Assembly (NCBI GenBank): GCA_003599195.1
Contig: QZIZ01000113.1
Coordinates: forward strand, 6,705 to 70,704
Origin: Deltaproteobacteria bacterium
GTDB lineage: Bacteria; Desulfobacterota; Desulfobaccia; Desulfobaccales; 0-14-0-80-60-11
Direction: 5' to 3'
Length of the DNA stretch: 64,000 bases
Shown here in pieces: positions 1 to 64,000 of this stretch. The stretch's first letter is position 1; every line of letters begins with the position of its first letter. Both the position numbers and the translations under genes were made by a program. The notes under the pieces were generated by a model. That model saw only the letters and a program-made list of their open reading frames with translations, was not told the origin of the DNA and made no database searches.

Positions 1-2078
1 CGGCCGCTCATGCCGGGCATCACCACGTCGGTGAGGAGCAGGTGGATGGGCTCTTGATAGTCCTCGCAGAGGGCCAACGCCTCCTTCCCATTGGCTGCCG
101 GAAGAACGTGGTAACCGTTCTGTCGGAGTGCTTCCGCAGCCAATTCCCTGACCGTCTCTTCGTCCTCCACCAGCAGGACGGTTTCCCAGCCCTGGCGGGG
201 CGCAGCCGCTTCCGGGAGGGATCGTTCCGCTTCCAGGGAGGCGGCGGCCAGGGGCAGGTAGATCTTGAAAGTGGTGCCCCATTTGGGTTCGCTGTAGACC
301 CAGATATAACCGCCGCTCTGCTTGACGATGCCGTATACCGTGGACAGGCCCAGGCCGGTTCCTTGATTGGCGCCCTTGGTGGTGAAGAAAGGCTCGAAGA
401 TATGGGCCTTGGTTTCTTCGTCCATGCCCTCCCCGTTATCGCTCACCGCCAGCATCACGTAAGGGCCGGCCTGGAAATTCACGTCCCGGTGGGTGTAAGA
501 CTCTCCCAGTTCCACGTTGGCGGTCTCGATGTTCAGCTTGCCTCCCAGGGGCATGGCGTCCCGGGCGTTAACCACCAGGTTGATGATCACCTGCTCGATC
601 TGGCTGGGATCGGCCTCCACCAGCCCCAGTCCGGCTTCCAGGTCGGTGGCCAGGTAGATGTCCTCCCCGATCAGCCGTTGCAGCAGCTTCTCCATATCCC
701 GGACCACCGCGTTGAGATTCAGCCTCTTGGGCTGGAGAATCTGTTTGCGGCTGAAGGCCAGGAGCTGACGGGTCAAAGACGCGGCCCGCTCCCCGGCCTT
801 CCTGATCTCATCCGCTTCCCGGTGGCGGGGGTCAACGGTATCCAGGTTCGCCGCCAGCAGTTCCGCATAGCCGATGATCCCGGTGAGCAAATTATTGAAG
901 TCATGGGCCACCCCTCCGGCCAGCCGGCCTATGGCTTCCATTTTCTGGGCCTGCAGTAGTTGCTCTTCGCTCTTGCGCAGGGCCTCTTCCGTTTCCTTGC
1001 TGCTGCTGATATCGTAGAAAACGCCGCTGATATAAGCCAGGTTGCCGGCGGCGTCAGCGATGATCTGGCTTCTTTCCTGAATCCACAGGATTTTGCCGTC
1101 CCTGGCCCTGATCCGGTATTCCCGGATGTAGGATTTATTGCCCTTTAACGCCTCCGTCACCACATTCTGGATGCCGGGAAGGTCTTCCGGGAGTACCAGA
1201 CCGGACCATTTTATCTTCCGGGAATCAAACTCTTCCTTGGAATACCCGGTAAATTCTTCGATCTTGTTGTCGAAAAAATCCACCGTCCAATCGCCGTAGC
1301 CTTTGAAAACCAGGGCCGGGATATTCTTCACCAGCAGGCGGTATTTTTCTTCACTCTCCCGGAGGGCCTGGGCGGCGCGCTGGCGCTCGGTCACGTTTTT
1401 CAGGGAAAGCACCAGGAACTCCACCTCATCATTCCGGTTCAAAATGGGCACTAAAGTCCAATCCCAGTAAGTCAACCCCCGCTCGGGATGGTCCGGAAAG
1501 ACGTAGGGCCGGGCAAATTTCTGCACCGGGGTTTTGTTTTCCACGGCTTTGATAAAGACTTCCCGGCCTTGTTTGCTGGGGTATAGCTCAAAATGGTTCT
1601 TCCCCTGAAATTCGGCGACTTCCCGCCCCGCGGCCCGGGCGAAGGCGTCGTTGACCCGGATATAGTTGAAGTTTTTATCCATGATGACCAGAGGGATAAT
1701 GGTGTAGCGGTAAAAGGCCTCCAGGAGCCAGGATTGTTCCACCAGCTCTTTTGCCAGTTCCCGGTACTTGGCTTCGCTCCGGGCCAGGGCCAGGTTGGTG
1801 CGTTGGATGGAGCGGAACAAAGGCGCGATCCAGGCGATGCCCGCCAGCATCAAGCCCGAGGTGGCCAGGGCCACCCATTCCGCGGTGAGGACGGAAAAGA
1901 TTCCCGGGAACTCCGGCTGCCATAAACTGATGAGCCGGCGGCAGGCCATGAGCACCAGGGCCGCGGCAATCAGCACCCAGGCCAGACGTTTGCGGGTCAG
2001 GGGAATAAGCGCCAGAGCCAGCAACGCCGCCAGGAACTGCAAGATAATGGAAATTTTTAAGATGAAGTTGAGGTCCAT
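1..2078 (-). CDS. Hybrid sensor histidine kinase (TM-PAS-PAS-HisKA-HATPase-receiver); C-terminus lies beyond the left edge
   Basis: Absent from the ORF track because it runs off the window. My minus-strand translation from ATG at 2078 reads [27 protein letters not shown] (2 TM helices). It continues through two PAS-like segments, H-box [19 protein letters not shown]-box [11 protein letters not shown], and G-boxes SDNGEGM and [14 protein letters not shown] receiver domain follows ([12 protein letters not shown]...[13 protein letters not shown]) at position 1. Confidence 0.85.
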
Positions 2079-2410
2079 ATTTGTCTCTTCAGGCCGCGTG
2101 CCTGCTAGATAAATTACTTTGTGAACATTATGGCTTTTAAACAATAATTAGTCAAGAATCAAGTTATACCAGCGGCTTTTATGCAAGGTATATGCCGGGA
2201 ACAGCAAGGAGGGCTGCTTGGAATATTCTACTGAAATTATATAGAAATCCAGTTGCCGGAAATTACCTGGCTGGCGGATAAAATGTAAAGTTAACACAAT
2301 TACTCTGTTAACTTAACATTTCCGGGGTGATTTTGGCAATTAAAGAGCGGAGTGTCCCCCTTCTTTTCCTTATCGGCGTCCATCCGCGGTTAACCGCCGC
2401 TGCACACTGA

Positions 2411-4228
2411 TTAGCGCCGATACTGCCGCATATCCAGAAGCCGTTGATGCTTATCCACCTCCAGTCCGGGAAAGAGTTCCCGGTCCAACAGGACGAAATG
2501 CCGCGGGTCCTTGGCCAGGCTTTTAATCCGGGCGTCAAAGGGTGCGAAGAAAGGACAGGCGGCCCGTTCCTCCAGCCTTTTCCTTTTCCGGGCCAAAGGT
2601 GGATCAAACGGAACCAGGAAACGCCCCCCTGCCAGAAACTCCGGGGCAAAATGCCGGTCGTCCACCACCAGGAAAGAGACCCCGTACTTTTTGCAAAAAT
2701 CCCGGACCACCTGGGGATCTTCCGCGTAATAGGCGGTGAAAAAGTCTTCCAGGCGGGGCCGGAGTTGCTCCCAGTAGCCTTTACTCCAGGGATGGGCCAG
2801 TTCAAAAGTGGCCAGCGCCGGGCGTTGGGCAAAAGTGGGGACGTTGTCCATGAGATTGGGGTGTCCGGCGATGAGCGCGTTTTTGGGGGTCTGGGACAGG
2901 GCGGCGTACAGGGGCCGGTACATGGAATAATCGAACAGTCCCACACTCTGGAGGCGCAGGCCCCCCAGAAACGCCACCACAATCAGGACGGCCGCGGCCG
3001 CAACCCGGGGCCAGGGCCGCCGGTACAGGGCGGCGTGCAGGCAGAGAGCCAGTCCCACCAGGTAGCAGAGGTTCAGAGTATAAACGAGATAGCGGTCAGG
3101 GACAAAGAGCTTCAGCATGAAGATGCGGGCCAGGAAATATAGGAGCACGGACGCCAGGAACAGATAGCAAAAGGGTTGCAGCTTAGGTTTAAGTTCCCGC
3201 CAATCGAGGCTCCTGGCCCCCCACACCGCGGCCCCCATGAGCAACACGCAGCCCAGGGCTCCCAAAATAATCCCCCCTTCATGGAAGGGGGCGATGAACT
3301 CCCAGGGGCTCACCACTTCCCAAAGAATCGAGGGCGCCGGGTAGATGGCATACCGTCCCGCGGCGGTGAACTCCGGCCGCCCAGCCATATCCGCGGCGCT
3401 CACCAGGGGGCCGAAGCCCGCGGCATTAAACTCCTGGTTCATTAACCAGACCAACCCCGCGCCTGCGGCCACGGTCAGGAGGTGGCCCCGATTCAGGAAG
3501 GACGCCCCGGCCCATCTGCCGGTGCGCGCCGCCAGCCAGGCCAGGACGACTGCCAGGGCTCCGGTCAGAAAAATATAAGGAATAAACAGGGCCTGGAGCA
3601 GCAAGGCCAGGGCCAGGCCCCAGGGGCGGGCCGCCAGCCAGCAGAGGCAAAAAAAGGCCAGCAGGGGCGCGGCAAAGGCCCGGGCCAGGCCCCCGGCCAG
3701 GTGGTCCAGGAAAAACGGCAGCAGCCAATAAATCCCCGCCATAAACCAGGCCAACGAACGTGAGCCCAGGCGGGCGCCGATACGGAACAGGCAACAGCCC
3801 AGGAAGACGAACAACAGACCGGGCAGCCACTTGGAGAAGGTGATGGGCGCCGCCACCGGCGAGGAGAGCCAGAGTCCCTTGCCCCCCAGGGACAGGGCCG
3901 CGAAAGACACGAACGGCAGCCATTTGGAGACGATGGAAATGTTCAGCAGCGGCCAGGCCAACCGGTAGAGTCCCTTGACCCCCCAGGTCACATAGGCCCG
4001 GGCGTAATCAGCGAGCAAATCCCCGGGGAAAAGCTCCGGGTCCCCCCACTGCTGCATCCAAAAAATCTGCTGCCGCACGTCGTCATTGATGACCCAATGC
4101 CGGGTCAGGGAATCAAAGTGGGCGAAGATAAAGACAGCCGCGGAGAGCACGGCTACCAGGACCGTATCGGTCCAGGGAACGGCGGCCGGTGGAGGTGCGC
4201 CTGGAAGAGGGTCAAATTTCCTTTTCAA
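2411..4228 (-). CDS. Polytopic integral membrane protein with soluble C-terminal domain; GT-C-like fold suspected, function unknown
   Basis: 605-aa ORF with many hydrophobic segments over the first ~400 aa, then a ~180-aa soluble tail. Its start overlaps the stop of the upstream gene by 17 nt (4212/4228), which suggests translational coupling. No diagnostic motif recognised. Confidence 0.75.
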   Translation of the reverse strand: MKRKFDPLPGAPPPAAVPWTDTVLVAVLSAAVFIFAHFDSLTRHWVINDDVRQQIFWMQQWGDPELFPGDLLADYARAYVTWGVKGLYRLAWPLLNISIVSKWLPFVSFAALSLGGKGLWLSSPVAAPITFSKWLPGLLFVFLGCCLFRIGARLGSRSLAWFMAGIYWLLPFFLDHLAGGLARAFAAPLLAFFCLCWLAARPWGLALALLLQALFIPYIFLTGALAVVLAWLAARTGRWAGASFLNRGHLLTVAAGAGLVWLMNQEFNAAGFGPLVSAADMAGRPEFTAAGRYAIYPAPSILWEVVSPWEFIAPFHEGGIILGALGCVLLMGAAVWGARSLDWRELKPKLQPFCYLFLASVLLYFLARIFMLKLFVPDRYLVYTLNLCYLVGLALCLHAALYRRPWPRVAAAAVLIVVAFLGGLRLQSVGLFDYSMYRPLYAALSQTPKNALIAGHPNLMDNVPTFAQRPALATFELAHPWSKGYWEQLRPRLEDFFTAYYAEDPQVVRDFCKKYGVSFLVVDDRHFAPEFLAGGRFLVPFDPPLARKRKRLEERAACPFFAPFDARIKSLAKDPRHFVLLDRELFPGLEVDKHQRLLDMRQYRR

Positions 4229-5354
4229 AAATGCGAAAGACCTTATAAGGTTCGGCGCCCACGGACCTGAAGGCCCGCATATAATGCCTCAGGTTTTCGG
4301 GGATCAGGGACAGGTCGCAGAAATTGCAGGGCGTTTCCCGCACCGCGTCCACGTAGCTCTTGAGGATCAAGGCATGGTGCAGTTTGCGCCCCTGGTAAGG
4401 CTGCCGCACTCCCAGCACCAGGGCCCGGGCCTTCCTGACGGGCCGGTATCTGGCCTCGTAAAAGAGCCTCAGCTTGTTAAAAAGGGATAACTCGCCGTTA
4501 AACCGTTTAATAACGGGATTGAGGTCGGGCAGGACGATGGAGAAAGCCACCAGAGCGTCCCCGTCCAGCAGCAGTTTCACCAGGTTGGGACGCAGCAGGG
4601 GCTTGAGTTGGTTAAAAAACTTTTGGAACTGCTTCCAGGTGAGAGGCAGGTGGCACCAATTGGCTCGCCAGGCTTCGTTAAAGAGTTCATAGACTTCCTG
4701 TTGGCGCCGCTCCAGGTCTGGGTAAGTCATAGGAACCAGCCTCAGGTTCTGGTCCCGGAGAATCCCGGAGATTTTTTCCTCCAGGGGCTCCACGGGAAAG
4801 CGTTTGGTGAGGCGCAGGGCGAAGAAATCGAAGGTCTTGCGAAACCCCAGGTCCCCCAGCAGCCGGGGATAATACGCGGGATTATGGGACTGAAACATCG
4901 CCGGCAGGGAATCGAAACCATCCACCAACATGCCCACTTCATCGTAAATGGAGAAGCTCAACGGCCCCAGAAGCCGGGTCCGGCCCTGCCGCCGCAGCCA
5001 GCCGCCCGCAGCCTCGAAGAGCGCGGCCGCCACCTTAAGATCGGGGATACATTCGAAAAAACCGAAGAAACCGGTCACCCGGTCGTAGAGATCATCGTAA
5101 AGATGGTTGAGGTGCGCGGAAATGCGCCCCACGGGCAGCCCCCGGCGCAGGGCCAGGAAATACCGGGCCTCTCCCACTTCGAAAAAAGGACCCTTCTCAG
5201 GGTCCAGGAAATCTCTTTGCGGCGCCAGCAGTGGGGGGACCCAATAGGGGTCGTGTTGGTAAATCCGCCAGGGAAGCCGCAGAAATTCCCAGAGGTCCCC
5301 TTCGCCCAGCACGGGAACCACCCTGACCCCCTCGCGGTAATCGGTGATTCCCAT
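4212..5354 (-). CDS. Long (~380 aa) GNAT-superfamily-like acyltransferase, function unknown
   Basis: Track ORF is 4212..5381. I prefer the ATG at 5354 (MGITDYREG...), 4 nt after the stop of the upstream gene at 5359. Segments such as PWRIYQHDPYWVPPL and ARYFLALRRGLPVGRISA resemble long GNAT-type proteins. The family call is by recollection, not a search. Confidence 0.6.
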   Translation of the reverse strand: MGITDYREGVRVVPVLGEGDLWEFLRLPWRIYQHDPYWVPPLLAPQRDFLDPEKGPFFEVGEARYFLALRRGLPVGRISAHLNHLYDDLYDRVTGFFGFFECIPDLKVAAALFEAAGGWLRRQGRTRLLGPLSFSIYDEVGMLVDGFDSLPAMFQSHNPAYYPRLLGDLGFRKTFDFFALRLTKRFPVEPLEEKISGILRDQNLRLVPMTYPDLERRQQEVYELFNEAWRANWCHLPLTWKQFQKFFNQLKPLLRPNLVKLLLDGDALVAFSIVLPDLNPVIKRFNGELSLFNKLRLFYEARYRPVRKARALVLGVRQPYQGRKLHHALILKSYVDAVRETPCNFCDLSLIPENLRHYMRAFRSVGAEPYKVFRIFEKEI

Positions 5355-5358
5355 GGAA

Positions 5359-6360
5359 TTACTTGGGCTTGCGCATGACAATGCGCACCTTCATCCCTTC
5401 CTTCAGGGTCATATCGGGGTTGGGCACCTCGAATTCCGCCTCGTAATAGGTGGGCAGGTCCAGGCCGGGTTTCATGGGCACCCAGGAGAGGCGGCTGACC
5501 CGGGCTTCAAACTTTTTCCCGGGGAGGGATTCGGGCAGGATATCGGCCGGATCCCCCACTTTTACCCGTAGGGATTCCATTTCATGAACCTGGGCCTTAA
5601 CTACCAGGGGGTCCATCACCCCCACCTGGAAGACCGGGGTATTGGCTTCGATCTGCGCGCCCGTCCGCAAATCCGGATGCACGAAGAGCACGAAGCCGTT
5701 GATGGGAGACTTCAGGGCCGCGGCCTGGGGCGCATGGCCCTCGCCCACGCCCTCCCCCAGGTGGGTCCGCAAGACCTGAAGATCCTCGGCTGCTATTTTC
5801 TTCTCCCGGCTCAGTTGTTTCTGGATGGCCTGTTTCTGTTGGCCCAGCAGCTTATAATCCTTCTCCACCTGGGACTGGGCCTGTTTGGAAGCCATGCCTT
5901 TGGCCGCCAACTGTTCCACCTCCCGGCGTTTGGCCCCGGCATGGCTCAAGGTCCTCTCCACTTCCGCCAGTTTCACCTCCAGGTCTTTGACCTGGGGGGG
6001 AGAGAGGCGCCGCTGCAACAGCAAAGCGGCCTCGGGGGTGAGGTGGTAATGGGCCAAGACTTCGTCCTTTTTGACCTGCTGCCCTGCCTGCACTTCCAGG
6101 GTAGTGATAATTCCCTGGAAAGGCATCACCACGAACCTCTTGACCGGGCTGGTAAATTTGCCGATAAAGGCCACCTCGCCCATCGGCGGGGTAGCCGGGG
6201 CGGGAGCCTCGGCTTTCTCTTTCTCACCGGCTTTTGCCGGCTCGCGGCTCCAGGCCGGGTGGCCGGCCAGGGCCAGCCAGATTAAGGCGAAAGCCCCCAG
6301 CAGACAAAGAAGGCGTTTATTGCTGTAGTTGCCAGGATTGTTCATCCACATAACTCGCAC
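5359..6360 (-). CDS. Efflux periplasmic adaptor (membrane-fusion protein, HlyD/MacA type)
   Basis: 333 aa. N-terminal anchor LLCLLGAFALIWLALAG, long coiled-coil middle (EVKLAEVERTL...QKQLSREKK) and a beta-rich C-terminus. Sits between the TolC-like and ABC genes. Start is uncertain because alternative Met codons lie within the first 6 codons. Confidence 0.8.
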   Translation of the reverse strand: MRVMWMNNPGNYSNKRLLCLLGAFALIWLALAGHPAWSREPAKAGEKEKAEAPAPATPPMGEVAFIGKFTSPVKRFVVMPFQGIITTLEVQAGQQVKKDEVLAHYHLTPEAALLLQRRLSPPQVKDLEVKLAEVERTLSHAGAKRREVEQLAAKGMASKQAQSQVEKDYKLLGQQKQAIQKQLSREKKIAAEDLQVLRTHLGEGVGEGHAPQAAALKSPINGFVLFVHPDLRTGAQIEANTPVFQVGVMDPLVVKAQVHEMESLRVKVGDPADILPESLPGKKFEARVSRLSWVPMKPGLDLPTYYEAEFEVPNPDMTLKEGMKVRIVMRKPK

Positions 6361-7726
6361 TCAGGTCTCCGGAAAGGTGGCGTAGCCCCAGCACCGCCAG
6401 GTCATAGTTCAGGTTATTCAGGGAAGCGGCCTTTTGAGCCTCCATCAGGATTTTGCGGCCTTCCAGGAGAACGGAGAGTTCGCCTCCGGATTGATAGCGG
6501 ATGTCGCCTTGACGTTCTTTAAGGCGCGCCAGCTCCTCCTGGGCTTGGGCGGTCTTGCGGTTCACATCCGCGAGCCTCAGGTTTTCCTGGGCGTCGGACC
6601 ACTTGTCGGTCAAATCGAGGCTCTGTTCGTCCGATTCCACCTCATATTGTCTCAAAACGGTCTTTTGCCGGGAAATGTTCCTGACCCGCTTGAATCCGTC
6701 CCAAACCGGCACTTCCAAGCCCAGGGAGAAGAACAGGTCCCGGGAGCGGGTCGTGCTCAAAGGATCCGGGGTGGTGGCGCCGAAGAACACGGTGGGCAGC
6801 AGCTTGGCCTTGGCCATGGTGATATTATACTGTTGCAGCTCTTTTTTCAGTTCCGCGATCTTGAGCATATGAGAGCGCCTCTTGGCCTCCTCCAGGGAAG
6901 CGGAGGCGGGATCGAAGCCCCCCATCACCTGGCGCCGCGCGTCTTTGCAATCCAGTTCCAGGGTCTGTTCGGGTTTCATCCCGATTACGGCCTTAATTCT
7001 CTCGTGGAGCCGTTTCCTGGAGGCGGCGATGCGCTCCTGTTCGGCCTTGGCCGCGTTCAACTCCTGGGCGGCCACCTTGACCTCCAGCGAGGTGCCGGAG
7101 CCGATCTTCTCCCGGTTTTGGAAATAGTCCAGGTTCTGGCGGGCCAGATCCACGAAGTTCTGCTGCCGGGCCGCGGCGGCTATCAGAGTTTCCATTTCCA
7201 GAAACATCCGGCCCAGTTTTTGAATGCCTTCGGAAACGACCTGCATGTGAGCCAGGACCGCGATTTGGGTGAACAATTTCTTGGCCTGCAGGGTGATATA
7301 AGATTCCAGGGGATTATAACCGCTGCTGACGAAACTCAGGGTATATGGGCGGTTGGCGCTGTCATCCGGGCGGTTCACATAATATTGGGTGCGGAAAGTC
7401 ACCTTGGGGACCATGTCGAACTTGCTGTCCGTCTCATCCAGGTGTTTGATCTCCACCTCCAGGGAGCTTTTAAGGAAAAAAGGAGACCGCCTTAAGGCCA
7501 GCCGGACCGCCCGGTCATAGTCCACCGGGCCGGTGACGGCCTCGGTCTCCTGGGGGACGGCTGTTTGCGGGGCTCCTTCCCCCAGGGCCATCGGGGCGGC
7601 CCAAAGGATGGCCAAAGGAATAAAAACCAGAAAGAGGAAAAGTTTCTCGCCTAAACGGCCGCACTTCTCCCTTGGGCGCGGGGTTGTCAGGCTTCCGCCT
7701 GCCGCACCCCGGAGATTATTTTTCAT
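6317..7726 (-). CDS. Outer-membrane efflux protein (TolC family)
   Basis: 469 aa. Signal-like LFLFLVFIPLAILWAAPMALG. Shows the two-repeat coiled-coil/beta organisation typical of outer membrane factor proteins. Overlaps both neighbours (7716/7726, 6317/6360). Confidence 0.8.
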   Translation of the reverse strand: MKNNLRGAAGGSLTTPRPREKCGRLGEKLFLFLVFIPLAILWAAPMALGEGAPQTAVPQETEAVTGPVDYDRAVRLALRRSPFFLKSSLEVEIKHLDETDSKFDMVPKVTFRTQYYVNRPDDSANRPYTLSFVSSGYNPLESYITLQAKKLFTQIAVLAHMQVVSEGIQKLGRMFLEMETLIAAAARQQNFVDLARQNLDYFQNREKIGSGTSLEVKVAAQELNAAKAEQERIAASRKRLHERIKAVIGMKPEQTLELDCKDARRQVMGGFDPASASLEEAKRRSHMLKIAELKKELQQYNITMAKAKLLPTVFFGATTPDPLSTTRSRDLFFSLGLEVPVWDGFKRVRNISRQKTVLRQYEVESDEQSLDLTDKWSDAQENLRLADVNRKTAQAQEELARLKERQGDIRYQSGGELSVLLEGRKILMEAQKAASLNNLNYDLAVLGLRHLSGDLSASYVDEQSWQLQQ

Positions 7727-8423
7727 AAAGGATGCCGTCCTCCAGGGAGAATACGCGGTGGCAGCGCTCAGCCACCTGGGAATCGTGGGTCACCACTATC
7801 AGGGCGGTTTCCCCCAGGGCCACAATCTCTTCGAAATGATCCATGATCTTGTGGCCGTTTTGGCGATCGAGCTGGCCGGTGGGTTCATCCGCCAGGATCA
7901 CCCGGGGCTGGTTGACCAGGGCCCGGGCCACCGCCACCCGCTGCCGTTCGCCGCCGGAGAGCCGGTTGGCGGGATGCCCCATCCGATGGGCCAGGCCCAC
8001 CATCTCCAGGGCGGAGGCGATGCGGGCCGGGCGTTCGTGGCGCTCGACCATGGCGTATACCAGGGGGAACTCCAGGTTTTCATAGACCGTGGAGTTCTCG
8101 AAGAGGTCGCAATTCTGAAAGACGAAACCCACCCGCCGGCGGCGGAACTCCGCCTGGTCAGCGCGGCTTAAGTGGAGCACGTCCCGTCCCAAGAATTGGT
8201 AGTTACCGGAAGATGCCGGCTGCAACAAGCCTAAGATAAACAGAAGAGAGGACTTGCCCGAGCCCGAAGGCCCCGTCACCGCTATCATCTCTCCGGGGTG
8301 CACCTCCAGGTTGACTCCCCTCAGGACCGGAATGACCCCATGGCCGTTGCTGTAATGTTTGGACAGACGGATCACCTGGATCAGGGGGCCGTTAACCAGG
8401 GGGGGGCGAGAGAGATTATTCAT
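7716..8423 (-). CDS. ABC transporter ATP-binding protein (MacB/LolD type)
   Basis: Walker A GPSGSGKSS, signature LSGGERQRVAVARAL, Walker B ILADEPTGQLD, H-loop VVTHD. Confidence 0.95.
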   Translation of the reverse strand: MNNLSRPPLVNGPLIQVIRLSKHYSNGHGVIPVLRGVNLEVHPGEMIAVTGPSGSGKSSLLFILGLLQPASSGNYQFLGRDVLHLSRADQAEFRRRRVGFVFQNCDLFENSTVYENLEFPLVYAMVERHERPARIASALEMVGLAHRMGHPANRLSGGERQRVAVARALVNQPRVILADEPTGQLDRQNGHKIMDHFEEIVALGETALIVVTHDSQVAERCHRVFSLEDGILYEK

Positions 8424-9594
8424 AGCGGATGGCGGAGACAGGTTCCATGCGGCTGGCCCGGAGGGAAGGATAGATCCCCGCGGCTACTCCCAGACCCACG
8501 GCCACCAGCAGGCCGATGAAGACGCAAAAAAGAAAAAGTCCCTGCGCGGGGTGGCTGTTGATCATGATGCTGGTGATCTCCACGACTACAAACCCCACGA
8601 GGCTGCCCGCCAGGGAGGCGGTAAAGCTGAGACAGACGGCTTCGGCCAGGAATTGGGCCATGATCGCCTGATCCTCGGCGCCCATGGCTTTTTTCAGGCC
8701 GATCTCCCGGGTGCGGGACCGGACGGCAGCCATCATCACCGTCCAGATGCCCACTCCTCCCAAGATCAGGGTGGCGGCGATGGAACTGAAAATGAAAAGC
8801 TCGACCCAAAAGGCTATGGCCTGCACCCGTTTTACCTGATCCCAGGCCACGTCCACTTTAAGGCCCTGGACATACTGCTGCGACTGGATCACCTGGGGAA
8901 TCAGGGGCACCACCTTCTCCACGTCATCCCAGGTGGAGCACCGCAAATAGATGCGGTTCGGGTAACTGATGTTAGGGATGCGGTCCTGGGCGGTGGTGAA
9001 GGGAACAAAGGCGAAATTCCGTAGATCCCCCAGGCCCACATCTTTCAGCACTCCCGACACCGTGAAAATGTCCTGCTGGATTTCCAGCTCGGCCCCGGCC
9101 ACGTCAATGGTGCCGAAAAGGGTGCGGGCCAGTTCCGGACCCAAGACGACGGCCCGCCGGCGGTGATTATTTTCCTCCAGACCGAAGACTTTTCCCTTTT
9201 GAGCCGATAATCCGCAGACTTCAAAGAAGGCCCGGTCCGCGCCGAACAGGGAAAAACCATATTGCTGCCCCTGGAGGCTGGTTTGCGCCCAGAAGGTGCT
9301 GACCGCCAAACTGGCGTCTTTTACCCCAGGCATCTGGCGGAGGGCTTCCAAAGTGGATTGCTGAAAGATTTGATGTTGATAAGGAGGCAGTTTTTCGAAG
9401 TAGACCTTGACGAGGGTGGCCCGTCCCAGGAGTTCCAGGTCGCGGTTGAAATTCTCCTTGAGGTCCCGGCCCATGGTGATAATGGTGATGAAGCCGGCGG
9501 TACCGAGGGCAATAGCCAACATTACCCCCCAGTAGCGCCGGCGATGGCGCAGGAGCTGGCGAATACTGAGCCGCAGCAGGTCACTGAGCCTCAA
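8416..9594 (-). CDS. ABC transporter permease (FtsX/MacB type)
   Basis: 392 aa. One N-terminal TM (YWGVMLAIALGTAGFITIITM), a large periplasmic domain and three C-terminal TM helices. Has an 8-nt overlap with the ATPase gene. Confidence 0.85.
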   Translation of the reverse strand: MRLSDLLRLSIRQLLRHRRRYWGVMLAIALGTAGFITIITMGRDLKENFNRDLELLGRATLVKVYFEKLPPYQHQIFQQSTLEALRQMPGVKDASLAVSTFWAQTSLQGQQYGFSLFGADRAFFEVCGLSAQKGKVFGLEENNHRRRAVVLGPELARTLFGTIDVAGAELEIQQDIFTVSGVLKDVGLGDLRNFAFVPFTTAQDRIPNISYPNRIYLRCSTWDDVEKVVPLIPQVIQSQQYVQGLKVDVAWDQVKRVQAIAFWVELFIFSSIAATLILGGVGIWTVMMAAVRSRTREIGLKKAMGAEDQAIMAQFLAEAVCLSFTASLAGSLVGFVVVEITSIMINSHPAQGLFLFCVFIGLLVAVGLGVAAGIYPSLRASRMEPVSAIRYE

Positions 9595-9644
9595 AGAAAA
9601 ATATCCCCCAAATATATTTCGGCGTTACCGGCAAATTTCTCAAG

Positions 9645-10913
9645 TTAAATGGTCAGGCTCTGGGACGAAAAACCGCCCTTGGACAGAAATTGCTCCCGTC
9701 CTGATAAATCCTCGGCCCTGATCCGGTGCTTCTTGGCCAGACGGGCCAAGACCTCCAGGACGAAGTCGATCTGCCGGTCTTCATGGGTGCTCATGTAGGC
9801 GGTACGGATCACCGCTTGCCCTTTGGGCACTGCCGGAAAGATGGCCGGCAGGGCGAACACGCCTTCCTCAAAAAGGTCCCGGGCAAAAGCGAAGGCCTTC
9901 AGGTCGTCCCCGATATGGATGGGTATAATGGGGGTTTTTGATTCTCCGGTAACGAGACCGATCTCCCGATAGCCGGCTTGTACTCTGCGGACGATCTCCC
10001 AAAGGCGGGGAACCCTGTCCGGATCTTGCTCCAGGATGTCCAGGCAGCCCAATACCGTGGCCGCATTGCTGGCGGGCAGGGCCGCGGAAAAGATCAGGGG
10101 CCGGGAATGATGGCGCAAATATTCCATGACGTCTTCATCGTCGGCGGCGATGAACCCACCCACGGAAGCCAGGGCCTTGCTGAAAGTGCCCATGATGAAA
10201 TCAACTTCGCTGTTCAAGCCGAAGTGGGCCACCGTGCCCCGTCCCTGGGGGCCCATGACTCCCAGGCCATGGGCGTCATCCAGGTAGATGAGTAAATCCG
10301 GAAATTCCTCTTTTAACTGCACCAGTTCCGGAAGCGGAGAGAGATCCCCGGACATGCTGAACACCCCTTCGGTGATCAACAATACCAGTCCGTGGGGATT
10401 TTTCTCCTTCATGGAGGCGAGTTTTTGGGCTGCGGCCTCCACATCGTTATGGGCAAAAGGAACCAGCCGGGCGCGGGAGGCCTGGCAACCTTCGAAGATG
10501 CTGGCGTGATTTTCCCGGTCGCAGAGGATCATATCCTGAGGAGTTAGCAAACAGGCGATGGATCCCAGGTTGGTGCTGAAGCCGGTGACGTGCACTACCG
10601 CTTTTTTCTTGTGGACAAAGGCCGCCAGACGCTCTTCCAGGACTTCGTGCAAGACCAGATTGCCGCACAGGAAACGGGACCCCCCCGCGCCCGTTCCCCA
10701 ATGACGCATAGCTCTTGCAGCCGCTTCCATTACCCGGGGGTCATGACTCAAGCCCAGGTAATCATTGGAACCGATCATTATGAGCCGCCGGCCGTTCACC
10801 TCCACCTCGGTCCCCCACGACTGAGATAAAGGGCGAAAATAGGGGTAGTATCCCCCTGCTTTGCCGGCTTGCACGTAGCGGGCAAAAGGTTGGCAGCGTG
10901 CTTTTAGTGACAT
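9645..10913 (-). CDS. Alpha-oxoamine synthase family PLP enzyme (serine palmitoyltransferase / BioF / KBL-like)
   Basis: 422 aa. Motifs GSNDYLGL, DDAHGLG and the PLP-lysine context GTFSKALASVGG. The N-terminal YYPYFRPL...EVEVNGRRLIMIGSNDYLGL looks Spt-like to me. Subfamily is not resolvable without a phylogeny. Confidence 0.85.
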   Translation of the reverse strand: MSLKARCQPFARYVQAGKAGGYYPYFRPLSQSWGTEVEVNGRRLIMIGSNDYLGLSHDPRVMEAAARAMRHWGTGAGGSRFLCGNLVLHEVLEERLAAFVHKKKAVVHVTGFSTNLGSIACLLTPQDMILCDRENHASIFEGCQASRARLVPFAHNDVEAAAQKLASMKEKNPHGLVLLITEGVFSMSGDLSPLPELVQLKEEFPDLLIYLDDAHGLGVMGPQGRGTVAHFGLNSEVDFIMGTFSKALASVGGFIAADDEDVMEYLRHHSRPLIFSAALPASNAATVLGCLDILEQDPDRVPRLWEIVRRVQAGYREIGLVTGESKTPIIPIHIGDDLKAFAFARDLFEEGVFALPAIFPAVPKGQAVIRTAYMSTHEDRQIDFVLEVLARLAKKHRIRAEDLSGREQFLSKGGFSSQSLTI

Positions 10914-10947
10914 ATCAGAATCTGCTCCTCCCCCGTATGTCTATACC

Positions 10948-10976
10948 TTTTTAATGGTATCTTAAGAAAAAGTCAA
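10948..10976 (-). promoter_or_regulatory. Candidate sigma-70 promoter of the 7-gene operon
   Basis: Minus strand has TTGACT (10976-10971), a 17-nt spacer and TAAAAA (10953-10948). A GGGGGAGGAG Shine-Dalgarno lies just upstream of the ATG at 10913. Located in a 417-bp AT-rich spacer. Confidence 0.4.
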
Positions 10977-11330
10977 CCGTATTTAATCACAAGGCCTAGA
11001 GCGCTTCCCCTGTTTCTAGGCAAAAAAACCTACATCCCCGTTTATGTAACTTATCCCTGAATCGAACCTCCTTGGCTAAGTATATGATATTACATACCAT
11101 TCATCCGACCGCAATAAGACTTGCCTTTATTGACCGAGATTAAACTTTCCCAAGACATCTTAAGTCATAAAAGAGCGTTATACCAGAAGAAAGATGCGAT
11201 GATAAATAAAAATATCACCGAATCTTAACCCCGGGTCCTGTCATCCGCTTGCGGAGCCGCAATCCGGGCCTTTGGCATCCCCTGAGATTATCCTTAGACA
11301 GGTTCCTTGGCCCGCTCTCGCGCAAGATTT

Positions 11331-12689
11331 TTAAATATCCGGCGGTTTGTTTCCTGCCGGTGATCCCTTCAGAAACCCCCGGATGCTCACCGCCTGATCC
11401 CAGGTCAGGTGCAGGCGCTCCGGATACCAGAACTGCGGAGGCACCCGCTCTCCGGCCGCCTGCGGAGGGGAGCCGGAGTTATCCAGGCCCTGGTAAAAAT
11501 CCCGGGAGGCTCGGCTCATTCCGCCATAGAGCTTTTCCCAGGGCGTCAGGGCCATTATCTGCCCGGCGGCCATGACGGCCAGGAGCGCCAGCGGCGCCAG
11601 ACGGACTGCGGGGCGCTTATCCATCCGGCGTTGCCAGATACCCCAGGCCAAACCCAGTAGGATCAGGCTTCCCATCAGGGTGTAGACCGCGTAGCGGGGA
11701 GCAAAGGCTTGATTCAGGCCTCTCTGGTAGCGGGCCAGAGAGACCAGAAAAAAGGGCAAGGCGTTAAGGGTCAGGGCCCAAAGGCCCAGACGCTTCTCCC
11801 GGGGTTCCCCCCAATGCCAAATCAGCCCCAGGCTGACCACCAGGGCCGCGCCCCCCAACATGTAGGCCCGCACCGGGTAATGATAATGTCCCCAAAATAA
11901 ATAAATAAAGGGGGAAAGGCAAGCCGCAAAAAGGAAGTGCAGCAAATAAGCGGGGCCGGGCAAACCGGCCACGATTCCCCGGTTGTGGCTGGCTGCGGCC
12001 GTAAAACCGGCAAAGGTAAAATATCCCCAGGAGAACAGCAGGAAAGGCAGCGCCACCGCCGCGGTCACCGCCAGGAACTGGCGGCGTTTCTCTTTGCCTC
12101 CGAGGATGGCGATATATAACGGCAGGGTCCAGACCGCCAGGATGGTGAAGTTCCAGGAAAGCAGGGACAGACCGACGCACAAAGCGATGCCCCCCAGGGA
12201 GGCCTGGGAGGAAGTCTCCAGATAGCGATGCGTCAGCAGCAAACCCAGCAGGAAAAAAATGTAACACATGAGGGCGTTGATATAGAAGGCCACCTGGGTC
12301 AGGCTGGTCAGGGCCGCGGCCCCTCCGTAAAATAAACCCAGGAACAGCGCGGTTAGGGGCCGGAAGTGGCGGCGCAGAAATAGGTAATACAAAAAAGCCA
12401 ATAGGCCTCCGGCCAGGCAATTGAGCAGGAGCAGGCGGTCATAGTTCTCCCCGAAGGCGCTCACCAGGCCGTAAGAGACCGCCCGGGACAACGGCATCCA
12501 GACCTCGCCGTCCGGCGTCAGCAGATACTGCCAGAAGGGATGGCTCACCATTTGGGTGAGGATGGCCCAGTCGTCCTCGATGAAAAAAAAGAGCCCGGGA
12601 CGCCAAAACATGGCCACCGGCAGCGCCAGAAAAAGCAGCGCCGCGCCGGCCAGATAGAAACCCCGGGGGTTTGTTGAGGCGAATCTCAT
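11331..12689 (-). CDS. Polytopic membrane protein, ArnT/PMT-like (GT-C) glycosyltransferase suspected
   Basis: 452 aa and hydrophobic throughout, with about 11-13 predicted TM segments by eye. The functional call is weak. Confidence 0.7.
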   Translation of the reverse strand: MRFASTNPRGFYLAGAALLFLALPVAMFWRPGLFFFIEDDWAILTQMVSHPFWQYLLTPDGEVWMPLSRAVSYGLVSAFGENYDRLLLLNCLAGGLLAFLYYLFLRRHFRPLTALFLGLFYGGAAALTSLTQVAFYINALMCYIFFLLGLLLTHRYLETSSQASLGGIALCVGLSLLSWNFTILAVWTLPLYIAILGGKEKRRQFLAVTAAVALPFLLFSWGYFTFAGFTAAASHNRGIVAGLPGPAYLLHFLFAACLSPFIYLFWGHYHYPVRAYMLGGAALVVSLGLIWHWGEPREKRLGLWALTLNALPFFLVSLARYQRGLNQAFAPRYAVYTLMGSLILLGLAWGIWQRRMDKRPAVRLAPLALLAVMAAGQIMALTPWEKLYGGMSRASRDFYQGLDNSGSPPQAAGERVPPQFWYPERLHLTWDQAVSIRGFLKGSPAGNKPPDI

Positions 12690-12714
12690 AAAGACTATCT
12701 GCTTCTGAAAAGTT

Positions 12715-12770
12715 GTCAGTGGCCAGTGGTCAGTGGCCAGTGGTCAGTGGCCAGTGGTCAGTGGTCAGTA
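12715..12770. repeat. Heptamer tandem array (GGCCAGT/GGTCAGT) x8
   Basis: Read directly: gtcagtggccagtggtcagtggccagtggtcagtggccagtggtcagtggtcagt. Confidence 0.95.
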
Positions 12771-12808
12771 AAAACCAAGGTACCTCCTGGAACTACTCCT
12801 TCTAACCT

Positions 12809-12862
12809 CGTTCCCAAGCTCTGCTTGGGAACGCCGATTTCCCGTCCAAGCTCTGCTTGGAC
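12809..12862. repeat. Double-hairpin element (cgttcccaagc-tct-gcttgggaacg, then gtccaagc-tct-gcttggac); second copy at 40623-40668
   Basis: Two perfect short hairpins. The reverse complement matches agcttggacgggaaattggcattcccaagcggagcttgtgaacg at 40623-40668 with only a few mismatches. Confidence 0.9.
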
Positions 12863-12998
12863 ACCACTTTTTCTCCCTCCCCCTGCCCAGAGGGTCCCCG
12901 TTCTCCCCTGCCATTGACTGACGGGGGAGAGGGCTGGGGGCAAGCTTTTCATATTTTACTAGTGCGCCGCAGGCCCAGGAATGGCTGCTAAGAAAATA

Positions 12999-13031
12999 GT
13001 TCCGAGTTCCCGGTTCAAGGTTCAAAGTTTC
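12999..13031. repeat. Heptamer tandem array (GTTCCGA GTTCCCG GTTCAAG GTTCAAA)
   Basis: Read directly. Related to the TTCAAGG arrays at 36751-36873. Confidence 0.85.
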
Positions 13032-13220
13032 TATGGTTAAAATATTAGATAGGCGCCGACGCCAAATAGTTAGCTTCTCTCCCGCTATCCCGGATTGCGG
13101 TTCCGCCCTACGCCTTCAGCCCCGGGGCCGGAGAGTTGCTTTTTCCCGGCAACTCCTGTACAAATTTACCTCAGGAGCGCCTCTGGCAATATATCAGAGG
13201 GAGCAACGGGGGGGAAGAAA

Positions 13221-14054
13221 TTGTTGGCAGGAAAGAAAGTGCTGGTGGTCATGCCCGCGTATAACGCGGCCCTCACCCTGGAACGCACCTTTCAGGACAT
13301 CCCTTTCGACATTGTGGACGAAGTCCTGCTGGTGGACGACGCCTCCCACGACGAGACCCTGGAAGTCGCTCATAAGCTGGGAATCCGCTGCTTCTTGCAC
13401 GAGCGGAATCTGGGCTACGGCCGCAACCAGAAGACCTGCTACACCGAAGCTCTGAAACTGGGGGCGGACATCGTGGTCATGGTCCACCCCGACTACCAGT
13501 ATTCCCCCAAAATCATCCCGGCCCTGGCCGGGTTGGTGGCCAGCGGCGAATACGACGCGGCCCTGGGCTCCCGCATCCTGGGGGGCAAGGCCCGCCAGGG
13601 CGGCATGCCGGTTTATAAATACCTGGCCAACCGTTTCTTGACCGCGTTTCAGAACCTGCTGTTAGGGGCGAAACTCTCGGAATACCACACCGGGTTCCGG
13701 GCCTTTTCCCGGAAGGTGCTGGAGACCCTGCCCCTGTGGGAGAATTCCGACGATTTCCTGTTCGACAACGAGATGTTGTCCCAGACCATCTTTTTCGGGT
13801 TCCGGGTGGGCGAAGCGTCTTGCCCCACCCGCTATTTCGCGGAGGCCTCCTCCATCAATTTTCCCCGGAGCGTCAAATACGGCCTGGGAGTCCTCGCCAC
13901 CTCCGTAAAGGTCTTCCTGCAGCGGCGGAACTGGGGCCAGTTCCGCATCTTCTCTCCTTCAGGACGGGGCTTGATGGATCCTTCTTATTATTCCGAGAGG
14001 ACTCCGCCGCTGGAGTCGCCCCTGACCCCGGGAAATCCTTCCAGCAGTGGATGA
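13221..14054 (+). CDS. Family-2 glycosyltransferase (dolichyl/polyprenyl-phosphate sugar transferase-like)
   Basis: Motifs [28 protein letters not shown] and [10 protein letters not shown]. The track ORF starts at 13095 inside the repeat-rich spacer. I prefer TTG at 13221 after GGGGGAAGA. An ATG at 13251 is also possible. Confidence 0.85.
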
Positions 14055-14113
14055 AAAAAGTTCCAGGTTTCAATTTTTGTAGTGCGCTTTGCGCACCCTG
14101 AAAGTTCTTTAAA

Positions 14114-15079
14114 CTAAACTCCCCCTACCCTACCCTCCTGCAACCCTTCCATCTCATAAAGCTCTGACAAGGTTGCGCCCTGCACCGGGCCGGTTTTCTT
14201 CAGCCAGGTCAGGAACGCCCGGATTTTGCCCACCAATCCTTCCACCGCGGCCTCCGTGGGGAATTGGGGGTTGCCTCCGAGGGCCAGTTCCGAGGAATGG
14301 AGGAACAGGTGCAGCACCCGGCCCCCCCGTCTCCGGTGCAGCCGCGCGGCCAGGCGCATGGAAGGCAGGGGATACCAGACGGGATTAACGCCCGCGGCCA
14401 GGACGTAGGGGAACCAGGAGCGTAAGCGTTCCCCTCTGGCGCCGGGAAAGATCGAGGAGACCCGGTAAACCAGGCGGGCAGAGGCCGGACACACCGCCAC
14501 CATGGTCACCGGCGCCTCCACCAGAGGCGCTGCTTCCGCTGCCGGGAGCTGCAACCGGAAAGGATCGTTGGGCGCCAGGAATTGTTGGGGTCCCCCCACT
14601 TTTTGGGTCAGGGGCACCATGCTGCTGTCTACTATAAAACCCATCGCCGGCAACAGGGACAATAGCCGCAGCCCCCAGTCGAAGCGGCCCATGCGGAAGG
14701 ACCGGGGCGCGACCCCCAATCCCTCCTGGATGGCAGCCGCCAGGTTGGCCAGCTTTTCTTTGAGAACCGGGAGGGGAATCTTCCCGGAGCGCACCGGCTC
14801 GGGTTCGGGGAACTCTACAAAAGGCGGGGTGTTCCAGGGGTGGAGGTGCGCGCCGATCTCGGCGGCGTAACGGTCCCGCCAATAACGCAAGACCTCCCGG
14901 GCCTCCGGGTCCCGGGCCGCATGGTAGGTGGCCAGGAGCGTTAAAGGAAAGCCGAATTCCCGGGGGATGAACTCCAGGCGCCGCAGTTCGGCGACATTGC
15001 TCACCCCCGCGGGCGTCCGGGCGTATTTCCCGGAAAACAGGCCCTCTTCCTCGACGTCGATGCTGATAACCAGTTTCAT
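14114..15079 (-). CDS. Polysaccharide deacetylase-like protein
   Basis: 321 aa. The N-terminal KLVISIDVEEEGLF and later HLHPW segments resemble CE4-like or related deacetylase families. Call is by recollection. Confidence 0.55.
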   Translation of the reverse strand: MKLVISIDVEEEGLFSGKYARTPAGVSNVAELRRLEFIPREFGFPLTLLATYHAARDPEAREVLRYWRDRYAAEIGAHLHPWNTPPFVEFPEPEPVRSGKIPLPVLKEKLANLAAAIQEGLGVAPRSFRMGRFDWGLRLLSLLPAMGFIVDSSMVPLTQKVGGPQQFLAPNDPFRLQLPAAEAAPLVEAPVTMVAVCPASARLVYRVSSIFPGARGERLRSWFPYVLAAGVNPVWYPLPSMRLAARLHRRRGGRVLHLFLHSSELALGGNPQFPTEAAVEGLVGKIRAFLTWLKKTGPVQGATLSELYEMEGLQEGRVGGV

Positions 15080-15098
15080 CTTCTAAATTAAATACCTT

Positions 15099-15215
15099 AC
15101 CACAGAGACACAGAATACACAGAGATTCACAGAGAATATTTTTTAGTTGGCGGGTTCCCCGCCAACCCAAAATAATTTTCCTCTGTGATTCTCTGTGCTC
15201 TCTGTGCCTCTGTGG
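15099..15215. repeat. Nested palindromic element, CACAGAG family (~117 nt) with central hairpin ttggcggg-ttcc-ccgccaa
   Basis: Left arm is ccacagagacacagaatacacagagattcacagag. Right arm is ctctgtgattctctgtgctctctgtgcctctgtgg. Same architecture as 25113-25232 and 34102-34217. Confidence 0.95.
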
Positions 15216-16433
15216 TTAATCTTTTTTACCCCGCAAATCTATCGCCACCTTGACGCTTTCGAAGCGGGGCTTGTTGAAGGCCGTCCGGAAGGCCCGGCAG
15301 TATTCCTCCAGGGGGAAAAGATGGGACAGCAGCCCCTCTTTGGGGTAATCCCCCCGGGCCAGCAGTTCCACGGCCAGTTCGTAGGTGCGGATCTTTCGTC
15401 CCCGGAAGAAGCCGTAGGAAAACATGGAGGAGCCGGTGAGCTTCAGTTCCCGGAACCAGAGGCTGGAGAGGTCCACCTGGTCCAGGGTCCCCGCGGTGCC
15501 CACCAGCACGTAAGTCCCCCTAGCCCGCAAGGCCAACAGGCCTTCCTGCATCGAGGTTTTGCTGCCCACGCAGTCGAAAAAAAAGTCCGCGCCCCCTTCC
15601 ACGTTCCCGCCCCCCAGGATGGTGGGCAGATGCCGGGCGCCCACGGCCGCGGCCAGCTCCTTGCGGCCTGGTTCCATGAGGACCGTCTCCGCTCCCCCGG
15701 CCCGGGCCAGGTCCTCCTGGAACGGGTAACGGGCCACGGCCACCACCCGGGCTTCGGTCTCTAAAGCCTGAAGGATACGGAGCAACTGTTGGCCGATGAT
15801 CCCCGCGCCGTAGACTACCACCAGGTCTCCGGGCTGCGGGAAATTATCCAGCACCGGCTGCAGGGCCGAAGCCAGGGAATCCACCAGGGCCGCGGCCTCG
15901 TCCGGCATACCCTCGGGCAGCCTTACTAACCGGCTGGGATGCGCGGCCATGAATTCGGCCATGCCCCCGCCCGCGTCCCGGTGAAAGCCGATGATGGCCC
16001 CGGCTGATATTCCTCCCCGGGTGAAATTTTCGCAGAGGTTATACTCCCCCTTAGCGCAGAATCGGCAGGGGGCCAGGCCCCGGGTCTCGCAGGGCAGCAC
16101 CGGCTCCACCGCTACCCTCTCCCCTACCCGCCACTCCGAGCCGGGCGGGGCCTCCACCACCTCCCCCACCACTTCATGGCCCAGGACCGCGGGAAAGGAG
16201 GCATACGGCTCCAGCAGCAGGGATTCCACCCCTTTCAACAGCCGGAGGTCCGAGCCGCAGACGCCGCAGATGCGGGTGCGCAAGACGACCCAGTCCGGGC
16301 CGGGCCTGGAGAGGGTAATTTCCCGGAGCCTTAACGGGGCCAGGCTCGGCAAAAAGCTCCGGGGCCGCAGGCGATACCACAGCCGGGCCAGGAGGTACCG
16401 GGGAACGGAACGGGTATAGACCAGGGCTTGCAT
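15216..16433 (-). CDS. Zinc-dependent alcohol/polyol dehydrogenase (MDR family)
   Basis: Catalytic-zinc context CGVCGSDLRLLKG, GHEVVGEVVE, and Rossmann motif VVVYGAGIIGQ. Confidence 0.9.
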   Translation of the reverse strand: MQALVYTRSVPRYLLARLWYRLRPRSFLPSLAPLRLREITLSRPGPDWVVLRTRICGVCGSDLRLLKGVESLLLEPYASFPAVLGHEVVGEVVEAPPGSEWRVGERVAVEPVLPCETRGLAPCRFCAKGEYNLCENFTRGGISAGAIIGFHRDAGGGMAEFMAAHPSRLVRLPEGMPDEAAALVDSLASALQPVLDNFPQPGDLVVVYGAGIIGQQLLRILQALETEARVVAVARYPFQEDLARAGGAETVLMEPGRKELAAAVGARHLPTILGGGNVEGGADFFFDCVGSKTSMQEGLLALRARGTYVLVGTAGTLDQVDLSSLWFRELKLTGSSMFSYGFFRGRKIRTYELAVELLARGDYPKEGLLSHLFPLEEYCRAFRTAFNKPRFESVKVAIDLRGKKD

Positions 16434-16434
16434 T

Positions 16435-16528
16435 GTCAGTAGCCAGTAGTCAGTTGCCAGTTGCCAGTTGCCAGTTGCCAGTTGCCAGTTGCCAGTTGCC
16501 AGTGATCAGTGATCAGTGATCAGTGATT
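16435..16528. repeat. Compound heptamer arrays: GTCAGTA/GCCAGTA, then (GCCAGTT) x7, then (GATCAGT) x3
   Basis: Read directly: gtcagtagccagtagtcagttgccagttgccagttgcc...agtgatcagtgatcagtgatcagtgattgg. Confidence 0.95.
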
Positions 16529-16599
16529 GGGGTCCCTGGCAGTTAAAAGGAATGTGCCCCGAGAGCCGTGCCTTGTCAAGGCCATTTTGGGAAGATTGC

Positions 16600-16627
16600 T
16601 TGGCTATTGAGCTTAAAGGAGTATAAT
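16600..16627 (+). promoter_or_regulatory. Candidate sigma-70 promoter upstream of the radical-SAM gene
   Basis: TTGGCT (16600-16605), a 16-nt spacer and TATAAT (16622-16627). This would leave a ~170-nt leader containing a hairpin (tccccgc...gcgggga) and a heptamer array. Confidence 0.4.
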
Positions 16628-16764
16628 ATAAAATTTTAAGTGATATCGAGACCTCTGTGAAAAAGTCCCCGCACCTGGTTTCCAGAGATAGCGGGGAAAC
16701 CGATGAATCTTGAACTTACGCGGCGCTAAGGGCTATGAACCGGTTTTTAGGCTGAGGTTTCAAA

Positions 16765-16794
16765 CTCGAAACCCGCAACTCGCAACTCGCAACG
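16765..16794. repeat. Heptamer array (ACTCGAA ACCCGCA ACTCGCA ACTCGCA)
   Basis: Read directly. Same unit family as the palindrome arms at 30034-30120. Confidence 0.85.
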
Positions 16795-16803
16795 GGAAAT
16801 ATA

Positions 16804-18018
16804 ATGGGAAAACACAGCCGAGTGGGCCTGGGGGTGGTGCTGAAGACCATGCGCCAATTGGTCCGCCACCCCTGGATTTATCATAAGCTTGCGGCTTTGC
16901 AGGTGGAAAAAGGGCTTTTCAACCTGGCCTATCCTCCCTCCAGCGAGGGCCGGGGACACCGCATCCGCCAGGTGAGCCTCAGGATCACCGATTTTTGCAA
17001 CCTCCGCTGCCATACCTGCGGCCAATGGGGAGACCGGGGCTTTCTCCGGGGCCAGGACTTAAAGGAATTTAAAAAGCGGGAAGTGCCGGCAAGCCGCTAT
17101 ATCGAGGTCTTTGAAGACCTGAAACGCCACGGCCACCGGCCTCTGCTCTATCTCTGGGGCGGCGAACCCATGCTTTACGAAGGGGCATTGGAGGTCATCA
17201 CTGCGGCCACCAAACTGGGATTCCCCACCTCCATCGCCACCAACGGCACCCGCATCGCCGGTTTCGCCGAGCGCCTGGTCAAGGCTCCTTTGTTCCTGAT
17301 GCAGGTCTCCATCGACGGCCCCACCGCGGCCATCCATAACCGGGCCCGCCCGGGCGTGGGCGGAGCGGATAATTTCGCGGACATCCAGGCCGGGCTGGCC
17401 GCCGTGCGCCAGGCCAGGAAAGCGAATACATCCGGTCTGCCCCTCATCGCCTCCCTCACCACCATTTCCCGGGAAAACTACCGGCATCTCTTAGAGATCT
17501 ACGAAGCCTTCCGGGACAAGGTGGACCTCTTTGTTTTTTACCTGGCCTGGTGGATCGATAAGGACCGGGCCCAGGCCCATGAAGACGACTTTTCCCGGCG
17601 CTTCGGTTTCAAACCCACCCGCCCCTGGGGCTGGGTGGGCGACTGGCAACCCGACGACTACCGGGAACTGAACCGGCAGTTGGAGGAATTGCAGCATCGC
17701 TCCCGCGCCTGGGCCGCGCCCCCGGTCACCCTTATTCCACCTTTCATGGGAGAGGCCGACCTGCGCACTTATTACACCGACCACCGGGCCGACTTCGGCT
17801 TTAACCGCTGCCTGTCCATCTTCCAGGTGGTGGAAGTGAACTCCAACGGCGACCTCTCCCCCTGCCGGGACTACCATGATTACGTGGTGGGCAACCTCAA
17901 GGAAAAGACCATCACCGAGCTGTGGAACTCCGAGGCCTACAAAAAATTCCGCCGCAGCCTGGCCAAAGAGGGCCTGATGCCCGTCTGCTCCCGCTGCTGC
18001 GGGCTGATGGGGTATTGA
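16804..18018 (+). CDS. Radical SAM protein with C-terminal SPASM-type domain
   Basis: CxxxCxxC cluster in DFCNLRCHTCGQWG. C-terminal Cys cluster in SPCRDYHDYVVGNL...PVCSRCCGL. Confidence 0.85.
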   Translation: MGKHSRVGLGVVLKTMRQLVRHPWIYHKLAALQVEKGLFNLAYPPSSEGRGHRIRQVSLRITDFCNLRCHTCGQWGDRGFLRGQDLKEFKKREVPASRYIEVFEDLKRHGHRPLLYLWGGEPMLYEGALEVITAATKLGFPTSIATNGTRIAGFAERLVKAPLFLMQVSIDGPTAAIHNRARPGVGGADNFADIQAGLAAVRQARKANTSGLPLIASLTTISRENYRHLLEIYEAFRDKVDLFVFYLAWWIDKDRAQAHEDDFSRRFGFKPTRPWGWVGDWQPDDYRELNRQLEELQHRSRAWAAPPVTLIPPFMGEADLRTYYTDHRADFGFNRCLSIFQVVEVNSNGDLSPCRDYHDYVVGNLKEKTITELWNSEAYKKFRRSLAKEGLMPVCSRCCGLMGY

Positions 18019-18044
18019 AGCAAGGAAAAAGATAAAAGTAAAAA

Positions 18045-18180
18045 CTATACATAGCGAAATTAAATATTTGCGCATTTTTCACCTTTGCGCTCTCTGCGTC
18101 TCTGCGAGATAAAAAGGTTTCTCGCAGAGACGCAGAGGCGCAGAGAATGCTAAGCGTGATTAATTAATTCGCTCTGTATA
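18045..18180. repeat. Nested palindromic element, CGCAGAG family
   Basis: Core is ctttgcgctctctgcgtctctgcgag-ataaaaaggttt-ctcgcagagacgcagaggcgcagag. Outer arms are tatacatagcgaaattaaat and attaattaattcgctctgtata. Confidence 0.9.
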
Positions 18181-18193
18181 AAAACGGCATTAG

Positions 18194-20626
18194 ATGACTA
18201 ATCCTTCTCTAACCCGCCCCGCTCGTATCGTTCTCCTCCTGGAAAATCTAACCTTCGGGGGCACCCAGCGCCAGACCCTGGAGCTGGCCCGGGGTCTTAA
18301 CCGGCGGCGCTTTCAGCCGGAAATCTGGACCCTGGCCGCGGGAGACGACCTGGAACCTTTGGCCCGGGAATGGGGGATTCCCGTGGTGCGCTTTTCACAC
18401 CATCGAAAGCCGGGGCCGGTGGACCTGATCCGGGTCTGGCTGCGCCTCCGCCGCAACCCGCCGGACCTGCTGATGACCTTAACGGCCCTGCCCAATATCT
18501 GGGGCCGGATTCTGGGGCGTTGCTCCCGGCTGCCGCTGCTGGTGGGAAACGTTCGGGGGCTTAACCACCGGGACCAGCATGAGCGTTGGCTCTGGCCTCT
18601 GGCTGGTCATATTATTTGTAATGCCAATAAGTTAAAGAACATTCTTAACAGCGCTTGTAAGATTCCCCTCGACCGGATCACCGTCATTCCCAACGGCGTG
18701 GACACCGATTTCTTTCAGCCCGAAGGTCCCGCGGCCGGCCGGAAGCCGGTGATCCTCTGCGTGGCCAGGCTGGCGCCGGTGAAGGACCATGCTACCCTCA
18801 TCCGTGCCTTCGGCCTCGTGCTCCGGGACCACCCGGAAGCGGAACTGTGGCTGGTGGGGGATGGCCCATTGGAGCAGACTCTCAGGGAATCGGTTAAACA
18901 AACCCTCCCTCCCGGACGGGTGCGGTTCCTGCCGGGGCGGCCGGACGTACGGCCGTTACTGGAGGAAGCCGCTCTTTTAGTCCTCAGTTCCCGGCAGGAG
19001 GCCTTTCCCAATGTGATTCTCGAAGCCATGGCCATGGGCCTGCCGGTGGCGGCCACCGAGGTGGGGGGCATCCCGGAGATGGTGTTCCACGGGGAGACCG
19101 GCTGGCTCGCTCCTCCCGGAAATCCCCCTGCGCTGGCCGCGGCCATGTCCCAACTGCTGGGCGATCCGGAGACCAGGCTCGCCTTTGGCCGGGCCGCCAG
19201 GCAGCGGGTGGAGCGGCATTTTTCCCTGGCCACCATGGTGCGCGGCCATGAAGAGGTCTTTGAGAAGCTGCTGGCGCAAAGGGCGTCGGGCCGGGGTTTT
19301 CATCCGCAGAAGAAGCCAACCCCGGCGTTTAAGGATGCGGTTAGCCCGGCTGTTTCGCCCGCAGGTACTTCCTTGTCACCGGTTTCAGCACCAGACACGG
19401 CCAGCCCCCGGGTGGCTTACCTCCTCCTCTGGTTTCCCGAGCCCTCCCAGACCTTCATCCTGGACGAGGTGAATACCCTCTGCCGCCTGGGTCTGGAAGT
19501 GAAGGTCTATACACTTTATGGTCCCCGTCCTTCACAACGGTTGGCGGGCATGGCCCCGGCACTGGCGCCGGTGGAGAGGCTGGGAATCGCCTCATTGGGG
19601 ACTCTGGTCCTGGATTTGCTGCGCCTGCTCCGGGACCGGCGGCCCCTGGCCCGGCGGGTCCTGGCGGAAACTTTAGTCCGGAAATGGCGGCGTCTGGAGA
19701 CCGCGGGCGAAGCCCTGTGGGCGACCCTGGCCGGGCTGCACCTGGGAAAACGCTTGCAGGCCGCAGGTTTTCAACATCTCCATGCGCCCTGGGCGGACGG
19801 CCCGGCCACCGCGGCCTGGGTGGCCTCCCGCTTGAGCGGCATCCCCTTCAGCTGCGCGGCCCATGCCCGGGATATCTATCCACCGGACGGGGCTTTAAGG
19901 GAAAAACTTGCGGCCGCGAGCTTTATCCGGGCTATTTCCCGGATCAACCGGGACTTTCTGGCGGCTTGCGAGCCGGCCGCGGCCGATAAAATCGCAGTCA
20001 TCCACTTGGGCGCGCCTTTAAAGCTCCGGCCCGGGCCCCGGCGGCCTCCCCGCGCCCCCTATCAGCTCCTGAGCATCGGCCGCATGGTGCCCAAGAAGGG
20101 TTTCCCTATTCTCTTGGAGGCCTGCCGGGAATTGGCCGCCCGGGGGGTGGATTTTCATCTGATCCTGGCCGGAGACGGCTCCCAGCGCCGGGAACTGGTG
20201 GAGTTGGCTCAAGGATACGGCTTATCCGGCCGGGTCCATTTCCCCGGGTTCGTCCCCCACGGACAGGTGCCCCGCCTGTTCCTGCGGGCCGACCTGTTCA
20301 TCATGCCCAGCATCATCGCTCCCTCCGGCGACCGGGACGGTATTCCCACGGTGATCATGGAGGCCCTGGCCCATGAAGTGCCGGTGGTCTCCACCTGTGT
20401 CTCCGGCATCCCGGAAATCGTCCTGCCGGGCAAGACCGGCTGGCTGGCGCCGCCGGGAGACGCTAAAGCCCTGGCCGGGGCCGTCATGGAAGCCCTGTCA
20501 GACCCCGAAGAGGCCCGCCGCCGGGGCCGGGCCGGGAAGGAACTGGTGGCCCGGGAATTCGATTCGGAGAAGAATTACGGGAGATTGAAGGAGTTGTTGG
20601 AAAAACATTCTCGAAAGCGGGATTGA
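18194..20626 (+). CDS. Fused double glycosyltransferase (two GT4/GT-B modules)
   Basis: 810 aa with two E-x7-E regions: EAFPNVILEAMAMGLPVAATEVGGIPEM and DGIPTVIMEALAHEVPVVSTCVSGIPEI. A Pro/Ala-rich linker separates them at about residues 360-400. Confidence 0.85.
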   Translation: MTNPSLTRPARIVLLLENLTFGGTQRQTLELARGLNRRRFQPEIWTLAAGDDLEPLAREWGIPVVRFSHHRKPGPVDLIRVWLRLRRNPPDLLMTLTALPNIWGRILGRCSRLPLLVGNVRGLNHRDQHERWLWPLAGHIICNANKLKNILNSACKIPLDRITVIPNGVDTDFFQPEGPAAGRKPVILCVARLAPVKDHATLIRAFGLVLRDHPEAELWLVGDGPLEQTLRESVKQTLPPGRVRFLPGRPDVRPLLEEAALLVLSSRQEAFPNVILEAMAMGLPVAATEVGGIPEMVFHGETGWLAPPGNPPALAAAMSQLLGDPETRLAFGRAARQRVERHFSLATMVRGHEEVFEKLLAQRASGRGFHPQKKPTPAFKDAVSPAVSPAGTSLSPVSAPDTASPRVAYLLLWFPEPSQTFILDEVNTLCRLGLEVKVYTLYGPRPSQRLAGMAPALAPVERLGIASLGTLVLDLLRLLRDRRPLARRVLAETLVRKWRRLETAGEALWATLAGLHLGKRLQAAGFQHLHAPWADGPATAAWVASRLSGIPFSCAAHARDIYPPDGALREKLAAASFIRAISRINRDFLAACEPAAADKIAVIHLGAPLKLRPGPRRPPRAPYQLLSIGRMVPKKGFPILLEACRELAARGVDFHLILAGDGSQRRELVELAQGYGLSGRVHFPGFVPHGQVPRLFLRADLFIMPSIIAPSGDRDGIPTVIMEALAHEVPVVSTCVSGIPEIVLPGKTGWLAPPGDAKALAGAVMEALSDPEEARRRGRAGKELVAREFDSEKNYGRLKELLEKHSRKRD

Positions 20627-20635
20627 AAACCTGAT

Positions 20636-20843
20636 TTTTATCTCACGCCAAGACGCAAAGGCGCAAAAAAGATTAACCGCAGAGGCGCAGAGGACACAGA
20701 GTTCCACAGAGAAGAGATTATTGGTTTGGCGCCGGGTGCCAAACCAAAAATATTATCTCTGTGTATCTCTGCGCTCTCTGCGTCTCTGCGGTTAAATATT
20801 TCTTGTGACTTAGCGTCTTAGCGTCTTTGCGTGAGATAAAAAG
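20636..20843. repeat. Three-layer nested palindrome (~208 nt): CGCAAAG arms, CGCAGAG/CACAGAG arms, central hairpin ttggtttggcgccgggtgccaaaccaa
   Basis: Left is tctcacgccaagacgcaaaggcgcaa...accgcagaggcgcagaggacacagag. Right is ctctgtgtatctctgcgctctctgcgtctctgcggt...ttagcgtcttagcgtctttgcgtgaga. Confidence 0.95.
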
Positions 20844-20848
20844 GGTTT

Positions 20849-21907
20849 CTAATAGTCCAGCTTTTTCTCCTGGACAAAAAACTCCACCTGCCGGAAAATC
20901 TCTTCATTGCCGCAAAAATTGTGCGCCCGGATGCGGCTCCGGAATTCCTCCAACCTGGATTCGAATTCCGGAATCATTTCGGGGTCCAGATGCGAGGCCG
21001 CGGTGATCCCCCGGCCATAACCCAGGCGTTCGATATAAAAGGCATTCAGAAACTGCTCGAACGCCCCCTTGATGGGAAAAGAAATCACCGGTTTGCCGTA
21101 ATACAGGGCCTCGGAGATCATCGAATGGCCGCCGCCGCAGACCACGTAGGCGCAGGAGGAAAGGTCGTCCAGGAAACCTTCCTCGGACTTGGGCTTATAC
21201 AGAATATTGCCTTCCCTACCCTCCTTCGGCACCCCATAGACGATCACGGGCCTGGTCAGAGCCTCCACAAAGGCCATGAATTTGCTGAAGTCGGTGATAT
21301 AGCTCTGGTACACCAGGACGTGGCCGCGGTCTTCAGGCTGCCGGGCCAGGACCGTGTCCCGGAGGAGCGGCGGGAGGATTTTCGCCCTTAAGCCCGGTTG
21401 CACCGGGGGCTGGAAAAAGGAGATCACCAGGTAGTCCGTGGCCCGGCTGAACAGGAGCCGCACCGCCAGGCTGGTGGCCAGGTAGCTGGGGTACTCCCCC
21501 CAAGGCAGGGGATGGCTGCACGCGGTGATGACGTGCTGGTGGTCGATGGAGAGGCAGGGGACGCCTAATTTCCGGCAGGCCCGGGGCAGGAAAAATTCGT
21601 AATCGCTGATCACCGCGTCCGGCTGAAAATCCTCCATCAGCTTCAGGACCCGGCGCATGATGGCCCGGCGGTTCCAGAAGACCGGAAGGTTCATCTTCAT
21701 GGTGGCGCAAGTGTCCACCCGGTGCCTGGTAAACACCGTCCCCAGGCTGGGGATGTCCACCGCCGGGAACTCCCGCTCTAAAATCGCCGGCCCCGCCTCG
21801 TGGCTGACAAAGAGAAACTCGTGCTCCGGGAACCGCCGGGCAATGCTCAAAGCCCGGATCGCATGCCCGTGCGCGGTGCCGTGGACGGCGTAGAGGATTT
21901 TGGCCAT
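20849..21907 (-). CDS. GT-B glycosyltransferase (MurG/MGT-like, MJ1255-type)
   Basis: I place the start at ATG 21907 (MAKILYAVHGTAHGHAIRAL). The C-terminal CGGGHSMISEALYYGKPVISFP is typical of GT28-like C-domains. The track's N-terminal extension to 22006 is repeat-derived. Confidence 0.8.
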   Translation of the reverse strand: MAKILYAVHGTAHGHAIRALSIARRFPEHEFLFVSHEAGPAILEREFPAVDIPSLGTVFTRHRVDTCATMKMNLPVFWNRRAIMRRVLKLMEDFQPDAVISDYEFFLPRACRKLGVPCLSIDHQHVITACSHPLPWGEYPSYLATSLAVRLLFSRATDYLVISFFQPPVQPGLRAKILPPLLRDTVLARQPEDRGHVLVYQSYITDFSKFMAFVEALTRPVIVYGVPKEGREGNILYKPKSEEGFLDDLSSCAYVVCGGGHSMISEALYYGKPVISFPIKGAFEQFLNAFYIERLGYGRGITAASHLDPEMIPEFESRLEEFRSRIRAHNFCGNEEIFRQVEFFVQEKKLDY

Positions 21908-22075
21908 ATGTTTTGTGGGGGGAGGGGCCAGGGACCCGTAGGGCGGGCGTCCCCGTCCGCCTTTTGTCCTCTGCTCCTCCCCCAAACCCCCCTCCCCAAC
22001 CCGCATGAATTAAAAATATGGTGCGCATTGCGCACCATAGATGATAAAAAATAATATTAGAAAATTGATATTATT

Positions 22076-22759
22076 TTAGTGCCATGTAGAAGGTAAGATA
22101 ATAACGGCTGCAACTAGTTTGAAGCATATTTCTCCGCGCAGGGGCCCCCCAAGACTAATTGTAAATAAAACTCTCTGTTCCTTCTTCAAGCCAATTTGTT
22201 CTGATGAATAGATTCCATGAGTAAATGGTTTGAGTTTATCTTCCCAAAGGGGATCGGTCACAACCAAATCATAATGAACTCCATTTAATAAAAACCATGC
22301 CCTGGTTTGACGATTACCTGTATAAGATGTTGTTATTTGCCATCTTACATTAATAGGAAATATAAGAGTTAAAGATGCCTTTGCAGGTGTTATTGTAAAT
22401 TCTTCTACTTTAATGCGGTCAGATGTATCCCCAAATAATTCTGGTCCAACATTAATATACTGATTAAGGAGATAGCTATATTTATCTTCGGCTGGTCTCT
22501 GGATCAAGCTCCAAGGCTTAGCTCCGACGAGCCAGTTTTCTGGTTGGTAAGGTTTTGGTACCGGAGTCTGTAAGTGAATCCTCAAAATATCTAAGAGCAT
22601 TGGATCAGTATTATTTTCAAGCACATAATGCCTTCGGCTTAACGCACCATCTTTAGTAACAGGTCTGATCCAACCCTCTCCTTTTGTTCTCAAACCTGCT
22701 ATGCATCTGCCTGACGGTTTTCTGGAATTAGCTAAACAAATTATTTCAAAACCAGGCAC
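22076..22759 (-). CDS. Hypothetical protein (227 aa), N-terminal Cys pair; no family recognised with confidence
   Basis: Sequence MPGFEIICLANSRKPSGRCIAGLRTKGEGWIRPV... AT-rich codon usage. Lies 11 nt downstream of the DUF488 gene. A nucleic-acid-binding (OB-like) fold is only a guess. Confidence 0.7.
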   Translation of the reverse strand: MPGFEIICLANSRKPSGRCIAGLRTKGEGWIRPVTKDGALSRRHYVLENNTDPMLLDILRIHLQTPVPKPYQPENWLVGAKPWSLIQRPAEDKYSYLLNQYINVGPELFGDTSDRIKVEEFTITPAKASLTLIFPINVRWQITTSYTGNRQTRAWFLLNGVHYDLVVTDPLWEDKLKPFTHGIYSSEQIGLKKEQRVLFTISLGGPLRGEICFKLVAAVIILPSTWH

Positions 22760-22770
22760 ATTCTATCTCC

Positions 22771-23208
22771 CTATAAATTAATTATCTCTATTTCACCCCA
22801 TTTATGTTTTAGATACTCCAAAACGAGCCGTCTATGGCAATATTCTGAAGTTGGTTCACTGCATAATAATACGGTAGGAATTTCAAAGATATCAGGCTTG
22901 ATCTTTTCTTCAATTTTCCTTTCTGAAAGTAATTTAATAAAACTTCTTTCGTATTCCCTCCAATCGCCTTTATTTTTCTTATATTCATTTAGTATATTCT
23001 CTGTTGGAGCAAGTAATATTTCATGAATATAATCAGCACCACATAATTCCTTAAGAAAATATTTAAGATCATCACTTTTAGCAAAACCGGATAACTGAGA
23101 AGAGTTATTCAATCGTATATCAATTAGTCTTTTAATCCTATTCTTCCGCAGTATTCCAAAAAAGTCTGCTGCTTTCTTTTTTGTAAATCCTATTGTAAAT
23201 ATTTTCAT
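22771..23208 (-). CDS. DUF488 family protein (paralogue B)
   Basis: IFTIGFTKK...RLIDIRL near the N-terminus and VLLCSEPTSEYCHRRLV near the C-terminus. These match the DUF488 hallmarks (TIGhs...DvR, and llC.E..p..CHR). Confidence 0.8.
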   Translation of the reverse strand: MKIFTIGFTKKKAADFFGILRKNRIKRLIDIRLNNSSQLSGFAKSDDLKYFLKELCGADYIHEILLAPTENILNEYKKNKGDWREYERSFIKLLSERKIEEKIKPDIFEIPTVLLCSEPTSEYCHRRLVLEYLKHKWGEIEIINL

Positions 23209-23224
23209 AATATTGTCCCTTTAT

Positions 23225-23758
23225 TTAAAATAGCGATAATTGTCGCTCGCTATCGCTTTCTATTTCAGGTTTCAACTGATTCTGTGTTTCTAATTCTCCA
23301 TTACCTCGTATGTGATTAACGATAACGCCATTTGCCGCAAGAGTGCGGCCTACTAATAGATAACGATGACATCTATCTGGATTCTCTTCGCTGCACATTA
23401 GTGCAATACGGAATTTTTGAAGACCTTCTTCAATTCTGGCAAGCGCTTCCCTAAAAAATTGTGATTCTGCAAGAGTAGAATAGATTATGTTGCCATTGAT
23501 ATCATAAAATTCTTTTCCTTCTGGCCTTCCCCCCAATTCCCTCCCCAAATATAAGTATTTTATATTATAAGCTTTAACTGCTTTTTTAAGATTATTTATA
23601 TCAAATTGTGGAGCATATTTTGAGTAAGGGTGAGAGCGAATATCAACTAAAACATCAATATGATATTTATTCAATAGCTGAATAAATATAGATAGTTGGT
23701 GGTTTGAATGACCAATTGTAAAAATGACTTTTGAGAAATTGTCTTTAAAATTTGACAT
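23225..23758 (-). CDS. DUF488 family protein (paralogue A)
   Basis: Motifs VIFTIGHSNHQL...VLVDIRSHPYSKYAPQF, YLYLGRELGG and ALMCSEENPDRCHRYLLV. Confidence 0.8.
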   Translation of the reverse strand: MSNFKDNFSKVIFTIGHSNHQLSIFIQLLNKYHIDVLVDIRSHPYSKYAPQFDINNLKKAVKAYNIKYLYLGRELGGRPEGKEFYDINGNIIYSTLAESQFFREALARIEEGLQKFRIALMCSEENPDRCHRYLLVGRTLAANGVIVNHIRGNGELETQNQLKPEIESDSERQLSLF

Positions 23759-23818
23759 ACAGTCTATGCCCTCAGCTCAATTGCTCAGGTTTAATATTTA
23801 TTTAAAAATATCCCGAAA

Positions 23819-23941
23819 TCAATATATCTTTTCCAAAGTGACGAAGAATCTTTCAGTCGCGTGGTAGGCATTTCCAAGATTAGTAACCCTCAAGCTGGCC
23901 AGCATACCCACGGTCTTGCCTCCCAAAATCCGAGGTGGCAT
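23819..23941 (-). pseudogene. Low-GC remnant of a ribD 3' end (last ~40 codons)
   Basis: The minus-strand translation is MPPRILGGKTVGMLASLRVTNLGNAYHATERFFVTLEKIY*. It aligns with the intact RibD C-terminus APKILGGKTAPGMLAGAGAKHLGNALQAKDLQVNKLGPDLLVTGYL*. A stop codon lies immediately upstream. Confidence 0.75.
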
Positions 23942-23974
23942 TATCTAAACGTTTATTCTAATAGTACAACATCC

Positions 23975-25102
<1,128 letters not shown>

Positions 25103-25112
25103 AAAAAGACTT

Positions 25113-25232
25113 AACCACAGAGACACAGAGAGCACGGAGTTTCACAGAGGAGAAATATTTTAATTTAGGCGGGGAACCCGCCTAAATTAAAAAAATTCTC
25201 TGTGATTCTCTGTGTCCTCTGTGTCTCTGTGG
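25113..25232. repeat. Nested palindromic element, CACAGAG family, central hairpin aggcgggg-aa-cccgcct
   Basis: Left arm is ccacagagacacagagagcacggagtttcacagagg. Right arm is ctctgtgattctctgtgtcctctgtgtctctgtgg. Near-identical to the copy at 34102-34217. Confidence 0.95.
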
Positions 25233-25240
25233 TAAATTTT

Positions 25241-25708
25241 TTATTTCTCTCCTTCCCGGCTCGCCAGGAGCTTGCGGATTTCCTCCATGAAGTCCGTGGC
25301 GTCGGTGAAGTGGCGGTACACGGAGGCAAAGCGCACGAAGGCCACTTCGTCCCATTGCCGCAGCTGGTTCATCACCTTTTCGCCGATCCAGGAGGAGGGA
25401 ATTTCCCGCTGGCTGCTCTCCAGCATCTCCCGCTCCAGCTGGTCGAGAAAGTTTTCGATGGCGTCGATGGAGACCGGGCGCTTCTCGCAGGCCTTTTTGA
25501 TGCCCTCCGCGATCTTGGGCCGCTGATATGACTCACGGCGGCCGTCTTTCTTGATGATCAGGGGCATGGTCTCTTCCACCTGTTCATAGGTGGTGAACCG
25601 CCGCGCGCAGTTGAGGCACTCACGCCGCCGGCGGATGGCGTTGGCCTCGCGGCTCGGGCGGGAGTCGATCACCTTGTTGTTGGTGCTGTGGCAGTAAGGG
25701 CAGCGCAT
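25241..25708 (-). CDS. nrdR: Transcriptional repressor NrdR
   Basis: MRCPYCHSTNNKVIDSR...CLNCARRFTTYE zinc ribbon followed by an ATP-cone. Confidence 0.95.
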   Translation of the reverse strand: MRCPYCHSTNNKVIDSRPSREANAIRRRRECLNCARRFTTYEQVEETMPLIIKKDGRRESYQRPKIAEGIKKACEKRPVSIDAIENFLDQLEREMLESSQREIPSSWIGEKVMNQLRQWDEVAFVRFASVYRHFTDATDFMEEIRKLLASREGEK

Positions 25709-25726
25709 GGGATTATCTTATAACAT

Positions 25727-25930
<204 letters not shown>

Positions 25931-25934
<4 letters not shown>

Positions 25935-27187
25935 TCTATCTTCCATTCGTCCGCAAACATGGGGAACTGGACACAAAAATCCTTGACCCGGGCCTGCAGC
26001 CGTTCCAACAAGGCGGTGTCCTTGGAATTGCTCAAGGCCTGGTGCATCAAGTCGGCGATCACGGCCATCTCCCCTTCTTTCATGCCCCGGGTGGTCAGGG
26101 CCGGGGTCCCCACCCGGATGCCGCTGGTGACCTTGGGGGGACGGGGATCGAAGGGGATGGCGTTTTTATTCACGGTAATGCCCGCGTGGTTCAGGGCGTC
26201 TTCCGCTTCCTGGCCGGTGAGGTCGGTGGCGGAGAGGTCCACCAGGATCAGGTGGGTGTCGGTGCCCCCGGCTACCAAACGGTAGCCCCGCTGCAGGAAC
26301 TCCCGGGCCAAGGTCCGGGAATTTTTCACCACCTGTTCCTGGTAGAGCCTGAATTTGGGAGCCAAAGCCTCTTTGAAGGCCACGGCCTTGGCCGCGATGA
26401 TGTGCATCAAAGGGCCGCCCTGCATGCCGGGAAAGATCTGGCTGTCCAGGGCTTTGCCGTATTGTTCCTTTGCCAAAATCAAACCGCCCCGGGGACCCCG
26501 GAGGGTCTTGTGAGTGGTGGAGGTGACGAAATCGGCCACGGACACGGGGTCCGGGTGCAGGCCCACGGCCACCAGCCCGGCGATATGGGCGATGTCCACC
26601 ATGAGATACGCCCCCACCTCCCGGGCGATGTCCGCGAACTTGGAAAAATCCATGGCCTTGGGATAGGCGCTGGCCCCGGCGATGATCATCTTGGGGCGGT
26701 GCTCCCGGGCCAATTCCCGCACCGCGTCGAAATCGATCTGTTCGTGCTCCCGGTCCACCCCGTAATTCACGGCTTTGAAGAGGCGGCCGGAAAAGTTCAC
26801 GCTGGCGCCGTGGCTTAAGTGTCCCCCATGGGCCAAATTCATGCCCATGATGGTGTCGCCCACCTGGAGGTAGGTAAAATAAATGGCCATGTTGGCCTGG
26901 GTGCCGGAATGGGGCTGGACGTTGGCGTAGGAAGCCCCGAAGAGTTCCTTCACCCGGCTCAACGCCAGGTTTTCAGCAGTGTCCACGTATTCGCAGCCGC
27001 CGTAATAGCGGCGGCCCGGATATCCTTCCGCGTACTTGTGGGTGAGGATGGACCCCTGGGCCTCCATCACCGCGGCGCTGACAAAGTTTTCGGACGCGAT
27101 CATCTCCAGTTTTTGGAGTTGCCGCTGCCGCTCCCGTTCGATGACCGCGTAGATTTCCGGGTCGGTATGTGCCAAATCGTCTCTCAT
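25931..27187 (-). CDS. glyA: Serine hydroxymethyltransferase
   Basis: 418 aa. PLP-lysine context [12 protein letters not shown], plus [15 protein letters not shown]. Confidence 0.97.
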
Positions 27188-27690
27188 GCCTTATCCGCTG
27201 GAGGACAGGCCTCCCGGGCCAGTTGTTCCAATAGGTCCAGCCGTTCCTGGTGCCGGCCGCCGTCAAAGGGGGTGTTCAGCCAGGTCCGGACGATCTCTTT
27301 AGCCAGATCGGGGCCGATGACCCGCCCGCCCATGACCAGGAGATTGGAGTCATTGTGGCGGCGGCTCATGATGGCGGTGAACATATCGTGGCACAGCGCA
27401 GCCCTGATGCCCGGGAAGCGGTTGGCCACGATGCTCATCCCCAACCCCGTGCCGCAGATCAGTATGCCCCGCGCCTTGGGGCGGGCCAAGAGCGCGTCCA
27501 CCACTTTTTTTCCGTATAGGGGGTAGTGGACGGACTCCTCCGGGGAAGCGCAACCCAGGTCAGAAACCTGCACCTTGAGTTCCCCCAGCAGCTTGATTAC
27601 TACCGTTTTCAGGCTGTGACCGGCGTGATCGCAGGCGACTGCGATCACCTCCGGATCAGCTGGCCCGGGCCTGGATGAAGCTGATGACAT
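27184..27690 (-). CDS. rpiB: Ribose-5-phosphate isomerase B
   Basis: [10 protein letters not shown] and [14 protein letters not shown] motifs. The ATG at 27690 overlaps acpP by 35 nt. An alternative GTG at 27648 would remove the overlap. Has a 4-nt overlap with glyA. Confidence 0.88.
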
Positions 27691-27898
27691 CCTGGACGGT
27701 CCTCAATTTTTCCGCTTCTTCGTCCGCGATTTCAAAACCGAACTCTTCTTCCATGGCCATGATCAATTCCACCAGGTCCAGGGAATCGGCCCCCAGATCA
27801 TCCACGAATACAGCTTCGGGAGTCACTTCGGACCGTTCCACACCCAATTTGTCCACAATGATGTCAATCACCTTCTCTTCGTTTGCGCCCATGGGCAC
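27656..27898 (-). CDS. acpP: Acyl carrier protein
   Basis: 80 aa. Phosphopantetheine site [20 protein letters not shown]. Confidence 0.95.
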
Positions 27899-27913
27899 GA
27901 ACCTCCTTTGGTC

Positions 27914-28660
27914 TTAAGCCATCAACATGCCGCCGTTTACGTGCAGAACCTGGCCGGTCAGGTAAGCTGCGGCGTCCCCGGCCAGAAAGAGCACCGCCTG
28001 GGCCACCTCTTCCGGCGTGCCGAAGCGGTTTAAAGGAATCTGGGCCAGCATTTCGGCCCTAACTTTCTCCGGCAGGGCCGCGGTCATCTCGGTTTCGATG
28101 AATCCCGGGGCCACTGCGTTCACGGTGATATTGCGGGAAGCCAGCTCCCGGGCCACCGCTTTGGTCAGCCCGATGATACCGGCTTTGGATGCCACGTAAT
28201 TTGCCTGCCCTGCGTTGCCCATCACCCCCACTACGGAGGCGATATTGATGATGCGCCCGCCCCGCTGTTTGACCATAGGTTTGGCCGCGGCCCGGGTGCA
28301 ATTGAAAGCGCCTTTGAGATTGACCTCCAGGACCCGGTCCCAATCTTCTTCTTTCATGCGCATCACCAGGTTGTCCCGGGTGATGCCCGCGTTGTTCACT
28401 AAAAGATCCAGGCGGCCGCTTTCCTTAATGATGTGGTCGATGCCCGCCTGCACTGCGGCCGTGTCGGCCACGTTGAATTGGAGCAGCCGCGCGTCCGCGC
28501 CTTTGGCCGCCACCTCATTCCGGGTCGACTCGGCCTCCTCGCCGATGGCCACGTCATTGAGGTACAAGATCAAGCCCGGCCGGGCCAGGGCCAGGGCGAT
28601 GGCCCGGCCGATGCCCCGGGCCGCGCCGGTTACCAGAGCTACGCGTGAGTTTTCGGTCAT
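27914..28660 (-). CDS. fabG: 3-oxoacyl-ACP reductase
   Basis: TGAARGIGRAIA cofactor motif, catalytic YVASKAG (YxxxK), and SDR length of 248 aa. Sits adjacent to acpP. Confidence 0.92.
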   Translation of the reverse strand: MTENSRVALVTGAARGIGRAIALALARPGLILYLNDVAIGEEAESTRNEVAAKGADARLLQFNVADTAAVQAGIDHIIKESGRLDLLVNNAGITRDNLVMRMKEEDWDRVLEVNLKGAFNCTRAAAKPMVKQRGGRIINIASVVGVMGNAGQANYVASKAGIIGLTKAVARELASRNITVNAVAPGFIETEMTAALPEKVRAEMLAQIPLNRFGTPEEVAQAVLFLAGDAAAYLTGQVLHVNGGMLMA

Positions 28661-28789
28661 CGGATCGACTTGGGAATATACCTTGATTTTACCGCCGCGC
28701 CAAGAGGCTGGTTTAGTTCAGTCCTGACAAATTATCTAACTTTAATAAAACGAATCGCCGGAAATTGAAAGAGGTTTGTTACAATTTTT

Positions 28790-29986
28790 TCAAACGTTCC
28801 TGGACTTCTTGATCTCCTGGATCAAAGCGGGCACGATCTCCAGCACGTCCCCCACCAGGCCCACGTCCGCCACCTGGAAGATGGGCGCGGCCGGGTCCTT
28901 GTTAATGGCCACGATGAAATCCGAGGACTGCATGCCCACCAGGTGCTGGGCCGCGCCGCTGATGCCGCAGGCGATATAGAGCCTGGGCGAGACGGTCTTC
29001 CCGGTCTGCCCGATCTGCTGGGGGTAAGCGATCCAGCCCGCATCCACCGCGGCCCGGGTGGCGCCAACCGCGCCGCCGAGCAGGTCTGCCAGTTCCTCCA
29101 GAAGCTTAAAATTCTTGGCGTCTTTCAGTCCCCGTCCCCCGGCGACGATCACCTCGGCGCCGGCCAGCGGCACCCGTTCCTTGATTTCCGCCACTGTGGC
29201 CAGAAAGCGGCTGTGGGGCGCGGTCTCTCCGGGGTTGAATTCCACCCGGACCACCTGGCCGTCAGCGCTTGACCCCGAGGACAGGGGTTTAAAAGTCCCG
29301 GGCCGGGCGGTAGCCATCTGGGGGTAAGTCCGGGGCGTGATGATGGTGGCCATGATATTGCCGCCGAACGCGGGGCGGGTTTGTTGTAAGAGCCGTTTTT
29401 CCGGGTCGATGGCGAACGCGGTGCAGTCCGCAGTGAGGCCGGTCTTTAAATTCGCCGCCACCTGGGGGATGAAGGCCCGGCCCGCATAAGTTGCCCCGGC
29501 CAGGATGATCTCCGGCTGGAAGCGCCGGGCCAGCTCGGTTAAGGCCGCGGCGTAAGGCTCTTCCAGGAATTCGGCCAGAAGCGGATGCTCCGCCAGATAG
29601 ACTCGCTGCGCGCCCGCGGCCTGGAGTTCCGGGACCAGGTGCTCCACTTTATCGCCCAAGAGGACCGCGGCCACCGCTGCATCTATTTCTTTAGCCAGGC
29701 GGGTGGCCTCTCCCAGAAGTTCCCGGGTGACCGGGGCCAGGACCCCGTGGCGCTGCTCGGCAAAGACCCAGACGCCGCCTGGGGGGACGCCGGGCCGGGG
29801 GGACGGGTCTTCAGTCTCGGGTACTGAAAGGGCTTGGGCTTCGCAGACTTCCACGCACGCGCCGCACAGCGTGCAGCCCTCGCCGATGACCAGGGTTTCG
29901 CCTTTGAGCGACAGCACCCCGAAGGGGCAGGAATCGACGCACGCGCCGCAGGCGGTGCATTTTTCGGCATCAAGAATGAGGCTCAT
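28790..29986 (-). CDS. etfA: Electron transfer flavoprotein alpha subunit with N-terminal 2x[4Fe-4S] ferredoxin domain
   Basis: Start at ATG 29986 ([21 protein letters not shown]...[11 protein letters not shown]). The C-terminal FAD domain contains [16 protein letters not shown]. The track extension to 30076 is repeat-derived. Confidence 0.9.
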
Positions 29987-30004
29987 TTTCCATTTTCCGC
30001 GAAA

Positions 30005-30155
30005 CTCTGCGTCCTCTGCGTCTGCGGTTGAATCGGGTTGCGGGTTGCGGGTTGCGAGTTGCGAGGTAAAAACCACATCTTTCTATAACCCGTACCCCGC
30101 AACTCGTAACTCGTAACTTAATTCACCGCAGAGACACAGAGAGCGCAGAGAAAAA
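30005..30155. repeat. Composite repeat: CTCTGCG segment, heptamer palindrome (GGGTTGC arms 30034-30066 / 30088-30120), CGCAGAG arm 30125-30155
   Basis: Heptamer arms are cgggttgcgggttgcgggttgcgagttgcgagg ... cccgtaccccgcaactcgtaactcgtaac. They are followed by tcaccgcagagacacagagagcgcagag. Confidence 0.9.
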
Positions 30156-30159
30156 ATTG

Positions 30160-30900
30160 CTATCTTCCTTCCACCCTCAGCCAGTCCGTGCGTTTCTTGA
30201 GGTAGCGCACGCCCAGGTATATGATGAGGCTGCCGCCGAACAGCACGGCCCAACGCCAGCCGATCCATAAGCCGCCCCGGCTTAAGAACTCCCCGGCGAT
30301 TTTCAGCGCAGTAAAGACTGCGATCATGGCGAAAAAGCCGCCGTATTCCTTCCTGACCGCGGTTTTTAAGGAAAACGGCAGGTTCGGCCTGACCCAATTG
30401 CCGAATTTGGGGATCAAGGCCGGGGTTTTGCCGGCCCACTGGACAAAAGCCTCGCCGAATTTCTCCCTTAAGAACTCCTCTTCCGCGAACATGATCCTTT
30501 CGTAATAAAGCCAAAGGATCAGGACGATGATCAGGCTGAGCCACCAAAGCCCCCAAAACAGGGCGATTCCCAGCCACATGAGAAAATTCCCTAGATATAG
30601 GGGATGCCGCACCAGGGAATAGACCCCGGTGGTGTTTAAAACGTCCGCCACCTGCCCCTTGACGTTTCTGCCTGAAGTGCCCGCGGGCACGTAGCCGCCG
30701 GTGAAAAAGCGGATGCCCAGCCCGGCAAAGGAAACGGCCAGGCAGAAAATCTCCCAGGACCCGCCCGGCAGGCCGCGGCCGTGGGGATGGCGCAAACCGG
30801 CCAGGGCGAAAAGAAACAGGGCGATCAATAATAAGGGGAGGTAGCTCCGCCAGCGGAACAGCCACTCCCCGGTTTGTCTGAGTTCTTCCCTGAGGGCCAT
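30160..30900 (-). CDS. ICMT/PEMT-family membrane methyltransferase-like protein
   Basis: 246 aa, multi-TM. Contains the VRHPLYLGNF and EEEFLREKFGEAF motifs typical of the isoprenylcysteine carboxyl / phospholipid methyltransferase family. Confidence 0.75.
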   Translation of the reverse strand: MALREELRQTGEWLFRWRSYLPLLLIALFLFALAGLRHPHGRGLPGGSWEIFCLAVSFAGLGIRFFTGGYVPAGTSGRNVKGQVADVLNTTGVYSLVRHPLYLGNFLMWLGIALFWGLWWLSLIIVLILWLYYERIMFAEEEFLREKFGEAFVQWAGKTPALIPKFGNWVRPNLPFSLKTAVRKEYGGFFAMIAVFTALKIAGEFLSRGGLWIGWRWAVLFGGSLIIYLGVRYLKKRTDWLRVEGR

Positions 30901-30906
30901 TAAAGA

Positions 30907-31070
30907 CCGTTTTCTGTTTTCTGTTTTCTGTTTTCCCGTTATTTCTCTGCGCCCTCTGCGTCTCTGCGGTGAATAATTTTTTTTACCGCAGAGACGCAGA
31001 GAGCGCAGAGAGAAAAATAAATACCTGCATAATTCTTGCGTCTTTGCGTCTTGGCGTCTTTGCGTGAGGT
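30907..31070. repeat. Composite repeat: TTTTCTG heptamers, complete CGCAGAG palindrome (30945-31012), CGCAAAG-type array
   Basis: Heptamers: ccgttttctgttttctgttttctgttttcc. Palindrome: ctctgcgccctctgcgtctctgcggtg-aataattttttt-taccgcagagacgcagagagcgcagag. CGCAAAG array: cttgcgtctttgcgtcttggcgtctttgcgtgagg. Confidence 0.9.
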
Positions 31071-31080
31071 TAAATCTTGC

Positions 31081-31860
31081 TTATGTCATCTCCTGCAAGC
31101 GCTGCCAGAGGCGCGCGGCCAGGTCCTGGGGGCTGCCTTCCCAGGTCTCCGAGGTGCCCCGGGCCGGGGGCGGGAAGACTTTTACCACCTGGGTGAAGGA
31201 ACCGGCCAGGCCCACTTCTGCGGCGTTCAGGCCCAGGTCCGCCAGGCCCCAGACCGGGATCGGCTCTTTCTTGGCTTTCAGTTTGGCCTTGAAAGAGGGC
31301 AGCCGGGGTTCGTTGATCTCCTTAGTCACCGAGATCAGAGCCGGTAGGTCCACCTCCACCGCGTCGTAGCCATGGTCCAGGAGGCGTTCCACTTCCGCCT
31401 TACCCGCGGTATTGAAACTGACTTTTCGGGCCCAGGACGCCAGGGAAATGTTCATGATGCTGGCCATCATGGGTCCCACCTGCGCGGTGTCGCCGTCAAT
31501 GGCCTGCTTGCCGGTGAAGATCAGGTCCGCGCCCCCCAGTTTCTCGACGGCCTTGGCCAACGTCAAGGCCGTGGCCCAGGTGTCCGCGCCCGCAAAGGCC
31601 CTATCCGACAGGAGCACCGCGGCGTCCGCGCCTAGCCCCAAGGCCTCCCGCAGGGCCTCTTCCGCCTGGGGCGGGCCCATGGTGAGGACCGTGACCGTGC
31701 CGCCTTGGGATTCCTTGACCCGCAACCCCTCTTCCAAGGCATAGAGGTCGAAGGGATTAATAATGGACTTAATCCCCTCCCGCTTCAGGGTATGGGTCAC
31801 CGGGTCCAGGCGCACGTCCTGGGTTTCGGGCACTTGCTTGATGCAGACGACGATTTTCAT
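31081..31860 (-). CDS. etfB: Electron transfer flavoprotein beta subunit
   Basis: MKIVVCIKQVPETQDVRLDP... 259 aa, a typical EtfB N-terminus and length. Confidence 0.93.
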   Translation of the reverse strand: MKIVVCIKQVPETQDVRLDPVTHTLKREGIKSIINPFDLYALEEGLRVKESQGGTVTVLTMGPPQAEEALREALGLGADAAVLLSDRAFAGADTWATALTLAKAVEKLGGADLIFTGKQAIDGDTAQVGPMMASIMNISLASWARKVSFNTAGKAEVERLLDHGYDAVEVDLPALISVTKEINEPRLPSFKAKLKAKKEPIPVWGLADLGLNAAEVGLAGSFTQVVKVFPPPARGTSETWEGSPQDLAARLWQRLQEMT

Positions 31861-31917
31861 AGTGGTCAGTGGTCAGTGGCCAGAAAGTGATCAGTAATCA
31901 GTGATCAGTGATCAGTG
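31861..31917. repeat. Heptamer arrays (GGTCAGT x2, GGCCAG, then GTGATCA/GTAATCA x4); left arm of a gene-spanning inverted repeat
   Basis: Sequence agtggtcagtggtcagtggccagaaagtgatcagtaatcagtgatcagtgatcagtg. The inverted partner is at 32655-32714. Confidence 0.95.
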
Positions 31918-32571
31918 AAAATCCTGTGGTGGTAAATTTAGTTTCACATCCGGAAAAATTTTCGACATTCGACCCGAAAGTACAACCATATAACATTGGC
32001 ATTCCATGGCAATAGCGCTGCACAGTTCAGGATTATTCAATATCTTCCCGCTTGCATATCCAAGTTCGCCGTCTGGCAGAGCAACAAGATTTTGATAACA
32101 ACTTATTGGATCTCCATGCACCATGGAATTATGGGAGTTGACAATATTCTGGGCTTCATTGTCTGGCACTCCACCTGCCATACTTGCCATCATGGTAGCA
32201 AGCTTTGGCCTTTTATGATAATGCCAACCTTTCTCCCAAAGGGAGACGAATTCAGGGTGGTTATCGAGATATGAAATCGTCGCTGCTCTCTCAATCAGTG
32301 GACGCATTAGAATGAGGGCTGAAAACAAATACCCCTGCCTAATCAACTCCCGAATGCTGAGGGCAATACTTATACCCTGTGGAATGATTTGGCATGCTGC
32401 CCGCTGTAATGGAGAAAGAGAACTGGATTTCTCACGTGTCCATGACGCAACCTTTTGGTTTGACTCCAGAGACCAACAAATAATTCGGTCAAACCATAGG
32501 ACTGATTCAAGCCCAAGATATGGCTCGTTGCCAGGGGTGAAGACCGGGGTTGTTTCCTTACGCCGTATCAT
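31912..32571 (-). CDS. Hypothetical protein (219 aa), helical, lower GC than neighbours
   Basis: The only long ORF in the interval. A hand-counted line gives about 45% GC. No family confidently recognised. The segment IRELIRQGYLFSALILMRPLIERA reminds me of small helical DUF families. Confidence 0.65.
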   Translation of the reverse strand: MIRRKETTPVFTPGNEPYLGLESVLWFDRIICWSLESNQKVASWTREKSSSLSPLQRAACQIIPQGISIALSIRELIRQGYLFSALILMRPLIERAATISYLDNHPEFVSLWEKGWHYHKRPKLATMMASMAGGVPDNEAQNIVNSHNSMVHGDPISCYQNLVALPDGELGYASGKILNNPELCSAIAMECQCYMVVLSGRMSKIFPDVKLNLPPQDFH

Positions 32572-32654
32572 CCATTATCCCCGTTCTCAAGCTTAGCTTA
32601 GGAATGAGCCTTGGAGCCGAGTGCGGAGAAGGTGAGCAGTCCCACCCTTGGCCT

Positions 32655-32714
32655 TACTGATCACTGATCACTGATCACTGATTACTGATTACTGATTACT
32701 GGCCACTGACCACT
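32655..32714. repeat. Heptamer arrays (CTGATCA x3, CTGATTA x3, CTGGCCA CTGACCA); right arm of the gene-spanning inverted repeat
   Basis: Sequence ctgatcactgatcactgatcactgattactgattactgattactggccactgaccact, which is the reverse-complement organisation of 31861-31917. Confidence 0.95.
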
Positions 32715-32726
32715 TTCCCCCCCAAG

Positions 32727-33884
32727 CTATTTCTTCTTCGAATACTCTTTATTAAGCGCCAACCCGATAACATTCCGCATAATCTGGTTGGTGCCTTCGA
32801 AAATCTGCAGGATCTTGGCGTCCCGCATCATCTTTTCCACGGGGTATTCCCGCATGTAGCCGTGGCCGCCCATGACCTGGACCGCGTCCACGGTGACTTC
32901 CATGGCCATGTCCGTGGCGAAGACCTTGGCCATGGCCGAGGCCTTGGAAAAGTCCTTGGGCTTGGTGTCGATGAAGCGGGCTACCGAGTAAACCAAAGCC
33001 CGGGCCGCCTCCAGCTTGGTGGCCATGTTGGCCAGCAGGTGCTGCACCGCCTGGAAGGAAAAGATGGGCGTGCCGAACTGCTGGCGTTCCTTGGCAAAGG
33101 CCGCGGCTTCGTCCAACGCGGCCTGGGCCAGGCCCACGGCCGAGGCGCCCACGCCGGGCCGGGCCATATCCAGGGTCTTCATGGTAATGATGAACCCCAT
33201 GCCTTCTTTGCTCAGGAGCCGGTCCTTGGGGATGCGGCAGTCTTCCAGAATCACCTCCCGGGTGACGGAGGCCCGGATGCCCATTTTCTGCTCTTTCTTG
33301 CCGAAGGATATTCCGGGGTCGCCCTTTTCCACCAGCAAGGCGCTGGCCCCCCGGGCCCCCTTGGCGGGGTCGGTGAGGGCGATGACCGTGTAAATCTCCG
33401 CTTCGCCTGCGTTGGTGATCCACTGCTTGGTGCCGTTCAGGACGTATGAGTCGCCGTCCTTGACGGCCGTGGTGAGGATGGCCCCGGCGTCGGAGCCCGC
33501 CTGGGGTTCGGTGAGACAGAACGCGGCCAGGGCCTCGCCTTTGGCCAGGCGCGGCAGATAGCGGCTTTTTTGTGCATCCGTGCCGTAATACAGCAGGGGA
33601 TAGGACCCCAGGAGACTGGCGCCGAAAGTGGTGGCCACCCCCACGCAACCGGTGGCCAGGGCCTCCCCCACCAGGCAGTTTTCCATGGCGCCCAGTCCCA
33701 GGCCGCCGTATTCCTCGGGGATGATCACTCCGCAGAGGTCGGCCTGGGCCAGGTCCTTGATGATCTCCGTGGGGAAGATCTCTTCTTCGTCGAGCTGGGC
33801 CCGGATGGGTTTGATGCGCTCCTCCGTGATCTGGCGGGCCAGATCCTGGAGCATGGTTTGCTCTTCGGTGAGCAGGTAGTCCAC
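32727..33884 (-). CDS. Acyl-CoA dehydrogenase (butyryl-CoA dehydrogenase-like)
   Basis: 385 aa. Contains LTEPQAGSDAG and the C-terminal YPVEKMMRDAKILQIFEGTNQI. Lies adjacent to etfBA. Confidence 0.92.
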   Translation of the reverse strand: MDYLLTEEQTMLQDLARQITEERIKPIRAQLDEEEIFPTEIIKDLAQADLCGVIIPEEYGGLGLGAMENCLVGEALATGCVGVATTFGASLLGSYPLLYYGTDAQKSRYLPRLAKGEALAAFCLTEPQAGSDAGAILTTAVKDGDSYVLNGTKQWITNAGEAEIYTVIALTDPAKGARGASALLVEKGDPGISFGKKEQKMGIRASVTREVILEDCRIPKDRLLSKEGMGFIITMKTLDMARPGVGASAVGLAQAALDEAAAFAKERQQFGTPIFSFQAVQHLLANMATKLEAARALVYSVARFIDTKPKDFSKASAMAKVFATDMAMEVTVDAVQVMGGHGYMREYPVEKMMRDAKILQIFEGTNQIMRNVIGLALNKEYSKKK

Positions 33885-33890
33885 GGGGGC

Positions 33891-34073
33891 TTACTCCGCG
33901 GCCTGGGGCAGCACCAAACGGCCCTTATAAAAACCGCAATGGGGGCAGGCGTGGTGCGGCAGACGCGGTTCGTTGCACTTGGGGCAGTTGGAGAGCTGCG
34001 GAAGGGTAAGGTGATCATGGGAACGCCGCATCTTCTTCTTGGAAATGGAGGTTCTTCTTTTCGGTAAAGGCAT
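33891..34073 (-). CDS. rpmF: 50S ribosomal protein L32
   Basis: Start at ATG 34073: MPLPKRRTSISKKKMRRSHDHL...CPKCNEPRLPHHACPHCG. The track extension (MKLRALCVSVVK) is repeat-derived. Confidence 0.93.
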   Translation of the reverse strand: MPLPKRRTSISKKKMRRSHDHLTLPQLSNCPKCNEPRLPHHACPHCGFYKGRLVLPQAAE

Positions 34074-34101
34074 GGTCCGGCTCCTATGGAAAAACATTTT
34101 T

Positions 34102-34217
34102 ACCACAGAGACACAGAGAGCACGGAGTTTCACAGAGAATTGTTTTATTTAGGCGGGGAACCCGCCTAAATAAAATATTTTTCCTCTGTGAATCTTCGTG
34201 TCCTCTGTGCCTCTGTG
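34102..34217. repeat. Nested palindromic element, CACAGAG family (near-identical to 25113-25232)
   Basis: Sequence ccacagagacacagagagcacggagtttcacagag...aggcggggaacccgcct...ctctgtgaatcttcgtgtcctctgtgcctctgtgg. Confidence 0.95.
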
Positions 34218-34218
34218 G

Positions 34219-34719
34219 TTAATCTTTTTTACAACTGCACTCTTCCCGGTTGAGCACCGCGCCGCAGTCGGGGCAGATGCCCTGGCAGTCCTCGGCGCAC
34301 AGGGGTTTCAGCGGCACCATGAGGATGACCTGTTCCCGGATCACGGCTTCCAGGTCCAGGGTCTCCCCGGTATAATAATCCAGGTCCAAATCCGGCGCGG
34401 AGAGTTCCTCCTCGCCGCCCCCGGGTCCCGGGCCGGGCACCAGGAGCAGGTCGAAGTCCGCGTCCGCCGGTGCGTCGTAACTTTCGACACAGCGGCTGCA
34501 AACCAATTGCATATGCCCCTTAAGATGCCCCCGGACCAGGACGTCCCGGCCGTGCTTCTCCAGACGCAGCGTCCCGTTGATCCGGGCGCCGGTGAACTCC
34601 AGTCCGGGGTCCTCTTCCCGCCACCGGGAAAAATAATTTTCCCCCAGGTCCACGTCCACTTCCAGCCCTTCAGGGGCGATGGAGGTGAGGGGGACGCGCA
34701 GGGATTTCTTCTTTAACAT
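34219..34719 (-). CDS. yceD: DUF177 / YceD-type large-subunit rRNA accumulation protein
   Basis: 166 aa. Contains CSRCVESYDAP and the C-terminal CAEDCQGICPDCG. Shows the conserved position upstream of rpmF. Confidence 0.85.
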   Translation of the reverse strand: MLKKKSLRVPLTSIAPEGLEVDVDLGENYFSRWREEDPGLEFTGARINGTLRLEKHGRDVLVRGHLKGHMQLVCSRCVESYDAPADADFDLLLVPGPGPGGGEEELSAPDLDLDYYTGETLDLEAVIREQVILMVPLKPLCAEDCQGICPDCGAVLNREECSCKKD

Positions 34720-34819
34720 TATTTACTTTCACATCCGCCCAAATAATTCCTTGGGCCGGAGCTATAAAAAATTTATTATAAAGAACTATGCCCAAGTGTC
34801 AAGGTGGGAAGATCTCGAG

Positions 34820-36751
34820 ATGTCCTTAAAAATCGCGCTCATCGGCCAGCCCAATTGCGGCAAGAGCACCATCTTCAATTATTTCAGCGGCTATAAAGCC
34901 ATGGTCTCCAACTTCCCCGGCACCACGGTAAAATACACCGTCAGCCAGGTGGTTTTCCAGGGGGAGGAGATCACCTGCGTGGACCTGCCCGGCGTCTATT
35001 CCCTGACCTCCACCGATCCTGCGGAACTGGAGTCCCGGAATTATCTTCTGGCCGGGGAAGCGGACGTAATCTTGAACGTCATCGACGCCTCCACCCTGGG
35101 GCGCAGCCTGGAACTCACCCTGGAGCTGATGAGCCTGGAGCGGCCCATGGTGCTGGCCCTGAACATGATGGACGAAGCGGACCGCAAAGGCATCCGCATC
35201 GACATGGACCACCTCTCCAAGATGCTGGGCGTGCCGGTGGTCCCGACGGTGGCCGCGACCGGCCGGGGGCTCACGGAACTGCTGGAGACCGCGGTCCAGG
35301 CCGGCCACGTCGGAGTGCGGCCCGTGGAGATCAGGTTCAGCCGGGACATCGAGGAAGAGGTGGCGGAATTGAGCGACCGCCTGGACCGGGAATATGCCCG
35401 GGAAATGGGCCTGCCCTGGCGGTTTTTTCTGGTGAAACTCCTGGAAGACGATCCCCATCTCTTGGAGGAAGTGGGCCGCCGGCATGCGGACTGCCTGCCC
35501 ATTATCCGCAACCACCAGATCATCCTGGCGGAGTCCCACGGCCGTTCTCCGGAAATCGTCATTTCTTCGGAGCGCCATGCGCTCACCGTGAACATCTTCG
35601 AAGCCGTCGCCAAAGTCACCCCTTCCCAAAGACCCACCTGGCGGGAACGCCTGGACTGGATCACCACCCATAAGTTCTGGGGCTATATTTTTCTGTTGCT
35701 GGTGCTCAGCCTGTTTTTTCAAGGGGTTTTCCGGGTCGGCCAGACCACGGAGAGCTTTCTGGTGGGCTATCTGGAAGAGGCCCAGAAACTGGGAGCGGTG
35801 TGGCTGGGCAAAGATACCCTGGCCTATTACCTCCTGGTGGAAGGCGTCTTCATGGGCATCTTCGGGGGGGTGGCCATCGTCTTTCCCTACCTGGTGCCCT
35901 TCCTGGTGGGCCTGGCCTTGCTGGAGGACAGCGGCTACCTCCCCCGGGTGGCCTTCTTGATGGACAACCTCATGCACCTTCTGGGGCTGCACGGGAAATC
36001 CATCATTCCTTTCATCCTGGGTTTCGGCTGCAGCGTGCCCGCGGTGATCTCCACCCGCATCCTGGAGAGCCCCCGGGACCGGTTAGTGGTGTCGCTCCTG
36101 GCCGTCCTGATTCCCTGTTCGGCCCGGTCGGTGATCATCTTCGCGTTGGTGGCCTACGCGTTGGGGCCTTATTGGGCCCTGGGGGTTTACCTGTTTAACA
36201 TCCTGGTCATCGGCATCCTGGGGCGCATCTCCACCATCCTGCTGCCGGAGATCTCCCCGGGGCTCTTGATGGAGATTCCGGAGTACCGTAAACCCACCTG
36301 GCATAATGTCCTGCGCAAGTCCTGGTACAGCCTGAAGGATTTCATCGTGGTGGCCTGGCCCATTCTCATCGCCGGCAGCCTGGTGCTGAGCTTTCTGAAA
36401 TTTTACGGCTTTGACGGCCACGTCAATGATGTGCTGCGGCCCCTGACCGCGCTCCTGGGCCTGCCCCTGGAGGTGGGGACCACCCTGATTTTCGGCATCA
36501 TGCGCAAGGAGCTGTCCCTGATCATGCTGGGCGAGGCCCTGGGCACCACCAATATCACCGCGGTGCTCAGCCAGGCCCAGCTGCTCACCTTCACCGTTTT
36601 CGTGCTGTTTTACGTGCCCTGCGCCTCCACCATTGCCGCGCTCTCCCGGGAACTGGGCTGGAAACAGGCGGGCCTGGCGGTGGTCGTCTCGTTGGGACTG
36701 GCGCTGGTGTTGGGGGTGTTGACGAGGAGTTTTGGGGCGCTAGTTTTTTAA
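34820..36751 (+). CDS. feoB: Ferrous iron transporter FeoB
   Basis: Start at ATG 34820 (MSLKIALIGQPNCGKST). Has G-domain motifs DLPG and NMMD, followed by a polytopic membrane domain. No feoA is visible upstream. Confidence 0.92.
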   Translation: MSLKIALIGQPNCGKSTIFNYFSGYKAMVSNFPGTTVKYTVSQVVFQGEEITCVDLPGVYSLTSTDPAELESRNYLLAGEADVILNVIDASTLGRSLELTLELMSLERPMVLALNMMDEADRKGIRIDMDHLSKMLGVPVVPTVAATGRGLTELLETAVQAGHVGVRPVEIRFSRDIEEEVAELSDRLDREYAREMGLPWRFFLVKLLEDDPHLLEEVGRRHADCLPIIRNHQIILAESHGRSPEIVISSERHALTVNIFEAVAKVTPSQRPTWRERLDWITTHKFWGYIFLLLVLSLFFQGVFRVGQTTESFLVGYLEEAQKLGAVWLGKDTLAYYLLVEGVFMGIFGGVAIVFPYLVPFLVGLALLEDSGYLPRVAFLMDNLMHLLGLHGKSIIPFILGFGCSVPAVISTRILESPRDRLVVSLLAVLIPCSARSVIIFALVAYALGPYWALGVYLFNILVIGILGRISTILLPEISPGLLMEIPEYRKPTWHNVLRKSWYSLKDFIVVAWPILIAGSLVLSFLKFYGFDGHVNDVLRPLTALLGLPLEVGTTLIFGIMRKELSLIMLGEALGTTNITAVLSQAQLLTFTVFVLFYVPCASTIAALSRELGWKQAGLAVVVSLGLALVLGVLTRSFGALVF

Positions 36752-36873
36752 GTTCAAGGTTCAAAGTTCAAGGTTGGCAATGAGCTTCCCGAGAACTTTT
36801 GCGCCCGGGCATTATCATCAGATTTGCGTCGGCCCGTGCCTTGACTTTGAACCTTGAACCTTGAACCTTGAAC
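36751..36873. repeat. Palindrome with TTCAAGG-type heptamer arms
   Basis: Left arm is agttcaaggttcaaagttcaaggt. Right arm is ccttgactttgaaccttgaaccttgaaccttgaact. The loop is about 65 nt. Confidence 0.9.
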
Positions 36874-36891
36874 TATTAAGAAGGAATACTC

Positions 36892-37818
36892 ATGAAAGAA
36901 AAGAAGTTCTTAGGCAAAATCAGACAGGACCCCGGGGAGTCCCTGGCCAAAGGCCCTAAAGAGGTGATGGCCTCCTTGTGGCAGGAATACCTCCAGGAAA
37001 TACTGAACGCCTCCCAAAAGAGCCGGCGTTACCAGAAGGTGCGGCGGCAGATTGAGGAGAAGGCTGATTTCCCGGAAATTTACCGGGATTGGAACACCAT
37101 GGATGTGGAGGCCCGGGCCGCGGCCTGGAAGCGCCTGATCGGTGCGGCCAAGGACGTGTTATGGGCCGGGTGGGAAACCTGCGTGCGCTGCGGCGAATGT
37201 TGCGAAATCTCCAGCCCCACCTTGCTGGCCCCGGATCTGGCCCTGTTCCAGAAAGAAATTCTCACCTGGAACGAAGTCTATACCTTGAGGCCGGGAGAAC
37301 GGGTCACCTCCCGGGAGGGGAAACCCGAAACCCTCCGGGAAGAGCGGCTGAAGATCAGGGAGGTTCCCGGCAGCCGGCAGTGCTGGTTTTACCTGGCCGC
37401 CACCAACTCCTGCCGCATCTACGACGAGAGGCCCGAGCAGTGCCGGCGCCAGGAGTGCTGGGGGGACGAGGACCGGGTTTTGGAGACCTCGGAACTTCTC
37501 AGCCGGGACGCGGTATTGGCCGGAGCCCCGGAAATCCGGGACCTGATTGCCGCACACCGGGAGCGCTGCGGGCTCGGCCGCCTGGCCGAGGCCCTGAAAG
37601 GGCTGGAAGCGGAACCGGATAAGGCCGGGGAAGCCCTGTTCGACGCCCTGCACTTCGACCATTACTTGAGGCAAATGCTCCAGGATGAATGGGAACTGAG
37701 CGAAGCGGCCACGGAGTTTCTGTTGGGCCGGCCCCTGACCCGGTTTCTGAAAGATCACGGGATTAACGCGGCCCTGACGCCGGAGGGCACGTTCAGCCTC
37801 ACGCCCCGGTGCGATTAA
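36892..37818 (+). CDS. YkgJ-family (UPF0153) cysteine-cluster protein
   Basis: Contains CVRCGECCE ... CWFY...NSCRIYDERPEQCR, the characteristic CxxCxxCC plus downstream Cys pattern. Confidence 0.75.
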   Translation: MKEKKFLGKIRQDPGESLAKGPKEVMASLWQEYLQEILNASQKSRRYQKVRRQIEEKADFPEIYRDWNTMDVEARAAAWKRLIGAAKDVLWAGWETCVRCGECCEISSPTLLAPDLALFQKEILTWNEVYTLRPGERVTSREGKPETLREERLKIREVPGSRQCWFYLAATNSCRIYDERPEQCRRQECWGDEDRVLETSELLSRDAVLAGAPEIRDLIAAHRERCGLGRLAEALKGLEAEPDKAGEALFDALHFDHYLRQMLQDEWELSEAATEFLLGRPLTRFLKDHGINAALTPEGTFSLTPRCD

Positions 37819-37821
37819 GCT

Positions 37822-38036
37822 CCAAATAGAGACTTCTGCGAAAGGCTCCCCACTTGTCATTCCGAGGGAGCGGAGCGACCGAGGAATCTCGCTTTTGGCG
37901 GCAAGGCTTTTCCCGGCGGTACCGATGATTACAAGCAAATTGAACATCATGATCGCCAAAAAACCAGATCCTTCACTCCGCTTCGCTCCGTTCAGGATGA
38001 CAAAAAAGGGACTTTCGCAGAGGTCTCAAATAGAAG
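37822..38036. repeat. MITE-like ~215-bp palindromic element
   Basis: Left arm is aaatagagacttctgcgaaagg...gtcattccgagggagcggagcgaccgaggaatc. Reverse complement of the right arm is tatttgagacctctgcgaaagtc...gtcatcctgaacggagcgaagcggagtgaaggatc. Confidence 0.8.
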
Positions 38037-38214
38037 TTGGGCCGCACGTTATCTACGGCTAATTATGTTTATATATTAATATATTCCGCAATTGCCGGTT
38101 GATTAATTTGTTTGACTTTCCATACTAATAATGGTAAGGGGGATTATCTGTTCCACCCTCGTCAGCAAGGGACAGGGACAATGACCGGCCAGCTGAACGA
38201 AGAAGATCAGCAAT

Positions 38215-38258
38215 AAACGCCCTTCAGGGAAAGAAACCTGAAGGGCGTTTGTGTTTTT
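38215..38258 (+). terminator. Rho-independent terminator
   Basis: Stem aaacgcccttcagg / cctgaagggcgttt (14 bp), loop gaaagaaa, then gtgttttt. Confidence 0.75.
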
Positions 38259-38357
38259 GCCCCCCCGGTGTTCTTGATGACCCAAGACCCGGAGTTTCCC
38301 TGATATTTCCCACCATCCCGAGTATCATCCGATGCGCTTTAGGAAAGGAGGCCCGCC

Positions 38358-39419
38358 ATGTTCGGTTTATCCCTTGATTCATCCATCATCGACTTCTGTA
38401 TCGGCATGTCTTTTTTTTACCTCATCCTGACGTTAGTCTGCACCATGGTCAACGAATACATCATTTCCCGGTGGCGGAACCTGCGCCAAAAAACCCTTCT
38501 CGAAGGCATTTCCGGGTTATTTTATGATGTCCCTACCGTCACCGCGCTTTACAGCCATCCACTGGTCAGAGGACTGTGCCGCGATGAGAGAAGGCCGATC
38601 GAGATAACTCGAATAACCCCGGGGCCGGGAAATAACACCTTGGCGGAATGCCGGGAGCCCTTCGAAGGTCTCTTCAAAACCATGCCGTCCTATATCCCTT
38701 CCAGGACGTTTGCCACTGCGCTGCTTGATATTGTCTCTCCCGAATCAAAAGAATTCTCCGAATTAAAAACCGCGGTGGATAAAATTGAAAATCCCAGGAT
38801 CAAAGGAGCATTGCTCCCCCTGATAAATGCGGCCCAGGGCGACCTAGAAAAGGCCCGGCAAAACATCGAACAGTGGTTCGACGACGCCATGGACCGGGTC
38901 TCCGGCTGGTTTAAAAGCCAAGCCCGATGGTGGCTCCTGCTGGTGGCCTTCCTCGTCTGTCTGGCGTTGAATGCCGACACCATTATGGTGGGCAAGATGA
39001 TTTGGCAGGATAAAGATTTGCGGGCCACAGTGGCCACCGGGGCCGCGGAATATATCAAACAGGTTCCCAAAACCGATAAGCAGGCTGATGAACAGATCGA
39101 TAAAGCGATCAAGAGACAACTGGATAAATTAAATTTACCCCTCGGCTGGGTGTGGCCGGAAAAACCTGCGGCCACCGCAACCCCCGCAGTTTCAGCAGTG
39201 ATCCCCGACCCCCGGACTATACCCACGGATGGCTGGCCCCTATTTTTTAAAATTCTGGGCTTATTGTTAACCACTTGGGCCATTTCCTTGGGAGCCCCCT
39301 TCTGGACCGACCTGCTTAATAAATTCGTCAATCTGCGCCGCAATGGCAATGTGCCCCTCAAGACCGGGGAAGAAAAAAGGGAGCAGGTGAAAATAACCAT
39401 TGGTGAGAAAACCTCCTGA
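38358..39419 (+). CDS. Hypothetical membrane protein (353 aa)
   Basis: N-terminal TM (IIDFCIGMSFFYLILTLVCTMV), a soluble middle region and two further TM segments. A hand-counted line gives about 50% GC. No family recognised. Confidence 0.7.
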   Translation: MFGLSLDSSIIDFCIGMSFFYLILTLVCTMVNEYIISRWRNLRQKTLLEGISGLFYDVPTVTALYSHPLVRGLCRDERRPIEITRITPGPGNNTLAECREPFEGLFKTMPSYIPSRTFATALLDIVSPESKEFSELKTAVDKIENPRIKGALLPLINAAQGDLEKARQNIEQWFDDAMDRVSGWFKSQARWWLLLVAFLVCLALNADTIMVGKMIWQDKDLRATVATGAAEYIKQVPKTDKQADEQIDKAIKRQLDKLNLPLGWVWPEKPAATATPAVSAVIPDPRTIPTDGWPLFFKILGLLLTTWAISLGAPFWTDLLNKFVNLRRNGNVPLKTGEEKREQVKITIGEKTS

Positions 39420-39436
39420 GATTTCACATTATTCTC

Positions 39437-39813
39437 CCGGCCCCTCACCGCCAGGCTAATCATTACCCACAAATTGAAAGGGCAAGCAAATTGAGTGGGT
39501 GAGAGCGGATATTCAGTATTTGCAGGCATCCCCCCCTCACCCTGCCCTCTCCCCCCTCCGGGGGGAGAGGGAAATGCCTGCCATATCTATAAGATACAAC
39601 CGAATGGTTAATGGTCGGCCGCATGAGGAGAGGGCAATGATTGGCATACCCATAATATAATAACTTAAGGATATGCCAGTATTAATCCCCTCTCCCCTCG
39701 GGGGAGGGCTAGGGTGAGGGGGGCGTATTAACACAGAATCGCTTAATATTAACGTAGCCCATTTTGCCTCACCCGACTTGTGGGTAATGAAAAGCCGCCA
39801 GGGGAGGGGCCGG
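39437..39813. repeat. MITE-like ~375-bp nested inverted-repeat element
   Basis: The outer arm ccggcccctcaccgccaggctaatcattacccacaaattg pairs with the reverse complement of cgacttgtgggtaatgaaaagccgccaggggaggggccgg. The inner arms are ccctcaccctgccctctcccccctccgggggg and cccctctcccctcgggggagggctagggtgaggg. Confidence 0.8.
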
Positions 39814-39907
39814 TTGGATTTAAGGTTAATTAATAATTCTCCCTCCCATCCCCCGCGGCGCCGGATTTTTCGTATAATTCCGGAAGTACGTTAACCAGGA
39901 GGCAATC

Positions 39908-40477
39908 ATGATCGCAGACTTGATCCGGGGCAACCGCAGTTACCGGCGGTTTTATGAAAACGAGCCAGTCTCCCTGGACACCCTGAGAGGGCTGGTGAAC
40001 CTGGCCCGGCTGTCCGCGTCCGGGGCCAATCTTCAGCCCTTGAAATATATCCTCAGCAATGAACCCGCCAAAAACACGGCCGTCTTCTCCTGCCTGGCCT
40101 GGGCCGCATACCTGAAAGATTGGCCGGGGCCGGCAGAGGGGGAGCGGCCCGCGGCCTATATCGTTATCTTGGGGGATAAGGAGATCGCCCAGAACTTCGG
40201 CTGCGACCATGGCATCGCCGCGCAGAGCATCCTCCTGGGGGCCCGGGAAAAAGGGTTGGGCGGCTGCATGATCGGGAGCATCCAGCGGGACCGCCTGCGG
40301 GATCTTCTGAAGATTTCGGAGAAATATGAGATTCTGCTGGCCATTGCCCTGGGCAAACCCAAGGAACAGGTGGTCCTGGAGGAAGCGTCTCCCGGCGGGT
40401 CCATTAAATATTGGCGGGACGCCGCAGAGGTCCACCATGTGCCGAAAAGAAGGCTGGAGGATATTATTCTCTCCTGA
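39908..40477 (+). CDS. Nitroreductase family protein
   Basis: 189 aa. Contains RSYRRF...LARLSASGANLQPL and IAAQSILLGAREKGLGGCMIG, typical of FMN nitroreductases. Confidence 0.85.
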   Translation: MIADLIRGNRSYRRFYENEPVSLDTLRGLVNLARLSASGANLQPLKYILSNEPAKNTAVFSCLAWAAYLKDWPGPAEGERPAAYIVILGDKEIAQNFGCDHGIAAQSILLGAREKGLGGCMIGSIQRDRLRDLLKISEKYEILLAIALGKPKEQVVLEEASPGGSIKYWRDAAEVHHVPKRRLEDIILS

Positions 40478-40486
40478 AAAAAATAA

Positions 40487-40732
40487 CCTCACGCAAAGAC
40501 GCAAAGGCGCAAATCAAGACGCAAGCATGTAGGTTCATGAAAAGTTCGTAGCGGGCGTCCCGCCCTCACTGATAATCCGTACAGGCTTGAAAGCCTGTAC
40601 TACCGCTTAGAGCTTTTCAGGGCAAGCTTGGACGGGAAATTGGCATTCCCAAGCGGAGCTTGTGAACGAGGGAGTAAGTCCCAAGCGGTCCCTTGACTTT
40701 TACTGGCCACTGGACACTGACCACTGACCACT
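40487..40732. repeat. Composite repeat: CGCAAAG array, GC hairpins, copy of the 12809-12862 element, ACTGRCC heptamer array
   Basis: In order: cctcacgcaaagacgcaaaggcgcaaatcaagacgcaag; gtagcgggcgtcccgccc; gtacaggcttgaaagcctgtac; caagcttggacgggaaattggcattcccaagcggagcttgtgaacg; tactggccactggacactgaccactgaccact. Confidence 0.9.
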
Positions 40733-41000
40733 TTTTGAAGCAGAGACACAGAGGCCGGCAAAAAATTCTGCATCTATCAAGTGGTTAAAATAAAGTCATA
40801 TTTTTCCAATCGATGCTGCCTGCCAGGAGTTTCGGAATAATTCCCGCTTGCACATAATTTGGTAAAGATTGTAATTTATAGTAAAATTATAGGTTAAGGA
40901 CCTCTCCCAATTCCGTTGGCTGCGGGCGCCCCTTGCCGGCGTTTGAGCCGTTCCGCCCGGAGCAGACGAAACAGTAAAGGATTATTTCAGGAAGGGCGAC

Positions 41001-43304
41001 ATGGGTAATGATAAGAAATCCTATAACCTGGCTATTGTGGGAGGGGGGCGGCACGGCATGGCCATCCTCGAGGCTCTGGTGCCCACCCGAAAAATTGGAG
41101 TACTCCGGGAGCAGCCATTAAAGGTGGTGGGAGTAGCCGACCTGGACCCGAATGCTCCCGGCATCAATTACGCCAATCGCTTCAACCTCTTTGTGACCAC
41201 CAATTTCACCGACTTTTTCAGCCTTCCCGACCTGGACATCATCGTCAATGCCACCGGCCACTCCGAAGTATCCCAGCAGTTGCGGAAGGAGGCTCCCAGG
41301 AATTTAATGGTTCTCAACGTGGATCGGCCCTTCTTTTCCTGGGAGGACTTCTGGGACCTGATTCCTGTGGAACTATCATCCATTCAAGAGACGGCTCCCT
41401 TGAAACTGGCCATTGCCGGGGGTGGGAAGGGAGGTTATGAAGTGCTGCAGCATCTGGCCGGAAATCCGGGTCTCCGGAAGCGCATAGAAATCCTTGGGGT
41501 GGCCGACCCCAATCCCCTGGCTCAGGGGATGATCCTGGCGAGAAGTATGGGTATTCCAACGTTTGACGATTACGCTCCTCTATTGGCAGAAGACCCCGAC
41601 CTGGTCCTGGAGCTTACCGGTGAAAGCGAGGTACGGGAAGGAATTATCCGCAACAAGCAACCCCACACGCAGATTATCGACCACATCAAGGCCCGTCTCT
41701 TCTGGGAACTGTTGCGCCGGGAGGAAGACCGCCTGCGCAGCAAGGTGGAAAGCGAAATCAAGCTGGCGAGGCAACGCAGCCGTTTTCATAGAATTTTTGA
41801 CCACCTGCCCGATCCGGTGCTGGTTCTGCTTTCCAACTATCTGGTGGATGAAGTGAACCTCACCTTTTTGAACCGCTTTCAAAAAAAGGAAGCGGAAGTG
41901 GTGGGAAAACCCTGTTATGAAGTTTTTCATGGGTTCGATGAGCCTTGCGATGCCAAAGGCCTCGCCTGTCCCCTGCCCCGGGTCCTGGAGAGCTGCCAGA
42001 CCGTCCAGGTATTACATTGTTCGAGTTTTGAAGGGACGGGCCGTTGCGACGAAATTACCATGTCCCCTCTGTTCCCGAGAGAGGCCGCCCAAAAAAGGGT
42101 GGTGGAGGTCATCAAGGACATCACCAGCCGCAAGCAGTTGGAGGCGGCCTTGGATATCTCCCAGGCCGAAACCCGGCAACTGCTGAAAAAGGCCATACAA
42201 GATAAGGCCTTCCTGGAGACCATCATCGACGGGATCGAAGATCACATGATGGTAATCGATCTTAATTACCGCATCGTCGAGGTCAACCGGGCCTTGTTGG
42301 AGATGGTGGGTCTGGAGCGGGAGGAAGTGGTGGGCAAACACTGTTACGAAGTGTCGCACCATCTGAGAGAACCCTGCAATTCCCCCGACCATCCCTGTCC
42401 TTTAAAAGACACGGTGGCCACAGGCAAGGCCGCGTCCGCGATCCACGTCCACTTCAATAAAGACGGCCGGGAAAGCTACGTGCACGTGGTCCACCATCCA
42501 CTGTTCGACGAAGAGGGTCGGATCGTGCAGGTAGTGGACCTGTCCCGGGACATCACCCAGGATATCACCCGCAACCGGATGATGCACGAAGACAAGATGG
42601 CTTCCCTGGTGAAGTTATCCGCCAGCGTGATGCACGAGATCAATAATCCCTTGACCGGCATCCTCAATTTCGTCAAGCTGATCCAACGCATGCTCAAAAA
42701 GGGGGACCCCGACGAACAGGCGTTGGCCAAGATGAAAAATTATCTGGATCTCATTTTTAATGAAACTTCCCGGGTGAGTAAAACGGTTTCCGGCCTGCTG
42801 CCCTTTTCCCGCAAGTCCAAACCGGAATTCAAACCTGTCAATCTCAACGTCCTGCTGGCGGAGACCCTGGCGCTTACCGGCTATCAGATGCGGTTGCAGG
42901 GAATCACGGTGGAGACGAACTTTACCGCCAATCTTCTGCAGGTGATGGCGGATGAAGGGCAAATGAAGCAAGTCTTTTTGAACCTCCTGCTGAATGCCCA
43001 GGAAGCCATGCCCAAGGGAGGCGCTTTAAAGGTGGCCACCAGAAATTCCGGACCCAAAGAGATCATCATCACCGTCGCCGACGATGGCGTGGGCATCCCC
43101 GAGGAAAATATTCCCCAGATCTTCGAATCCTTTTTCACCACCAAAAAAAGCGGCTCCGGGGTGGGACTGGGCCTTTCCGTGGTTCAGGGCATCATCCGGG
43201 ATCATCACGGCACCATAGAGGTGGAGAGCACGGTGGGCCGGGGGTCCAAGTTTACCATCCATCTGCCCGCTGCTAAACCGGGGGAAAAGAATGTTGCCTC
43301 ATAA
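41001..43304 (+). CDS. Cytoplasmic sensor histidine kinase: two Rossmann-like modules, two PAS, HisKA, HATPase
   Basis: N-terminal modules are LAIVGGGRHGMAILEAL...VVGVADLDP and LAIAGGGKGGYEVLQHL...ILGVADPNP. PAS segments carry CYEVFHGFDEPC and CYEVSHHLREPC. H-box SVMHEINNPLTGI, N-box LLLNAQEAM, G-boxes DDGVGI and GSGVGLGLSVV. Confidence 0.88.
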   Translation: MGNDKKSYNLAIVGGGRHGMAILEALVPTRKIGVLREQPLKVVGVADLDPNAPGINYANRFNLFVTTNFTDFFSLPDLDIIVNATGHSEVSQQLRKEAPRNLMVLNVDRPFFSWEDFWDLIPVELSSIQETAPLKLAIAGGGKGGYEVLQHLAGNPGLRKRIEILGVADPNPLAQGMILARSMGIPTFDDYAPLLAEDPDLVLELTGESEVREGIIRNKQPHTQIIDHIKARLFWELLRREEDRLRSKVESEIKLARQRSRFHRIFDHLPDPVLVLLSNYLVDEVNLTFLNRFQKKEAEVVGKPCYEVFHGFDEPCDAKGLACPLPRVLESCQTVQVLHCSSFEGTGRCDEITMSPLFPREAAQKRVVEVIKDITSRKQLEAALDISQAETRQLLKKAIQDKAFLETIIDGIEDHMMVIDLNYRIVEVNRALLEMVGLEREEVVGKHCYEVSHHLREPCNSPDHPCPLKDTVATGKAASAIHVHFNKDGRESYVHVVHHPLFDEEGRIVQVVDLSRDITQDITRNRMMHEDKMASLVKLSASVMHEINNPLTGILNFVKLIQRMLKKGDPDEQALAKMKNYLDLIFNETSRVSKTVSGLLPFSRKSKPEFKPVNLNVLLAETLALTGYQMRLQGITVETNFTANLLQVMADEGQMKQVFLNLLLNAQEAMPKGGALKVATRNSGPKEIIITVADDGVGIPEENIPQIFESFFTTKKSGSGVGLGLSVVQGIIRDHHGTIEVESTVGRGSKFTIHLPAAKPGEKNVAS

Positions 43305-44640
43305 AAAGATCAATATCCTGATCGTGGATGACGAGTTGAGCATCCGGGAATCGTTGAGCGGCTGGCTGCAGCAGGACGGCTATGAGGTGGAGATGGCGGA
43401 GGACGGCCCCACGGCCTTGGCCCGGATCCAGGAAAAGCATTATGACATCATGCTCCTCGATGTCAAAATGCCCAAGATGGACGGGATCACCGTGCTCAAA
43501 GAGCTGAAGGAGAAAAATCCCGAAACCGCGGTGGTGATGATGACGGCCCACGGGGCCATCCAGGACGCGGTGGAAGCCATGAAGCTGGGCGCTTACGATT
43601 ATCTCCTCAAGCCTTTTGACCTCGAGGAACTCAGCCTCACCATTGAAAAACTGGTGCAGATGCAGACCCTGGCCATGGAAAACCTGATTCTCAAGGAACG
43701 GGTGGCCACCATCACCCGCTCCGATAACCTGGTGGGCCAGTCGCCGCCGATACTCAAGCTGTTCGAAACCATCGCCGACGTGGCCCAAAGCGACGCCACC
43801 ATCCTGATCACCGGGGAGACCGGCACCGGCAAGGAACTGGTGGCCAGGGCCATTCACGCCAACAGCCCCCGCTGCTACAGCCCTTTTATCGCCATTAACT
43901 GCGGGGCCTTCACCGAACATCTCCTGGAGAGCGAAATCTTCGGCCATGAAAAAGGCGCGTTCACCGACGCCAAGTATACCAAAAAAGGCCGGCTGGAAAT
44001 GGCCAATGCCGGAACCCTGTTCCTCGATGAGGTGGGAGACATCTCCATGAAGATGCAGATCGATCTCCTGCGGGTCCTGGAAACCCACGAATTCACCAGA
44101 GTGGGAGGGACGATGCCGCTGCACAGCGACTTTAGGGTCATCGCGGCCACGCATCAGGACCTGAAGGAGAGCATCCGCAACCGGACCTTTCGCCAGGACC
44201 TCTTCTACCGGCTCAACGTCATCCACCTGGAAGTTCCCCCTTTAAGGGAGCGTCCGGAAGATATCCCCCTGCTGGCCCAACATTTCCTGCGCCGCTATGC
44301 CACGGAAACCGGCAAAAAGGTCGATTCCATCAGTCCGGGAGCCCTGGAATTAATGCGGCGATATGCCTGGCCGGGAAACGTGCGGGAGTTGGAAAACGCC
44401 ATCGAACGGGCGGTGGTGGTGGGAAAAGGCCGGCAGATCAAACCGGGTGACCTGCCTTTTTGTTATTCCGGGACCGGAACGGAGGAAATGGGAAATCTGT
44501 CTCTGGAGGAGGTGGAGCGCCGCCATATCGCCCAGGTGCTGGCCGCCGAAAGCGGCCACATCTCCAACGCCGCCAAAGTCCTCCGGATCAACCGCACCAC
44601 TCTCTATTACAAGATCAAAAAATACGGTCTGGCGTCTTGA
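43291..44640 (+). CDS. Sigma-54-dependent response regulator (NtrC family)
   Basis: Receiver ILIVDDE...IMLLDVKMPKMDG. AAA+ domain with Walker A GETGTGKE, the GAFTDA loop and ESEIFGHEKGAFT. C-terminal HTH AAKVLRINRTTLYYKIKKY. Has a 14-nt overlap with the kinase gene. Confidence 0.95.
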   Translation: MLPHKKINILIVDDELSIRESLSGWLQQDGYEVEMAEDGPTALARIQEKHYDIMLLDVKMPKMDGITVLKELKEKNPETAVVMMTAHGAIQDAVEAMKLGAYDYLLKPFDLEELSLTIEKLVQMQTLAMENLILKERVATITRSDNLVGQSPPILKLFETIADVAQSDATILITGETGTGKELVARAIHANSPRCYSPFIAINCGAFTEHLLESEIFGHEKGAFTDAKYTKKGRLEMANAGTLFLDEVGDISMKMQIDLLRVLETHEFTRVGGTMPLHSDFRVIAATHQDLKESIRNRTFRQDLFYRLNVIHLEVPPLRERPEDIPLLAQHFLRRYATETGKKVDSISPGALELMRRYAWPGNVRELENAIERAVVVGKGRQIKPGDLPFCYSGTGTEEMGNLSLEEVERRHIAQVLAAESGHISNAAKVLRINRTTLYYKIKKYGLAS

Positions 44641-44687
44641 AGACGGATCGCCCCGCGGCTTCCCGCCCCCCAGCGCCTTAGAAGCAG

Positions 44688-45245
44688 ATGCCCCATTACC
44701 AGGTTTTAGCCTTGGTTTCCTTGGACGCGGTGGATCCGGAAATTCTCCGCCATTTGAGCACGGCCATCGCTAAAGCTTTTACCCTGCCGGTGCAGATCCT
44801 GCCCCCCAAGCCCCTACCCTCCCATACTTTCCACGTGACGCGTAACCAGCATTATTCCACCCAACTCCTGGAATACCTGTTGGCTTGCGAAGACCATGAC
44901 GGGCTCTTTCGGGTTCTGGCGATAACCGCGGTGGACCTGTATATCCCCATTTTCACCTTTGTGTTTGGCGAGGCGCAACTGGACGGCAAGGCCGCGATCA
45001 TTTCCACCTTCCGCCCCCAGGGGGAAGCCAGCGGAGTCAGGGCGCCGCACTCCATTTTGATGAATCGCCTCCTCAAGTTAAGCCTTCACGAACTGGGCCA
45101 TACCTTCAGCCTGCCCCACTGCCGGCAACCCGGCTGCCTGATGGGTTTTGCCGCCAACCTGGAGCAATTGGATAAAAAGAATTTGGAGTTTTGCGACTAT
45201 TGCCGCATCCTGTTGGCCGATTACTTCAACAGGAACGGCTTGTAA
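44688..45245 (+). CDS. Archaemetzincin-like zinc metalloprotease (peptidase M54)
   Basis: HELGHTFSLPHCRQPGCLM followed by CDYC. This matches the archaemetzincin HExxHxxGxxHC...C plus CxxC pattern. Confidence 0.85.
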   Translation: MPHYQVLALVSLDAVDPEILRHLSTAIAKAFTLPVQILPPKPLPSHTFHVTRNQHYSTQLLEYLLACEDHDGLFRVLAITAVDLYIPIFTFVFGEAQLDGKAAIISTFRPQGEASGVRAPHSILMNRLLKLSLHELGHTFSLPHCRQPGCLMGFAANLEQLDKKNLEFCDYCRILLADYFNRNGL

Positions 45246-45284
45246 GAACCTCCATTCCGTCTTTTAATTTTCCCACCGCGATTT

Positions 45285-45400
45285 TGTTTAATAATTCAAC
45301 AAAACCCAGGAGGTGTTTGTTTAATTATTAAACATAATATTAGCCTGCAATTTCAACATGTTAAATACTTCACAATCACTCATGTTGAAATATTCAACAT
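45285..45400 (+). promoter_or_regulatory. Candidate enhancer (UAS): three dyads of type TGTT(G/T)AA-N3-TT(C/A)AACA
   Basis: TGTTTAATAATTCAACA at 45285-45301. TGTTTAATTATTAAACA at 45319-45335. ATGTTGAAATATTCAACAT at 45382-45400, with perfect arms. They lie 65-180 bp upstream of the -24/-12 element. Confidence 0.55.
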
Positions 45401-45465
45401 TACTTGGTTTTGGCAATGGCGGTTATTATCCTTATTATCATAATATTTTCATATAGATAACCAAT

Positions 45466-45481
45466 TGGCCCAGTCCTTGCT
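45466..45481 (+). promoter_or_regulatory. Sigma-54 (-24/-12) promoter
   Basis: TGGCCCAGTCCTTGCT fits the consensus TGGCAC-N5-TTGCW, with GG (45467-8) and GC (45479-80) 12 nt apart. It lies 70 nt upstream of the ATG at 45551 and just downstream of an NtrC-type activator gene. Confidence 0.7.
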
Positions 45482-45550
45482 TAAAAAATGGGGAAACCCG
45501 GGAAGATGCCCTAATCCTGAACGGAAATTCCGTGACGGAGATGAAGGCGC

Positions 45551-46336
45551 ATGAAGTGCAGGAAATACGGGCATTGTCGAATTGAGATTTTTTTTCACGA
45601 GCGCATCACGCGCCACGGCAAGTGTGTTTCCCGTGCCTGCGACGTGACTCGGTGCATTGAAAAACACAATCTGGTTAAGGAGGCGCAGATGAAACATAAC
45701 CAAGCAAACCGGGCGCCGCTCCCGGGAGTGCGGATGACGGAAGTCTTCGGGTTTCAAGTGCCCACCAGCGACTATTATCTGCACCGGGGCCACGCCTGGG
45801 CGGTCCTGGAGGATACCGGCCTGGTGCGGGTGGGAATGGATGATTTTTCCCAAAAGGTCCTGGGGCCGGCCGAGAAGGTCAAGATACCCCCGGTGGGCGC
45901 TCTCTATTATCAGGATCATATCTGTATGGCTCTCTTCAGACAAGGAAAGAAGGCCTCCTACCTGGCGCCGGTGGACGGCCCCATCGCCGCCATCAATCCC
46001 AAAGTGCTCGACACCCCCCGGCTGATCCACGACGACCCCTACGGGGAGGGCTGGCTCTATAAGGTGGAGCCCACCAATCTCCGGCGCAATCTGGACAACC
46101 TCTTTTCCGGAGAAGGCAACGTGGAGTGGATCTTTCAGGAGTCCCATCGCTTAATGAATTTCATGGAGACCGAGGTGGGGGTCACCGTCCCGGACGGCGG
46201 CGCCTTCGTGGACGATGTTTTCGGCCAATATCCCGAGTTGGGCTGGCGCCCCCTGGTCCGGGGATTTCTCTTAACCACCTTGAGCCAGGGGTGGCAGAAA
46301 AGATCCGCCGGCGCCGGCCTGGAACGCGGGTTGTAA
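45551..46336 (+). CDS. GcvH-like protein, paralogue 1 (extended)
   Basis: Contains YYLHRGHAWAVLEDTGLVRVGMDDFSQKVLGPA, IPPVG, APVDGPIAAINP and HDDPYGEGWLYKV. An alternative start is the ATG at 45689 behind the strong SD AAGGAGG. The longer form adds a Cys-rich N-terminus (5 Cys). Confidence 0.8.
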   Translation: MKCRKYGHCRIEIFFHERITRHGKCVSRACDVTRCIEKHNLVKEAQMKHNQANRAPLPGVRMTEVFGFQVPTSDYYLHRGHAWAVLEDTGLVRVGMDDFSQKVLGPAEKVKIPPVGALYYQDHICMALFRQGKKASYLAPVDGPIAAINPKVLDTPRLIHDDPYGEGWLYKVEPTNLRRNLDNLFSGEGNVEWIFQESHRLMNFMETEVGVTVPDGGAFVDDVFGQYPELGWRPLVRGFLLTTLSQGWQKRSAGAGLERGL

Positions 46337-46373
46337 TCGGATCAGAGGAATATTTAAGGCGGAGGTCCGAGTC

Positions 46374-46988
46374 ATGAGCAACCGGAACAGCCAGGTGCAC
46401 TGCCTCAGGCCGCAGTTGCTGGACGTCTTTGGTTTTCCCGTGCCCACCACTATTTATTACCTGCACCGGGGACATACCTGGGCGGCGCCCGAGGGACCGG
46501 GCCGGGTGCGGGTGGGTCTGGACGCCTTTTCCCAGAAGATCCTGGGCCCGGCGGACGAAGTCAAACTGCCGGAGATCGGCAAGGTTTATTACCAGGATCA
46601 TGTGTGCATGGCCCTGGTGCGAGAGGGACACCGGGCTTCGGTGGAAGCCCCGGTGGACGGCGTGATCGAGGCCGTCAATCCCAAGGTGCGGCAGCGGCCC
46701 GGCCTGATCCATGACGACCCTTACGGAGAAGGCTGGCTTTTTACCATAACCCCCGCCAATCTCCAGCAAAATCTGGAAAACCTGTTTTACGGTGAGGACA
46801 ATGTCACCTGGATCGAGCAGGAGTCCCAGCGGCTGTTTTACATTATGAACTCCACGGTGGGGGCCACCCTCCCCAGCGGCGGCGCCGTGCTGGACGACGT
46901 TTACGGGCATTATCCGCAATTAAGCTGGCGGCGCCTGGTCAAGGAGTTTCTCTTAACCAACTTAACCAAAGACTGGAAGAAAAGATAA
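46374..46988 (+). CDS. GcvH-like protein, paralogue 2
   Basis: Contains YYLHRGHTWAAPEGPGRVRVGLDAFSQKILGPA, LPEIG, APVDGVIEAVNP and HDDPYGEGWLFTI. The position aligned to the lipoyl Lys reads GHRAS, with no Lys. Confidence 0.85.
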   Translation: MSNRNSQVHCLRPQLLDVFGFPVPTTIYYLHRGHTWAAPEGPGRVRVGLDAFSQKILGPADEVKLPEIGKVYYQDHVCMALVREGHRASVEAPVDGVIEAVNPKVRQRPGLIHDDPYGEGWLFTITPANLQQNLENLFYGEDNVTWIEQESQRLFYIMNSTVGATLPSGGAVLDDVYGHYPQLSWRRLVKEFLLTNLTKDWKKR

Positions 46989-47041
46989 TCCTAAGGATCG
47001 GGCGGCAGGAAAGAGGTGTCCGCCCGGCGGAGGAAGAACGC

Positions 47042-47815
47042 ATGAAACTGGATTGCAAGAACTGCGGGGCGATGGTGGGGCATTGGCTGGTCGTCGAGGT
47101 CCCCGGGCAGGAGCCGGAGTCCAAATCCCAATACAAATGCATCTGCCGCCAATGCGGGGCCACCTGGCAGGTAAAGCACCATCCTTTAAAAGACGGCGAT
47201 CAGGTAAAAGCCGCGGTCATCCCGGAATCTTCTCAGGAGGCGGTGGAGGCCTTCGGGGTGAATACGCCTCCTGAGGACTATTATCTACACCGGGGTCATG
47301 CCTGGGCGGCAGTGGAAGATGGCGGTGAAGTACGGGTGGGACTGGATGATTTTTCCCAGAAGATTCTAGGTCCGGCCGACGCCTTAAAGCTGCCCGAGGT
47401 GGGCACAGCCTTTTTCCAGGATCACATCTGCATGTCCATTCTCAAAAAAGACAACAAGGCTTCCTTCGAAGCACCGGTGGACGGCGTGGTGACGGAAGTC
47501 AACCCCGAGGTGCGCCAAAACCCCCGCCTGCTCCATGACGACCCTTACGGCAAAGGCTGGCTCTTTAAGGTCAGACCCACCAATCTCCAACAAAATTTGG
47601 CTAACCTGTTCTCGGCGGAAAAGAACGAGGCCTGGATCGGCAAAGAAGCCTGCCGTTTGCTGAACCTGATGGATACCACGGCGGGCGTGACCCTGCCTTC
47701 AGGCGGCGCCCTGGTGGGCGATGTTTACGGACATTACCCGCAGTTGGGATGGCGGCGTTTGGTCAAGGAGTTTTTCTTGAGCAGCGTCACCAGGCACTGG
47801 AAGAAACGGGGATAA
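47042..47815 (+). CDS. GcvH-like protein, paralogue 3, with N-terminal zinc-ribbon-like extension
   Basis: N-terminus MKLDCKNCGAMVG...YKCICRQCGATW. Then YYLHRGHAWAAVEDGGEVRVGLDDFSQKILGPA, APVDGVVTEVNP and HDDPYGKGWLFKV. The SD GGAGGAAG lies upstream. Confidence 0.85.
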   Translation: MKLDCKNCGAMVGHWLVVEVPGQEPESKSQYKCICRQCGATWQVKHHPLKDGDQVKAAVIPESSQEAVEAFGVNTPPEDYYLHRGHAWAAVEDGGEVRVGLDDFSQKILGPADALKLPEVGTAFFQDHICMSILKKDNKASFEAPVDGVVTEVNPEVRQNPRLLHDDPYGKGWLFKVRPTNLQQNLANLFSAEKNEAWIGKEACRLLNLMDTTAGVTLPSGGALVGDVYGHYPQLGWRRLVKEFFLSSVTRHWKKRG

Positions 47816-47852
47816 GAAGAAGAGCCCAAAAGCCGCAGACACCGCGGCCGGA

Positions 47853-48713
47853 GTGCCATTCCTCCCCCTCTTTTCGGAAATAAACATGAACGAGCAAGAC
47901 ACCCCCGGCAAGAAGCCATGCATCTGGATGGAAGCGGGCGTGGTGGATTTTAAATTGTGCCACCATTGCTTCGATTGCGCCACCTGCGAATTCGACCGGG
48001 CCATGAGCGCGGTCGCCGCCCAGGAACTGAGCTTGCGGGATGCCTGCGAACTGGAGACAGGCCATCCAGCATACGTCGCGCCCTTGCGGGAGAGGCTGCG
48101 GCAGCGCTCCTTCGAGGAGCTTCTGGAGGATCAGGGCGAATGCTATGCCGCCTTGGAGCGGCCCCAGACCACTGAGGTCTTCGGCTTTAGGGCGCCCACC
48201 TCCATCTATCTGCACCGGGGCCATTCCTGGGTGGCCATGGAGGCCTGCGGCCGGGTGCGCCTGGGGCTGGATGATTTTATCCAGAAAGTGCTGGGGCCTG
48301 CCGATACCATCAGGCTGCCGGCCCCCGGGGAGGCGATGCAACGCGGCCGTGTCGGCCTGACCCTGGTCCGGAAGGGGAAAGAGGCCCCGGTTCCCGCGCC
48401 CCTGGACGGGGTGGTCGAGGTGGTGAATTCCAGGGTCCGGCAGAGAGCCGCGTTGGCCCATGACGACCCCTACGGCGAAGGGTGGCTGTGCGTCGTCACC
48501 CCCACCAATTTGAAGCCGGACCTGGAGAAACTCCTCTTCGGCCGGCGCAACGCCGCCTGGATCGAAAATGAGGCGCATAAGCTGCTGGGGCTGATGGAAT
48601 CCTCGGCGGGCGCCACCCTCACCTCCGGGGGAACGGTTATTGGCGACATTTTCGGGACCCACCCCCAACTGGGTTGGGAAAACCTGGTGCGGGAGTTTCT
48701 CCGCACCGTTTGA
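47853..48713 (+). CDS. GcvH-like protein, paralogue 4, with Cys-rich N-terminal extension
   Basis: N-terminal CIWMEAGVVDFKLCHHCFDCATCEFD. Then IYLHRGHSWVAMEACGRVRLGLDDFIQKVLGPA, APLDGVVEVVN and HDDPYGEGWLCVV. Start uncertain (47853 or the MNEQD Met 10 codons later). Confidence 0.8.
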   Translation: MPFLPLFSEINMNEQDTPGKKPCIWMEAGVVDFKLCHHCFDCATCEFDRAMSAVAAQELSLRDACELETGHPAYVAPLRERLRQRSFEELLEDQGECYAALERPQTTEVFGFRAPTSIYLHRGHSWVAMEACGRVRLGLDDFIQKVLGPADTIRLPAPGEAMQRGRVGLTLVRKGKEAPVPAPLDGVVEVVNSRVRQRAALAHDDPYGEGWLCVVTPTNLKPDLEKLLFGRRNAAWIENEAHKLLGLMESSAGATLTSGGTVIGDIFGTHPQLGWENLVREFLRTV

Positions 48714-48726
48714 ACCTTTTAGAACC

Positions 48727-48771
48727 GGGGCTGGGTGACGGCGCCCGATAAAGCGCCGGACGCCCAGCTCC
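48727..48771 (+). promoter_or_regulatory. Intra-operon GC-rich hairpin without T-tract
   Basis: Sequence ggggctgggtgacggcgc-ccgataaa-gcgccggacgcccagctcc. No U-run follows, so it is not a canonical terminator. Confidence 0.4.
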
Positions 48772-48883
48772 GTCTAGGGGCTTTAACGCTTACAATAACG
48801 GCTTTAGTGCTTACATTAATTACAAGTGAACAAGATCCGGCGCCTTAGGAAGGGCTGGATAGATCACAAGAAAGGCGAGGCCT

Positions 48884-50128
48884 ATGAAGAAACTGGTTAT
48901 TCTGGGTTATGGGGCCGGTGGCACGATGGTGGCCACCAAAATGCGGGAGAAGCTCGATGATAATTGGAAGATCACCGTCATTGACCGGGACCGGCAGCAT
49001 CACTACCAGCCGGGCTGGCTCTTCATCCCCTTCGGCGTGTACAAGCCGGAGGAGTGCATCAAACCCAAGATGGATTTTGTCCTCCCGGGCATCGACTTTG
49101 TCCTGGACGAAGTGACCAACATCGACCCGGTGAAAAAGAAGATCAAGACCAAAAAGGGCAGCTACGACTACGACTGGCTGGTAGTGGGCACCGGCTGCCG
49201 GATTATGCCCGGCGAAATCGACGGTATGAAAGACGACTGGCATGGCGACATCCACGACTTCTATACCCCCGATGGGGCCATCGCCCTTTACAAGAGATGG
49301 AAGTATTTCAAAAAAGGGAAAATTGTTTTAAACATTGCGGAAATGCCCATCAAATGCCCGGTGGCGCCTCTCGAGTTCATCTTCATGGCCGACTGGTTCT
49401 TTACGGTCAACGGGGTCCGGGACGACATCGAACTGGAGCTGGTGACCCCGCTGTCCGGGGCTTTCACCAAACCGGTGGCCACCGCGGCCTTGACCAAACT
49501 CTGCGAGGAAAAGAACATTAAGATCACCCCGAACTTCGATATCGCCGAAGTCGATGCCGCCAAAAAAATAATCTCCTCCGCCAAGGGGGACGAGGTCAAT
49601 TACGATCTGTTGGTGGCCATTCCCCCCAACTTCGGCGCCCAGGTGATTATCGACAGTGAAATCGGCGATCCCATGGGTTACCTGGACACCGACCACCACA
49701 CCTTGAAGTCCAAAAAGTACGAAGGTATGTACATTGTGGGCGACGCCACCAACGTGCCCACCTCCAAGGCCGGGGCCGTGGCCCACTATGAATCGGATAT
49801 CATCGTGGAAAACCTCCTCCGGGAAATCGAGGGCCAGGAGCCGCTGCCGGAATTCGACGGCCACTCCACCTGCTTCATCGTCACCGGCTACGAAAAGGCG
49901 TCCCTCATCGATTTCAACTACAAGGTGGAACCCCTGCCCGGCAAGTATCCCTTCCCGGGCCTGGGACCCTTCACCCTCCTGGGCGAAAGCCACTTGAACT
50001 ACTGGGGCAAAATGATGTTCAAGTGGGTCTATTACAACATGATGCTCAAAGGCAAGGAACTGCCCCTGGAACCCCAGATGTTCATGGCCGGTAAGATGCT
50101 CGGCCATGTCTACCACGTCTACGGTTGA
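48884..50128 (+). CDS. Sulfide:quinone oxidoreductase-family flavoprotein (SQR-like)
   Basis: FAD motif KKLVILGYGAGG, PIKCPVAPLEF (compare IKC.GAP of SQRs), YIVGDATNVPTSKAG, and a second Cys in HSTCFIV. Confidence 0.8.
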   Translation: MKKLVILGYGAGGTMVATKMREKLDDNWKITVIDRDRQHHYQPGWLFIPFGVYKPEECIKPKMDFVLPGIDFVLDEVTNIDPVKKKIKTKKGSYDYDWLVVGTGCRIMPGEIDGMKDDWHGDIHDFYTPDGAIALYKRWKYFKKGKIVLNIAEMPIKCPVAPLEFIFMADWFFTVNGVRDDIELELVTPLSGAFTKPVATAALTKLCEEKNIKITPNFDIAEVDAAKKIISSAKGDEVNYDLLVAIPPNFGAQVIIDSEIGDPMGYLDTDHHTLKSKKYEGMYIVGDATNVPTSKAGAVAHYESDIIVENLLREIEGQEPLPEFDGHSTCFIVTGYEKASLIDFNYKVEPLPGKYPFPGLGPFTLLGESHLNYWGKMMFKWVYYNMMLKGKELPLEPQMFMAGKMLGHVYHVYG

Positions 50129-50826
50129 GAGAGGAGAAGGGAATGCCCGAAAAAACCGAGAAGAAACCGAGCACGGAAGCCCTGATCCTGGAGCGGCTGG
50201 ACCGGATGGAGGACCAGTTGCATGCCCTGGTCAAATCCCAGGAGAGCCTGACGGAGCTGAAGAACGATGTTACTCCTCTGATGAATTCCGCGGTCAGACT
50301 CCTGATCGACGAGTTGGGCATGGTGGAGTCCGGCTTTCAATTGGAGGACCTCTTCGCCCTGCTGAAGCAGGGCTTGCGCAGCCTGCGCAACCTGACCCAG
50401 GCCTTGGAGACGATGGAAAACGTCTTCGAGTTGTGGAATTGCATGGAACCTTTGCTGAAGAGCACCGTTCCCAATCTCATCAACTATATGGATAACCTGG
50501 AGCGCAAAGGGGTATTCCGCACTTACGCGGCCATGCTGGAAGTCCGCGCCAAGGTGGCGGCCCACTACGACGCCGCGGAAATTGCCGACATGAGCGACGC
50601 GTTTGTGCTGCTGCTGAGTATGCTGAAAAAGTTATCCGATCCCCAGATGATTGATTTTATGAACCGGATTCTCGAACTGCCCACGGCCATGAAGCTGGAG
50701 CAGGTCAAGCCCTTGGGACCCTTGGGGATGTTGTCCGCCATGGGCGGCAAAGAGGCCCGGCAGGGCCTGGGAGTGGCCATGGAGCTCACTAAGGCTCTGG
50801 GCAAACTCGGGGCCGGACGGAGCTAG
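50125..50826 (+). CDS. DUF1641-domain protein
   Basis: 233 aa, helical. Has a 4-nt overlap with the SQR-like gene. The pairing of a pyridine-nucleotide-disulfide-type oxidoreductase with DUF1641 is a known recurrent arrangement. The domain call is by recollection. Confidence 0.6.
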   Translation: MREEKGMPEKTEKKPSTEALILERLDRMEDQLHALVKSQESLTELKNDVTPLMNSAVRLLIDELGMVESGFQLEDLFALLKQGLRSLRNLTQALETMENVFELWNCMEPLLKSTVPNLINYMDNLERKGVFRTYAAMLEVRAKVAAHYDAAEIADMSDAFVLLLSMLKKLSDPQMIDFMNRILELPTAMKLEQVKPLGPLGMLSAMGGKEARQGLGVAMELTKALGKLGAGRS

Positions 50827-50891
50827 GCCGGCGGGACGTAGTTAGAAAAACAAATTTGGAATTTCGTGGAATTTTGGGCCTGGACTCTAAT

Positions 50892-50923
50892 AGTTCCAAG
50901 TTCCAGGTTCCAAGTTCCAAGTT
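50892..50923. repeat. Heptamer array (GTTCCAA/GTTCCAG) x4
   Basis: Sequence agttccaagttccaggttccaagttccaagtt. Confidence 0.9.
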
Positions 50924-50953
50924 AAATGAATGCCTTATTCTTCAGTGCATTAG

Positions 50954-50981
50954 GGGCGCAGCCGGGCTGCGCCCTTTTTTC
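50954..50981 (+). terminator. Rho-independent terminator closing the GcvH-like/SQR-like operon
   Basis: Stem gggcgcagc / gctgcgccc, loop cgg, followed by tttttt. Confidence 0.8.
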
Positions 50982-51064
50982 TTGGTAGCGCCCAAGGGCT
51001 GCCTGCCGTATAATCACGGCAATATGAATTCTTCATTTCCCGATGCTCCCTTTGGTGAGGCTGA

Positions 51065-52567
51065 ATGAAAGCCCTGTTGATCTATCCCGAGACCCCGGAC
51101 ACCTTCTGGAGCTTGCGGCATGCCATCGAGTTCCTGGGGGTGACGGCTTGCAGTCCGCCCCTGGCGCTTTTTACCGTGGCCGCCATGCTGCCCCGGGATT
51201 GGGACAAAAAATTGGTGGATCTGAACGTGGAGCCCCTGACGGAGGAACACCTGGCCTGGGCGGACCTGGCTTTTATCAGCGCCCTGACCATCCAGTCCCG
51301 GTCGGCGGACGAAATCATCAGGCGGTGCCGGGCCGCGGGGGTTAAGGTCTGTGCCGGCGGGGTCCATTTCAGCAGCCCCGATGAGCCTTTCGAAGCGGTG
51401 GACCATCTCTTTATCGGCGAGGCGGAAGAGACCCTGCCCCTTTTTCTGGCGGACCTGGCCCGAGGCGAGGCCCTGCCTGAATACCGGGCTTCCCGGTTTC
51501 CGGACCTGGCCGCCTCGCCCAACCCTGCCTGGGAGCTGCTGGACCCCTCCAAGTATGCGAACATGTTGGTCCAGGTATGCCGGGGCTGCCCCCACGATTG
51601 CGAGTTTTGCCAGGTCATCGTCCAATACGGCCGCGTCCCCAGGTACAAAAGGCCGGACCAGGTGGTGGCCGAGGTTCAGGGGGTTTTGGACGCAGGTTGG
51701 CGGGGGGTGCTGACCTTCGCGGACGACAATTTTATCTGCCATCACGGCAAGGCCAAAGACATCCTGCGGGCCTTGGAGGTTTGGCAGGCCGCCCGGGGCT
51801 ATCCCATGCTGTTCGTAGCCCAGGCCAGCATCGACGTGGTGGACGATCAGGAGCTGCTGGAACTCATGGAACGGGCAGGTTTCGTGGGCCTCTTCCTGGG
51901 GATTGAGACCCCGGATCCCGCGTCGCTCAAGGAATGCAATAAACGCCAGAATCTCAACCGGGACCTGGCGGCCGCGGTGCACACCATCCAGGCCCACGGC
52001 ATGGAGGTCATCGGCGGCTTCATCGTCGGCTTCGACTCGGACACCGCGGGCGTTTTCACCCGGCAGGCGGAATTCATCGAAGAAGCAGCCATTCCCACCG
52101 CCATGGTCAACCTGCTGGCGGCCGCGCCCGGCAGCCGCCTGTTTAAGCGCCTGAAGGAGGAGGGCCGTCTCCTGGGAGACGGCGTGGGCGACGGCAACAC
52201 CGCCATCAATGCCGGCTCCGTCAACTTCATCCCCAAGATGGGGCGGGAGATTTTGCTTACGGGTTATAAAGACCTGCTGAACCGGCTCTTCGCGCCCGCG
52301 CCTTACTACCGCCGGGTCCTTGCCTTCCTGAAGCGCCACCGCCCCAATCCCCGGATCGTCGTCCGCCCCCCCACCCGCCGGGACGTCATGGCCATGATGA
52401 AGATTATCCTGGCCTTGGGCTTCAAAGAACCGGGGCGGCGGGCCTTCTGGTCATTCCTGGCGCGGTTGCTCATTAAGCATCCCCGGCAACTTCCCGTCGG
52501 CATCACCATGGCCGCGTCCGGCCGCCATTTCCGTATTCTCAAAGACCGGTTCTGCGCCGCGGTCTAA
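51065..52567 (+). CDS. B12-binding-domain radical SAM protein (C-terminal DUF4070-like region)
   Basis: The N-terminal MKALLIYPETPDTFWS...SALTIQS resembles a cobalamin-binding domain. CxxxCxxC cluster in RGCPHDCEFCQV. SD GGTGAGG lies before the ATG. Confidence 0.85.
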   Translation: MKALLIYPETPDTFWSLRHAIEFLGVTACSPPLALFTVAAMLPRDWDKKLVDLNVEPLTEEHLAWADLAFISALTIQSRSADEIIRRCRAAGVKVCAGGVHFSSPDEPFEAVDHLFIGEAEETLPLFLADLARGEALPEYRASRFPDLAASPNPAWELLDPSKYANMLVQVCRGCPHDCEFCQVIVQYGRVPRYKRPDQVVAEVQGVLDAGWRGVLTFADDNFICHHGKAKDILRALEVWQAARGYPMLFVAQASIDVVDDQELLELMERAGFVGLFLGIETPDPASLKECNKRQNLNRDLAAAVHTIQAHGMEVIGGFIVGFDSDTAGVFTRQAEFIEEAAIPTAMVNLLAAAPGSRLFKRLKEEGRLLGDGVGDGNTAINAGSVNFIPKMGREILLTGYKDLLNRLFAPAPYYRRVLAFLKRHRPNPRIVVRPPTRRDVMAMMKIILALGFKEPGRRAFWSFLARLLIKHPRQLPVGITMAASGRHFRILKDRFCAAV

Positions 52568-52970
52568 TAATCACTCCTCGTTGAGGAAATTTTTTTCGGC
52601 AAACGCTATAAGAGAACCATGCGGCTGTTGGAGGGAGATGTGGCGGCTTGGCTATCGGGAGAAATTCCTGCGCGGGCGGCTCATTGATGGCAAAATGTAA
52701 AAGCGCATGTGATATGAGAAAAGATTGCATGGGAAATGAGAAATATGGGAGGTTATCTCAAAAAGCAAAACTAATCCGGTGGTTTTCCCACCGGAACCAG
52801 GGTGTTGCTGGTGATATAGGGGCTATTTGTTACAATTTTGTGGCGACAGATAGGGCGGATATCCCGGTAATTACCTCCAATCAAGAAAAATATCTGGGGC
52901 GGAGGATTTGATGGATTGTCAACTCCTAACCGGCCCCAGGAAGGCAACGCATATTTAGAATTCTGTTAAC

Positions 52971-53780
52971 TCATTTTGGTAGATCATAGTTGGCAATGAG
53001 CAGCTCCTTCGCCTTTTTTGCCGGCCTGCTGCCTCCGGGGCCGCCTGTGCCCGTCGTGTATGTGGTGGCTACCTCTCGCATTCTCTGATCTTCGAAGACT
53101 TCACGAACCTCCGGCAGATCGTTGAGACTCATTAAAAACCGGCCCTTGAGGGACTTGAGAAGCGCCGCCAGCCTTTGAAAGTCATCCCGGCTGAAAATGC
53201 CCTTGCCATAGAAGTCTTCGCACCCCCAATATGGCGGGTCGAGATAAAAGAAGCTTTCCGGGCCGTCGTAACGGCGGAGGCACTCCTCATAGGGGAGATG
53301 CTCCACCACCACGTTTTCCAGGCGCAGATGCACCTCTAATAGGGTCTGCTCGGCCCTGGCCCCGAGAAAGGGCCGGGAACTGCCGTCCAGACGCCCGGCA
53401 AAATGGCAGTTCACATCCGGCAGTTTGCCGCCATAGCCGGTGCGCAGCAGATAATAAAACCTCACGGCCCGCTGAATATCCGTGAGGTGGCATGGCTGAA
53501 TCTCCTTAAAGCGAGCGAACTCAATCCGGCTACGAAGACTCCAGCGCATGCACTTAAGAAATTCCTCCGGATGGTTCTGCACGATCCGGAAGAGATTAAT
53601 CAACTCTCCGTTTAGATCATTCAGCACCTCGCAGGGGCTTGGCGCTTTCGCCAAAAGGATGGTGGCCGACCCTGCGAAAGGCTCGCAGTAAAGCCGGTGG
53701 TCGGGCAGCAGGTTGAGGATGGTTTTGGCCAGCAGGCGTTTCCCTCCCAGATAAGGAACCAATCGGGACATGGCTTGCAC
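52971..53780 (-). CDS. DNA adenine methyltransferase (Dam / D12 class)
   Basis: Contains YLGGKRLLA, EPFAGSATI and the catalytic YLDPPYWG. SD AGGAGG lies upstream. No restriction partner is adjacent. Confidence 0.9.
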   Translation of the reverse strand: MQAMSRLVPYLGGKRLLAKTILNLLPDHRLYCEPFAGSATILLAKAPSPCEVLNDLNGELINLFRIVQNHPEEFLKCMRWSLRSRIEFARFKEIQPCHLTDIQRAVRFYYLLRTGYGGKLPDVNCHFAGRLDGSSRPFLGARAEQTLLEVHLRLENVVVEHLPYEECLRRYDGPESFFYLDPPYWGCEDFYGKGIFSRDDFQRLAALLKSLKGRFLMSLNDLPEVREVFEDQRMREVATTYTTGTGGPGGSRPAKKAKELLIANYDLPK

Positions 53781-53889
53781 CTCCTGTTATTATTTATACA
53801 AGAGTACCAACACAGAAGGCTTTTATCAACGCTACTGGCGCTGTTTATAATTGTTTATCACTGTAGGACCTATTTCAGTGCTGGCCGCC

Positions 53890-54945
53890 TCATTCCTCCC
53901 AGCCCACGGCTCGCACCGACTGATTACTGGTGTTTTCGTTGTTGAAGTAGATGCGGTTGCCGTCCAGGAGGTGGCAGGCAAAGGGGATGGCCCCCCGGAC
54001 GCTCTGGAAGGTGCCGCTGGGCGCGGCCCCGTGGAGCACCACGGCGGCATTCGTGCCGTCGTAGGAGATGCCCAGTTTGACGTCCGTGCCGCCGGTGGCC
54101 ACGGCCTCTCCCAGGAGCCGCCGGGCCGTGGGGGGCACTTTCAGCCCCAGGTCCTTGGCGGCATAGCCGTTGATAGCTCCGGAAGCGATCTCGATGAAGG
54201 TGTTCCAGGCCACCTGGCGACCGTTCTTGATGAACCGCACCAGGTTGCTGGAATCATCATTGAGGATCATGCCCAGGTAGCGGAAATTGGTGTTGGGCAG
54301 CACCATCAGCCAGTCGCCCTGGGCCAGGGTCAGGGCCGTGCCGGAGTAAGTCAGGGTGCCGGCCGTGCCGTTATCGTTGTTGTTGGCGGTGATGGTCCTG
54401 ATCTGCCCCTTGGACGCCCCGGAGAGCACCAGGAGCTTGTAATTCGCCAGCTCGTTGGTGCTGAAGCCGTAGCCGATGTCCCCGGTGTTGCCGCAGTTGC
54501 GCAGGGTGATGACCTGGGCCACCTGGGAGGAGAAGCGCATCGCCGGCAGGGCCTTGAGGGTGAAGGTGGTGTCCGCGGCCGCGGCCAGGGCGTAGACCGC
54601 GTACCACTGGCTGGCCTTTTCGTTCCCCCAGAGGTTGGAAGGGGTATCGAAGTCCATCACCACGTCCGCGCTCATCTCCCGGTACTTGCCGTCCGAGAGG
54701 CCGCCATCCACGAAAAGCCCCCGATGAAACGGCGAGGGAAAGCCGCAGAGCATGAGGCGGGCCTTGCAGTCGGAGGTGGCCGGGATCTTCACCTGGGTGG
54801 CGTCCACCCACACCAGGTCCGGGCAGTAGACCAGATCGGCCAGTTCCACCACTGCGCCTTCCACCTTCTCGAAGTCGCTCTTTAGTATCACCTGGCGGCC
54901 GGTGCCGCTGCCCCATTTGACTTGGGGCACGTGGATTAAGCTCAT
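53890..54945 (-). CDS. Phage structural protein (tail/receptor-binding region), function unknown
   Basis: 351 aa, Gly/Thr/Asn-rich and beta-type in composition. Sits at the distal end of the tail module. Confidence 0.65.
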   Translation of the reverse strand: MSLIHVPQVKWGSGTGRQVILKSDFEKVEGAVVELADLVYCPDLVWVDATQVKIPATSDCKARLMLCGFPSPFHRGLFVDGGLSDGKYREMSADVVMDFDTPSNLWGNEKASQWYAVYALAAAADTTFTLKALPAMRFSSQVAQVITLRNCGNTGDIGYGFSTNELANYKLLVLSGASKGQIRTITANNNDNGTAGTLTYSGTALTLAQGDWLMVLPNTNFRYLGMILNDDSSNLVRFIKNGRQVAWNTFIEIASGAINGYAAKDLGLKVPPTARRLLGEAVATGGTDVKLGISYDGTNAAVVLHGAAPSGTFQSVRGAIPFACHLLDGNRIYFNNENTSNQSVRAVGWEE

Positions 54946-54993
54946 AACAAAATCCCCCTCTTTCCCCCTTTAGAAAAGGGGGAGGTTAAAGGT

Positions 54994-56178
54994 TTAATAG
55001 ACGTAAGCCCGGTAGCACCAGTTGGGGTCGCCCTCCCCCGCCAGGTCGATGGCGTAGGAGTCGTAGGCGGTGCCCGTATCATCCACGGCCCAGGCCGCGG
55101 GATAGGCAATGGGGCGCCAGAGGCGCAGTTTCACCCGGCGCTGGTCCAGGCTGAGGTTTTTGGCAAAGAGGGTGAACTCCTCCTGGTCGAAACCGTGAAA
55201 ATCGGAGGAGACGGCCACCGGGTCGCCCAACTCCAAGCGGGCCCCCTCCAGCCAGGTTTCCAGGTCGGCGATCTCCCGAGGCGGGGAGAGCCGGGCCAGC
55301 TTCCGTTCGGCCAGGGTTGCGGCCAGTTGCGGGTCTTCGGTGATCACCGGGGAGCCGTATTTCAGGTCGATGTCGCCGGGTAGCTCCCCCAACTCGTCAA
55401 TGAGGGCCTGGTCCTTGGCCTCGGCGTATTTGCTGTTGTCCCGGTCGTAGTCGCCGTAGCGCACCCGCACCAGGTTCTTCAGGTCCCGCAGCTCGTAGGA
55501 GGTGGTGATGGATTTCACCGAGGAGGCCGCCAGGATCGCCAGGTTCTCCAGGAGCACGAACTTGAGCATCTTGTCGAACCAGACCCAGGAGCCGCTCTGC
55601 TTGGCGTAATCCAGGGCGGCGTAGAGCATCAGGGTCAGGCCCTCCATGCTCCCCAACTGGCGCAGCATCAGGTAGTGGGGGACGTATTCCCAGACGTCCG
55701 CGTCCTCGATGATGGTGAAGGGAATGGTGTCGGCGTTCAACAGGTTGGGCTTGGAGTCTCCGGAAAGAGCGAAAAACCGGCTCATCATTGCCCCGAACTG
55801 AATATCGGCGTTCGCGGCATCCGGAAAGGAAAAGACCTGGCCGCTGCGGCCGGTGGCCGCCAGGCCGAAGGCATGGGCTACCAGGGCGTTGAGCCAGGCG
55901 TAATGGTAATCGCTTTTGTAGACAAATCCGCCGAACTCATAGCTCATGCGATTGATCCGCAAATCGTCAAGAATTTTGCGGGCCAGGGTCAGGGCGGTGG
56001 CGTTGCCGTTGCGTAGATAGATATAAATCAGGCCGATGGCCGCGGCGGCCATCGCGCCGGGATCATAACCCCCATATTTGAATCCGTAATCGGAAAACCA
56101 CACGGGCAAAGCAACTTGCGGCGCGCCGCTATAAACAACGCCGGTCCCATACCTTGCGCCTGTGCCGAATTTAGCCAT
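54994..56178 (-). CDS. Phage protein, function unknown (394 aa)
   Basis: A long ORF co-directional with the tail genes. No motif recognised. Confidence 0.65.
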   Translation of the reverse strand: MAKFGTGARYGTGVVYSGAPQVALPVWFSDYGFKYGGYDPGAMAAAAIGLIYIYLRNGNATALTLARKILDDLRINRMSYEFGGFVYKSDYHYAWLNALVAHAFGLAATGRSGQVFSFPDAANADIQFGAMMSRFFALSGDSKPNLLNADTIPFTIIEDADVWEYVPHYLMLRQLGSMEGLTLMLYAALDYAKQSGSWVWFDKMLKFVLLENLAILAASSVKSITTSYELRDLKNLVRVRYGDYDRDNSKYAEAKDQALIDELGELPGDIDLKYGSPVITEDPQLAATLAERKLARLSPPREIADLETWLEGARLELGDPVAVSSDFHGFDQEEFTLFAKNLSLDQRRVKLRLWRPIAYPAAWAVDDTGTAYDSYAIDLAGEGDPNWCYRAYVY

Positions 56179-56207
56179 TATTACGCTATAAACAACGCCG
56201 GCCCATA

Positions 56208-57569
56208 CTAAGGGGCGGCTTCATAAAAGAATTGCCCGGCAATGGTCTTGTTGCCGGAGGCCGTCCAGGCCGTCTCGGAGGCATCCTTATAAAAATTGAC
56301 CGTGCTCGCTCCCTGGGCCAGGGAGAGCAGCCCCGCGGTCTGCCAGTTGTAATTGTCCGCGGCCCGGATCAGGGCGTGGATGTAGGTGGGGGCGTTGCTG
56401 GCAAAGGGCAGGGTGAAGCTGGCCGCGGTGCTGTTGCTGACCCCGTGGATGTAGAAGGCGACATAGACCAGGGAGCCGACCTTTTTGTAATAGATGTCCT
56501 TGTACCAAAAGGAACTCCAGCCGGTGACTGTCGAAGTGGCTCCATAGCTGTTCCAGGCGGAGGCCGAAGCAATGAACGAGTCGATGGCCGCATGGGAGTT
56601 GGTGCCGATGTCGGTCAAGGAAGTGTGGCTCTTGGTGGTAATATCCGCAATATTTGAGGTGGTTTTGTTTATTTCCCCCCAAGTGGGCACTGCCCAGGCA
56701 CGATCGCCCCGGAGATATTTGGTGGCGTCCGCCCCGGCCCCGGCTAAATAAGAAGTGGCCACCTTTGTCGTGGCGTCCAGCGGGCAATAACCGTTAGCGC
56801 CGCCTTTAGAGGTCAGAACCTCGTGCCCCGCATGGGGGGCGGAAGCCACCAAGTGCGTATCGATGGCCGCATGGGAGTTAGTGCCGATATCGGTCAAAGA
56901 CGTGTGGCTCTTGGTGGTGAGGTCACCCAGGTTGGATATGGTTTTATCGATCTGCGCCCAGGTGCCGATGACGCCGGTGTGGTAACCGGAGCCGTGAGCC
57001 GTGGGCGTCCGGGCGTCGGTGTTCCGGGGGTCGGAGTTGGTGACGTATTTGTTGGCCGCCGAAGGCGCGCCGTTGGTGCCGGCCAGGGCCGCCTTCTGGT
57101 CGGCGGTGGGGTCGTTGGCATTGTTGTGGGTGGGATAATTGAGGCTCAACTTGCTTTCCGCAATGCCCGCGGCGGCGTGCACATCGCCATTTTCCACCAG
57201 CTTGGCGGCCGCATCCTCTACGCCTCCGGTGACGTGGCGGAAGCCGGTGCCGGTGGGCGCGGTCACCGGCAGGGGTGACCAGGTCCCGTCCCCCCGGAAG
57301 AATGTGCTGAGGTCATTGGGGGCTTTGGGGACGAAGCCGTGCCTGGCCGTGGAGACGTCGCCGGTGGTGTTGTCGGAGAGGGACAGGCCGCTTTCCGGCA
57401 CGGCGGCGCCGGCGCCCTCTGTGTGGTTGTGCGAATCCCCCCAGGTGACATGGGCCCCGGGCAGCAGGTCGTGCTGGGCTGGCAGATCACCCGGAAAGGT
57501 GATCTGGGTGGCCCAGCCGTGCGCGGCCAGCAATCCTAAAAGCAGTAGTAAACCGGCGTAGCGAATCAT
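56208..57569 (-). CDS. Phage tail fibre protein
   Basis: Start at ATG 57569 (MIRYAGLLLLLGLLAAHG), preceded by SD GGAGGG and overlapping the upstream stop as ATGA. Fibre-type motifs include STARHGFVPKAPNDLSTFFRGDGTWS and NSDPRNTDARTPTAHG. Has an internal repeat TKSHTSLTDIGTNSHAAID x2. Confidence 0.8.
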   Translation of the reverse strand: MIRYAGLLLLLGLLAAHGWATQITFPGDLPAQHDLLPGAHVTWGDSHNHTEGAGAAVPESGLSLSDNTTGDVSTARHGFVPKAPNDLSTFFRGDGTWSPLPVTAPTGTGFRHVTGGVEDAAAKLVENGDVHAAAGIAESKLSLNYPTHNNANDPTADQKAALAGTNGAPSAANKYVTNSDPRNTDARTPTAHGSGYHTGVIGTWAQIDKTISNLGDLTTKSHTSLTDIGTNSHAAIDTHLVASAPHAGHEVLTSKGGANGYCPLDATTKVATSYLAGAGADATKYLRGDRAWAVPTWGEINKTTSNIADITTKSHTSLTDIGTNSHAAIDSFIASASAWNSYGATSTVTGWSSFWYKDIYYKKVGSLVYVAFYIHGVSNSTAASFTLPFASNAPTYIHALIRAADNYNWQTAGLLSLAQGASTVNFYKDASETAWTASGNKTIAGQFFYEAAP

Positions 57570-57838
57570 GATCCCTCCACCCGGCCGGAGACCTGCGCCA
57601 GTTCCTCCGGAACGGTATTTTGCCCCTGCCCGGCCAGCATCCGGTTCAATTCCTCCTGGCACCGCTGCCGCCACTGGGTCAGGAGCTGCACCTGAAAATC
57701 AATGCGGGTGATCCGTTCCTGGAGCAGCTCGGAATGCAGTTTGCCGTTTACTCCCTGGAGCTGGGCCAGTTCCTGCTTTAGTCTGTTGATCTCCTGATCT
57801 TGGAGTCTTTGCGTCTCCGCGCCTTTGCGTGATCTCAT
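57566..57838 (-). CDS. Small coiled-coil protein (phage); start uncertain
   Basis: 90 aa, Gln/Leu-rich heptad-like sequence. The first ~12 codons are encoded by a CGCAAAG-family repeat (tctttgcgtctccgcgcctttgcgtga). Confidence 0.45.
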   Translation of the reverse strand: MRSRKGAETQRLQDQEINRLKQELAQLQGVNGKLHSELLQERITRIDFQVQLLTQWRQRCQEELNRMLAGQGQNTVPEELAQVSGRVEGS

Positions 57839-57849
57839 CTTTTACTCCC

Positions 57850-60800
57850 CTACACCAGATAGGTATTAAGCCAGTTAAGCCAGTTCTCCAGAACCTCCCA
57901 GGCCGCGGAGTCGTTCGAGTGAAAGTAATATTCGGCCAGGCGGTAGAAGGTCCAGTATTGGGCCAGGGCGTGGCCCACTTCGGGGTAGGCGCTGCCGTTG
58001 ACCAGTCCCTGGACGATGGACCAGGTATTTTCATATTCCGCGGCGGGCAGCACCCGGCGCTCGTATTTGAAATAGTCCAGGTGGAAGACTGCGCTGGAGC
58101 CGAGATTGAGGTAGGCGGTGTTCAGCAGGCCGTTGCCCACGCCTAAGTTGTTGTTGCCCAGGAGCACACCGTCTTTGATCCGGTAGATCTTGGCGTCCGC
58201 GGGGACCACCATCCAGGTGACCATATGCCAGGAGCCGTCCAGGACACCTGCGATGTCCGAGTAGGAATCCCCGGCCGAAGTTGTCACCTTGAGCTGCAAA
58301 TCCAGGGACCCGGCCGTCTTGGTCTGGACCACCCAGCCGTCCGCGGCCATCTTGTCCGCCACCCAGCGGTAATCCCCGGCCTGGGCGTTGCCCTTGATGA
58401 TCAGGGTGATGGAGAAAGGGCCGGTCCCCGGCTCGAACAGGGCATTGCTGGCCAGGCTGGCGTGGGCCGCGCCGTCGAAGGCGATGGCAGTATTCCCCGG
58501 TTGGCAGACGCCGGTGGCGTAAGCGGGGCTGCCGCTGCTCCAGGTCAGGGTGTGGCCGTGCCCCGAGGCGTCGGTCAAGGCCCCGTTGAAGGGCCAGGCC
58601 CCGCTCACCAGGCCGTAATCCCGGTACTTTTTCCACCAGGAAAAGCGGGTGAAATCCTCCTCGCCGCACAGGGGGATGTTCTCGATGTCGTTCCGGGTAT
58701 GCACCGGCAGCACCGGCCCCTTGACGCCGCCGTAGCGGTTATAAAACTCGTCCTGGGCGTCCCGGTGGAGGTGGAGGTAATTGGTGACCAGATCCAGGCG
58801 GTTTTGCAGATACGGCCCCAGGGGGTGGGCGTAGTGCACCGGCGTCGGCCCCCGCCAGGTGTTCTGGCCGTAAGGGGTGAGGGACACGGCCAGCCGGGGC
58901 GTGTAGGGGTAGGCGTCCCCGGCCTCCAGATTGGCACCGGCGTCGTCCAGCCACCAGGCCGGGGCCTGCTCCAAATCCAGGTTGATCTCCGGGTACTTGA
59001 ACTCGATGAGCCGCAGGCGCTGGGCATTGGTAAAACGGGCGGTGTCGTTGAACCTCACGTCCGTGACCCGGAACGTGGCGTCCCGGTTGGGGTTCGAGGG
59101 CTGCTCGATGCCCACCACCTGGAGGGGGTGGGTCATGGGCCAACTACCCCAATCCAGGTTCATATCCGCGAAATTCACGGTCACCCGGTTCCATTGCCCC
59201 GCGGTCACCGAGGTGTTTTTAACGAAGTACGAGCCGTTGGCGTCCTTCACCATCGTGTTGACATTCACCGAGCCGCCGCCGCTGACTTGGGGATAAATGA
59301 GATAATTTATATTGGTCTTGCCCGTGGAATTGACTTCTGCGGTATTGAGCCCGGTCCAGATGCCCCAGCCGGTGGCCGCGGCGGTGAGCTTCACCTCCAC
59401 CTGCAGGGTGGTGTAGTAGATGTCCCCCTCGATGGTCTCCTGGACTTCCCGGTCCTGCCTGATGATGTCGCTGCTGTCCGGCGCGCCCGCGCTGTACCAG
59501 GACCCCCAGCCGGGCCGCCGCCGGTCCCGGTCGTCAATGAGGTTGTCGATGGTCTTGAACTGGGAAAAATCGATCTCGAACTGGGTCAGTGCCGCATAGC
59601 GATCCGGCAGGGCATGGACAAAGGTATGGTCCGGGCCCCAGGGATCGGCGTCGCCGGGGGCCGAGTCGTTCAGGACCACCAGGAGCCGCCGGGGAAAAAT
59701 CTCCGGATCGCCGGTCATGAAGGTCCAGAAATCCCCGGCCACGAAGTCGGTGCCCGCACCCGGCTCGAAAAAGACCTCCAGGCCGTTCCCCAGGGACACG
59801 GGTGCGTCCGGCCCCCCGGCCTTGCAACCCGTGGCGTTCCAGGTCTGACCCCGGTTATCGGACCATTTAAACCGCTCGGTGCCCAGCTCCCCGGTGGTTT
59901 CGATGTAGACCACGTAATAGAGGCGGTTGCTGCCGGTGTAGATGCCCTTCAGCACCATCGTGGCGCTGCCGCCGTTGGAGGACTTGCAGATGTTATGTAC
60001 CCGGTTGCCCCGGGCCAGGCCCCGGAGCTTGAAGCGCACCTGGCTGATATCGGAAAGGGGGCTGACGCCCAAGCTCCAGTTCATGCCGTAGCCCCACCAG
60101 GCCTGGAAGGTGGTGGCGCTGAAGTCCTTGAGGATCACCCGCAGCGCCCGGGGGCCCTGGGCCGCCTCCGCCAGGCCGGTGTCCTGCTGGTCGTCGTCTC
60201 CCGGATAGATCTCAATGGCGAATTTCTCGTAACCCTGCACCCCCAGGGTGGAATCCCGGTACATCAGAAAGGCCCCGGCGCTCCATTGCTGGCGCTCGAA
60301 GTTGTCCAGCAGCAGCGGCGAGGTGCGGGAGGCCTGGTAGGGATAGAAATTGTCCCAGAGAAACTTGATCAGCCGGGAGTAATCCCGGCCCCGCTCCGGC
60401 CCGGCGAAGGAGAGGACGGCCATCAAGTCCAGGAGCCGGTCCACCGCGAAATCATAGGTGTAATCGTCCCGGCCCCGGAGGGCCGGACGCACGCAAGGCG
60501 TGTTGTTCAGGGCCTGGCCCTTGACCCCCGTCTCCCCGGTGTAATAGAGGTAATAAACCTGCACCACCGTGCCCGGCGCCAGGGGAGTCCCCAGGGTGGC
60601 CACGGTCTGGGTGCCGGAGTTTGCGTAGCTCCCCCCGGTGTAATAATTGGTGAGGTCGCCGGACTCGGGATCGGCCCAGAAGCCGTTCCAGGGAAAGGAC
60701 GTCTCGAATTTCCACACCCCCCGGAGATAGGCCACGCTCCCGCCGCCGGGCAGGGGCGTCTGGATATAGACCTTGCCGTCCGGGGCCACGGCCAGGCTGT

Positions 60801-60909
60801 ACTGCGCGCCGCTCCAGTTGCCGGCGAGGATCTCCATGAGGGGAGCACCCCCCATGTTGTCGAAGACCCAGTTGAACTGCGCGCCGCGCGCCCAGCGAAT
60901 TTCCGGCAT
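57850..60909 (-). CDS. Large phage tail/host-specificity protein with C-terminal LamG (concanavalin-like) domain
   Basis: 1019 aa. The C-terminal segment LTDASGHGHTLTW...FDGAAHASL...FSITLIIKG...DGSWHMVTW...KIYRIKDGVL has the LamG-type pattern. Confidence 0.75.
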   Translation of the reverse strand: MPEIRWARGAQFNWVFDNMGGAPLMEILAGNWSGAQYSLAVAPDGKVYIQTPLPGGGSVAYLRGVWKFETSFPWNGFWADPESGDLTNYYTGGSYANSGTQTVATLGTPLAPGTVVQVYYLYYTGETGVKGQALNNTPCVRPALRGRDDYTYDFAVDRLLDLMAVLSFAGPERGRDYSRLIKFLWDNFYPYQASRTSPLLLDNFERQQWSAGAFLMYRDSTLGVQGYEKFAIEIYPGDDDQQDTGLAEAAQGPRALRVILKDFSATTFQAWWGYGMNWSLGVSPLSDISQVRFKLRGLARGNRVHNICKSSNGGSATMVLKGIYTGSNRLYYVVYIETTGELGTERFKWSDNRGQTWNATGCKAGGPDAPVSLGNGLEVFFEPGAGTDFVAGDFWTFMTGDPEIFPRRLLVVLNDSAPGDADPWGPDHTFVHALPDRYAALTQFEIDFSQFKTIDNLIDDRDRRRPGWGSWYSAGAPDSSDIIRQDREVQETIEGDIYYTTLQVEVKLTAAATGWGIWTGLNTAEVNSTGKTNINYLIYPQVSGGGSVNVNTMVKDANGSYFVKNTSVTAGQWNRVTVNFADMNLDWGSWPMTHPLQVVGIEQPSNPNRDATFRVTDVRFNDTARFTNAQRLRLIEFKYPEINLDLEQAPAWWLDDAGANLEAGDAYPYTPRLAVSLTPYGQNTWRGPTPVHYAHPLGPYLQNRLDLVTNYLHLHRDAQDEFYNRYGGVKGPVLPVHTRNDIENIPLCGEEDFTRFSWWKKYRDYGLVSGAWPFNGALTDASGHGHTLTWSSGSPAYATGVCQPGNTAIAFDGAAHASLASNALFEPGTGPFSITLIIKGNAQAGDYRWVADKMAADGWVVQTKTAGSLDLQLKVTTSAGDSYSDIAGVLDGSWHMVTWMVVPADAKIYRIKDGVLLGNNNLGVGNGLLNTAYLNLGSSAVFHLDYFKYERRVLPAAEYENTWSIVQGLVNGSAYPEVGHALAQYWTFYRLAEYYFHSNDSAAWEVLENWLNWLNTYLV

Positions 60910-60916
60910 TTAGATA

Positions 60917-61001
60917 CCCGTTTTCCGTTTTCGGTTTTCTGTTTTCGGTAAAAAATAAAAAATCATCTTGCGTCTTGGCGCCTTGGCGTCTTTGCGTGAG
61001 G
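60917..61001. repeat. Host-type repeats inside the phage module: TTTTCSG heptamers plus CGCAAAG-type array
   Basis: Sequences cccgttttccgttttcggttttctgttttcgg and cttgcgtcttggcgccttggcgtctttgcgtgagg. Confidence 0.9.
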
Positions 61002-62681
61002 TCAATTCTCCCCCAAATACGCCCGGACCTTGATCTCGCCGCAATCCACCCAGAAGTCAAAGAGGCACCGGGAGCAGATCTCCCGGATGGCCCGGCCCGC
61101 CTCCAGGTCCGCGAAGCAGACGCCGATGTGGTAAAACAGCGTGTCGCTCTTGGCCAGGGCGAAGGCGTCGGCGTTGATGAACTCGCTCAGGCCCACCGCC
61201 GCCAGGATATCCTCGATGATATCCACCGGGTGGGTGGTATCGTCCTTCACCACCCGGGCCTCCACGCTGCCTGCCGCGCCCTTCACCCAGATTTCGCCGC
61301 TGTTTTCAGAAAAGATCACGCCCTGGCGGCTGTCGTCGTCCTGGACCCAGACCGAGGTAATGGCCTGGAACGGCGCGCCCGGAATCTTGTAGTGCACCAC
61401 CTTGGCCTGGGCGGTGATGATCCACTGGTCCCCGGACACCAGGTCCGTGCCCGGCGCGCTCTCGAAGTAAACCTCCAGGCCGTTTTCCAGGGTCACCTGG
61501 TTGCCCTGGCCCTCGGTGGTGATGCCGGTCTTTTCCCAGGTCTGGCCGTTGTCCTTGGACCAGCGGAAGGTGGCCGCGCCCACCTCCCCGGTGGAATCCG
61601 CCTGCACCAGGTAATTGACGTCCGCCTGGCCGGAGTATTTGGTCTGATCCACCACGTGCAGGCTGGCCACGCCGCTGCCGATCTTCACCACCGTGCAGCT
61701 CGCATCCGTGGTGCCGGTGGACTCCGCCTTGGCCCGGTAGTAGCCCCGCATGAAGGGCCTTTTCGTGCCGTCCGCATCCGGCACGCCGATCTTTTTGTCC
61801 AGGAGAATGCGGATGTAATCGTCGGTCTCCAGGTGGGCCAGGTGCGCACCCTCCCAGGCGTGGGCCATCCCCGAGATGGTCTGCAACTGGCCGATGTAGA
61901 CGAGCTGCCACTCCACTTGGCCGCCCGGCAGCTCGTAGCCGTGATAGAGCTTGAGCTGCTTCTTGTACCAGGGAATGGCCCGGAGATAGAAGTTGGGGCC
62001 GCCCGGAATCCACTGGCGGGAGCGGTTGTCCAGCACCAGGCGGTTGCTGCCGGTGCGCAGGTTCTGAAAGTCTATGGCCATTTCCAGGTTGACGTCGCCG
62101 GGGCTGAAGATCTCGCTCTCCGGCAGCAGCATCTTGCCGGTGAGGATGAACTGCTGGAGATTCCCCGGAAACTCGCCGTCACTGGCGTAGCTGTCGTAGC
62201 CGGGATCAGGCGCGCTGTCCACCGCGTAAGCGGAGTAGGCGTCCGCGTCCCCGGCCTCATCTACAGCCCAAGCCCTGATGGTGGAATTCAGATCCACCTT
62301 TACCTGGTAGTATTGGCTCAGGTCGTATTCGCCCCCGGAGGTGACCGGTACCCAGGAAGCCCCGGCCACACCCTCATAAGTCGCCGCAGTCCTAAGCGAC
62401 ACGGCCACGGTCATATACCCCGCCTGGTCGATCCAGGCGGGGGCGGCCAGGTTGGGGGTGTAGGCCTGCATCACCGGCGAGATCCAGGAGCCGGTCAAGA
62501 AGTACCCGGCCTGCATGGCCAGCTTGCCTGCTTCGCCGCCATACTCGGTATTGGTAAACGTCCCCCCGCTTCCGGCCAGGCCCAGGTCCAGGTCGAAGGG
62601 ATAGATCACCGCCCGCACCCGGGGCTTGGCCCCCCGGGGCCGGGCTTCTTCCTGGAGGTAGTTGGCGGTGGCTTCTCGCAT
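61002..62681 (-). CDS. Phage tail structural protein (559 aa)
   Basis: A long ORF between the small tail protein and the 1019-aa protein. No specific motif recognised. Confidence 0.65.
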   Translation of the reverse strand: MREATANYLQEEARPRGAKPRVRAVIYPFDLDLGLAGSGGTFTNTEYGGEAGKLAMQAGYFLTGSWISPVMQAYTPNLAAPAWIDQAGYMTVAVSLRTAATYEGVAGASWVPVTSGGEYDLSQYYQVKVDLNSTIRAWAVDEAGDADAYSAYAVDSAPDPGYDSYASDGEFPGNLQQFILTGKMLLPESEIFSPGDVNLEMAIDFQNLRTGSNRLVLDNRSRQWIPGGPNFYLRAIPWYKKQLKLYHGYELPGGQVEWQLVYIGQLQTISGMAHAWEGAHLAHLETDDYIRILLDKKIGVPDADGTKRPFMRGYYRAKAESTGTTDASCTVVKIGSGVASLHVVDQTKYSGQADVNYLVQADSTGEVGAATFRWSKDNGQTWEKTGITTEGQGNQVTLENGLEVYFESAPGTDLVSGDQWIITAQAKVVHYKIPGAPFQAITSVWVQDDDSRQGVIFSENSGEIWVKGAAGSVEARVVKDDTTHPVDIIEDILAAVGLSEFINADAFALAKSDTLFYHIGVCFADLEAGRAIREICSRCLFDFWVDCGEIKVRAYLGEN

Positions 62682-62688
62682 TAAACTC

Positions 62689-62755
62689 GTAGGGCGGGCG
62701 TCCCCGCCCGCCCTTTAATCCTTGCGTCTTGGCGAGTTTGCGTCTTTGCGTGAGG
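62689..62755. repeat. GC hairpin gtagggcgggcgtccccgcccgcc plus CGCAAAG-type array
   Basis: The hairpin recurs at 21938-21961 and 40548-40565. The array is ccttgcgtcttggcgagtttgcgtctttgcgtgagg. Confidence 0.9.
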
Positions 62756-62756
62756 T

Positions 62757-63119
62757 TTAAACTTCCTCCAACTCGATCGTCCCCGACCACCAGCTGCCGG
62801 GCACGGCCACAAAATTAAAATTGTTGGTCCAGTCGAAAGTCCCGACTTTCTCTCCGGAGAGGTCGTAAAAATCCAGGTCCACCTGGGCGTCCTTGATCTC
62901 CTTGAACTTTTCCTTTTGGGCCTCGGAGATATAATTGAAACGCAGACTCCAGCGCTGCTTATAATCCCGGCGATAGCTCCGGAGCGTGCCGTCGATGGCC
63001 CGGGCCCGGTCGCCGAAATCCTGGTGCTGGTGCTCAAAGCCCCAGGAATAATTCACCGGGAAGGTGTAGCTCTGCTCCGTGCCCCCCCGGGGGGTCCAGA
63101 CGAACCGGCCGTTAGGCAT
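62757..63119 (-). CDS. Small phage tail protein (120 aa), position analogous to a minor/distal tail protein
   Basis: Immediately follows the tape-measure-like gene with no gap (63119/63120). Confidence 0.6.
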   Translation of the reverse strand: MPNGRFVWTPRGGTEQSYTFPVNYSWGFEHQHQDFGDRARAIDGTLRSYRRDYKQRWSLRFNYISEAQKEKFKEIKDAQVDLDFYDLSGEKVGTFDWTNNFNFVAVPGSWWSGTIELEEV

Positions 63120-64000
63120 TTAGTCGATCCATTGGCCCTGGTACTTTTTCAAGACGGGGGCGATTTTGTTCTCCACCATCCGCTCCCAATCCAGGGGGCT
63201 CACCGACTCGGCGTCCAGGGCATGAATGTGAAAATGCATGTGCATCTCGGGGCGGGCGTCCGGTGGCCCAGGTTTTCCCGCCTGCGCTCCGAAATCCACC
63301 TGGTCAAAATTACCTGTGCGCAGGGCCTCGAAATTGCGCCGGCCCAACTTGCGCATGATCGGCCTCCCGAGGAGACCTTCCTCTTCCTGGCCGATGTATA
63401 AGTGCTCGTCTTTCCCCAGGACCCCGCCCCCGTGGAAGATGCCCAAATCCAGAAAACCCAGGATGCCGCTGATTCCCCCCCCGGTCTCCACCGGACCGCG
63501 TAAGTCCCGGATCACGGCCGCGGCCAGCGTCTGCCAGTTGGCCATAAAGCTGCGGCCCATCGATTCCATCGATTCCTTGAAGGACATGCCGCCCTTGCTC
63601 ACATTGTCGACGAAGACCCGGGACGCGTCCTCCAGGAGGTCCCCGGACTGGAGCACTTGGTCCTGCCAGGCGCTGCCGGCCCGCTCCAGGATGCCCTCCA
63701 GGCCCTCCAGACCGGCGATATTGGCGGTCTGCACATAGAGGGCCGCGGCCACCAGGCTCTCAACTTCCTGGGCCTGGCCCGTGCCCTGGAAGAGAAATTG
63801 GTAGGACCCGGCCTGGATCTGGGCCTTGGCGATCTCCTGGGCCGTGGCGGGGTTGGCCAGGTACGCGCCTCCGGACTGGCCGCTGACCATCCCCTGCACC
63901 ACCAGTTGCGCCACCTGCATGGTCTGCACGGACATGGTTTCCGTAGAGCCGCCGGCACCCCCGGCATTTTTCTCGTTGCCGCTCATCATCGCCGCCAGCA
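63120..64000 (-). CDS. Tail tape-measure-like protein, C-terminal part (N-terminus beyond the right edge)
   Basis: The frame stays open to position 64000, upstream of the Met at 63989. Contains IFHGGGVLGKDEHLYIGQEEEGLL, resembling the conserved HxGG..G...(E)...GE motif of tape-measure C-termini. Confidence 0.6.
   Translation of the reverse strand, partial: LAAMMSGNEKNAGGAGGSTETMSVQTMQVAQLVVQGMVSGQSGGAYLANPATAQEIAKAQIQAGSYQFLFQGTGQAQEVESLVAAALYVQTANIAGLEGLEGILERAGSAWQDQVLQSGDLLEDASRVFVDNVSKGGMSFKESMESMGRSFMANWQTLAAAVIRDLRGPVETGGGISGILGFLDLGIFHGGGVLGKDEHLYIGQEEEGLLGRPIMRKLGRRNFEALRTGNFDQVDFGAQAGKPGPPDARPEMHMHFHIHALDAESVSPLDWERMVENKIAPVLKKYQGQWID

Follow-up and report, generated by a model that had tools for sequence, protein, structure and literature searches.

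Intergenic arrays of tandem heptamers are known from cyanobacteria, Xanthomonas and other bacteria (PMC4692102; bioRxiv 10.1101/2022.06.06.494920), and paired sites on opposite strands, each made of 3-5 tandem units of 7-9 nt, were described in Geobacter metallireducens by Aklujkar et al. 2009 (PMC2700814), who read them as IHF/HU 'global regulator' binding sites. The latter, classes 1-3 of that work (PMC2700814), are the closest published description of the elements discussed here, which were found in a stretch of 64,000 nt (the window) from a sulfate-reducer-type bacterium of the Thermodesulfobacteriota lineage with a G+C content of ~60%. The original prediction had recognised no described class in them; they are indeed not CRISPR, but given these two precedents they are not wholly undescribed. 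Here, we set out the case that the spacers are a mosaic, on balance probably made up of selfish, gene-less arms of a GxxExxY cassette together with true heptamer microsatellites.

What had been treated as one family is three things, namely O arms, K arms and true heptamer microsatellites. O and K arms are modules of ~30-40 nt in which ACC is followed by three or four 7-nt CRCNRAG cores joined by short purine linkers. In the O arm, the 3-4 cores are CRCRGAG (CACAGAG/CGCAGAG), with a fixed spacing that, counted from the ACC end, is 8, 9 and 10 nt in 10/10 four-unit arms; in the K arm, they are CGCAAAG/CGCCAAG, spaced by 8 and 8 nt in 5/5 arms. The 115-120-nt palindromes consist of two arms in inverted orientation with a short GC hairpin between them and, since linker positions do not covary between the arms of 23 palindromes from many phyla, each palindrome is a pair of module copies rather than a perfect stem under selection. 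The true heptamer microsatellites, which are STRR-like, lie outermost in the spacers, mostly in complementary pairs; slippage alters their unit number, and they may be unconnected to the GxxExxY cassette. Pairing in several registers, predicted for all stems, applies to these heptamer arrays but not to O arms, whose uneven spacing fixes a single register. K arms are polar: 7/7 are in sense orientation and follow a stop codon by 0-16 nt, a feature not required of a purely selfish element. The elements of the window are as follows.

12711..12769, plus strand: solo array of eight CAGTGGY heptamers, immediately upstream of gene 11331-12689 on the minus strand (TRF)
15099..15215, unstranded: O palindrome of O arm, TTGGCGGGTTCCCCGCCAA hairpin and complementary O arm; fold z = -12.3
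16433..16527, plus strand: arrays of ten TTGCCAG and four CAGTGAT heptamers that abut the annotated start of a Zn-dehydrogenase gene
16763..16793, plus strand: array of four AACTCGC heptamers, immediately upstream of a radical-SAM/SPASM gene
18045..18180, unstranded: palindrome with a core of complementary-O and O arms (CTCTGCG / CGCAGAG, 18086-18146) and an AT loop between; z = -11.2
20636..20843, unstranded: three-layer palindrome between convergent genes, in the order K arm, O arm, hairpin TTGGTTTGGCGCCGGGTGCCAAACCAA, complementary O arm, complementary K arm; z = -14.9
24436..24469, minus strand: (GAAAACC) x5 array, in frame inside ribD (loop KTENRKPKTEN)
25113..25232, unstranded: O palindrome centred on AGGCGGGGAACCCGCCT, between nrdR and ribD, with orthologous copies in relatives L003 and L001; z = -15.1
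25727..25934, unstranded: three-layer palindrome in the glyA-nrdR spacer, of AGCTNNC heptamers, O arms and a GGCCCTTGGCGCAAAGCGCCAAGGGCC hairpin; z = -14.9
30005..30155, unstranded: nested palindrome of opposite order, namely complementary O arm, (CGGGTTG)n, loop, (TAACTCG)n, O arm; z = -11.0; its orthologous L003 spacer, 28 nt long, is empty
30909..31072, unstranded: composite spacer with (GTTTTCT) x4 ahead of a methyltransferase start, a head-to-head complementary-O/O pair (30944-31012) and a solo K arm (31036-31072) directly after the etfB stop
31861..31918, unstranded: left heptamer arm (AGTGGTC / AGTGATC) of a ~850-bp inverted pair around gene 31912-32571
32656..32714, unstranded: right heptamer arm (ACTGATC / ACTGATT / ACTGGCC) of that pair, in which 33 nt pair at 97% complementarity
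34102..34217, unstranded: O palindrome in the yceD-rpmF spacer, of the same sub-family as 25113..25232; z = -14.5
36751..36873, unstranded: heptamer palindrome (GTTCAAG)n ... (CCTTGAA)n after feoB; z = -5.5
40489..40525, plus strand: solo K arm, 11 nt past a nitroreductase stop codon
40702..40732, plus strand: solo heptamer array (ACTGRCC) x4
50892..50923, plus strand: solo heptamer array (AGTTCCA) x4.6
57805..57835, minus strand: solo K arm, sense, just past the stop of gene 57850-60909
60918..61003, minus strand: array of four GAAAACN units immediately upstream of where gene 57850-60909 starts, with a K arm overlapping the stop codon of gene 61002-62681
62722..62757, minus strand: solo K arm abutting the stop codon of gene 62757-63119

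Every predicted unit type and GC hairpin was re-found in place by Tandem Repeats Finder and our own scans, and the gene map gives 18 array-bearing spacers out of 41, close to the 17 first counted. The predicted enrichment at gene boundaries is marked: 13 of 15 strict period-7/8 arrays fall in the non-coding 11.3% of the window (binomial P = 4e-11), as do 53 of the 83 CRCRGAG/CTCYGYG heptamers in a window scan (P = 7e-30). The array at 24436-24469, which is translated within ribD, is an exception to this siting. Several palindromes lie inside conserved operons (yceD-rpmF, acd-etfB-etfA, glyA-nrdR-ribD), and the spurious ORF starts attributed to the repeats are real, VLSVSLWLSLF preceding the true ribD start and VKLRALCVSVVK preceding rpmF. 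Each of the nine palindromes cited in the original prediction forms a single long hairpin, at z = -5.5 to -15 relative to dinucleotide shuffles. They are not assembly artefacts, because independent JGI, NCBI and ENA assemblies of relatives show the same architecture at orthologous sites. Two statements had been too strong: arrays are not 'almost always' inverted pairs, as ~9 palindromes stand against ~10 solo arrays (K arms at 31036, 40489, 57805, 60966 and 62722; heptamer arrays at 12711, 16433, 16763, 40702 and 50892), and the 'nearly identical' copies 25113-25232 and 34102-34217 share 85% identity.

Comparison with syntenic relatives (L001, L002 and L003, and L126 for one array) at roughly 90% nucleotide identity reveals gain, loss and replacement of elements in orthologous spacers, and unit-number polymorphism. 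The O palindrome of yceD-rpmF is present in the window only, L001 and L002 carrying a REP-like pair instead, and the PEMT-etfA spacer holds a 165-nt nested palindrome in the window while that of L003 is 28 nt long and empty. Layer by layer, the outer heptamers of glyA-nrdR are kept in all relatives, but what they enclose differs: the window and L003 have a GC hairpin at the centre, L002 has a heptamer palindrome there and L001 a plain hairpin. At nrdR-ribD, the central hairpin is retained in L001, yet over both arms 7/8 units read CACCAAG instead of CACAGAG, and the eighth reads CACAAAG. The heptamer arms at 31861 and 32656 are adjacent in L001 and L002, around a GGGTGGGCACTGCCCACC hairpin and with no gene between them. 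(GAAAACN)n has n = 4 in the window and ~9 in L002, and (CTGRCCA)n arms are of different lengths in the window, L001, L002 and L126. Outer layers are thus more persistent than centres. The predicted modular, layered family is borne out, its architecture kept while units and centres are exchanged, and with this turnover the spacers are rearrangement hot spots, as had been suggested. No target-site duplication was found, and no clean filled-versus-empty pair at >95% flank identity; replacement by recombination would fit the turnover as well as transposition.

The O arm also occurs outside the host lineage. An exact search for its 26-nt pattern, ACCRCAGAGRCRCAGAGRNCRCRGAG, gave at least 120 matches in species genomes from >12 phyla, isolates included; those listed come from Acidobacteriota, Chloroflexota, Planctomycetota, Verrucomicrobiota, Firmicutes and Proteobacteria, as well as from Cyanobacteria isolates and the complete Sorangium cellulosum genome. 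Viral contigs gave at least 120 matches, with copies adjoining genes judged portal-like and capsid-like by protein length and sequence alone. The arm is therefore a cross-phylum module, and in many bacterial phyla it belongs to a hairpin-bounded cassette enclosing a small uncharacterised GxxExxY gene (PD-(D/E)XK, PF13366). Such genes adjoin the module in 8 of the 120 matches listed. In the reverse direction, among 74 GxxExxY (PDDEXK_3) loci picked solely on protein similarity and scored for ACC plus >=2 units, a sense arm lies upstream in 41, its complement downstream in 39 and both in 31, against 3 and 5 in wrong-orientation controls; as these loci are the closest relatives of queries from arm-bearing loci, the 55% may overstate the family-wide rate. 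Unit flavours at these loci include CACAGAG, CGCAGAG, CACGGAG, CGCCGAG and a few CGCAAAG. This oriented association identifies the window palindromes as gene-less copies of cassette arms, and no GxxExxY gene was found within the window or the relatives' loci.

The palindromes might instead be punctuation selected by the host at the RNA level, with transcript hairpins that terminate, insulate, protect 3' ends or, through RNase III, uncouple cistrons. Their great stability (z down to -15), strict siting at gene boundaries, outer arms kept at orthologous sites and the sense polarity of 7/7 K arms within 0-16 nt of stop codons would all suit such a role, and phage copies sit directly after portal-like and before capsid-like genes, a placement similar to that of T7-type processing sites. 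We nevertheless consider this unlikely, for G-U pairs show no sense-strand bias (70 versus 54), solo arms in tandem gene contexts show no sense/antisense bias (20 versus 23), U-tracts are not a family feature and turnover is fast at roughly 90% nucleotide identity, with one orthologous spacer empty. The bidirectional terminators of the original prediction fare poorly, since terminator-like sites are not significantly enriched (40 versus 26.7 ± 6.3 in shuffles); one palindrome centre only scores as terminator-like, and no support was found for canonical terminators or RNA-strand-specific selection. A structural role would also leave a 26-nt sequence common to many phyla unexplained.

The same distribution bears on two further readings, both of which we regard as improbable. 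If the 7-9-nt units were cooperative sites for a nucleoid-associated or ribbon-helix-helix-type protein, the conserved cores, freely variable linkers and fixed spacing would follow, and repressors of the latter type (omega of pSM19035, MetJ) do bind tandem 7- or 8-bp operator repeats; opposite-strand pairs at variable distance likewise match G. metallireducens classes 1-3. Yet no candidate protein is common to the >12 phyla and the phages carrying the module, arrays fill nearly half of the spacers, 3' ends and intra-operon sites included, and they come and go between close relatives without gene changes. Neutral microsatellites alone, slipping in place in AT-rich spacers and paired as a by-product of inverted duplication, with neither mobility nor function, would account for the unit-number polymorphism of (GAAAACN)n and (CTGRCCA)n and for the great diversity of heptamer units, and a bacterial excess of heptamer repeats has been ascribed to slippage (PMC4692102). 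For O and K arms, this origin is refuted by spacing of 8, 9 and 10 nt, which is incompatible with slippage, by an identical 26-nt module in many phyla and phages, and by the oriented association with GxxExxY genes.

We therefore favour selfish repeats, because the arm crosses phyla and phages and elsewhere brackets a nuclease gene; in their turnover, centre swapping and nesting in one another, O and K arms behave like REP/REPIN/MITE-type elements. As to their mode of spread, we infer that copies would be spread or homogenised by copying between arm-sharing sites, probably started by hairpin or cruciform cleavage, with the palindrome centre as the preferred entry point. The cutter could be a GxxExxY nuclease acting in trans, for which a resident enzyme in the host genome is an unproven candidate, or host SbcCD-type hairpin cleavage. 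In transcripts, the palindromes would fold into long, imperfect hairpins, which may shield 3' ends or be sites of processing; any such RNA effect we regard as incidental and not as the reason for their existence.

Of the known systems, the G. metallireducens sites share intergenic siting and opposite-strand pairs at variable distance; the class 2 unit TCTCCGTS[Y] is, at the level of the unit, the complement of the O-arm unit CACGGAGA, and class 3 likewise comprises heptamer pairs, 70-115 bp apart (PMC2700814). They differ in being presented as supplementary alignments only, with no nesting reported and no link drawn to other phyla, phages or a gene (PMC2700814). Cyanobacterial STRRs and long 7-nt simple-sequence repeats are likewise many-unit heptanucleotide arrays concentrated in spacers, often adjoining start codons and sometimes forming inverted pairs (PMC4692102; 10.1101/2022.06.06.494920). 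The arrays here, in contrast, are orderly, usually complementary at both spacer edges and enclose other modules, and their host is a member of the Thermodesulfobacteriota with ~60% G+C. Most heptamer units in the window have the form CAGTNNN, similar to the STRR units reportedly described by Mazel et al. in 1990. For Nostoc, Elhai et al. reportedly described in 2008 very small repeats of 21-27 nt nested in tandem heptamer arrays and in their own copies, with no gene bracketing; the nested insertions would be alike, whereas sequences and sizes differ. REP/BIME/REPIN elements with their RAYT are also palindromic repeats that abound in spacers, at gene ends as well as within operons, with inverted doublets, BIME-type mosaic modularity, lineage-specific flavours and one small gene bracketed by inverted repeat copies. 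REPs, however, are short palindromes with a GTAG-type motif and lineage-specific, whereas the arms here are direct tandem 7-nt cores with a sequence common to many phyla, and the bracketed gene is of the PD-(D/E)XK family, unlike RAYT, a Y1 HUH transposase. Taken with these likenesses, the elements look like a barely described family of REP/BIME/MITE-like mosaic repeats rather than a host-made signal.

The repeats that the original prediction described in the spacers of the window were confirmed with corrections: Tandem Repeats Finder returned period-7 to period-10 arrays at every place named, with sequences as described. By a gene map built from the longest ORFs and corrected by third-position G+C and Pfam, the window is 89% coding sequence with 41 spacers, 18 of which, not the 17 originally counted, carry arrays. 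Within the window, the proposed concentration at gene boundaries is borne out by 13 of the 15 strict period-7/8 arrays being intergenic (binomial P = 4e-11), and by the density of CRCRGAG/CTCYGYG heptamers, which in spacers is at least 12 times that inside genes, 53 of the 83 being intergenic (P = 7e-30). Each of the nine palindromes offered as examples (15099-15215, 18045-18180, 20636-20843, 25113-25232, 25727-25934, 30005-30155, 30907-31070, 34102-34217 and 36751-36873) folds as a single long hairpin, with z-scores of -5.5 to -15 against dinucleotide shuffles. An assembly or polishing artefact is ruled out, since the architecture is common to three independent assemblies of relatives at orthologous sites.

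What had been read as a single family is three distinct things, which we term O arms, K arms and true heptamer arrays. An O arm consists, in order, of ACC, CRCAGAG, R, CRCAGAG, RN, CRCRGAG, NNN and CACAGAG, with a spacing of 8, 9 and 10 nt from the ACC end in all ten four-unit arms, and of 8 and 9, or 8 and 8, in three-unit arms; this uneven spacing rules out an origin by slippage and leaves one pairing register only. K arms read (A)CC-TCA-CGCAAAG-A-CGCCAAG-A-CGCAAAG... with a spacing of 8 and 8 nt, and all seven lie in the sense orientation 0-16 nt past a stop codon, two of them overlapping the stop codon itself. The heptamer arrays (H) are built from many units, mostly CAGTNNN, together with GAAAACN, GTTCAAG, AGTTCCA, AACTCGC and AGCTTTC. 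Each palindrome pairs such modules in inverted orientation (the complement marked by a prime), in layers around a short GC hairpin or loop, and about ten further arrays in the window are solo. Two compositional features are notable, namely the absence of T from the sense strand of K arms past stop codons, and the C/A-rich, G-poor sense strand of all heptamer arrays directly 5' of start codons. The principal examples are as follows.

20636-20843: layered palindrome K[O[hairpin]O']K'
25727-25934: layered palindrome H[O[hairpin]O']H'
30005-30155: palindrome with the reverse order, O'[H..H']O
12711, 16433, 16763, 30909, 31861, 40702 and 60918: heptamer arrays adjoining start codons (units ACTGRCC, CTGGCAA, AACTCGC and GAAAACN)
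24436-24469, minus strand: (GAAAACC)5 array within ribD, encoding the in-frame loop KTENRKPKTEN in the RibD reductase domain

Related ribD loops (KTENGKRKTEN, AENRKPKTGD) in the syntenic loci L002 and L003 indicate that this array is old and has been kept in frame; the true start of ribD is probably 25102, not 25135. In 23 palindromic copies from the cross-phylum loci described below, the two arms make the same A/G choice in their cores 87-96% of the time, compared with about 50% in shuffles, and this agreement is largely an element-wide flavour. Linker positions in the same copies show no arm-to-arm covariation, so that selection for perfect pairing is rejected and each arm is better seen as a copy of a module than as half of a stem.

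By its NrdR homologues, the window falls in the Thermodesulfobacteriota, near genomes that carry the labels Desulfobaccales or Syntrophobacterales. Orthologous spacers were compared in syntenic loci from three independent sources, namely L001 from JGI (NrdR 93% identical), L002 from NCBI GCA_049322315.1 (92%) and L003-L005 from ENA (95%), with a further locus, L126, from NCBI GCA_030018495.1. Gene order from feoB to ribD is kept in the relatives, and the spacers show the gain, loss and unit-number variation that the original prediction had proposed looking for. Between glyA and nrdR, every relative has the outer AGCTNNC heptamer layer, inside which the window and L003 have O arms and a GC hairpin. 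In L002 the O arms are cut short on their inner side, with a (TGGCCAG)n palindrome at the centre, and in L001, which lacks O arms, nothing but a plain hairpin with a REP-like element is present. Between nrdR and ribD, the O palindrome of the window and L003 is replaced in L002 by a different composite with only one O-arm remnant, while L001 keeps the central hairpin at near-identical spacing with seven of the eight units of both arms reading CACCAAG, not CACAGAG, and the eighth CACAAAG. The yceD-rpmF spacer has an O palindrome only in the window; in L001 and L002 its position is taken by a REP-like pair, GGGCGAAC...GTTCGCCC. The spacer between etfA and the adjacent membrane methyltransferase gene (PEMT) is a 165-nt nested palindrome in the window and 28 nt of repeat-free sequence in L003. 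On the etfB side of the same gene, a K arm past the stop codon opens the spacer in all relatives, and the (GAAAACN)n array before the next start varies from n = 4 in the window to about 9 in L002 and is absent from L001. The repeats thus turn over fast, their centres change more than their outer layers, and the flavour of both arms can shift in concert. An automated screen of all fetched loci for filled and empty sites returned mostly overlapping pieces of the same contigs; it gave one informative case, in which the T-tract of the L002 acd-etfB spacer contains a K palindrome of ~70 nt that L001 lacks, with flanks 88-93% identical.

Other features of these spacers are listed below. A classical REP-like palindrome family, GGGCGAACACAAGGTTCGCCC, often paired, occupies several spacers of L001 and L002 where the window has O palindromes, and has no copy in the window. 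The etfA-fabG spacer holds repeats in no relative, and all keep a motif, TTGAAAAAATTGTAACAAACCTCTTTCAATTTCCGG...CGTTTTAT, which probably marks a genuine regulatory site ahead of fabG-acpP. Two spacers of L002 contain the same composite block, consisting of the GGGTGGGCACTGCCCACC hairpin, a T-tract, a K arm ending ...CTTTGCGAGAAATTTTT and then (CTGRCCA)n, from which it follows that blocks larger than single modules are copied between spacers.

L001:1880-2085 and L002:4591-4770: examples of the REP-like family
Window 28661-28789, L001:6851-7000, L002:6903-7020 and L003:1996-2123: spacer with the etfA-fabG motif
L002:3669-3810 and L002:10472-10721: recurring composite block

The O arm occurs far beyond this lineage. 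Lake and subsurface metagenomes hold many copies, and contigs of four of them pile up on repeat-bearing bins with many O palindromes that have other centres. A blastn search of plasmids with one palindrome gave no match, possibly because of the low-complexity filter; the sole match in a search of metatranscriptomes by shared words lacked this organism, and the window's own NrdR and DUF5677-like proteins had no exact protein on record. A scan of one genome per species for the exact O-arm pattern ACCRCAGAGRCRCAGAGRNCRCRGAG gave at least 120 matches. Those listed include Acidobacteriota, Chloroflexota, Planctomycetota, Verrucomicrobiota, Armatimonadota, Kiritimatiellia, Firmicutes, beta- and gamma-proteobacteria and SAR324, together with isolates of Nostoc, Calothrix PCC 7103 and Fischerella PCC 7414 and the complete genome of Sorangium cellulosum So0157-2. 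Viral contigs gave at least 120 further matches, adjoining proteins whose length and sequence alone led us to call them portal and capsid. In phage-like IMG/VR contigs including L138, L147, L173 and L182, O palindromes stand directly after portal-like and before major-capsid-like proteins, and some such contigs carry eight or more arms in 37 kb. The Acidobacteriota loci L009, L014, L048 and L057 have arms head to head in divergent spacers with their ACC ends 20-25 nt apart, each pointing to its downstream gene, the opposite of most palindromes in the window.

Inspection of the flanks in these loci revealed several modules followed by an ORF beginning ...IGAAIEVH, and clustering of the ORFs near modules gave one recurrent family, TIGR04256 'GxxExxY protein' (PF13366, PDDEXK_3). 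Among the matches listed, the gene is found in 8 of 120 loci, and in one of these, L099, an arm on one side and the complementary arm on the other bound it exactly. In the reverse test, GxxExxY loci were collected from metagenome contigs by protein similarity alone, giving 74 with enough flanking sequence. ACC with at least two units lies upstream in the sense orientation in 41 of the 74, the complement lies downstream in 39 and both are present in 31, against 3 and 5 for the wrong-orientation controls; these fractions may be inflated, as the query proteins came from arm-bearing loci. The flanking units are CACAGAG, CGCAGAG, CACGGAG, CGCCGAG, CGCGGAG and a few CGCAAAG, with arm spacings of (8,9), (8,8) and (9,9). 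No GxxExxY gene is present in the window or in L001-L005, and the oriented pairing of arms and gene suggests that the O arms of the window, and by their flavour the K arms, are cassette arms without the gene.

One other small gene does lie within a heptamer palindrome. The gene at 31912-32571 (219 aa, low GC3, with a weak DUF5677 match below the Pfam threshold) is bracketed by a pair of inverted heptamer arms of 33 nt with 97% complementarity. L001 and L002 lack it, their two arms being adjacent around the GGGTGGGCACTGCCCACC hairpin, and four metagenomes have zero depth over 32153-32463. The more distant relative L126 has it at the same acd-etfB site, with its stop codon within the 3' arm. More distant homologues lie between ybaB and recR or elsewhere and are armless, so that we reject a general tie between this gene family and heptamer arms. 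The gene resembles a small mobile gene with a preference for spacers of conserved operons as landing sites, and its presence or absence between arms makes such spacers entry points for small foreign genes.

Window 31912-32571, L126:1329-1982 and L127:3001-3657 (a further locus): DUF5677-like gene

An LmtA-like PEMT/ICMT membrane methyltransferase (30160-30900; its match to the lipid A Kdo2 1-phosphate O-methyltransferase family is below the NCBIfam cut-off) lies between etfB and etfA in the window and in L001-L003, and is absent from L126, where etfB and etfA adjoin. The O arms flanking it (30121-30156 and 30939-30974; 92% complementary) are rejected as cassette ends, because a complete palindrome is present in the spacer on either side and the gene occurs armless in relatives. 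A three-gene island of about 35% G+C (22076-23758; GC3 0.23-0.29) lies between a glycosyltransferase gene and ribD, its slot being taken by a GNAT acetyltransferase in L002; in L003 a different gene follows ribD.

The interpretation in the original prediction, which listed roles at gene ends among the plausible ones, was supported in part. Its reading of the elements as terminators fails, terminator-like sites not being significantly enriched (40 against 26.7 +/- 6.3 in shuffles); as intrinsic terminators with a GC-rich stem and U-tract, only the centre at 25158-25192 scores, and the K arms end in A-runs. A role for the palindromes in RNA processing or 3'-end protection is possible, and perhaps likely as a secondary effect, the strongest hint being the polarity of K arms past stop codons. 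The sense strand has no significant excess of G-U pairs (70 against 54), and we reject sense-strand selection at the RNA level; solo O arms in tandem gene contexts show no bias (20 sense, 23 antisense), and we reject an orientation related to transcription; nor does an RNA role explain sequence shared across phyla. Solo arms are commoner between convergent than between divergent genes (21 against 10).

The feature best fits a selfish, REP/BIME/MITE-like mosaic, in which cassette arms that lack the gene have spread through this lineage's spacers. Arms are nested inside each other and inside heptamer palindromes prone to slippage, and would be exchanged between sites with common arms. Host SbcCD cleaves hairpin tips, and cleavage of the tip by this enzyme or by a cassette nuclease, followed by repair from another copy, would replace centres faster than outer layers, which we infer to be the cause of the pattern seen among relatives. 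A bolder proposal, which we hold only tentatively and consider rather doubtful, is that CRCNRAG-armed hairpins and GxxExxY PD-(D/E)XK genes constitute an undescribed class of minimal selfish element, cross-phylum and phage-borne. Here, tandem-core arms in hairpin or cruciform form would be the target of a nuclease of about 125 aa, which would cut at or near the tip, and repair from another arm-sharing copy would then move inner content between sites. Such an element would account for three observations, namely that centres are interchangeable, that layers are nested and that arms change flavour in concert. Heptamer palindromes would, in this scheme, serve in parallel as arms and entry points for other small cargo genes, an example being the DUF5677-like gene between heptamer arms in the window and one relative.

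Its cross-phylum reach and gene partner make the repeat family worth follow-up. If the arms are the recognition ends of a nuclease-driven cassette, they would be among the most widespread bacterial repeat systems without a described mechanism, and a large uncharacterised gene family, TIGR04256/PF13366, would gain a role. The arms also yield spurious ORF starts and N-terminal extensions (LCVLCVSVV and HREHRGHR-type peptides, for example), inflating counts of 'hypothetical proteins' in metagenome-assembled genomes of many phyla. Small foreign genes gain access to conserved operons at repeat-occupied spacers, the acd-etfB spacer being the case in the window, and stable hairpins of 50 paired positions in essential operons should affect mRNA processing.

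How these elements relate to known systems can now be stated. The claim that they belong to no described REP, BIME, MITE or CRISPR class stands for CRISPR, since units are contiguous or 1-3 nt apart, 3-10 per array and in inverted pairs, and in that the REP hallmark is missing, but the elements are REP/BIME/MITE-like and a similar architecture has been described. REP/REPIN-RAYT units are short imperfect palindromes (20-40 nt) with a conserved 5' tetranucleotide, whereas the window arms are direct tandem repeats (ACC plus CRCNRAG x3-4) that form a hairpin only with a second, inverted arm; no transposase was found among the window genes scanned, a subset of the ORFs. MITEs combine terminal inverted repeats with a target-site duplication. 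Inverted arms are present here; the flanks TTAACC...GGTTAA and TTCACC...GGTGAA extend the inverted repeat and are not direct duplications, and the fetched loci gave no clean empty site at high flank identity. MITEs also have a related autonomous element that encodes a known transposase; no transposase family recurs beside the arms in the genome or viral loci, the sole recurrent neighbour being GxxExxY/PDDEXK_3. An integron attC or cassette array is rejected on gene content, the genes between palindromes being housekeeping genes in conserved synteny (yceD, rpmF, acd, etfBA, glyA, nrdR, ribD).

By comparison with the GxxExxY cassette itself (ACC plus CRCNRAG arm upstream, complement downstream), the window arms match and every copy is gene-less, so on sequence grounds they would qualify only as gene-less derivatives. 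We found no published description of this cassette; a PDB sequence search with the GxxExxY profile gave no match, none of the listed papers that mention GxxExxY concerns these repeats by its title or abstract, and a full-text literature search for six literal arm strings returned no paper. The claim that the repeats are not a catalogued family agrees with the absence of Rfam matches at gathering score across the whole window, but does not hold for the H arrays, which alone fit the heptamer LSSR/STRR type, with contiguous intergenic heptamers and unit number varying between strains (n = 4 against about 9 in L002). Over-representation of heptamers in bacterial spacers and arrays beside start codons have been described and left unexplained (PMC4692102; bioRxiv 10.1101/2022.06.06.494920).

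Among published systems, the one nearest to these repeats comes from the Geobacter metallireducens genome paper, which reports three sets of paired opposite-strand sites (24, 21 and 8 pairs) separated by variable distances, built respectively from four tandem octamers GTTGCTYN, three tandem TCTCCGTS[Y] units and five tandem heptamers MTYCTGA, and read by its authors as binding sites for unidentified global regulators (PMC2700814). The window shares this architecture of paired intergenic sites with 3-5 tandem 7-9-nt units on opposite strands. The TCTCCGTS[Y] unit is the complement of CACGGAGA and, compared by unit only, this second class matches the CACGGAG(A) units of the window at 25133, 25798 and 34121.

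Follow-up and report, generated by a model that had tools for sequence, protein, structure and literature searches.

A Horizontally Acquired DuOB/DUF488 Operon Downstream of ribD, Matching a Candidate Anti-Phage System

The Locus and Its Genes

The window analyzed here (the whole stretch of 64,000 nt from contig QZIZ01000113.1 of a Deltaproteobacteria bacterium) contains three tightly packed, co-directional minus-strand open reading frames encoding proteins of 177, 145, and 227 aa and referred to as genes B, C, and A; the two gaps between them measure 16 and 11 nt (Table 1). An earlier note, made from the letters of this DNA alone, had given the same lengths, orientation, and gaps, and the ORF coordinates confirm all of them. 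The triad spans only 1.7 kb and lies directly downstream of ribD on the same strand, at a spacing of 217 nt; its neighbors in the window are housekeeping genes and form no defense island. Neither a terminator nor a promoter was predicted in the spacer between ribD and gene B (minus strand, 23759-23975), and the operon is probably transcribed here by read-through from nrdR-ribD. A terminator-like hairpin starts 37 nt past the DuOB stop codon of gene A. Comparison of the island and the spacer with known RNA families gave sub-threshold chance matches only.

Table 1. Features of the insert and its flanks (positions in the window).
Feature	Coordinates	Strand	Evidence
Gene B, 177-aa DUF488 protein (PDC-M45B type)	23225..23758	-	PF04343 3.2e-22 (79.8 bits); PDC-M45B (PDLC04657) 8.2e-55
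Gene C, 145-aa DUF488-N3a protein (PDC-M45C type)	22771..23208	-	PF04343 4.5e-18 (66.5 bits); PF22751 2.8e-8 (34.5 bits, cut-off 27); PDC-M45C (PDLC04658) 6.5e-65, full length
Gene A, 227-aa DuOB protein, GTG start (PDC-M45A type)	22076..22759	-	PF22557 9.8e-44 (150.3 bits, cut-off 27; profile positions 2-210 of 210); PDC-M45A (PDLC04653) 1.3e-37 (residues 5-220 on profile 6-223 of 230)
Intrinsic-terminator-like hairpin, end of operon	22007..22039	-	10-bp stem (6 GC), 3-nt loop, tail TTTTTAATTC
Decayed, frameshifted extra ribD 3' end (pseudo-fragment)	23802..23945	-	Between resident ribD and gene B; GC 0.39
Whole insert, 2,067 bp	21909..23975	.	blastn homology to L081/L082 breaks at 23976 and 21908
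Resident ribD (flank)	23975..25102	-	dCMP_cyt_deam_1 and RibD_C Pfam domains on homologues
Glycosyltransferase (flank), 352 aa from Met conserved in relatives	20849..21907	-	Pfam Glyco_trans_1_3 1.7e-69

The abrupt drop in GC content described in the earlier note is real, with values of 0.27-0.41 over positions 22050-23850 against 0.62-0.69 in the flanks, whereas its figure of about 68% for ribD was too high (0.65 as measured). The genes of the triad have a GC content of 0.30-0.39 and a GC3 of 0.22-0.29 in a host genome of about 60% GC; nearly all other long ORFs of the window have a GC3 of about 0.6-0.9, apart from a few ORFs that are short or doubtful (0.42-0.56). Of the 19 segments of 400 nt in which the GC content is 0.40 or less, 17 fall in 22001-23701 and the remaining two at about 45.1-45.3 kb, a clustering far beyond chance.

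An Insertion Downstream of ribD

The closest relatives of this genome (L081 and L082, in which RibD is 88% and GlyA 95% identical to the window) share the synteny of the region, but in both ribD runs straight into the glycosyltransferase gene, just 5 nt away, and the triad is absent. Positions 21909-23975 are therefore an insertion, by all appearances a horizontally acquired and self-contained three-gene operon placed directly downstream of ribD. The earlier bounds of 22030-23960 had the location right, the insert being slightly wider when compared with these relatives. At the same spot L083 and L086 hold other cargo. The empty site in the relatives, this alternative cargo, and copies of the module on plasmids and prophage-like elements were counted for a mobile, accessory status; the empty site and these copies also bear out the description of the island as mobile and foreign. 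One genome context is thus available with and without the insert, which makes the locus a clean natural experiment.

The triad follows ribD in three genomes, namely that of the window, L084, and L085, with a gap of at most 15 nt in the latter two. In the window a pseudo-fragment of a second ribD lies in the insert; its translation reads PPRILGGKTVGMLA..NLGNA and continues in another frame with FGKDILISGYF and a stop, comparable to the C-termini of RibD in the window (ILGGKTAPGMLAGAGAKHLGNA...) and in L084 (IGKDILISGYL and a stop), and 35 nt of it are 88.6% identical to the end of ribD in L084. This fragment suggests that the insert was captured by recombination, from a donor whose triad was linked to ribD. 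A recent exchange between the three copies next to ribD was considered and rejected, as the identity at four-fold sites between the window and L084/L085 (0.29-0.58) is not above that of host genes. That low GC content is intrinsic to the module was likewise ruled out: in 69 other loci the GC content of the triad tracks that of the host (r = 0.9), with a mean deficit of 4 points. The extreme AT-richness in the clade of the window may be kept by selection, for example so that a dangerous activity is silenced or kept at a low level of expression.

No integrase or recombinase gene was found in the insert, no meaningful repeats (direct repeats included) flank it, and no tRNA gene was found anywhere in the window. 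The insert is thus without the hallmarks of an integrative mobile element, i.e., its own recombinase, flanking repeats, and a tRNA target.

The DuOB Protein

The 227-aa product of gene A, which the earlier note could not place, is a full-length member of the Pfam family DuOB (dual OB domain; E 9.8e-44). HMM searches, structure prediction, and Foldseek agree on a dual-OB nucleic-acid-binding domain, and not on a well-characterized metabolic family, the outcome that the note had named as contrary to its reading. In the AF2 model (pLDDT 96.5, pTM 0.93) the protein consists mostly of beta-strand with a few short helices and forms two beta-barrels. The best Foldseek matches of this model are the tandem-OB DNA binders HIN-200, RPA, CST, and LEF-3 (probability up to 0.99), at TM-scores of only 0.27-0.42 and sequence identities of 7-12%. 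A phmmer search of DuOB against the PDB at E <= 1 returned no match, and its Pfam search gave no match to a HIN domain. The model thus shows a predicted tandem OB domain of the DNA-binding kind.

The N-terminal segment with a Cys pair pointed out in the earlier note is present (CLANSRKPSGRC, residues 8-19). Residues S12, C19, W30, R32, E74, S129, and S202 are invariant and C8, K14, Q72, N75, D169, and K214 nearly so. DuOB, a well-folded module and predicted DNA binder, is unusual in how rigid its set of invariant polar residues is. In the three loci of Desulfobacteraceae type that were run against Pfam, DuOB is the C-terminal part of a complete RecQ (DEAD, Helicase_C, RecQ_Zn, RQC, HRDC, and HTH_40 domains), and about ten loci have the corresponding architecture of about 900-980 aa. 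In archaea DuOB is paired with RQC or with Myb/GcrA-like HTH domains. The fusions with RecQ, RQC, and HTH domains and the resemblance of the model to HIN-200 dsDNA sensors and to the ssDNA binders RPA, CST, and LEF-3 were counted for a DNA substrate.

Two Types of DUF488 Protein

Both upstream genes, which the earlier note had taken for diverged DUF488 paralogues, match PF04343 in an HMM search. Protein C also belongs to DUF488-N3a; protein B does not, as it reaches only 18.4 bits on PF22751 (cut-off 27). The motifs TIGHS/TIGFT, D.R, and C.E/CHR are present as described, except that five residues and not four separate E from C. Protein B keeps the family-conserved TIGHS, D39.R41S, C122.E124, and C130-H-R132, and protein C keeps D30, R32, C116, E118, and C124-H-R; across alignments of 41-71 homologues, the D.R and C.E/CHR residues of both do not vary. 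The idea that protein B ends in an SSB-like acidic docking tail ("LF") was considered and dismissed, since in most homologues LF lies inside the protein, and the tails are specific to individual clades.

AF2 modeled protein C, at a pLDDT of 89, as a three-layer alpha/beta fold of Rossmann-like appearance, in which strand 112-116 ends in the invariant C116-S-E118, followed by a loop and by C124-H-R-R at the start of a helix (from H125). The Foldseek matches of this model to PTP-fold Cys phosphatases and to diphthine- or tetrapyrrole-methylase-like domains are weak (E 0.02-0.3, TM-scores 0.37-0.50) and include AtPFA-DSP1, SsoPTP, and a baculovirus RNA 5'-phosphatase; for DUF488 even the best structural match (E 0.02) is below significance. 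Searching PDB sequences with proteins A and B, and for C with a profile, gave no match. The fold of protein C, the invariant Cys motifs, and the replacement of B by a DUF4326 protein in a variant module were counted for the proposed type of enzyme. The best 120 homologues of protein C are 60-78% identical across phyla and nearly all exactly 145 aa long, an unusual degree of conservation for an arms-race protein, which was counted against defense.

Occasionally the two DUF488 proteins form one chain, as in a single 313-aa protein of one Bathyarchaeia locus; in many loci their ORFs overlap, by 4 or 61 nt. The fusion and the overlaps were counted for a physical coupling of B and C.

Conservation, Distribution, and Mobile Carriage

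The species-level genome collection contains 130 relatives of DuOB. Among the 80 species-level loci kept, which span many phyla of bacteria and archaea, the complete triad is present in 67, and contig ends truncate a further 7. The gene order is B-C-A or A-B-C, with B always directly before C in the 67 complete loci. The three genes are a widely conserved unit; a triad not conserved in other genomes, which the earlier note had held would speak against its reading, is thus not what was found.

The majority of copies lie on chromosomes, well away from recognizable mobile-element genes, and most neighborhoods are housekeeping rather than defense islands. No rib gene is among the annotated recurrent neighbor clusters of the 80 other loci. 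No copy of the module occurs in 50,697 isolated phage genomes, it is rare in IMG/VR, and DuOB has no PHROG family. The mostly housekeeping neighborhoods, the absence from isolated phages, and the rarity in IMG/VR were counted against defense.

The module does travel on plasmids and prophage-like elements. A variant in which an mSLOG-DUF4326 protein takes the place of B (DuOB, C-type DUF488, and mSLOG-DUF4326) is the sole cargo of a 4.2-kb Klebsiella plasmid and is further found on Acinetobacter plasmids, beside P2-like tail genes, and on one chromosome. The B-containing triad adjoins a serine recombinase/ImmA pair and occurs on a linear replicon of Rhodovastum. A comparison of DUF4326 with B and C by hhalign (3 sequences) stayed below significance.

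Relation to the Candidate Defense System PDC-M45

The three adjacent genes match all three PDC-M45 models of PADLOC-DB v2.0.0 (1e-37 to 6.5e-65). On these matches and on their adjacency in one locus, an adjacency also seen in 67 of the 80 other loci, the locus is assigned to PDC-M45, a candidate anti-phage system. The accessory three-gene unit proposed in the earlier note is supported, although it is less novel than supposed, being already catalogued in Pfam (DuOB, DUF488-N3a) and PADLOC. PDCs are defined by embedding in known defense loci. A literature search found no published validation of PDC-M45 as a defense system; it is not among the validated PDCs in the literature covered, and most PDCs are likewise unvalidated candidates.

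Defense-model matches (E <= 1e-10) occur in a minority of the 241 nearest neighbors (within 2 genes), as a raw count, and include BrxL, HmaB, HEC-01A/B, PtuA, AriA, mad3, NsnB, and PDC-S05. Such neighbors and the definition of PDCs were counted for a link to defense. As to defense islands, which the earlier note had proposed to look for, defense genes adjoin a minority of loci, and the neighbors in the window are housekeeping genes. The triad contains no recognizable toxic effector (nuclease, NADase), a point counted against defense. The nucleic-acid-targeting, repair, or anti-phage role proposed from the letters alone fits the RecQ-DuOB fusions, the PDC-M45 match, and the defense genes at a minority of loci.

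Possible Functions

The proposal that DuOB targets DNA and that the DUF488 pair B-C carries out its chemistry there, giving this acquired operon a role in conflicts between the cell and mobile DNA, seems to us evenly poised between right and wrong. DuOB would recognize a DNA substrate, either ssDNA or DNA ends and unwound intermediates, and would recruit a heterodimer of B and C. The heterodimer may catalyze a metal-independent transfer or removal of phosphate or sugar phosphate at DNA termini or on a DNA adduct derived from a nucleotide. The role would most likely lie in conflicts between cells and mobile DNA, and most probably consist in restricting phage or plasmid DNA that invades the cell, by altering the ends or intermediates of that DNA.

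The same proteins could instead form an accessory module of DNA repair or damage reversal and no immune effector, with DuOB on ssDNA or a lesion at stalled forks, RecQ acting in cis or in trans, and the DUF488 pair cleaning blocked ends (3'-phosphate, 5'-adenylate) or stripping toxin-placed adducts such as ADP-ribose. The RecQ, RQC, and HRDC fusions speak for repair, as do the lack of a toxin component, the mostly housekeeping neighborhoods, the very strongly conserved sequence of protein C, which suits an enzyme with an invariant substrate, and one DUF488 gene that lies amid RadC, YpsA, and UvrD/Dna2-like genes on archaeal plasmids; so does the alternative partner mSLOG-DUF4326, since DUF4326 has been proposed to process ribose phosphates in ADP-ribose derivatives (PMC9503650). 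We nevertheless consider repair rather unlikely, given the patchy, laterally transferred distribution with closest relatives that do without the module, its positions as sole cargo of tiny plasmids and as prophage cargo, its flagging in PADLOC by embedding in defense loci, and no repair phenotype on record. Mobile elements might also use the module for counter-defense or establishment, i.e., to protect or repair their own incoming DNA by masking ends from RecBCD-like nucleases or by reversing host-imposed DNA modification. Its surroundings on small plasmids and the linear Rhodovastum replicon, with many small hypothetical genes and an adjoining giant SNF2-related gene, resemble a leading-region or anti-restriction context, and DUF4326 is common in phages (phrog_464). 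This is made quite improbable by the mostly chromosomal copies far from recognizable mobile-element genes, by DuOB having neither a PHROG family nor a match in isolated phages, and by the position of the triad in a housekeeping operon in the window.

A compact, autonomous, AT-rich unit that moves laterally and resides on very small plasmids also calls to mind a toxin-antitoxin-like addiction module stabilizing its carrier DNA, but the three conserved components include none like known toxins or antitoxins, there are no matches to such systems in PADLOC or Pfam, and toxin-antitoxin pairs do not typically show high sequence conservation or RecQ fusions, so that we give this explanation very little weight. 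Scarcely tenable, and already disfavored, is a metabolic role as an adjunct to riboflavin synthesis, such as supplying the sugar-phosphate phosphatase step of the pathway. In the three genomes where it directly follows ribD the triad apparently belongs to the same transcription unit, and DUF488 is said to have been placed by Burroughs and Aravind (2023) in a phosphatase-type superfamily; yet the link to ribD is confined to the clade of the window, the recurrent neighbor clusters elsewhere are free of rib genes, the closest relatives do without the triad, its composition is foreign, and riboflavin metabolism would have no use for a predicted DNA-binding dual-OB partner or for RecQ fusions.

Within the preferred reading of DuOB-directed DUF488 chemistry on DNA, it is possible, though somewhat doubtful, that this chemistry is new to prokaryotic immunity or repair: a tandem OB domain, possibly itself catalytic in view of its invariant Cys/Ser/Glu/Asp/Lys set, may present DNA ends or ssDNA to a Cys-loop heterodimer that moves phosphate or sugar-phosphate groups. 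If true, this would be the first function for the very large and widespread DUF488 family, YeaO of E. coli included. Establishing how the triad acts would validate or dismiss a PADLOC candidate already counted as "defense" in genome surveys, and would put to the test whether DNA ends are targets of rhodanese-phosphatase-type enzymes in conflicts, as predicted. The triad should be easy to clone and test because it is short (1.7 kb), self-contained, and present in many phyla, with the DUF4326 variant on plasmids of clinical Klebsiella and Acinetobacter.

Comparison With Known Systems

The triad shows no structural difference from PDC-M45, in which M45A is DuOB and M45B and M45C are the two DUF488 types, all matched here. 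It differs in not being embedded in a defense locus in the window; PDC-M45 is itself a candidate by guilt of embedding. The Pfam names PF22557 DuOB and PF22751 DUF488-N3a reportedly originate from Burroughs and Aravind (2023); a literature search on DuOB gave no relevant paper. [quoted passage not shown] Their DuOB/DUF488-N3 systems share the Pfam families with the triad, and the kind of prediction is the one made here.

HIN domains are innate-immune DNA sensors. DuOB resembles HIN-200 (AIM2, IFI16, p202, MNDA), RPA, CST, and LEF-3 in having tandem OB barrels in one unit of about 200 aa; this resemblance is one of fold type, without matches at the sequence level, and the invariant residue set of DuOB is not known from HIN or RPA. 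As modeled, DUF488 may have in common with PTP-fold Cys phosphatases, the C-terminal domain of RapZ, and DUF4326 a small alpha/beta fold of the Rossmann-like kind, where a strand ends in a conserved Cys and leads over a loop into an Arg-bearing helix, and DUF4326 can take the place of protein B in the module. The motif of DUF488 is C-x-E-x5-C-H-R, in contrast to the canonical C-x5-R of PTP-fold Cys phosphatases, and the structural matches have E values of 0.02 or above. E. coli YeaO has the same Pfam DUF488 domain as B and C, but its gene stands alone, accompanied by neither DuOB nor another DUF488 protein. There is no literature on the function of YeaO, as stated in a study in which deletion of yeaO skewed CRISPR spacer acquisition (bioRxiv 10.1101/2024.05.24.595836), the sole experimental hint, and one that concerns DNA transactions.

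Family Identity and Conservation of the Triad

The three genes between ribD and a glycosyltransferase gene in the window (A, B, and C; together the triad) all belong to described families. In Pfam, B matches DUF488 (3.2e-22), C matches both DUF488 (4.5e-18) and the subfamily DUF488-N3a (34.5 bits, cut-off 27), and A matches the "dual OB-containing domain" DuOB over its full length (9.8e-44); no NCBIfam model matches A, B, or C. The profile search proposed in an earlier note on this DNA thus identifies all three genes. The 227-aa protein, which that note could not place, is a DuOB protein; a well-characterised metabolic family, which the note had set against its own reading, was not what emerged. 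The DUF488 motifs that it listed are all present, but the spacing from E to CHR is five residues instead of four. Each protein also matches its own PADLOC model (A, PDC-M45A, 1.3e-37; B, PDC-M45B, 8.2e-55; C, PDC-M45C, 6.5e-65), so that by its profile matches the locus can be taken as an instance of the PADLOC candidate system PDC-M45. Such candidates were nominated because they are recurrently embedded inside known defence loci, and most remain candidates; a literature search found no paper mentioning PDC-M45.

DuOB has 317 word-sharing homologues. In a library of 1.84 billion, 4,317 clusters at 50% identity match it (3,247 at E ≤1e-10). A scan of relatives with one genome per species found 130, from which 80 loci were kept, spanning Armatimonadota, Cyanobacteria, Chloroflexota, Planctomycetota, Desulfobacterota, Proteobacteria, Nitrospinota, Actinomycetota, and three archaeal groups. 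When their ORFs were searched with B, C, and A, 67 of the 80 held a complete triad, seven were cut by a contig end, one was a variant, and five were partial; the triad is therefore conserved as a unit in other genomes. The order is B-C-A or A-B-C, C always immediately follows B, and the two frequently overlap by 4 or 61 nt. A Bathyarchaeia locus encodes a single B-C protein of 313 aa, which argues that B and C would function as a pair. The top 120 homologues of C are 60–78% identical and nearly all exactly 145 aa long. The exact 61-nt overlap between the 3' end of B and the start of C occurs in locus L001 (9552-9612) and 19 further B-C-A loci; the overlapping B tail bears the conserved motif LF..EE..W[KR]S[IT][QR]SVLP[KR], and the window's B ends just past LF, without this tail.

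Table. Coordinates of the triad, its insert, and related loci.
Feature	Locus	Position	Strand	Remarks
B	window	23758..23225	minus	ORF, 177 aa
C	window	23208..22771	minus	ORF, 145 aa
A	window	22759..22076	minus	ORF, 227 aa, GTG start
Terminator-like hairpin	window	22039..22007	minus	10-bp GC-rich stem then T-run, 37 nt downstream of A
Insert	window	21909–23975		2,067 bp, homology breakpoints against L081/L082
RecQ-DuOB fusion gene	L036	2248-4953		followed by B and C
RecQ-DuOB fusion gene	L039	787-3726		followed by B and C
RecQ-DuOB fusion gene	L043	5975-8869		followed by B and C
DuOB-DapB ORF	L012	3214-4836
DuOB-DapB ORF	L013	10001-11620
DuOB-DapB ORF	L014	2614-4188
DuOB-DapB ORF	L024	9902-11647
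Variant module	L092	2370-4028		clinical K. pneumoniae plasmid CP052514.1
Variant module	L091	5992-7680		A. pittii pApiAE13b
Variant module	L087	9989-11712
Variant module	L067	374-2127
Schlafen-AlbA_2 + HATPase_c_4 gene	L056, L058, L066, L070, L072, L074, L077, L079	about 8500-9984		different classes

Insertion of the Triad at ribD

The triad is an acquired three-gene unit. On contigs reached via RibD homologues, the two closest relatives (L081 and L082; RibD 88% and GlyA 95% identical) share the window's gene order (ETF genes, adh_short, ACP, rpiB, glyA, nrdR, ribD, glycosyltransferase, double GT4, radical-SAM), and their glycosyltransferase starts 5 nt after ribD (L081 9128-9134). Homology of the window's DNA to these relatives ends at 23976 and 21908, which delimits the insert. 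At the same spot another relative (L083) has an orphan 208-aa ORF without Pfam match (9142-9768) and a further one (L086) a GNAT acetyltransferase (7258-7716); in this lineage a small hotspot for cargo lies at the junction of ribD and glycosyltransferase. The search for integration machinery turned up neither an integrase in the insert nor a flanking repeat nor, anywhere in the window, a tRNA.

The island of packed co-directional genes described in the earlier note is confirmed, with spacings of 16 nt (B-C) and 11 nt (C-A) and a GC content of 0.27–0.41 at 22050–23850 against 0.62–0.69 in both flanks; with the empty site in L081/L082 and copies on plasmids, this bears out its view of a foreign, mobile module. 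GC3 is 0.22–0.29 in the triad genes and about 0.6–0.9 in nearly all remaining long ORFs of the 64-kb window (0.42–0.56 in a few short or doubtful ones), and 17 of the 19 windows of 400 nt with GC ≤0.40 fall in the island. Since no predicted promoter or terminator separates B from ribD, read-through from nrdR-ribD into the triad is plausible. The island's terminator is set apart from the start of the glycosyltransferase by a G-tract-rich, GC-rich spacer of about 100 nt (21909-22016), which has no counterpart in L081/L082 and partial similarity in L083, and which lengthens the mechanical glycosyltransferase ORF call by 33 codons (385 aa vs. 352 aa).

The 217-nt spacer upstream of B contains the decayed, frameshifted 3' end of a second ribD (about 23945–23802), whose final codons (FGKDILISGYF*) are closer to the RibD C-terminus of L084 (IGKDILISGYL*) than to that of the window. 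In L084 and L085, which are more distantly related, a B-C-A triad lies 15 nt downstream of the resident ribD. On the simplest reading of these sequences, the triad and an attached piece of ribD reached the window's lineage from a related donor in which the two were already linked.

In these three related genomes of about 60% GC, the triad (window, 22076-23758; L084, 9362-11040; L085, 6479-8159) has a GC3 of 0.23–0.32 beside a ribD of 0.78–0.80. The triad copies are old and near saturation at four-fold sites: compared with L084/L085, the window's triad is 0.29–0.58 identical there (chance about 0.30), and flanking housekeeping genes are 0.59–0.69 identical. Across 69 other loci the GC of the triad correlates with that of the host (r = 0.9). 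Taken together, these observations leave two histories for this clade, repeated insertion of AT-rich copies beside ribD or a long residence during which AT-richness was kept. A second, smaller low-GC patch in the window, flanked by genes for ETF and acyl-CoA dehydrogenase, is a 219-aa ORF (31912-32571, minus; GC 0.45, GC3 0.42) that matches DUF5677 below threshold; in relatives a PEMT-like gene occupies roughly this place.

Predicted Structures and Domain Fusions

Structure prediction and structural search, as suggested for the 227-aa protein, gave a highly confident model (pLDDT 96.5, pTM 0.93) with two beta-barrels, a predicted tandem-OB fold. Its best PDB and viral structure matches are tandem-OB DNA binders, namely the HIN-200 domains of p202, MNDA, AIM2, and IFI16 as well as RPA70, CST, and baculovirus LEF-3; at TM-scores of 0.27–0.42 the likeness is one of fold type only. 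Its invariant (S12, C19, G22, W30, R32, E74, S129, S202) and near-invariant residues (C8, K14, Q72, N75, D169, K214) exceed the needs of a generic binder.

In the three Desulfobacteraceae-type loci examined with Pfam, a complete RecQ helicase (DEAD, Helicase_C, RecQ_Zn_bind, RQC, HRDC, HTH_40) ends in a DuOB domain, an architecture of ~900–980 aa shared by about ten loci, and archaeal DuOB is joined to RQC or Myb/GcrA-like HTH domains (in L041, to RQC and a GcrA-like HTH). DuOB is thereby linked, at the level of gene fusions, with DNA helicase and DNA-binding domains, which points to DNA as its probable substrate. In Chthonomonas-type genomes the DuOB ORF runs into a full DapB_N + DapB_C (dihydrodipicolinate reductase); this may be a genuine fusion or reflect a stop codon lost at an insertion just upstream of dapB.

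The model of C (pLDDT 89) shows a three-layer alpha/beta fold, with strand 112–116 terminating in the invariant C116-S-E118 and the following helix starting with C124-H-R-R. PDB sequence searches found no solved relative of the DUF488 proteins, and the best structural matches of C are weak (E 0.02–0.3), to tetrapyrrole-methylase-like domains and PTP-fold cysteine phosphatases. The assignment to the rhodanese-phosphatase superfamily, reportedly made by Burroughs and Aravind in 2023, would agree with this mixture.

Variant Module, Mobile Carriers, and Neighbourhoods

DuOB homologues occur on 11 plasmids. On the mobilizable Klebsiella pneumoniae plasmid pB16KP0202-4 (4,167 bp) the sole cargo is a variant module, in which DuOB is followed by a C-type DUF488 and a 197-aa mSLOG + DUF4326 protein; an Acinetobacter pittii plasmid copy is annotated DUF488 + DUF4326, the L067 copy is chromosomal, and that on IMG/VR contig L087 lies directly downstream of P2-like baseplate and tail-fibre genes. 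Because the variant keeps the C-type DUF488, C is the constant partner of DuOB, and the second enzyme is either a B-type DUF488 or DUF4326, which has been proposed to process ribose phosphates in ADP-ribose derivatives (PMC9503650). Another IMG/VR locus adjoins an ImmA-like peptidase and a large serine recombinase, and on a linear Rhodovastum replicon A-B-C lies beside a giant SNF2-related gene. Neither DuOB nor C was found in isolated phage genomes, and PHROGs has no DuOB family and only weak DUF488-like families. Within the window, a Dam-like D12-class DNA adenine methylase gene (52971-53780, minus) is followed by large ORFs that lack Pfam matches over about 10 kb, one of them encoding a 1,019-aa protein with a weak Laminin_G_3/ConA-like match; this stretch (52971-64000) is a possible prophage tail or host-specificity region.

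When 583 flanking ORFs were clustered, few recurrent neighbours emerged, all lineage-specific housekeeping genes except a Schlafen-AlbA_2 + HATPase_c_4 protein, the sole cross-lineage neighbour and a possible fourth component with a regulatory role, encoded directly upstream of and co-directionally with A-B-C in eight loci. The triad's neighbours in the window are housekeeping genes. In L058 the Schlafen-AlbA_2 + HATPase_c_4 gene accompanies DuOB alone. By raw count, a minority of the 241 genes within two positions of a triad match defence models at E ≤1e-10 (including BrxL, HmaB, HEC-01A/B, HEC-03B, PtuA, AriA, mad3, NsnB, PDC-S01, PDC-S03, and PDC-S05).

Candidate Role and Relation to Known Systems

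DuOB would serve as the binder of ssDNA, DNA ends, or unwound intermediates; a B-C heterodimer recruited by it could, through a Cys/Glu/His/Arg loop, carry out phosphate or sugar-phosphate reactions at DNA termini or nucleotide-derived adducts. B, which is coupled to C, can be replaced by DUF4326. Defence against invading DNA has about an even chance of being the role; what counts most strongly against a classical immune effector is that no toxic domain is present and that C is very highly conserved. For DUF488 proteins as a whole, experiment offers a single hint, the altered CRISPR spacer acquisition of an E. coli mutant in yeaO, a gene described in the same paper as without literature (bioRxiv 10.1101/2024.05.24.595836).

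Accessory repair or damage reversal is a distinctly less probable role, about half as credible as defence; on archaeal plasmids a DUF488 gene lies among RadC, YpsA, and UvrD/Dna2-like genes. Counter-defence on behalf of a mobile element is unlikely, an addiction module more so, and a metabolic function linked to riboflavin is the most improbable. With the unit conserved and the 227-aa protein identified as DuOB, the earlier note's cautious reading of an accessory nucleic-acid-targeting, repair, or anti-phage candidate is supported. The triad offers a compact, readily testable way into the function of DUF488 and DuOB. Since the module is already catalogued computationally (DuOB and DUF488-N3a in Pfam, PDC-M45 in PADLOC), the locus adds a further member to a catalogued, functionally uncharacterised type rather than a new category.

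Follow-up and report, generated by a model that had tools for sequence, protein, structure and literature searches.

A sigma-54-type operon encoding four extended, lysine-less H-protein-like paralogues with an SQR-family flavoprotein and a DUF1641 protein

Results

Organisation of the locus

The window examined here is a 64,000-nucleotide stretch of deltaproteobacterial DNA. Positions 45551-50981 hold an operon of six ORFs, all of them present as in the preliminary description: four genes for proteins resembling the glycine-cleavage H protein (H-like), a sulfide:quinone reductase (SQR) family gene and a DUF1641 gene, with a promoter on the 5' side and a terminator on the 3' side. Regulatory genes lie upstream, giving the following features.

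41001..43304, + strand, sensor histidine kinase (Pfam: two PAS domains, HisKA, HATPase_c)
43291..44640, + strand, sigma-54-dependent response regulator (Pfam Sigma54_activat, 231 bits)
44688..45245, + strand, archaemetzincin-type (M54) zinc metalloprotease (Pfam Peptidase_M54, 71.6 bits; cut-off 24.4)
45285..45399, no strand, four 17-nt TGTT-N9-AACA-like repeats (repeat search; candidate enhancer sites, UAS)
45466..45480, + strand, sigma-54 -24/-12 promoter, TGGCCCAGTCCTTGC (motif match, orthologue conservation)
45551..46336, + strand, H-like paralogue 1, 261 aa (degenerate N-terminal zinc ribbon, H-fold core, C-terminal extension)
46374..46988, + strand, H-like paralogue 2, 204 aa (core and C-terminal extension only)
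47042..47815, + strand, H-like paralogue 3, 257 aa (N-terminus rubredoxin-like/zinc-ribbon, CKNCG...CICRQCG)
47853..48713, probable start 47886, + strand, H-like paralogue 4 ('long' subfamily member)
48884..50128, + strand, type III SQR-family flavoprotein (NCBIfam NF049943, 674.4 bits; cut-off 525)
50143..50826, + strand, DUF1641 protein, 227 aa (PF07849, 31.4 bits over residues 191-227; cut-off 21)
50952..50986, + strand, intrinsic terminator (11-bp stem with 8 G-C pairs, 3-nt loop, T run)

The kinase has a Rossmann-like N-terminal region and carries Cys motifs within both PAS domains, and its gene overlaps, at the 3' end, the gene of the response regulator. The regulator combines a receiver, an AAA+ sigma-54 interaction domain and a Fis-type HTH; against the NCBIfam models for AtoC, NtrC and ZraR, every match fell under its cut-off. 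The M54 gene is the last of this regulator operon. Its product scores 142.6 on NCBIfam archmetzin, just under the cut-off of 145, and contains HELGHTFSLPHC-x4-C-x-M...CxxC, which matches the HExxHxxGxxH zinc site and Cys4 motif, with Ser replacing Gly.

The TGG-N9-TGC of the promoter is kept in seven orthologous loci, where GG and GC are fixed and the spacer sequence varies. A correctly spaced element, its conservation among orthologues and an activator gene at 43291-44640 together uphold the sigma-54 control originally proposed. The pattern also extends to the wider family of H-like proteins bearing the C-terminal extension, in which 44 of 52 loci have a sigma-54 motif 5' of their first H-like gene (0.23 expected); SQR genes have such a motif upstream in 8/70 cases, all poor matches. 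The four repeats (starting at 45285, 45318, 45359 and 45383) lie 70-180 nt upstream and are conserved in loci L086-L088; they are candidate UAS to which the response regulator may bind. Neither a terminator nor a sigma-54 motif was found between copy 4 and the SQR gene, and the stem and T run 3' of the DUF1641 gene, which occupy 50952-50976, agree with the operon end described before. A B12-radical-SAM gene sits 3' of this terminator and is kept only in L086 and L087.

The paralogues have an H-protein fold and a helical extension

All four paralogues were recognised by Pfam GCV_H (72.3, 69.7, 81.7 and 58.5 bits for copies 1-4; cut-off 22.2). An AF2 model of paralogue 2 (pLDDT 87.4) matched the solved H proteins 1onl, 3ab9 and 3klr in Foldseek with TM-scores, normalised to the target, of 0.91-0.93 and an rmsd of 1.3-1.6 Å, so that the assignment to the H-protein fold is borne out. 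The copies are 48-61% identical to one another. The core motifs and the C-terminal extension of ~70 aa reported earlier were found in every copy, and the QDH(I/V)CM motif in copies 1-3. The extension is helical and has no match in the PDB or Pfam.

The N-termini vary. A start of paralogue 1 at 45551 is supported by a Shine-Dalgarno sequence and ATG kept in five loci; its zinc ribbon is degenerate, two Cys of the CxxC...CxCxxC of orthologues being missing. The N-terminus of paralogue 3 gives weak zinc-ribbon/rubredoxin Pfam matches. For paralogue 4, comparison of homologue N-termini makes the ATG at 47886 a more likely start than the GTG at 47853, and this protein retains the first C-x13-C-x5/6-C-x2-C module and has lost the second. 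The conserved positions of the core itself are mostly structural and include neither Cys nor Lys, nor anything else that is obviously reactive.

The lipoyl lysine is missing

The preliminary description had proposed, by analogy with the sHdr system, H-like carriers that serve SQR, a model in which the four proteins would be LbpA-like lipoylated swinging arms that shuttle sulfur or electrons to SQR. Their H-protein fold is in keeping with this idea, as is a distant fused relative (P0157) that joins three H domains to HdrD-like CCG domains, although without the C-terminal extension. We located the lipoyl-lysine position from the predicted tip of the hairpin and from a HMMER alignment with H proteins of solved structure. 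Copies 1-4 have, in order, G, G, D and G there; in paralogue 2 the tip is E84-G85 and the hairpin (GHRAS) has no Lys at all. The residue does indeed vary among the copies, as had been noted, but the Lys and Arg listed for it lie 1-2 residues downstream; the Lys at this distance from the tip in copies 1, 3 and 4 speaks for a carrier.

The same loss is seen across the family. Lys occupies the tip in only 7/151 extended-family representatives, and E(S/T)xK occurs in 1/76 extended relatives compared with 36 of the 40 non-extended ones (ordinary GcvH/LbpA-type). The tip residues of the four copies and the E(S/T)xK counts make a lipoate swinging-arm role very unlikely for the four proteins, and the lipoylated-carrier reading is largely refuted by sequence. 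The paralogues also score far below the NCBIfam GcvH equivalog cut-offs (47.8-79 bits against 115.85 for TIGR00527 and 117 for NF002270). Neither the flanking genes examined nor the recurrent neighbours of 48 extended-family loci include gcvT, gcvP or lpd, and the recurrent neighbours of these loci likewise lack lipoate ligase, LipA/LipS-type and sHdr genes. We regard the shuttle to SQR as highly improbable.

The extended family has its own constant partners

At 50% identity the extended H-like family falls into at least 238 clusters, which span several phyla. Our literature search found no published description of it, nor, in agreement with the preliminary description, of any system of this composition. 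Among the neighbours in the 48 loci are a response regulator (36), a histidine kinase (29), an M54 protease (27) and an Fe-S/NrfD pair (22). The constant partners of the family are the sigma-54 promoter, the kinase, the sigma-54 response regulator and the archaemetzincin, and not SQR: of the 48 loci, L009, the closest relative, is alone in having SQR/DUF1641 in its vicinity. The original view of H-like proteins dedicated to SQR is not sustained by this.

Three kinds of redox module nevertheless recur beside the family, namely Fe-S/NrfD, SQR/DUF1641 and HdrA-like/FDH modules. In natural fusions the extended H-like domain is also found together with 2x[4Fe-4S] ferredoxin, MvhD/FlpD or Molydop_binding domains. 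In phyla other than that of the window, an HmcBC/HybAB-like Fe-S/NrfD pair precedes the regulator operon, and such a pair adjoins the extended H-like genes in Acidobacteriota, Bacteroidota and Gemmatimonadota. In divergent arrangements it is the regulator operon, and not the sigma-54 output, that the Fe-S/NrfD genes accompany; this would suit sensing no less than partnership. Around 19 of the 48 loci have no redox module nearby.

SQR and DUF1641 form a separate pair

The flavoprotein retains both redox cysteines, Cys158 (PIKC) and Cys330 (HSTC). These align with the PVKC and YTSC cysteines of human SQOR (E 3e-49), which we take to be the conserved residues numbered Cys201 and Cys379. Cys158 is present in 81/81 homologues and Cys330 in 80/82, the remaining two having a TGA codon there; the C-terminal amphipathic region is also kept. 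Membership of the SQR family with both cysteines, as first described, is supported by the NF049943 score, the SQOR alignment and conservation in ~80 homologues, and the protein is predicted from these features to be a type III sulfide:quinone reductase catalysing sulfide-dependent quinone reduction.

The last gene was correctly named as DUF1641 by its PF07849 score. The 4-nt overlap with SQR, however, would require a TTG start at 50125; since homologues measure 225-227 aa, we place the start at ATG 50143, 14 nt past the SQR stop. The AF2 monomer is all-helical but of unusable confidence (pLDDT 45), and the sequence found no match in the PDB, the solved HucM, ForE and Ncp chains included. These DUF1641 proteins have a published role in scaffolding and quinone transport; that paper describes no SQR-family partner (PMC13524794).

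SQR adjoins a DUF1641 gene in 75 of 80 SQR loci, and the five exceptions stop at a contig edge, so the two form a separate conserved gene pair. H-like genes accompany the pair only where SQR is at least 86% identical; they are absent from all 68 loci of at most 81% identity and from two contig-truncated fragments of 88-92% identity. The linkage is confined to a narrow Desulfobaccales clade (13 other loci), in which it holds although the H-like genes differ in number (4, 3, 2, 1) and in orientation. Such a clade-restricted linkage could reflect shared descent alone.

Discussion

We tentatively favour a model in which two separately conserved modules have been joined in one sigma-54 operon and the H-like proteins serve quinone-linked redox modules as adaptors that bear no lipoyl group. 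In the first module, the kinase, the sigma-54 response regulator and the archaemetzincin would control 1-4 extended H-fold proteins, often with Cys-rich N-terminal modules, via the -24/-12 promoter; this is a phylum-spanning unit that, as far as we have found, is undescribed. The second would consist of the type III SQR and its DUF1641 partner, the latter scaffolding the flavoprotein and conducting menaquinone to it, as HucM, ForE and Ncp suggest by analogy. The kinase would be switched on by a redox- or sulfide-related signal, and the phosphorylated regulator, bound at the TGTT-N9-AACA repeats, would open the promoter, so that the four H-like proteins, SQR and the DUF1641 protein are produced together. 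SQR would then oxidise sulfide via Cys158/Cys330 and FAD and reduce quinone, while the H-like proteins would be docking or adaptor subunits through which quinone-coupled redox modules connect with a partner or ligand, and not carriers of a covalent arm. The N-terminal Cys modules of some of them may hold a metal centre.

That the H-like proteins probably function as adaptors is supported by the fusions to ferredoxin, MvhD/FlpD and Molydop_binding domains, the HdrA-like, FDH, Fe-S/NrfD or SQR modules adjoining the family and the published role of DUF1641 proteins. Counted against this are the loci with no redox module nearby, the fact that most SQR/DUF1641 pairs operate without H-like genes, the mostly structural conservation of the core, the shared descent that could explain the clade-bound linkage and the company that the Fe-S/NrfD genes keep with the regulator operon. 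In a second reading, the kinase, regulator and archaemetzincin have the H-like proteins as an output that is sufficient in itself, and SQR/DUF1641 has been inserted downstream in one clade and is simply co-expressed. The H-like proteins could then exert PspA-like feedback on the activator, be substrates of the M54 protease or be stress-protective binding proteins. In its favour, the H-like genes stand alone behind a sigma-54 promoter beside the M54, response regulator and kinase genes in many Desulfobacterales/Desulfobaccales loci, M54 is always last in the regulator operon, SQR/DUF1641 pairs of lower identity occur without H-like genes, and the Fe-S/NrfD genes share the orientation of the regulator genes and have no sigma-54 motif of their own. 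We nonetheless hold this reading to be somewhat unlikely, as the ferredoxin and MvhD fusions argue for a physical place in electron-transfer assemblies, three redox modules recur beside the family and the SQR linkage persists despite rearrangements.

The conserved residues of the core raise a third possibility, that the vestigial arm-docking cleft, together with the C-terminal extension and its DGG loop, holds a small molecule or metal by non-covalent binding and hands it on to the redox enzyme encoded alongside. Candidate ligands include a metal ion, a sulfane-sulfur species and the head group of a quinone. H-x-G-H-x-W and G-x-D-D-F, which would mark the cleft, are conserved across Desulfobaccales and Acidobacteriota members; H31, H34, W36 and D50 are invariant among 112 aligned sequences, and 134/154 family representatives keep D51. 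These five residues presumably map to the strand and loop lining the aminomethyl-lipoate cleft of canonical H proteins such as those of pea and E. coli. The DGG loop is conserved and predicted to be flexible, and some members have Cys-rich N-termini. However, no known ligand motif is present, conservation of H31 weakens across the wider family and the Acidobacteriota members have no Cys, and we judge this escort role to be distinctly improbable. The extended proteins are widespread, lysine-less and, as far as we have found, undescribed relatives of the glycine-cleavage H protein.

Comparison with known systems

The window proteins share with GcvH (PF01597, TIGR00527) the fold and the core motifs H.W, G.(T/D)D, P..G, P..G..N and DPY..GW. 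Unlike GcvH, they have no lipoyl lysine or E(S/T)xK, add the ~70-aa helical extension and variable, Cys-rich N-termini, are expressed from a sigma-54 promoter with no gcvT or gcvP nearby, and reach about half of the equivalog cut-offs. LbpA proteins of the sHdr system are likewise H-like, often in tandem and beside genes for sulfur or redox enzymes. They need a lipoylated lysine together with a dedicated lipoate ligase and maturation genes (PMC6067878), whereas the window proteins are lysine-less and have no shdr or slpl genes nearby. The LbpA-type relatives that we recovered (Thioalkalivibrio, Ectothiorhodospira) keep ESGK and have no extension.

The second module resembles Huc-HucM, ForCE and Ndh-Ncp (PMC13524794) in that a DUF1641 gene directly follows the gene of a quinone-reducing dehydrogenase and its predicted all-helical product has the DUF1641 domain at the C-terminus. 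It differs in that the partner is an SQR-family flavoprotein, which keeps its C-terminal amphipathic region. For the DUF1641 protein of the window, a helical tube of several subunits whose hydrophobic lumen carries quinone is putative.

FisR controls sigma-54-dependent sulfide-oxidation operons, such as sqr-pdo of Cupriavidus pinatubonensis, and there too an SQR gene stands under a sigma-54 promoter with a dedicated activator. In the window, by contrast, the activator is the response regulator of a two-component system whose kinase is a separate protein, a persulfide dioxygenase gene is absent, and the promoter belongs to the H-like genes rather than to SQR as such.

Fe-S plus NrfD modules of the HmcBC/HybAB/NrfCD type are comparable because such a pair adjoins extended H-like genes in other phyla. 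However, the family-linked pairs score under the equivalog cut-offs and come with no catalytic molybdo- or haem subunit, and the module is missing from the window; their Fe-S subunit has no Tat leader and so by implication lies on the cytoplasmic side. Finally, the 'barrel-sandwich hybrid' domains of NqrA and RnfC (PF13375) are lysine-less, lipoyl-like structural domains of quinone- or ferredoxin-linked respiratory complexes. A weak PF13375 match was seen in only one distant fused relative, and these domains serve here only as a precedent for a lipoyl/H-type beta-barrel without a prosthetic arm.

Operon layout and gene identities

The ORF listing of the window places six genes in one direction between 45551 and 50826, downstream of three regulatory genes of the same orientation that were identified with Pfam.

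41001-43304, plus strand: PAS histidine kinase
43291-44640, plus strand: sigma-54-dependent response regulator
44688-45245, plus strand: M54/archaemetzincin peptidase
45551-48713, plus strand: four tandem extended H-like genes (copies 1-4)
48884-50128, plus strand: putative type III sulfide:quinone reductase (SQR)
50143-50826, plus strand: DUF1641 protein
50952-50976: strong terminator

Each of the four tandem genes matched Pfam GCV_H with 58-82 bits against a threshold of 22.2. Pairwise identity among them is 48-61%, and each runs ~70 residues beyond the canonical H-protein end. On NCBIfam NF049943 ('type III sulfide quinone reductase') the fifth gene product reached 674 bits, above the cut-off of 525, and its nearest solved relative is human SQOR (E 3e-49), with which both catalytic cysteines line up (PIKC/PVKC and HSTC/YTSC). 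Judged by its sequence, the flavoprotein would be a type III SQR. The sixth gene product carries a C-terminal DUF1641 domain (31.4 bits against 21), and domain and synteny point to a DUF1641 protein; its AlphaFold2 model is of low confidence (pLDDT 45), and a profile search of PDB sequences matched none of HucM, ForE and Ncp. A preliminary description had proposed this layout and, since the ORF, domain, SQR cysteine and terminator checks agree with it, can be taken as accurate apart from four small corrections.

Although a strong AAGGAGG ribosome-binding site precedes the internal ATG 45689, this was rejected as the start of copy 1, as the upstream Shine-Dalgarno, ATG and ribbon sequence are kept in orthologues. 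The zinc ribbon encoded by this region (45551-45690) is degenerate in the window (CRKYGHC...CVSRACDVTRC), with two ligand cysteines gone; orthologues with an intact ribbon (MKCKKCGHW...CVCRACGETW) are found in the related loci L086 (from 4655), L087 (from 4649) and L088 (from 3401). Long minus-strand ORFs at 45449-46147, 46182-46919 and 47787-48668 (232-293 aa) run antisense across the H-like genes. In related loci they do no more than mirror the coding strand (cluster c19). They were rejected as genes and are high-GC artefacts. Just past the terminator lies a gene for a B12-binding radical-SAM protein with DUF4070 (51065-52567), a position kept only in L086 and L087; it is probably unrelated to the operon. 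At the other end, the N-terminus of the histidine kinase (41001-42150) is a ~380-aa region with two Rossmann-like NAD-binding matches, and both PAS domains bear the cysteine pattern C-x10-13-C-x6-C-P, which suggests redox or nucleotide sensing. The acidobacterial counterparts of the kinase have HAMP domains instead.

An H fold without the lipoyl lysine

For copy 2, AlphaFold2 run on a 112-sequence alignment gave a confident model with pLDDT 87.4 and pTM 0.84, and its first ~128 residues superimposed on solved H proteins with target-normalised TM-scores of 0.91-0.93 and rmsd of 1.3-1.6 A. Together with the Pfam matches, this bears out the earlier proposal of an H-protein core in all four paralogues. 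The extension was modelled as helices at residues 130-135, 141-162, 176-179, 185-192 and 195-201, for which a structure search returned no PDB match. Pfam searches with the isolated N-terminal Cys modules and C-terminal extension gave only noise at E up to 10, with no covering model.

The preliminary description had further suggested that these proteins act as lipoate-type swinging-arm carriers serving the SQR-like enzyme, as their fold might imply. However, the canonical lipoyl-lysine position is occupied by G, G, D and G in copies 1-4, a column that coincides with the predicted hairpin tip (E84-G85 in the copy 2 model). Among 151 residues in this column, taken from 150 family representatives and the four window paralogues, there were 73 G, 17 D, 16 E, 12 S, 7 K and 7 N. 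Across the loci fetched in this analysis, the motif E(S/T)xK was present in 36 of 40 relatives that lack the extension (ordinary GcvH and LbpA-type proteins) but in only 1 of 76 that have it. Additionally, all four copies score far under the GcvH equivalog cut-offs. The window proteins thus have the H fold and are very improbable as lipoate carriers.

Residues kept throughout the family are G33, H34, W36, G48, D50, D51, F52, G58, P66, G69, P93, G96, N102 and PY..GW in the core, and L137, W146, the DGG loop, W185 and F192 in the extension; they are mostly structural. The cysteine of QDH(I/V)CM was rejected as a catalytic family feature, because it is restricted to a subgroup: copy 4 lacks it, as do most members of the wider family. 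A variant in which the H-like proteins escort a ligand or metal appears improbable.

Some members carry further domains. In a 'long' subfamily (proteins P0143, P0147 and P0167), the N-terminal domain consists of two repeats C-x13-C-x5/6-C-x2-C-x-(F/Y)D with 8 Cys; it matched no Pfam model and may hold an Fe-S or Zn centre. The corresponding region of window paralogue 4 (47886-48180), like that of its close relative P0002, has the first Cys repeat only. An extra ~90-aa C-terminal domain, LKREVFRVL.RTSED..FR...SGDL.WLNEHIG.LT.KQL, likewise without a Pfam match, occurs in P0120, P0042 and P0111 (L001 10001-10903), and the P0120 gene lies directly 5' of Sec-containing HdrA-like, FlpD and formate-dehydrogenase genes.

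A conserved sigma-54 promoter

A sigma-54-driven operon had been claimed previously, and this was confirmed. The promoter TGGCCCAGTCCTTGC lies at 45466-45480, within the AT-rich gap 5' of copy 1, and its TGG and TGC are kept, with a variable spacer, in seven orthologous loci. Upstream of it are four copies of a 17-nt TGTT-N9-AACA-like repeat; these repeats are kept in the closest loci, and so are the Shine-Dalgarno and ATG from which the long copy 1 starts. In the wider family, TGG-N9-TGC (mostly TGGCAC/T-N5-TTGC) occurs ~450 nt or less upstream of the first H-like gene in 44 of 52 loci, against a chance expectation of ~0.23. As a control, 8 of 70 SQR homologues had any such match upstream, and none had a good one. 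Sigma-54 control is real and is a property of the H-like genes.

The 170-nt gap between copy 4 and SQR, with elements at 48726-48772 and 48842-48865, has unusually stable folding (z = -4.7), and a long GC-rich hairpin within it is common to the window, L086 and L087. The gap also holds an inverted repeat, TCC(A/G)G...CTGGA, ~20-45 nt ahead of the SQR start. The exact pattern was present in 8 of 12 H-like-linked metagenome loci, was degenerate in the remainder and occurred in no other SQR locus; RNAalifold gave it weak support. These elements could serve in RNA stability or processing, or as an operator. Rfam and tRNA scans of the window found nothing, and therefore no riboswitch or leader RNA is evident in it.

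The extended family and its neighbours

When 1.84 billion representative proteins were searched with a profile, at least 238 clusters at 50% identity scored E 1e-30 or better; most are 210-320 aa long and have the H core and extension at their C-terminal end. Scanning one genome per species placed members in Desulfobaccales, Desulfobacterales and Syntrophobacteraceae, in many Acidobacteriota, Thermoanaerobaculia and Bryobacterales, and in Gemmatimonadota, Ignavibacteria and Chitinophagaceae. Wherever the source gives a name, it is glycine-cleavage H protein.

Neighbour clustering of 48 genome loci, using simple longest-ORF calls, found a sigma-54 response regulator in 36, a histidine kinase in 29, an M54 peptidase in 27, and a four-cluster Fe-S protein with an NrfD-type membrane protein in 22; these counts are lower bounds, as many contigs end early. 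The Fe-S/NrfD pair resembles HmcB/HmcC or HybA/HybB, with scores under the equivalog cut-offs, and no Tat leader is present on its Fe-S protein. In loci with a divergent H-like gene, this pair stands first in the kinase-regulator-M54 operon, with no separate sigma-54 motif. In some loci the H-like gene adjoins HdrA-like/MvhD/formate-dehydrogenase genes, and the extended H-like domain also occurs fused to ferredoxin, FlpD/MvhD or Molydop_binding domains. SQR/DUF1641 lay near H-like genes in one of the 48 loci, the closest relative L009, and SQR is not among the constant partners of the family.

Our main rival explanation treats SQR as a passenger: the H-like proteins would by themselves be what the signalling module produces, or would be its feedback element or the substrate of its protease. 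We consider this possible but rather unlikely.

In eight acidobacterial loci (L024, L029, L032-L036 and L039), cluster sequences place the H-like gene just 3' of apparent 2-oxoacid:ferredoxin oxidoreductase alpha and beta genes, with a Crp/Fnr-type regulator and cytochrome c apparently recurrent nearby.

SQR and DUF1641 as a pair

Among the 80 metagenomic loci listed (L086-L165), with SQR homologues 65-97% identical to the window protein, the DUF1641 gene directly follows SQR in 75, and the other five stop at the contig edge. SQR and DUF1641 are a conserved pair of their own. Both SQR cysteines are kept throughout, except that in two homologues the second Cys (window Cys330) is replaced by an in-frame stop codon, presumably a TGA for selenocysteine; this is consistent with selenoprotein variants and with the NCBIfam 'selenoprotein subtype' label. 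Within the same 80 loci, H-like genes, M54 and regulator stand beside SQR/DUF1641 only where SQR identity is at least 86%.

H-like copies at loci related to the window
L086-L090: four copies, in window order
L091-L093: at least two copies
L094-L097: one copy, opposite strand
L009: three copies

The six-gene block is kept beyond the source genome, because H-like copies accompany SQR/DUF1641 in L086-L097 and L009, but only within this narrow Desulfobaccales clade. There are hence two separately conserved modules, fused within that clade alone.

Defence-system search

PADLOC gave no match to the H-like, M54 and DUF1641 proteins, and a defence system is therefore unlikely. A sharp low-GC island at 22000-24000 (35% against ~60% GC) carries two minus-strand ORFs, 22076-22759 and 23225-23758, encoding a DuOB (dual-OB) and a DUF488 protein; in PADLOC these hit PDC-M45A/B, a candidate defence system (E 1e-37 and 8e-55). 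The island is probably a horizontally acquired candidate anti-phage system.

Model and comparison with known systems

DUF1641 proteins scaffold dehydrogenases, tether them to the membrane and conduct quinone, as HucM in Huc, ForE in ForCE and Ncp with Ndh; an SQR partner is not mentioned (PMC13524794). In an Ignicoccus proteome, a DUF1641 gene beside an FAD-dependent disulfide oxidoreductase gene is listed uncommented, both being up-regulated (PMC3149612). We propose that the kinase may sense a redox- or sulfide-related cue, that the response regulator would bind the TGTT-N9-AACA-like repeats, that SQR and the DUF1641 protein could form a quinone-reducing complex, and that the H-like proteins might serve quinone-linked redox modules as arm-less adaptors or escorts. 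This composite is plausible, at somewhat less than even confidence.

Literature searches turned up no account of this operon or of the extended family, nor any of the family's linkage to sigma-54 and archaemetzincin or of a complex between SQR and a DUF1641 protein. Sigma-54 promoter, two-component system and archaemetzincin give the family a clear, testable regulatory signature, and it recurs beside quinone-linked modules. A new accessory part of anaerobic respiratory or sulfide-handling chains may thus come to light through it, and bacterial archaemetzincins may gain their first physiological context.

The window proteins share the superfamily fold of GcvH, but differ from both GcvH and LbpA in the lysine, equivalog scores and partner genes. 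Thousands of entries from Desulfobacterota, Acidobacteriota, Bacteroidota and Gemmatimonadota are labelled 'glycine cleavage system protein H', many without the function-defining residue, and metabolic reconstructions that count these as GcvH, for example in the reductive glycine pathway, are therefore wrong. The strict SQR-DUF1641 pairing would carry the recently discovered DUF1641 quinone-conduit principle over to a sulfide-oxidising flavoprotein. On a wider reading, which we regard as doubtful as a whole, a phylum-spanning redox-signalling module would so far have escaped recognition. It would consist of kinase, activator and archaemetzincin, in some cases joined by an Fe-S/NrfD quinone module that faces the cytoplasm. 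The extended lysine-less H-fold proteins would be its dedicated output through sigma-54 and would work at the quinone pool as a new arm-less adaptor or carrier; the SQR-DUF1641 complex captured in the Desulfobaccales clade would then be a fourth class of DUF1641 quinone conduit, after Huc, ForCE and Ndh-Ncp.
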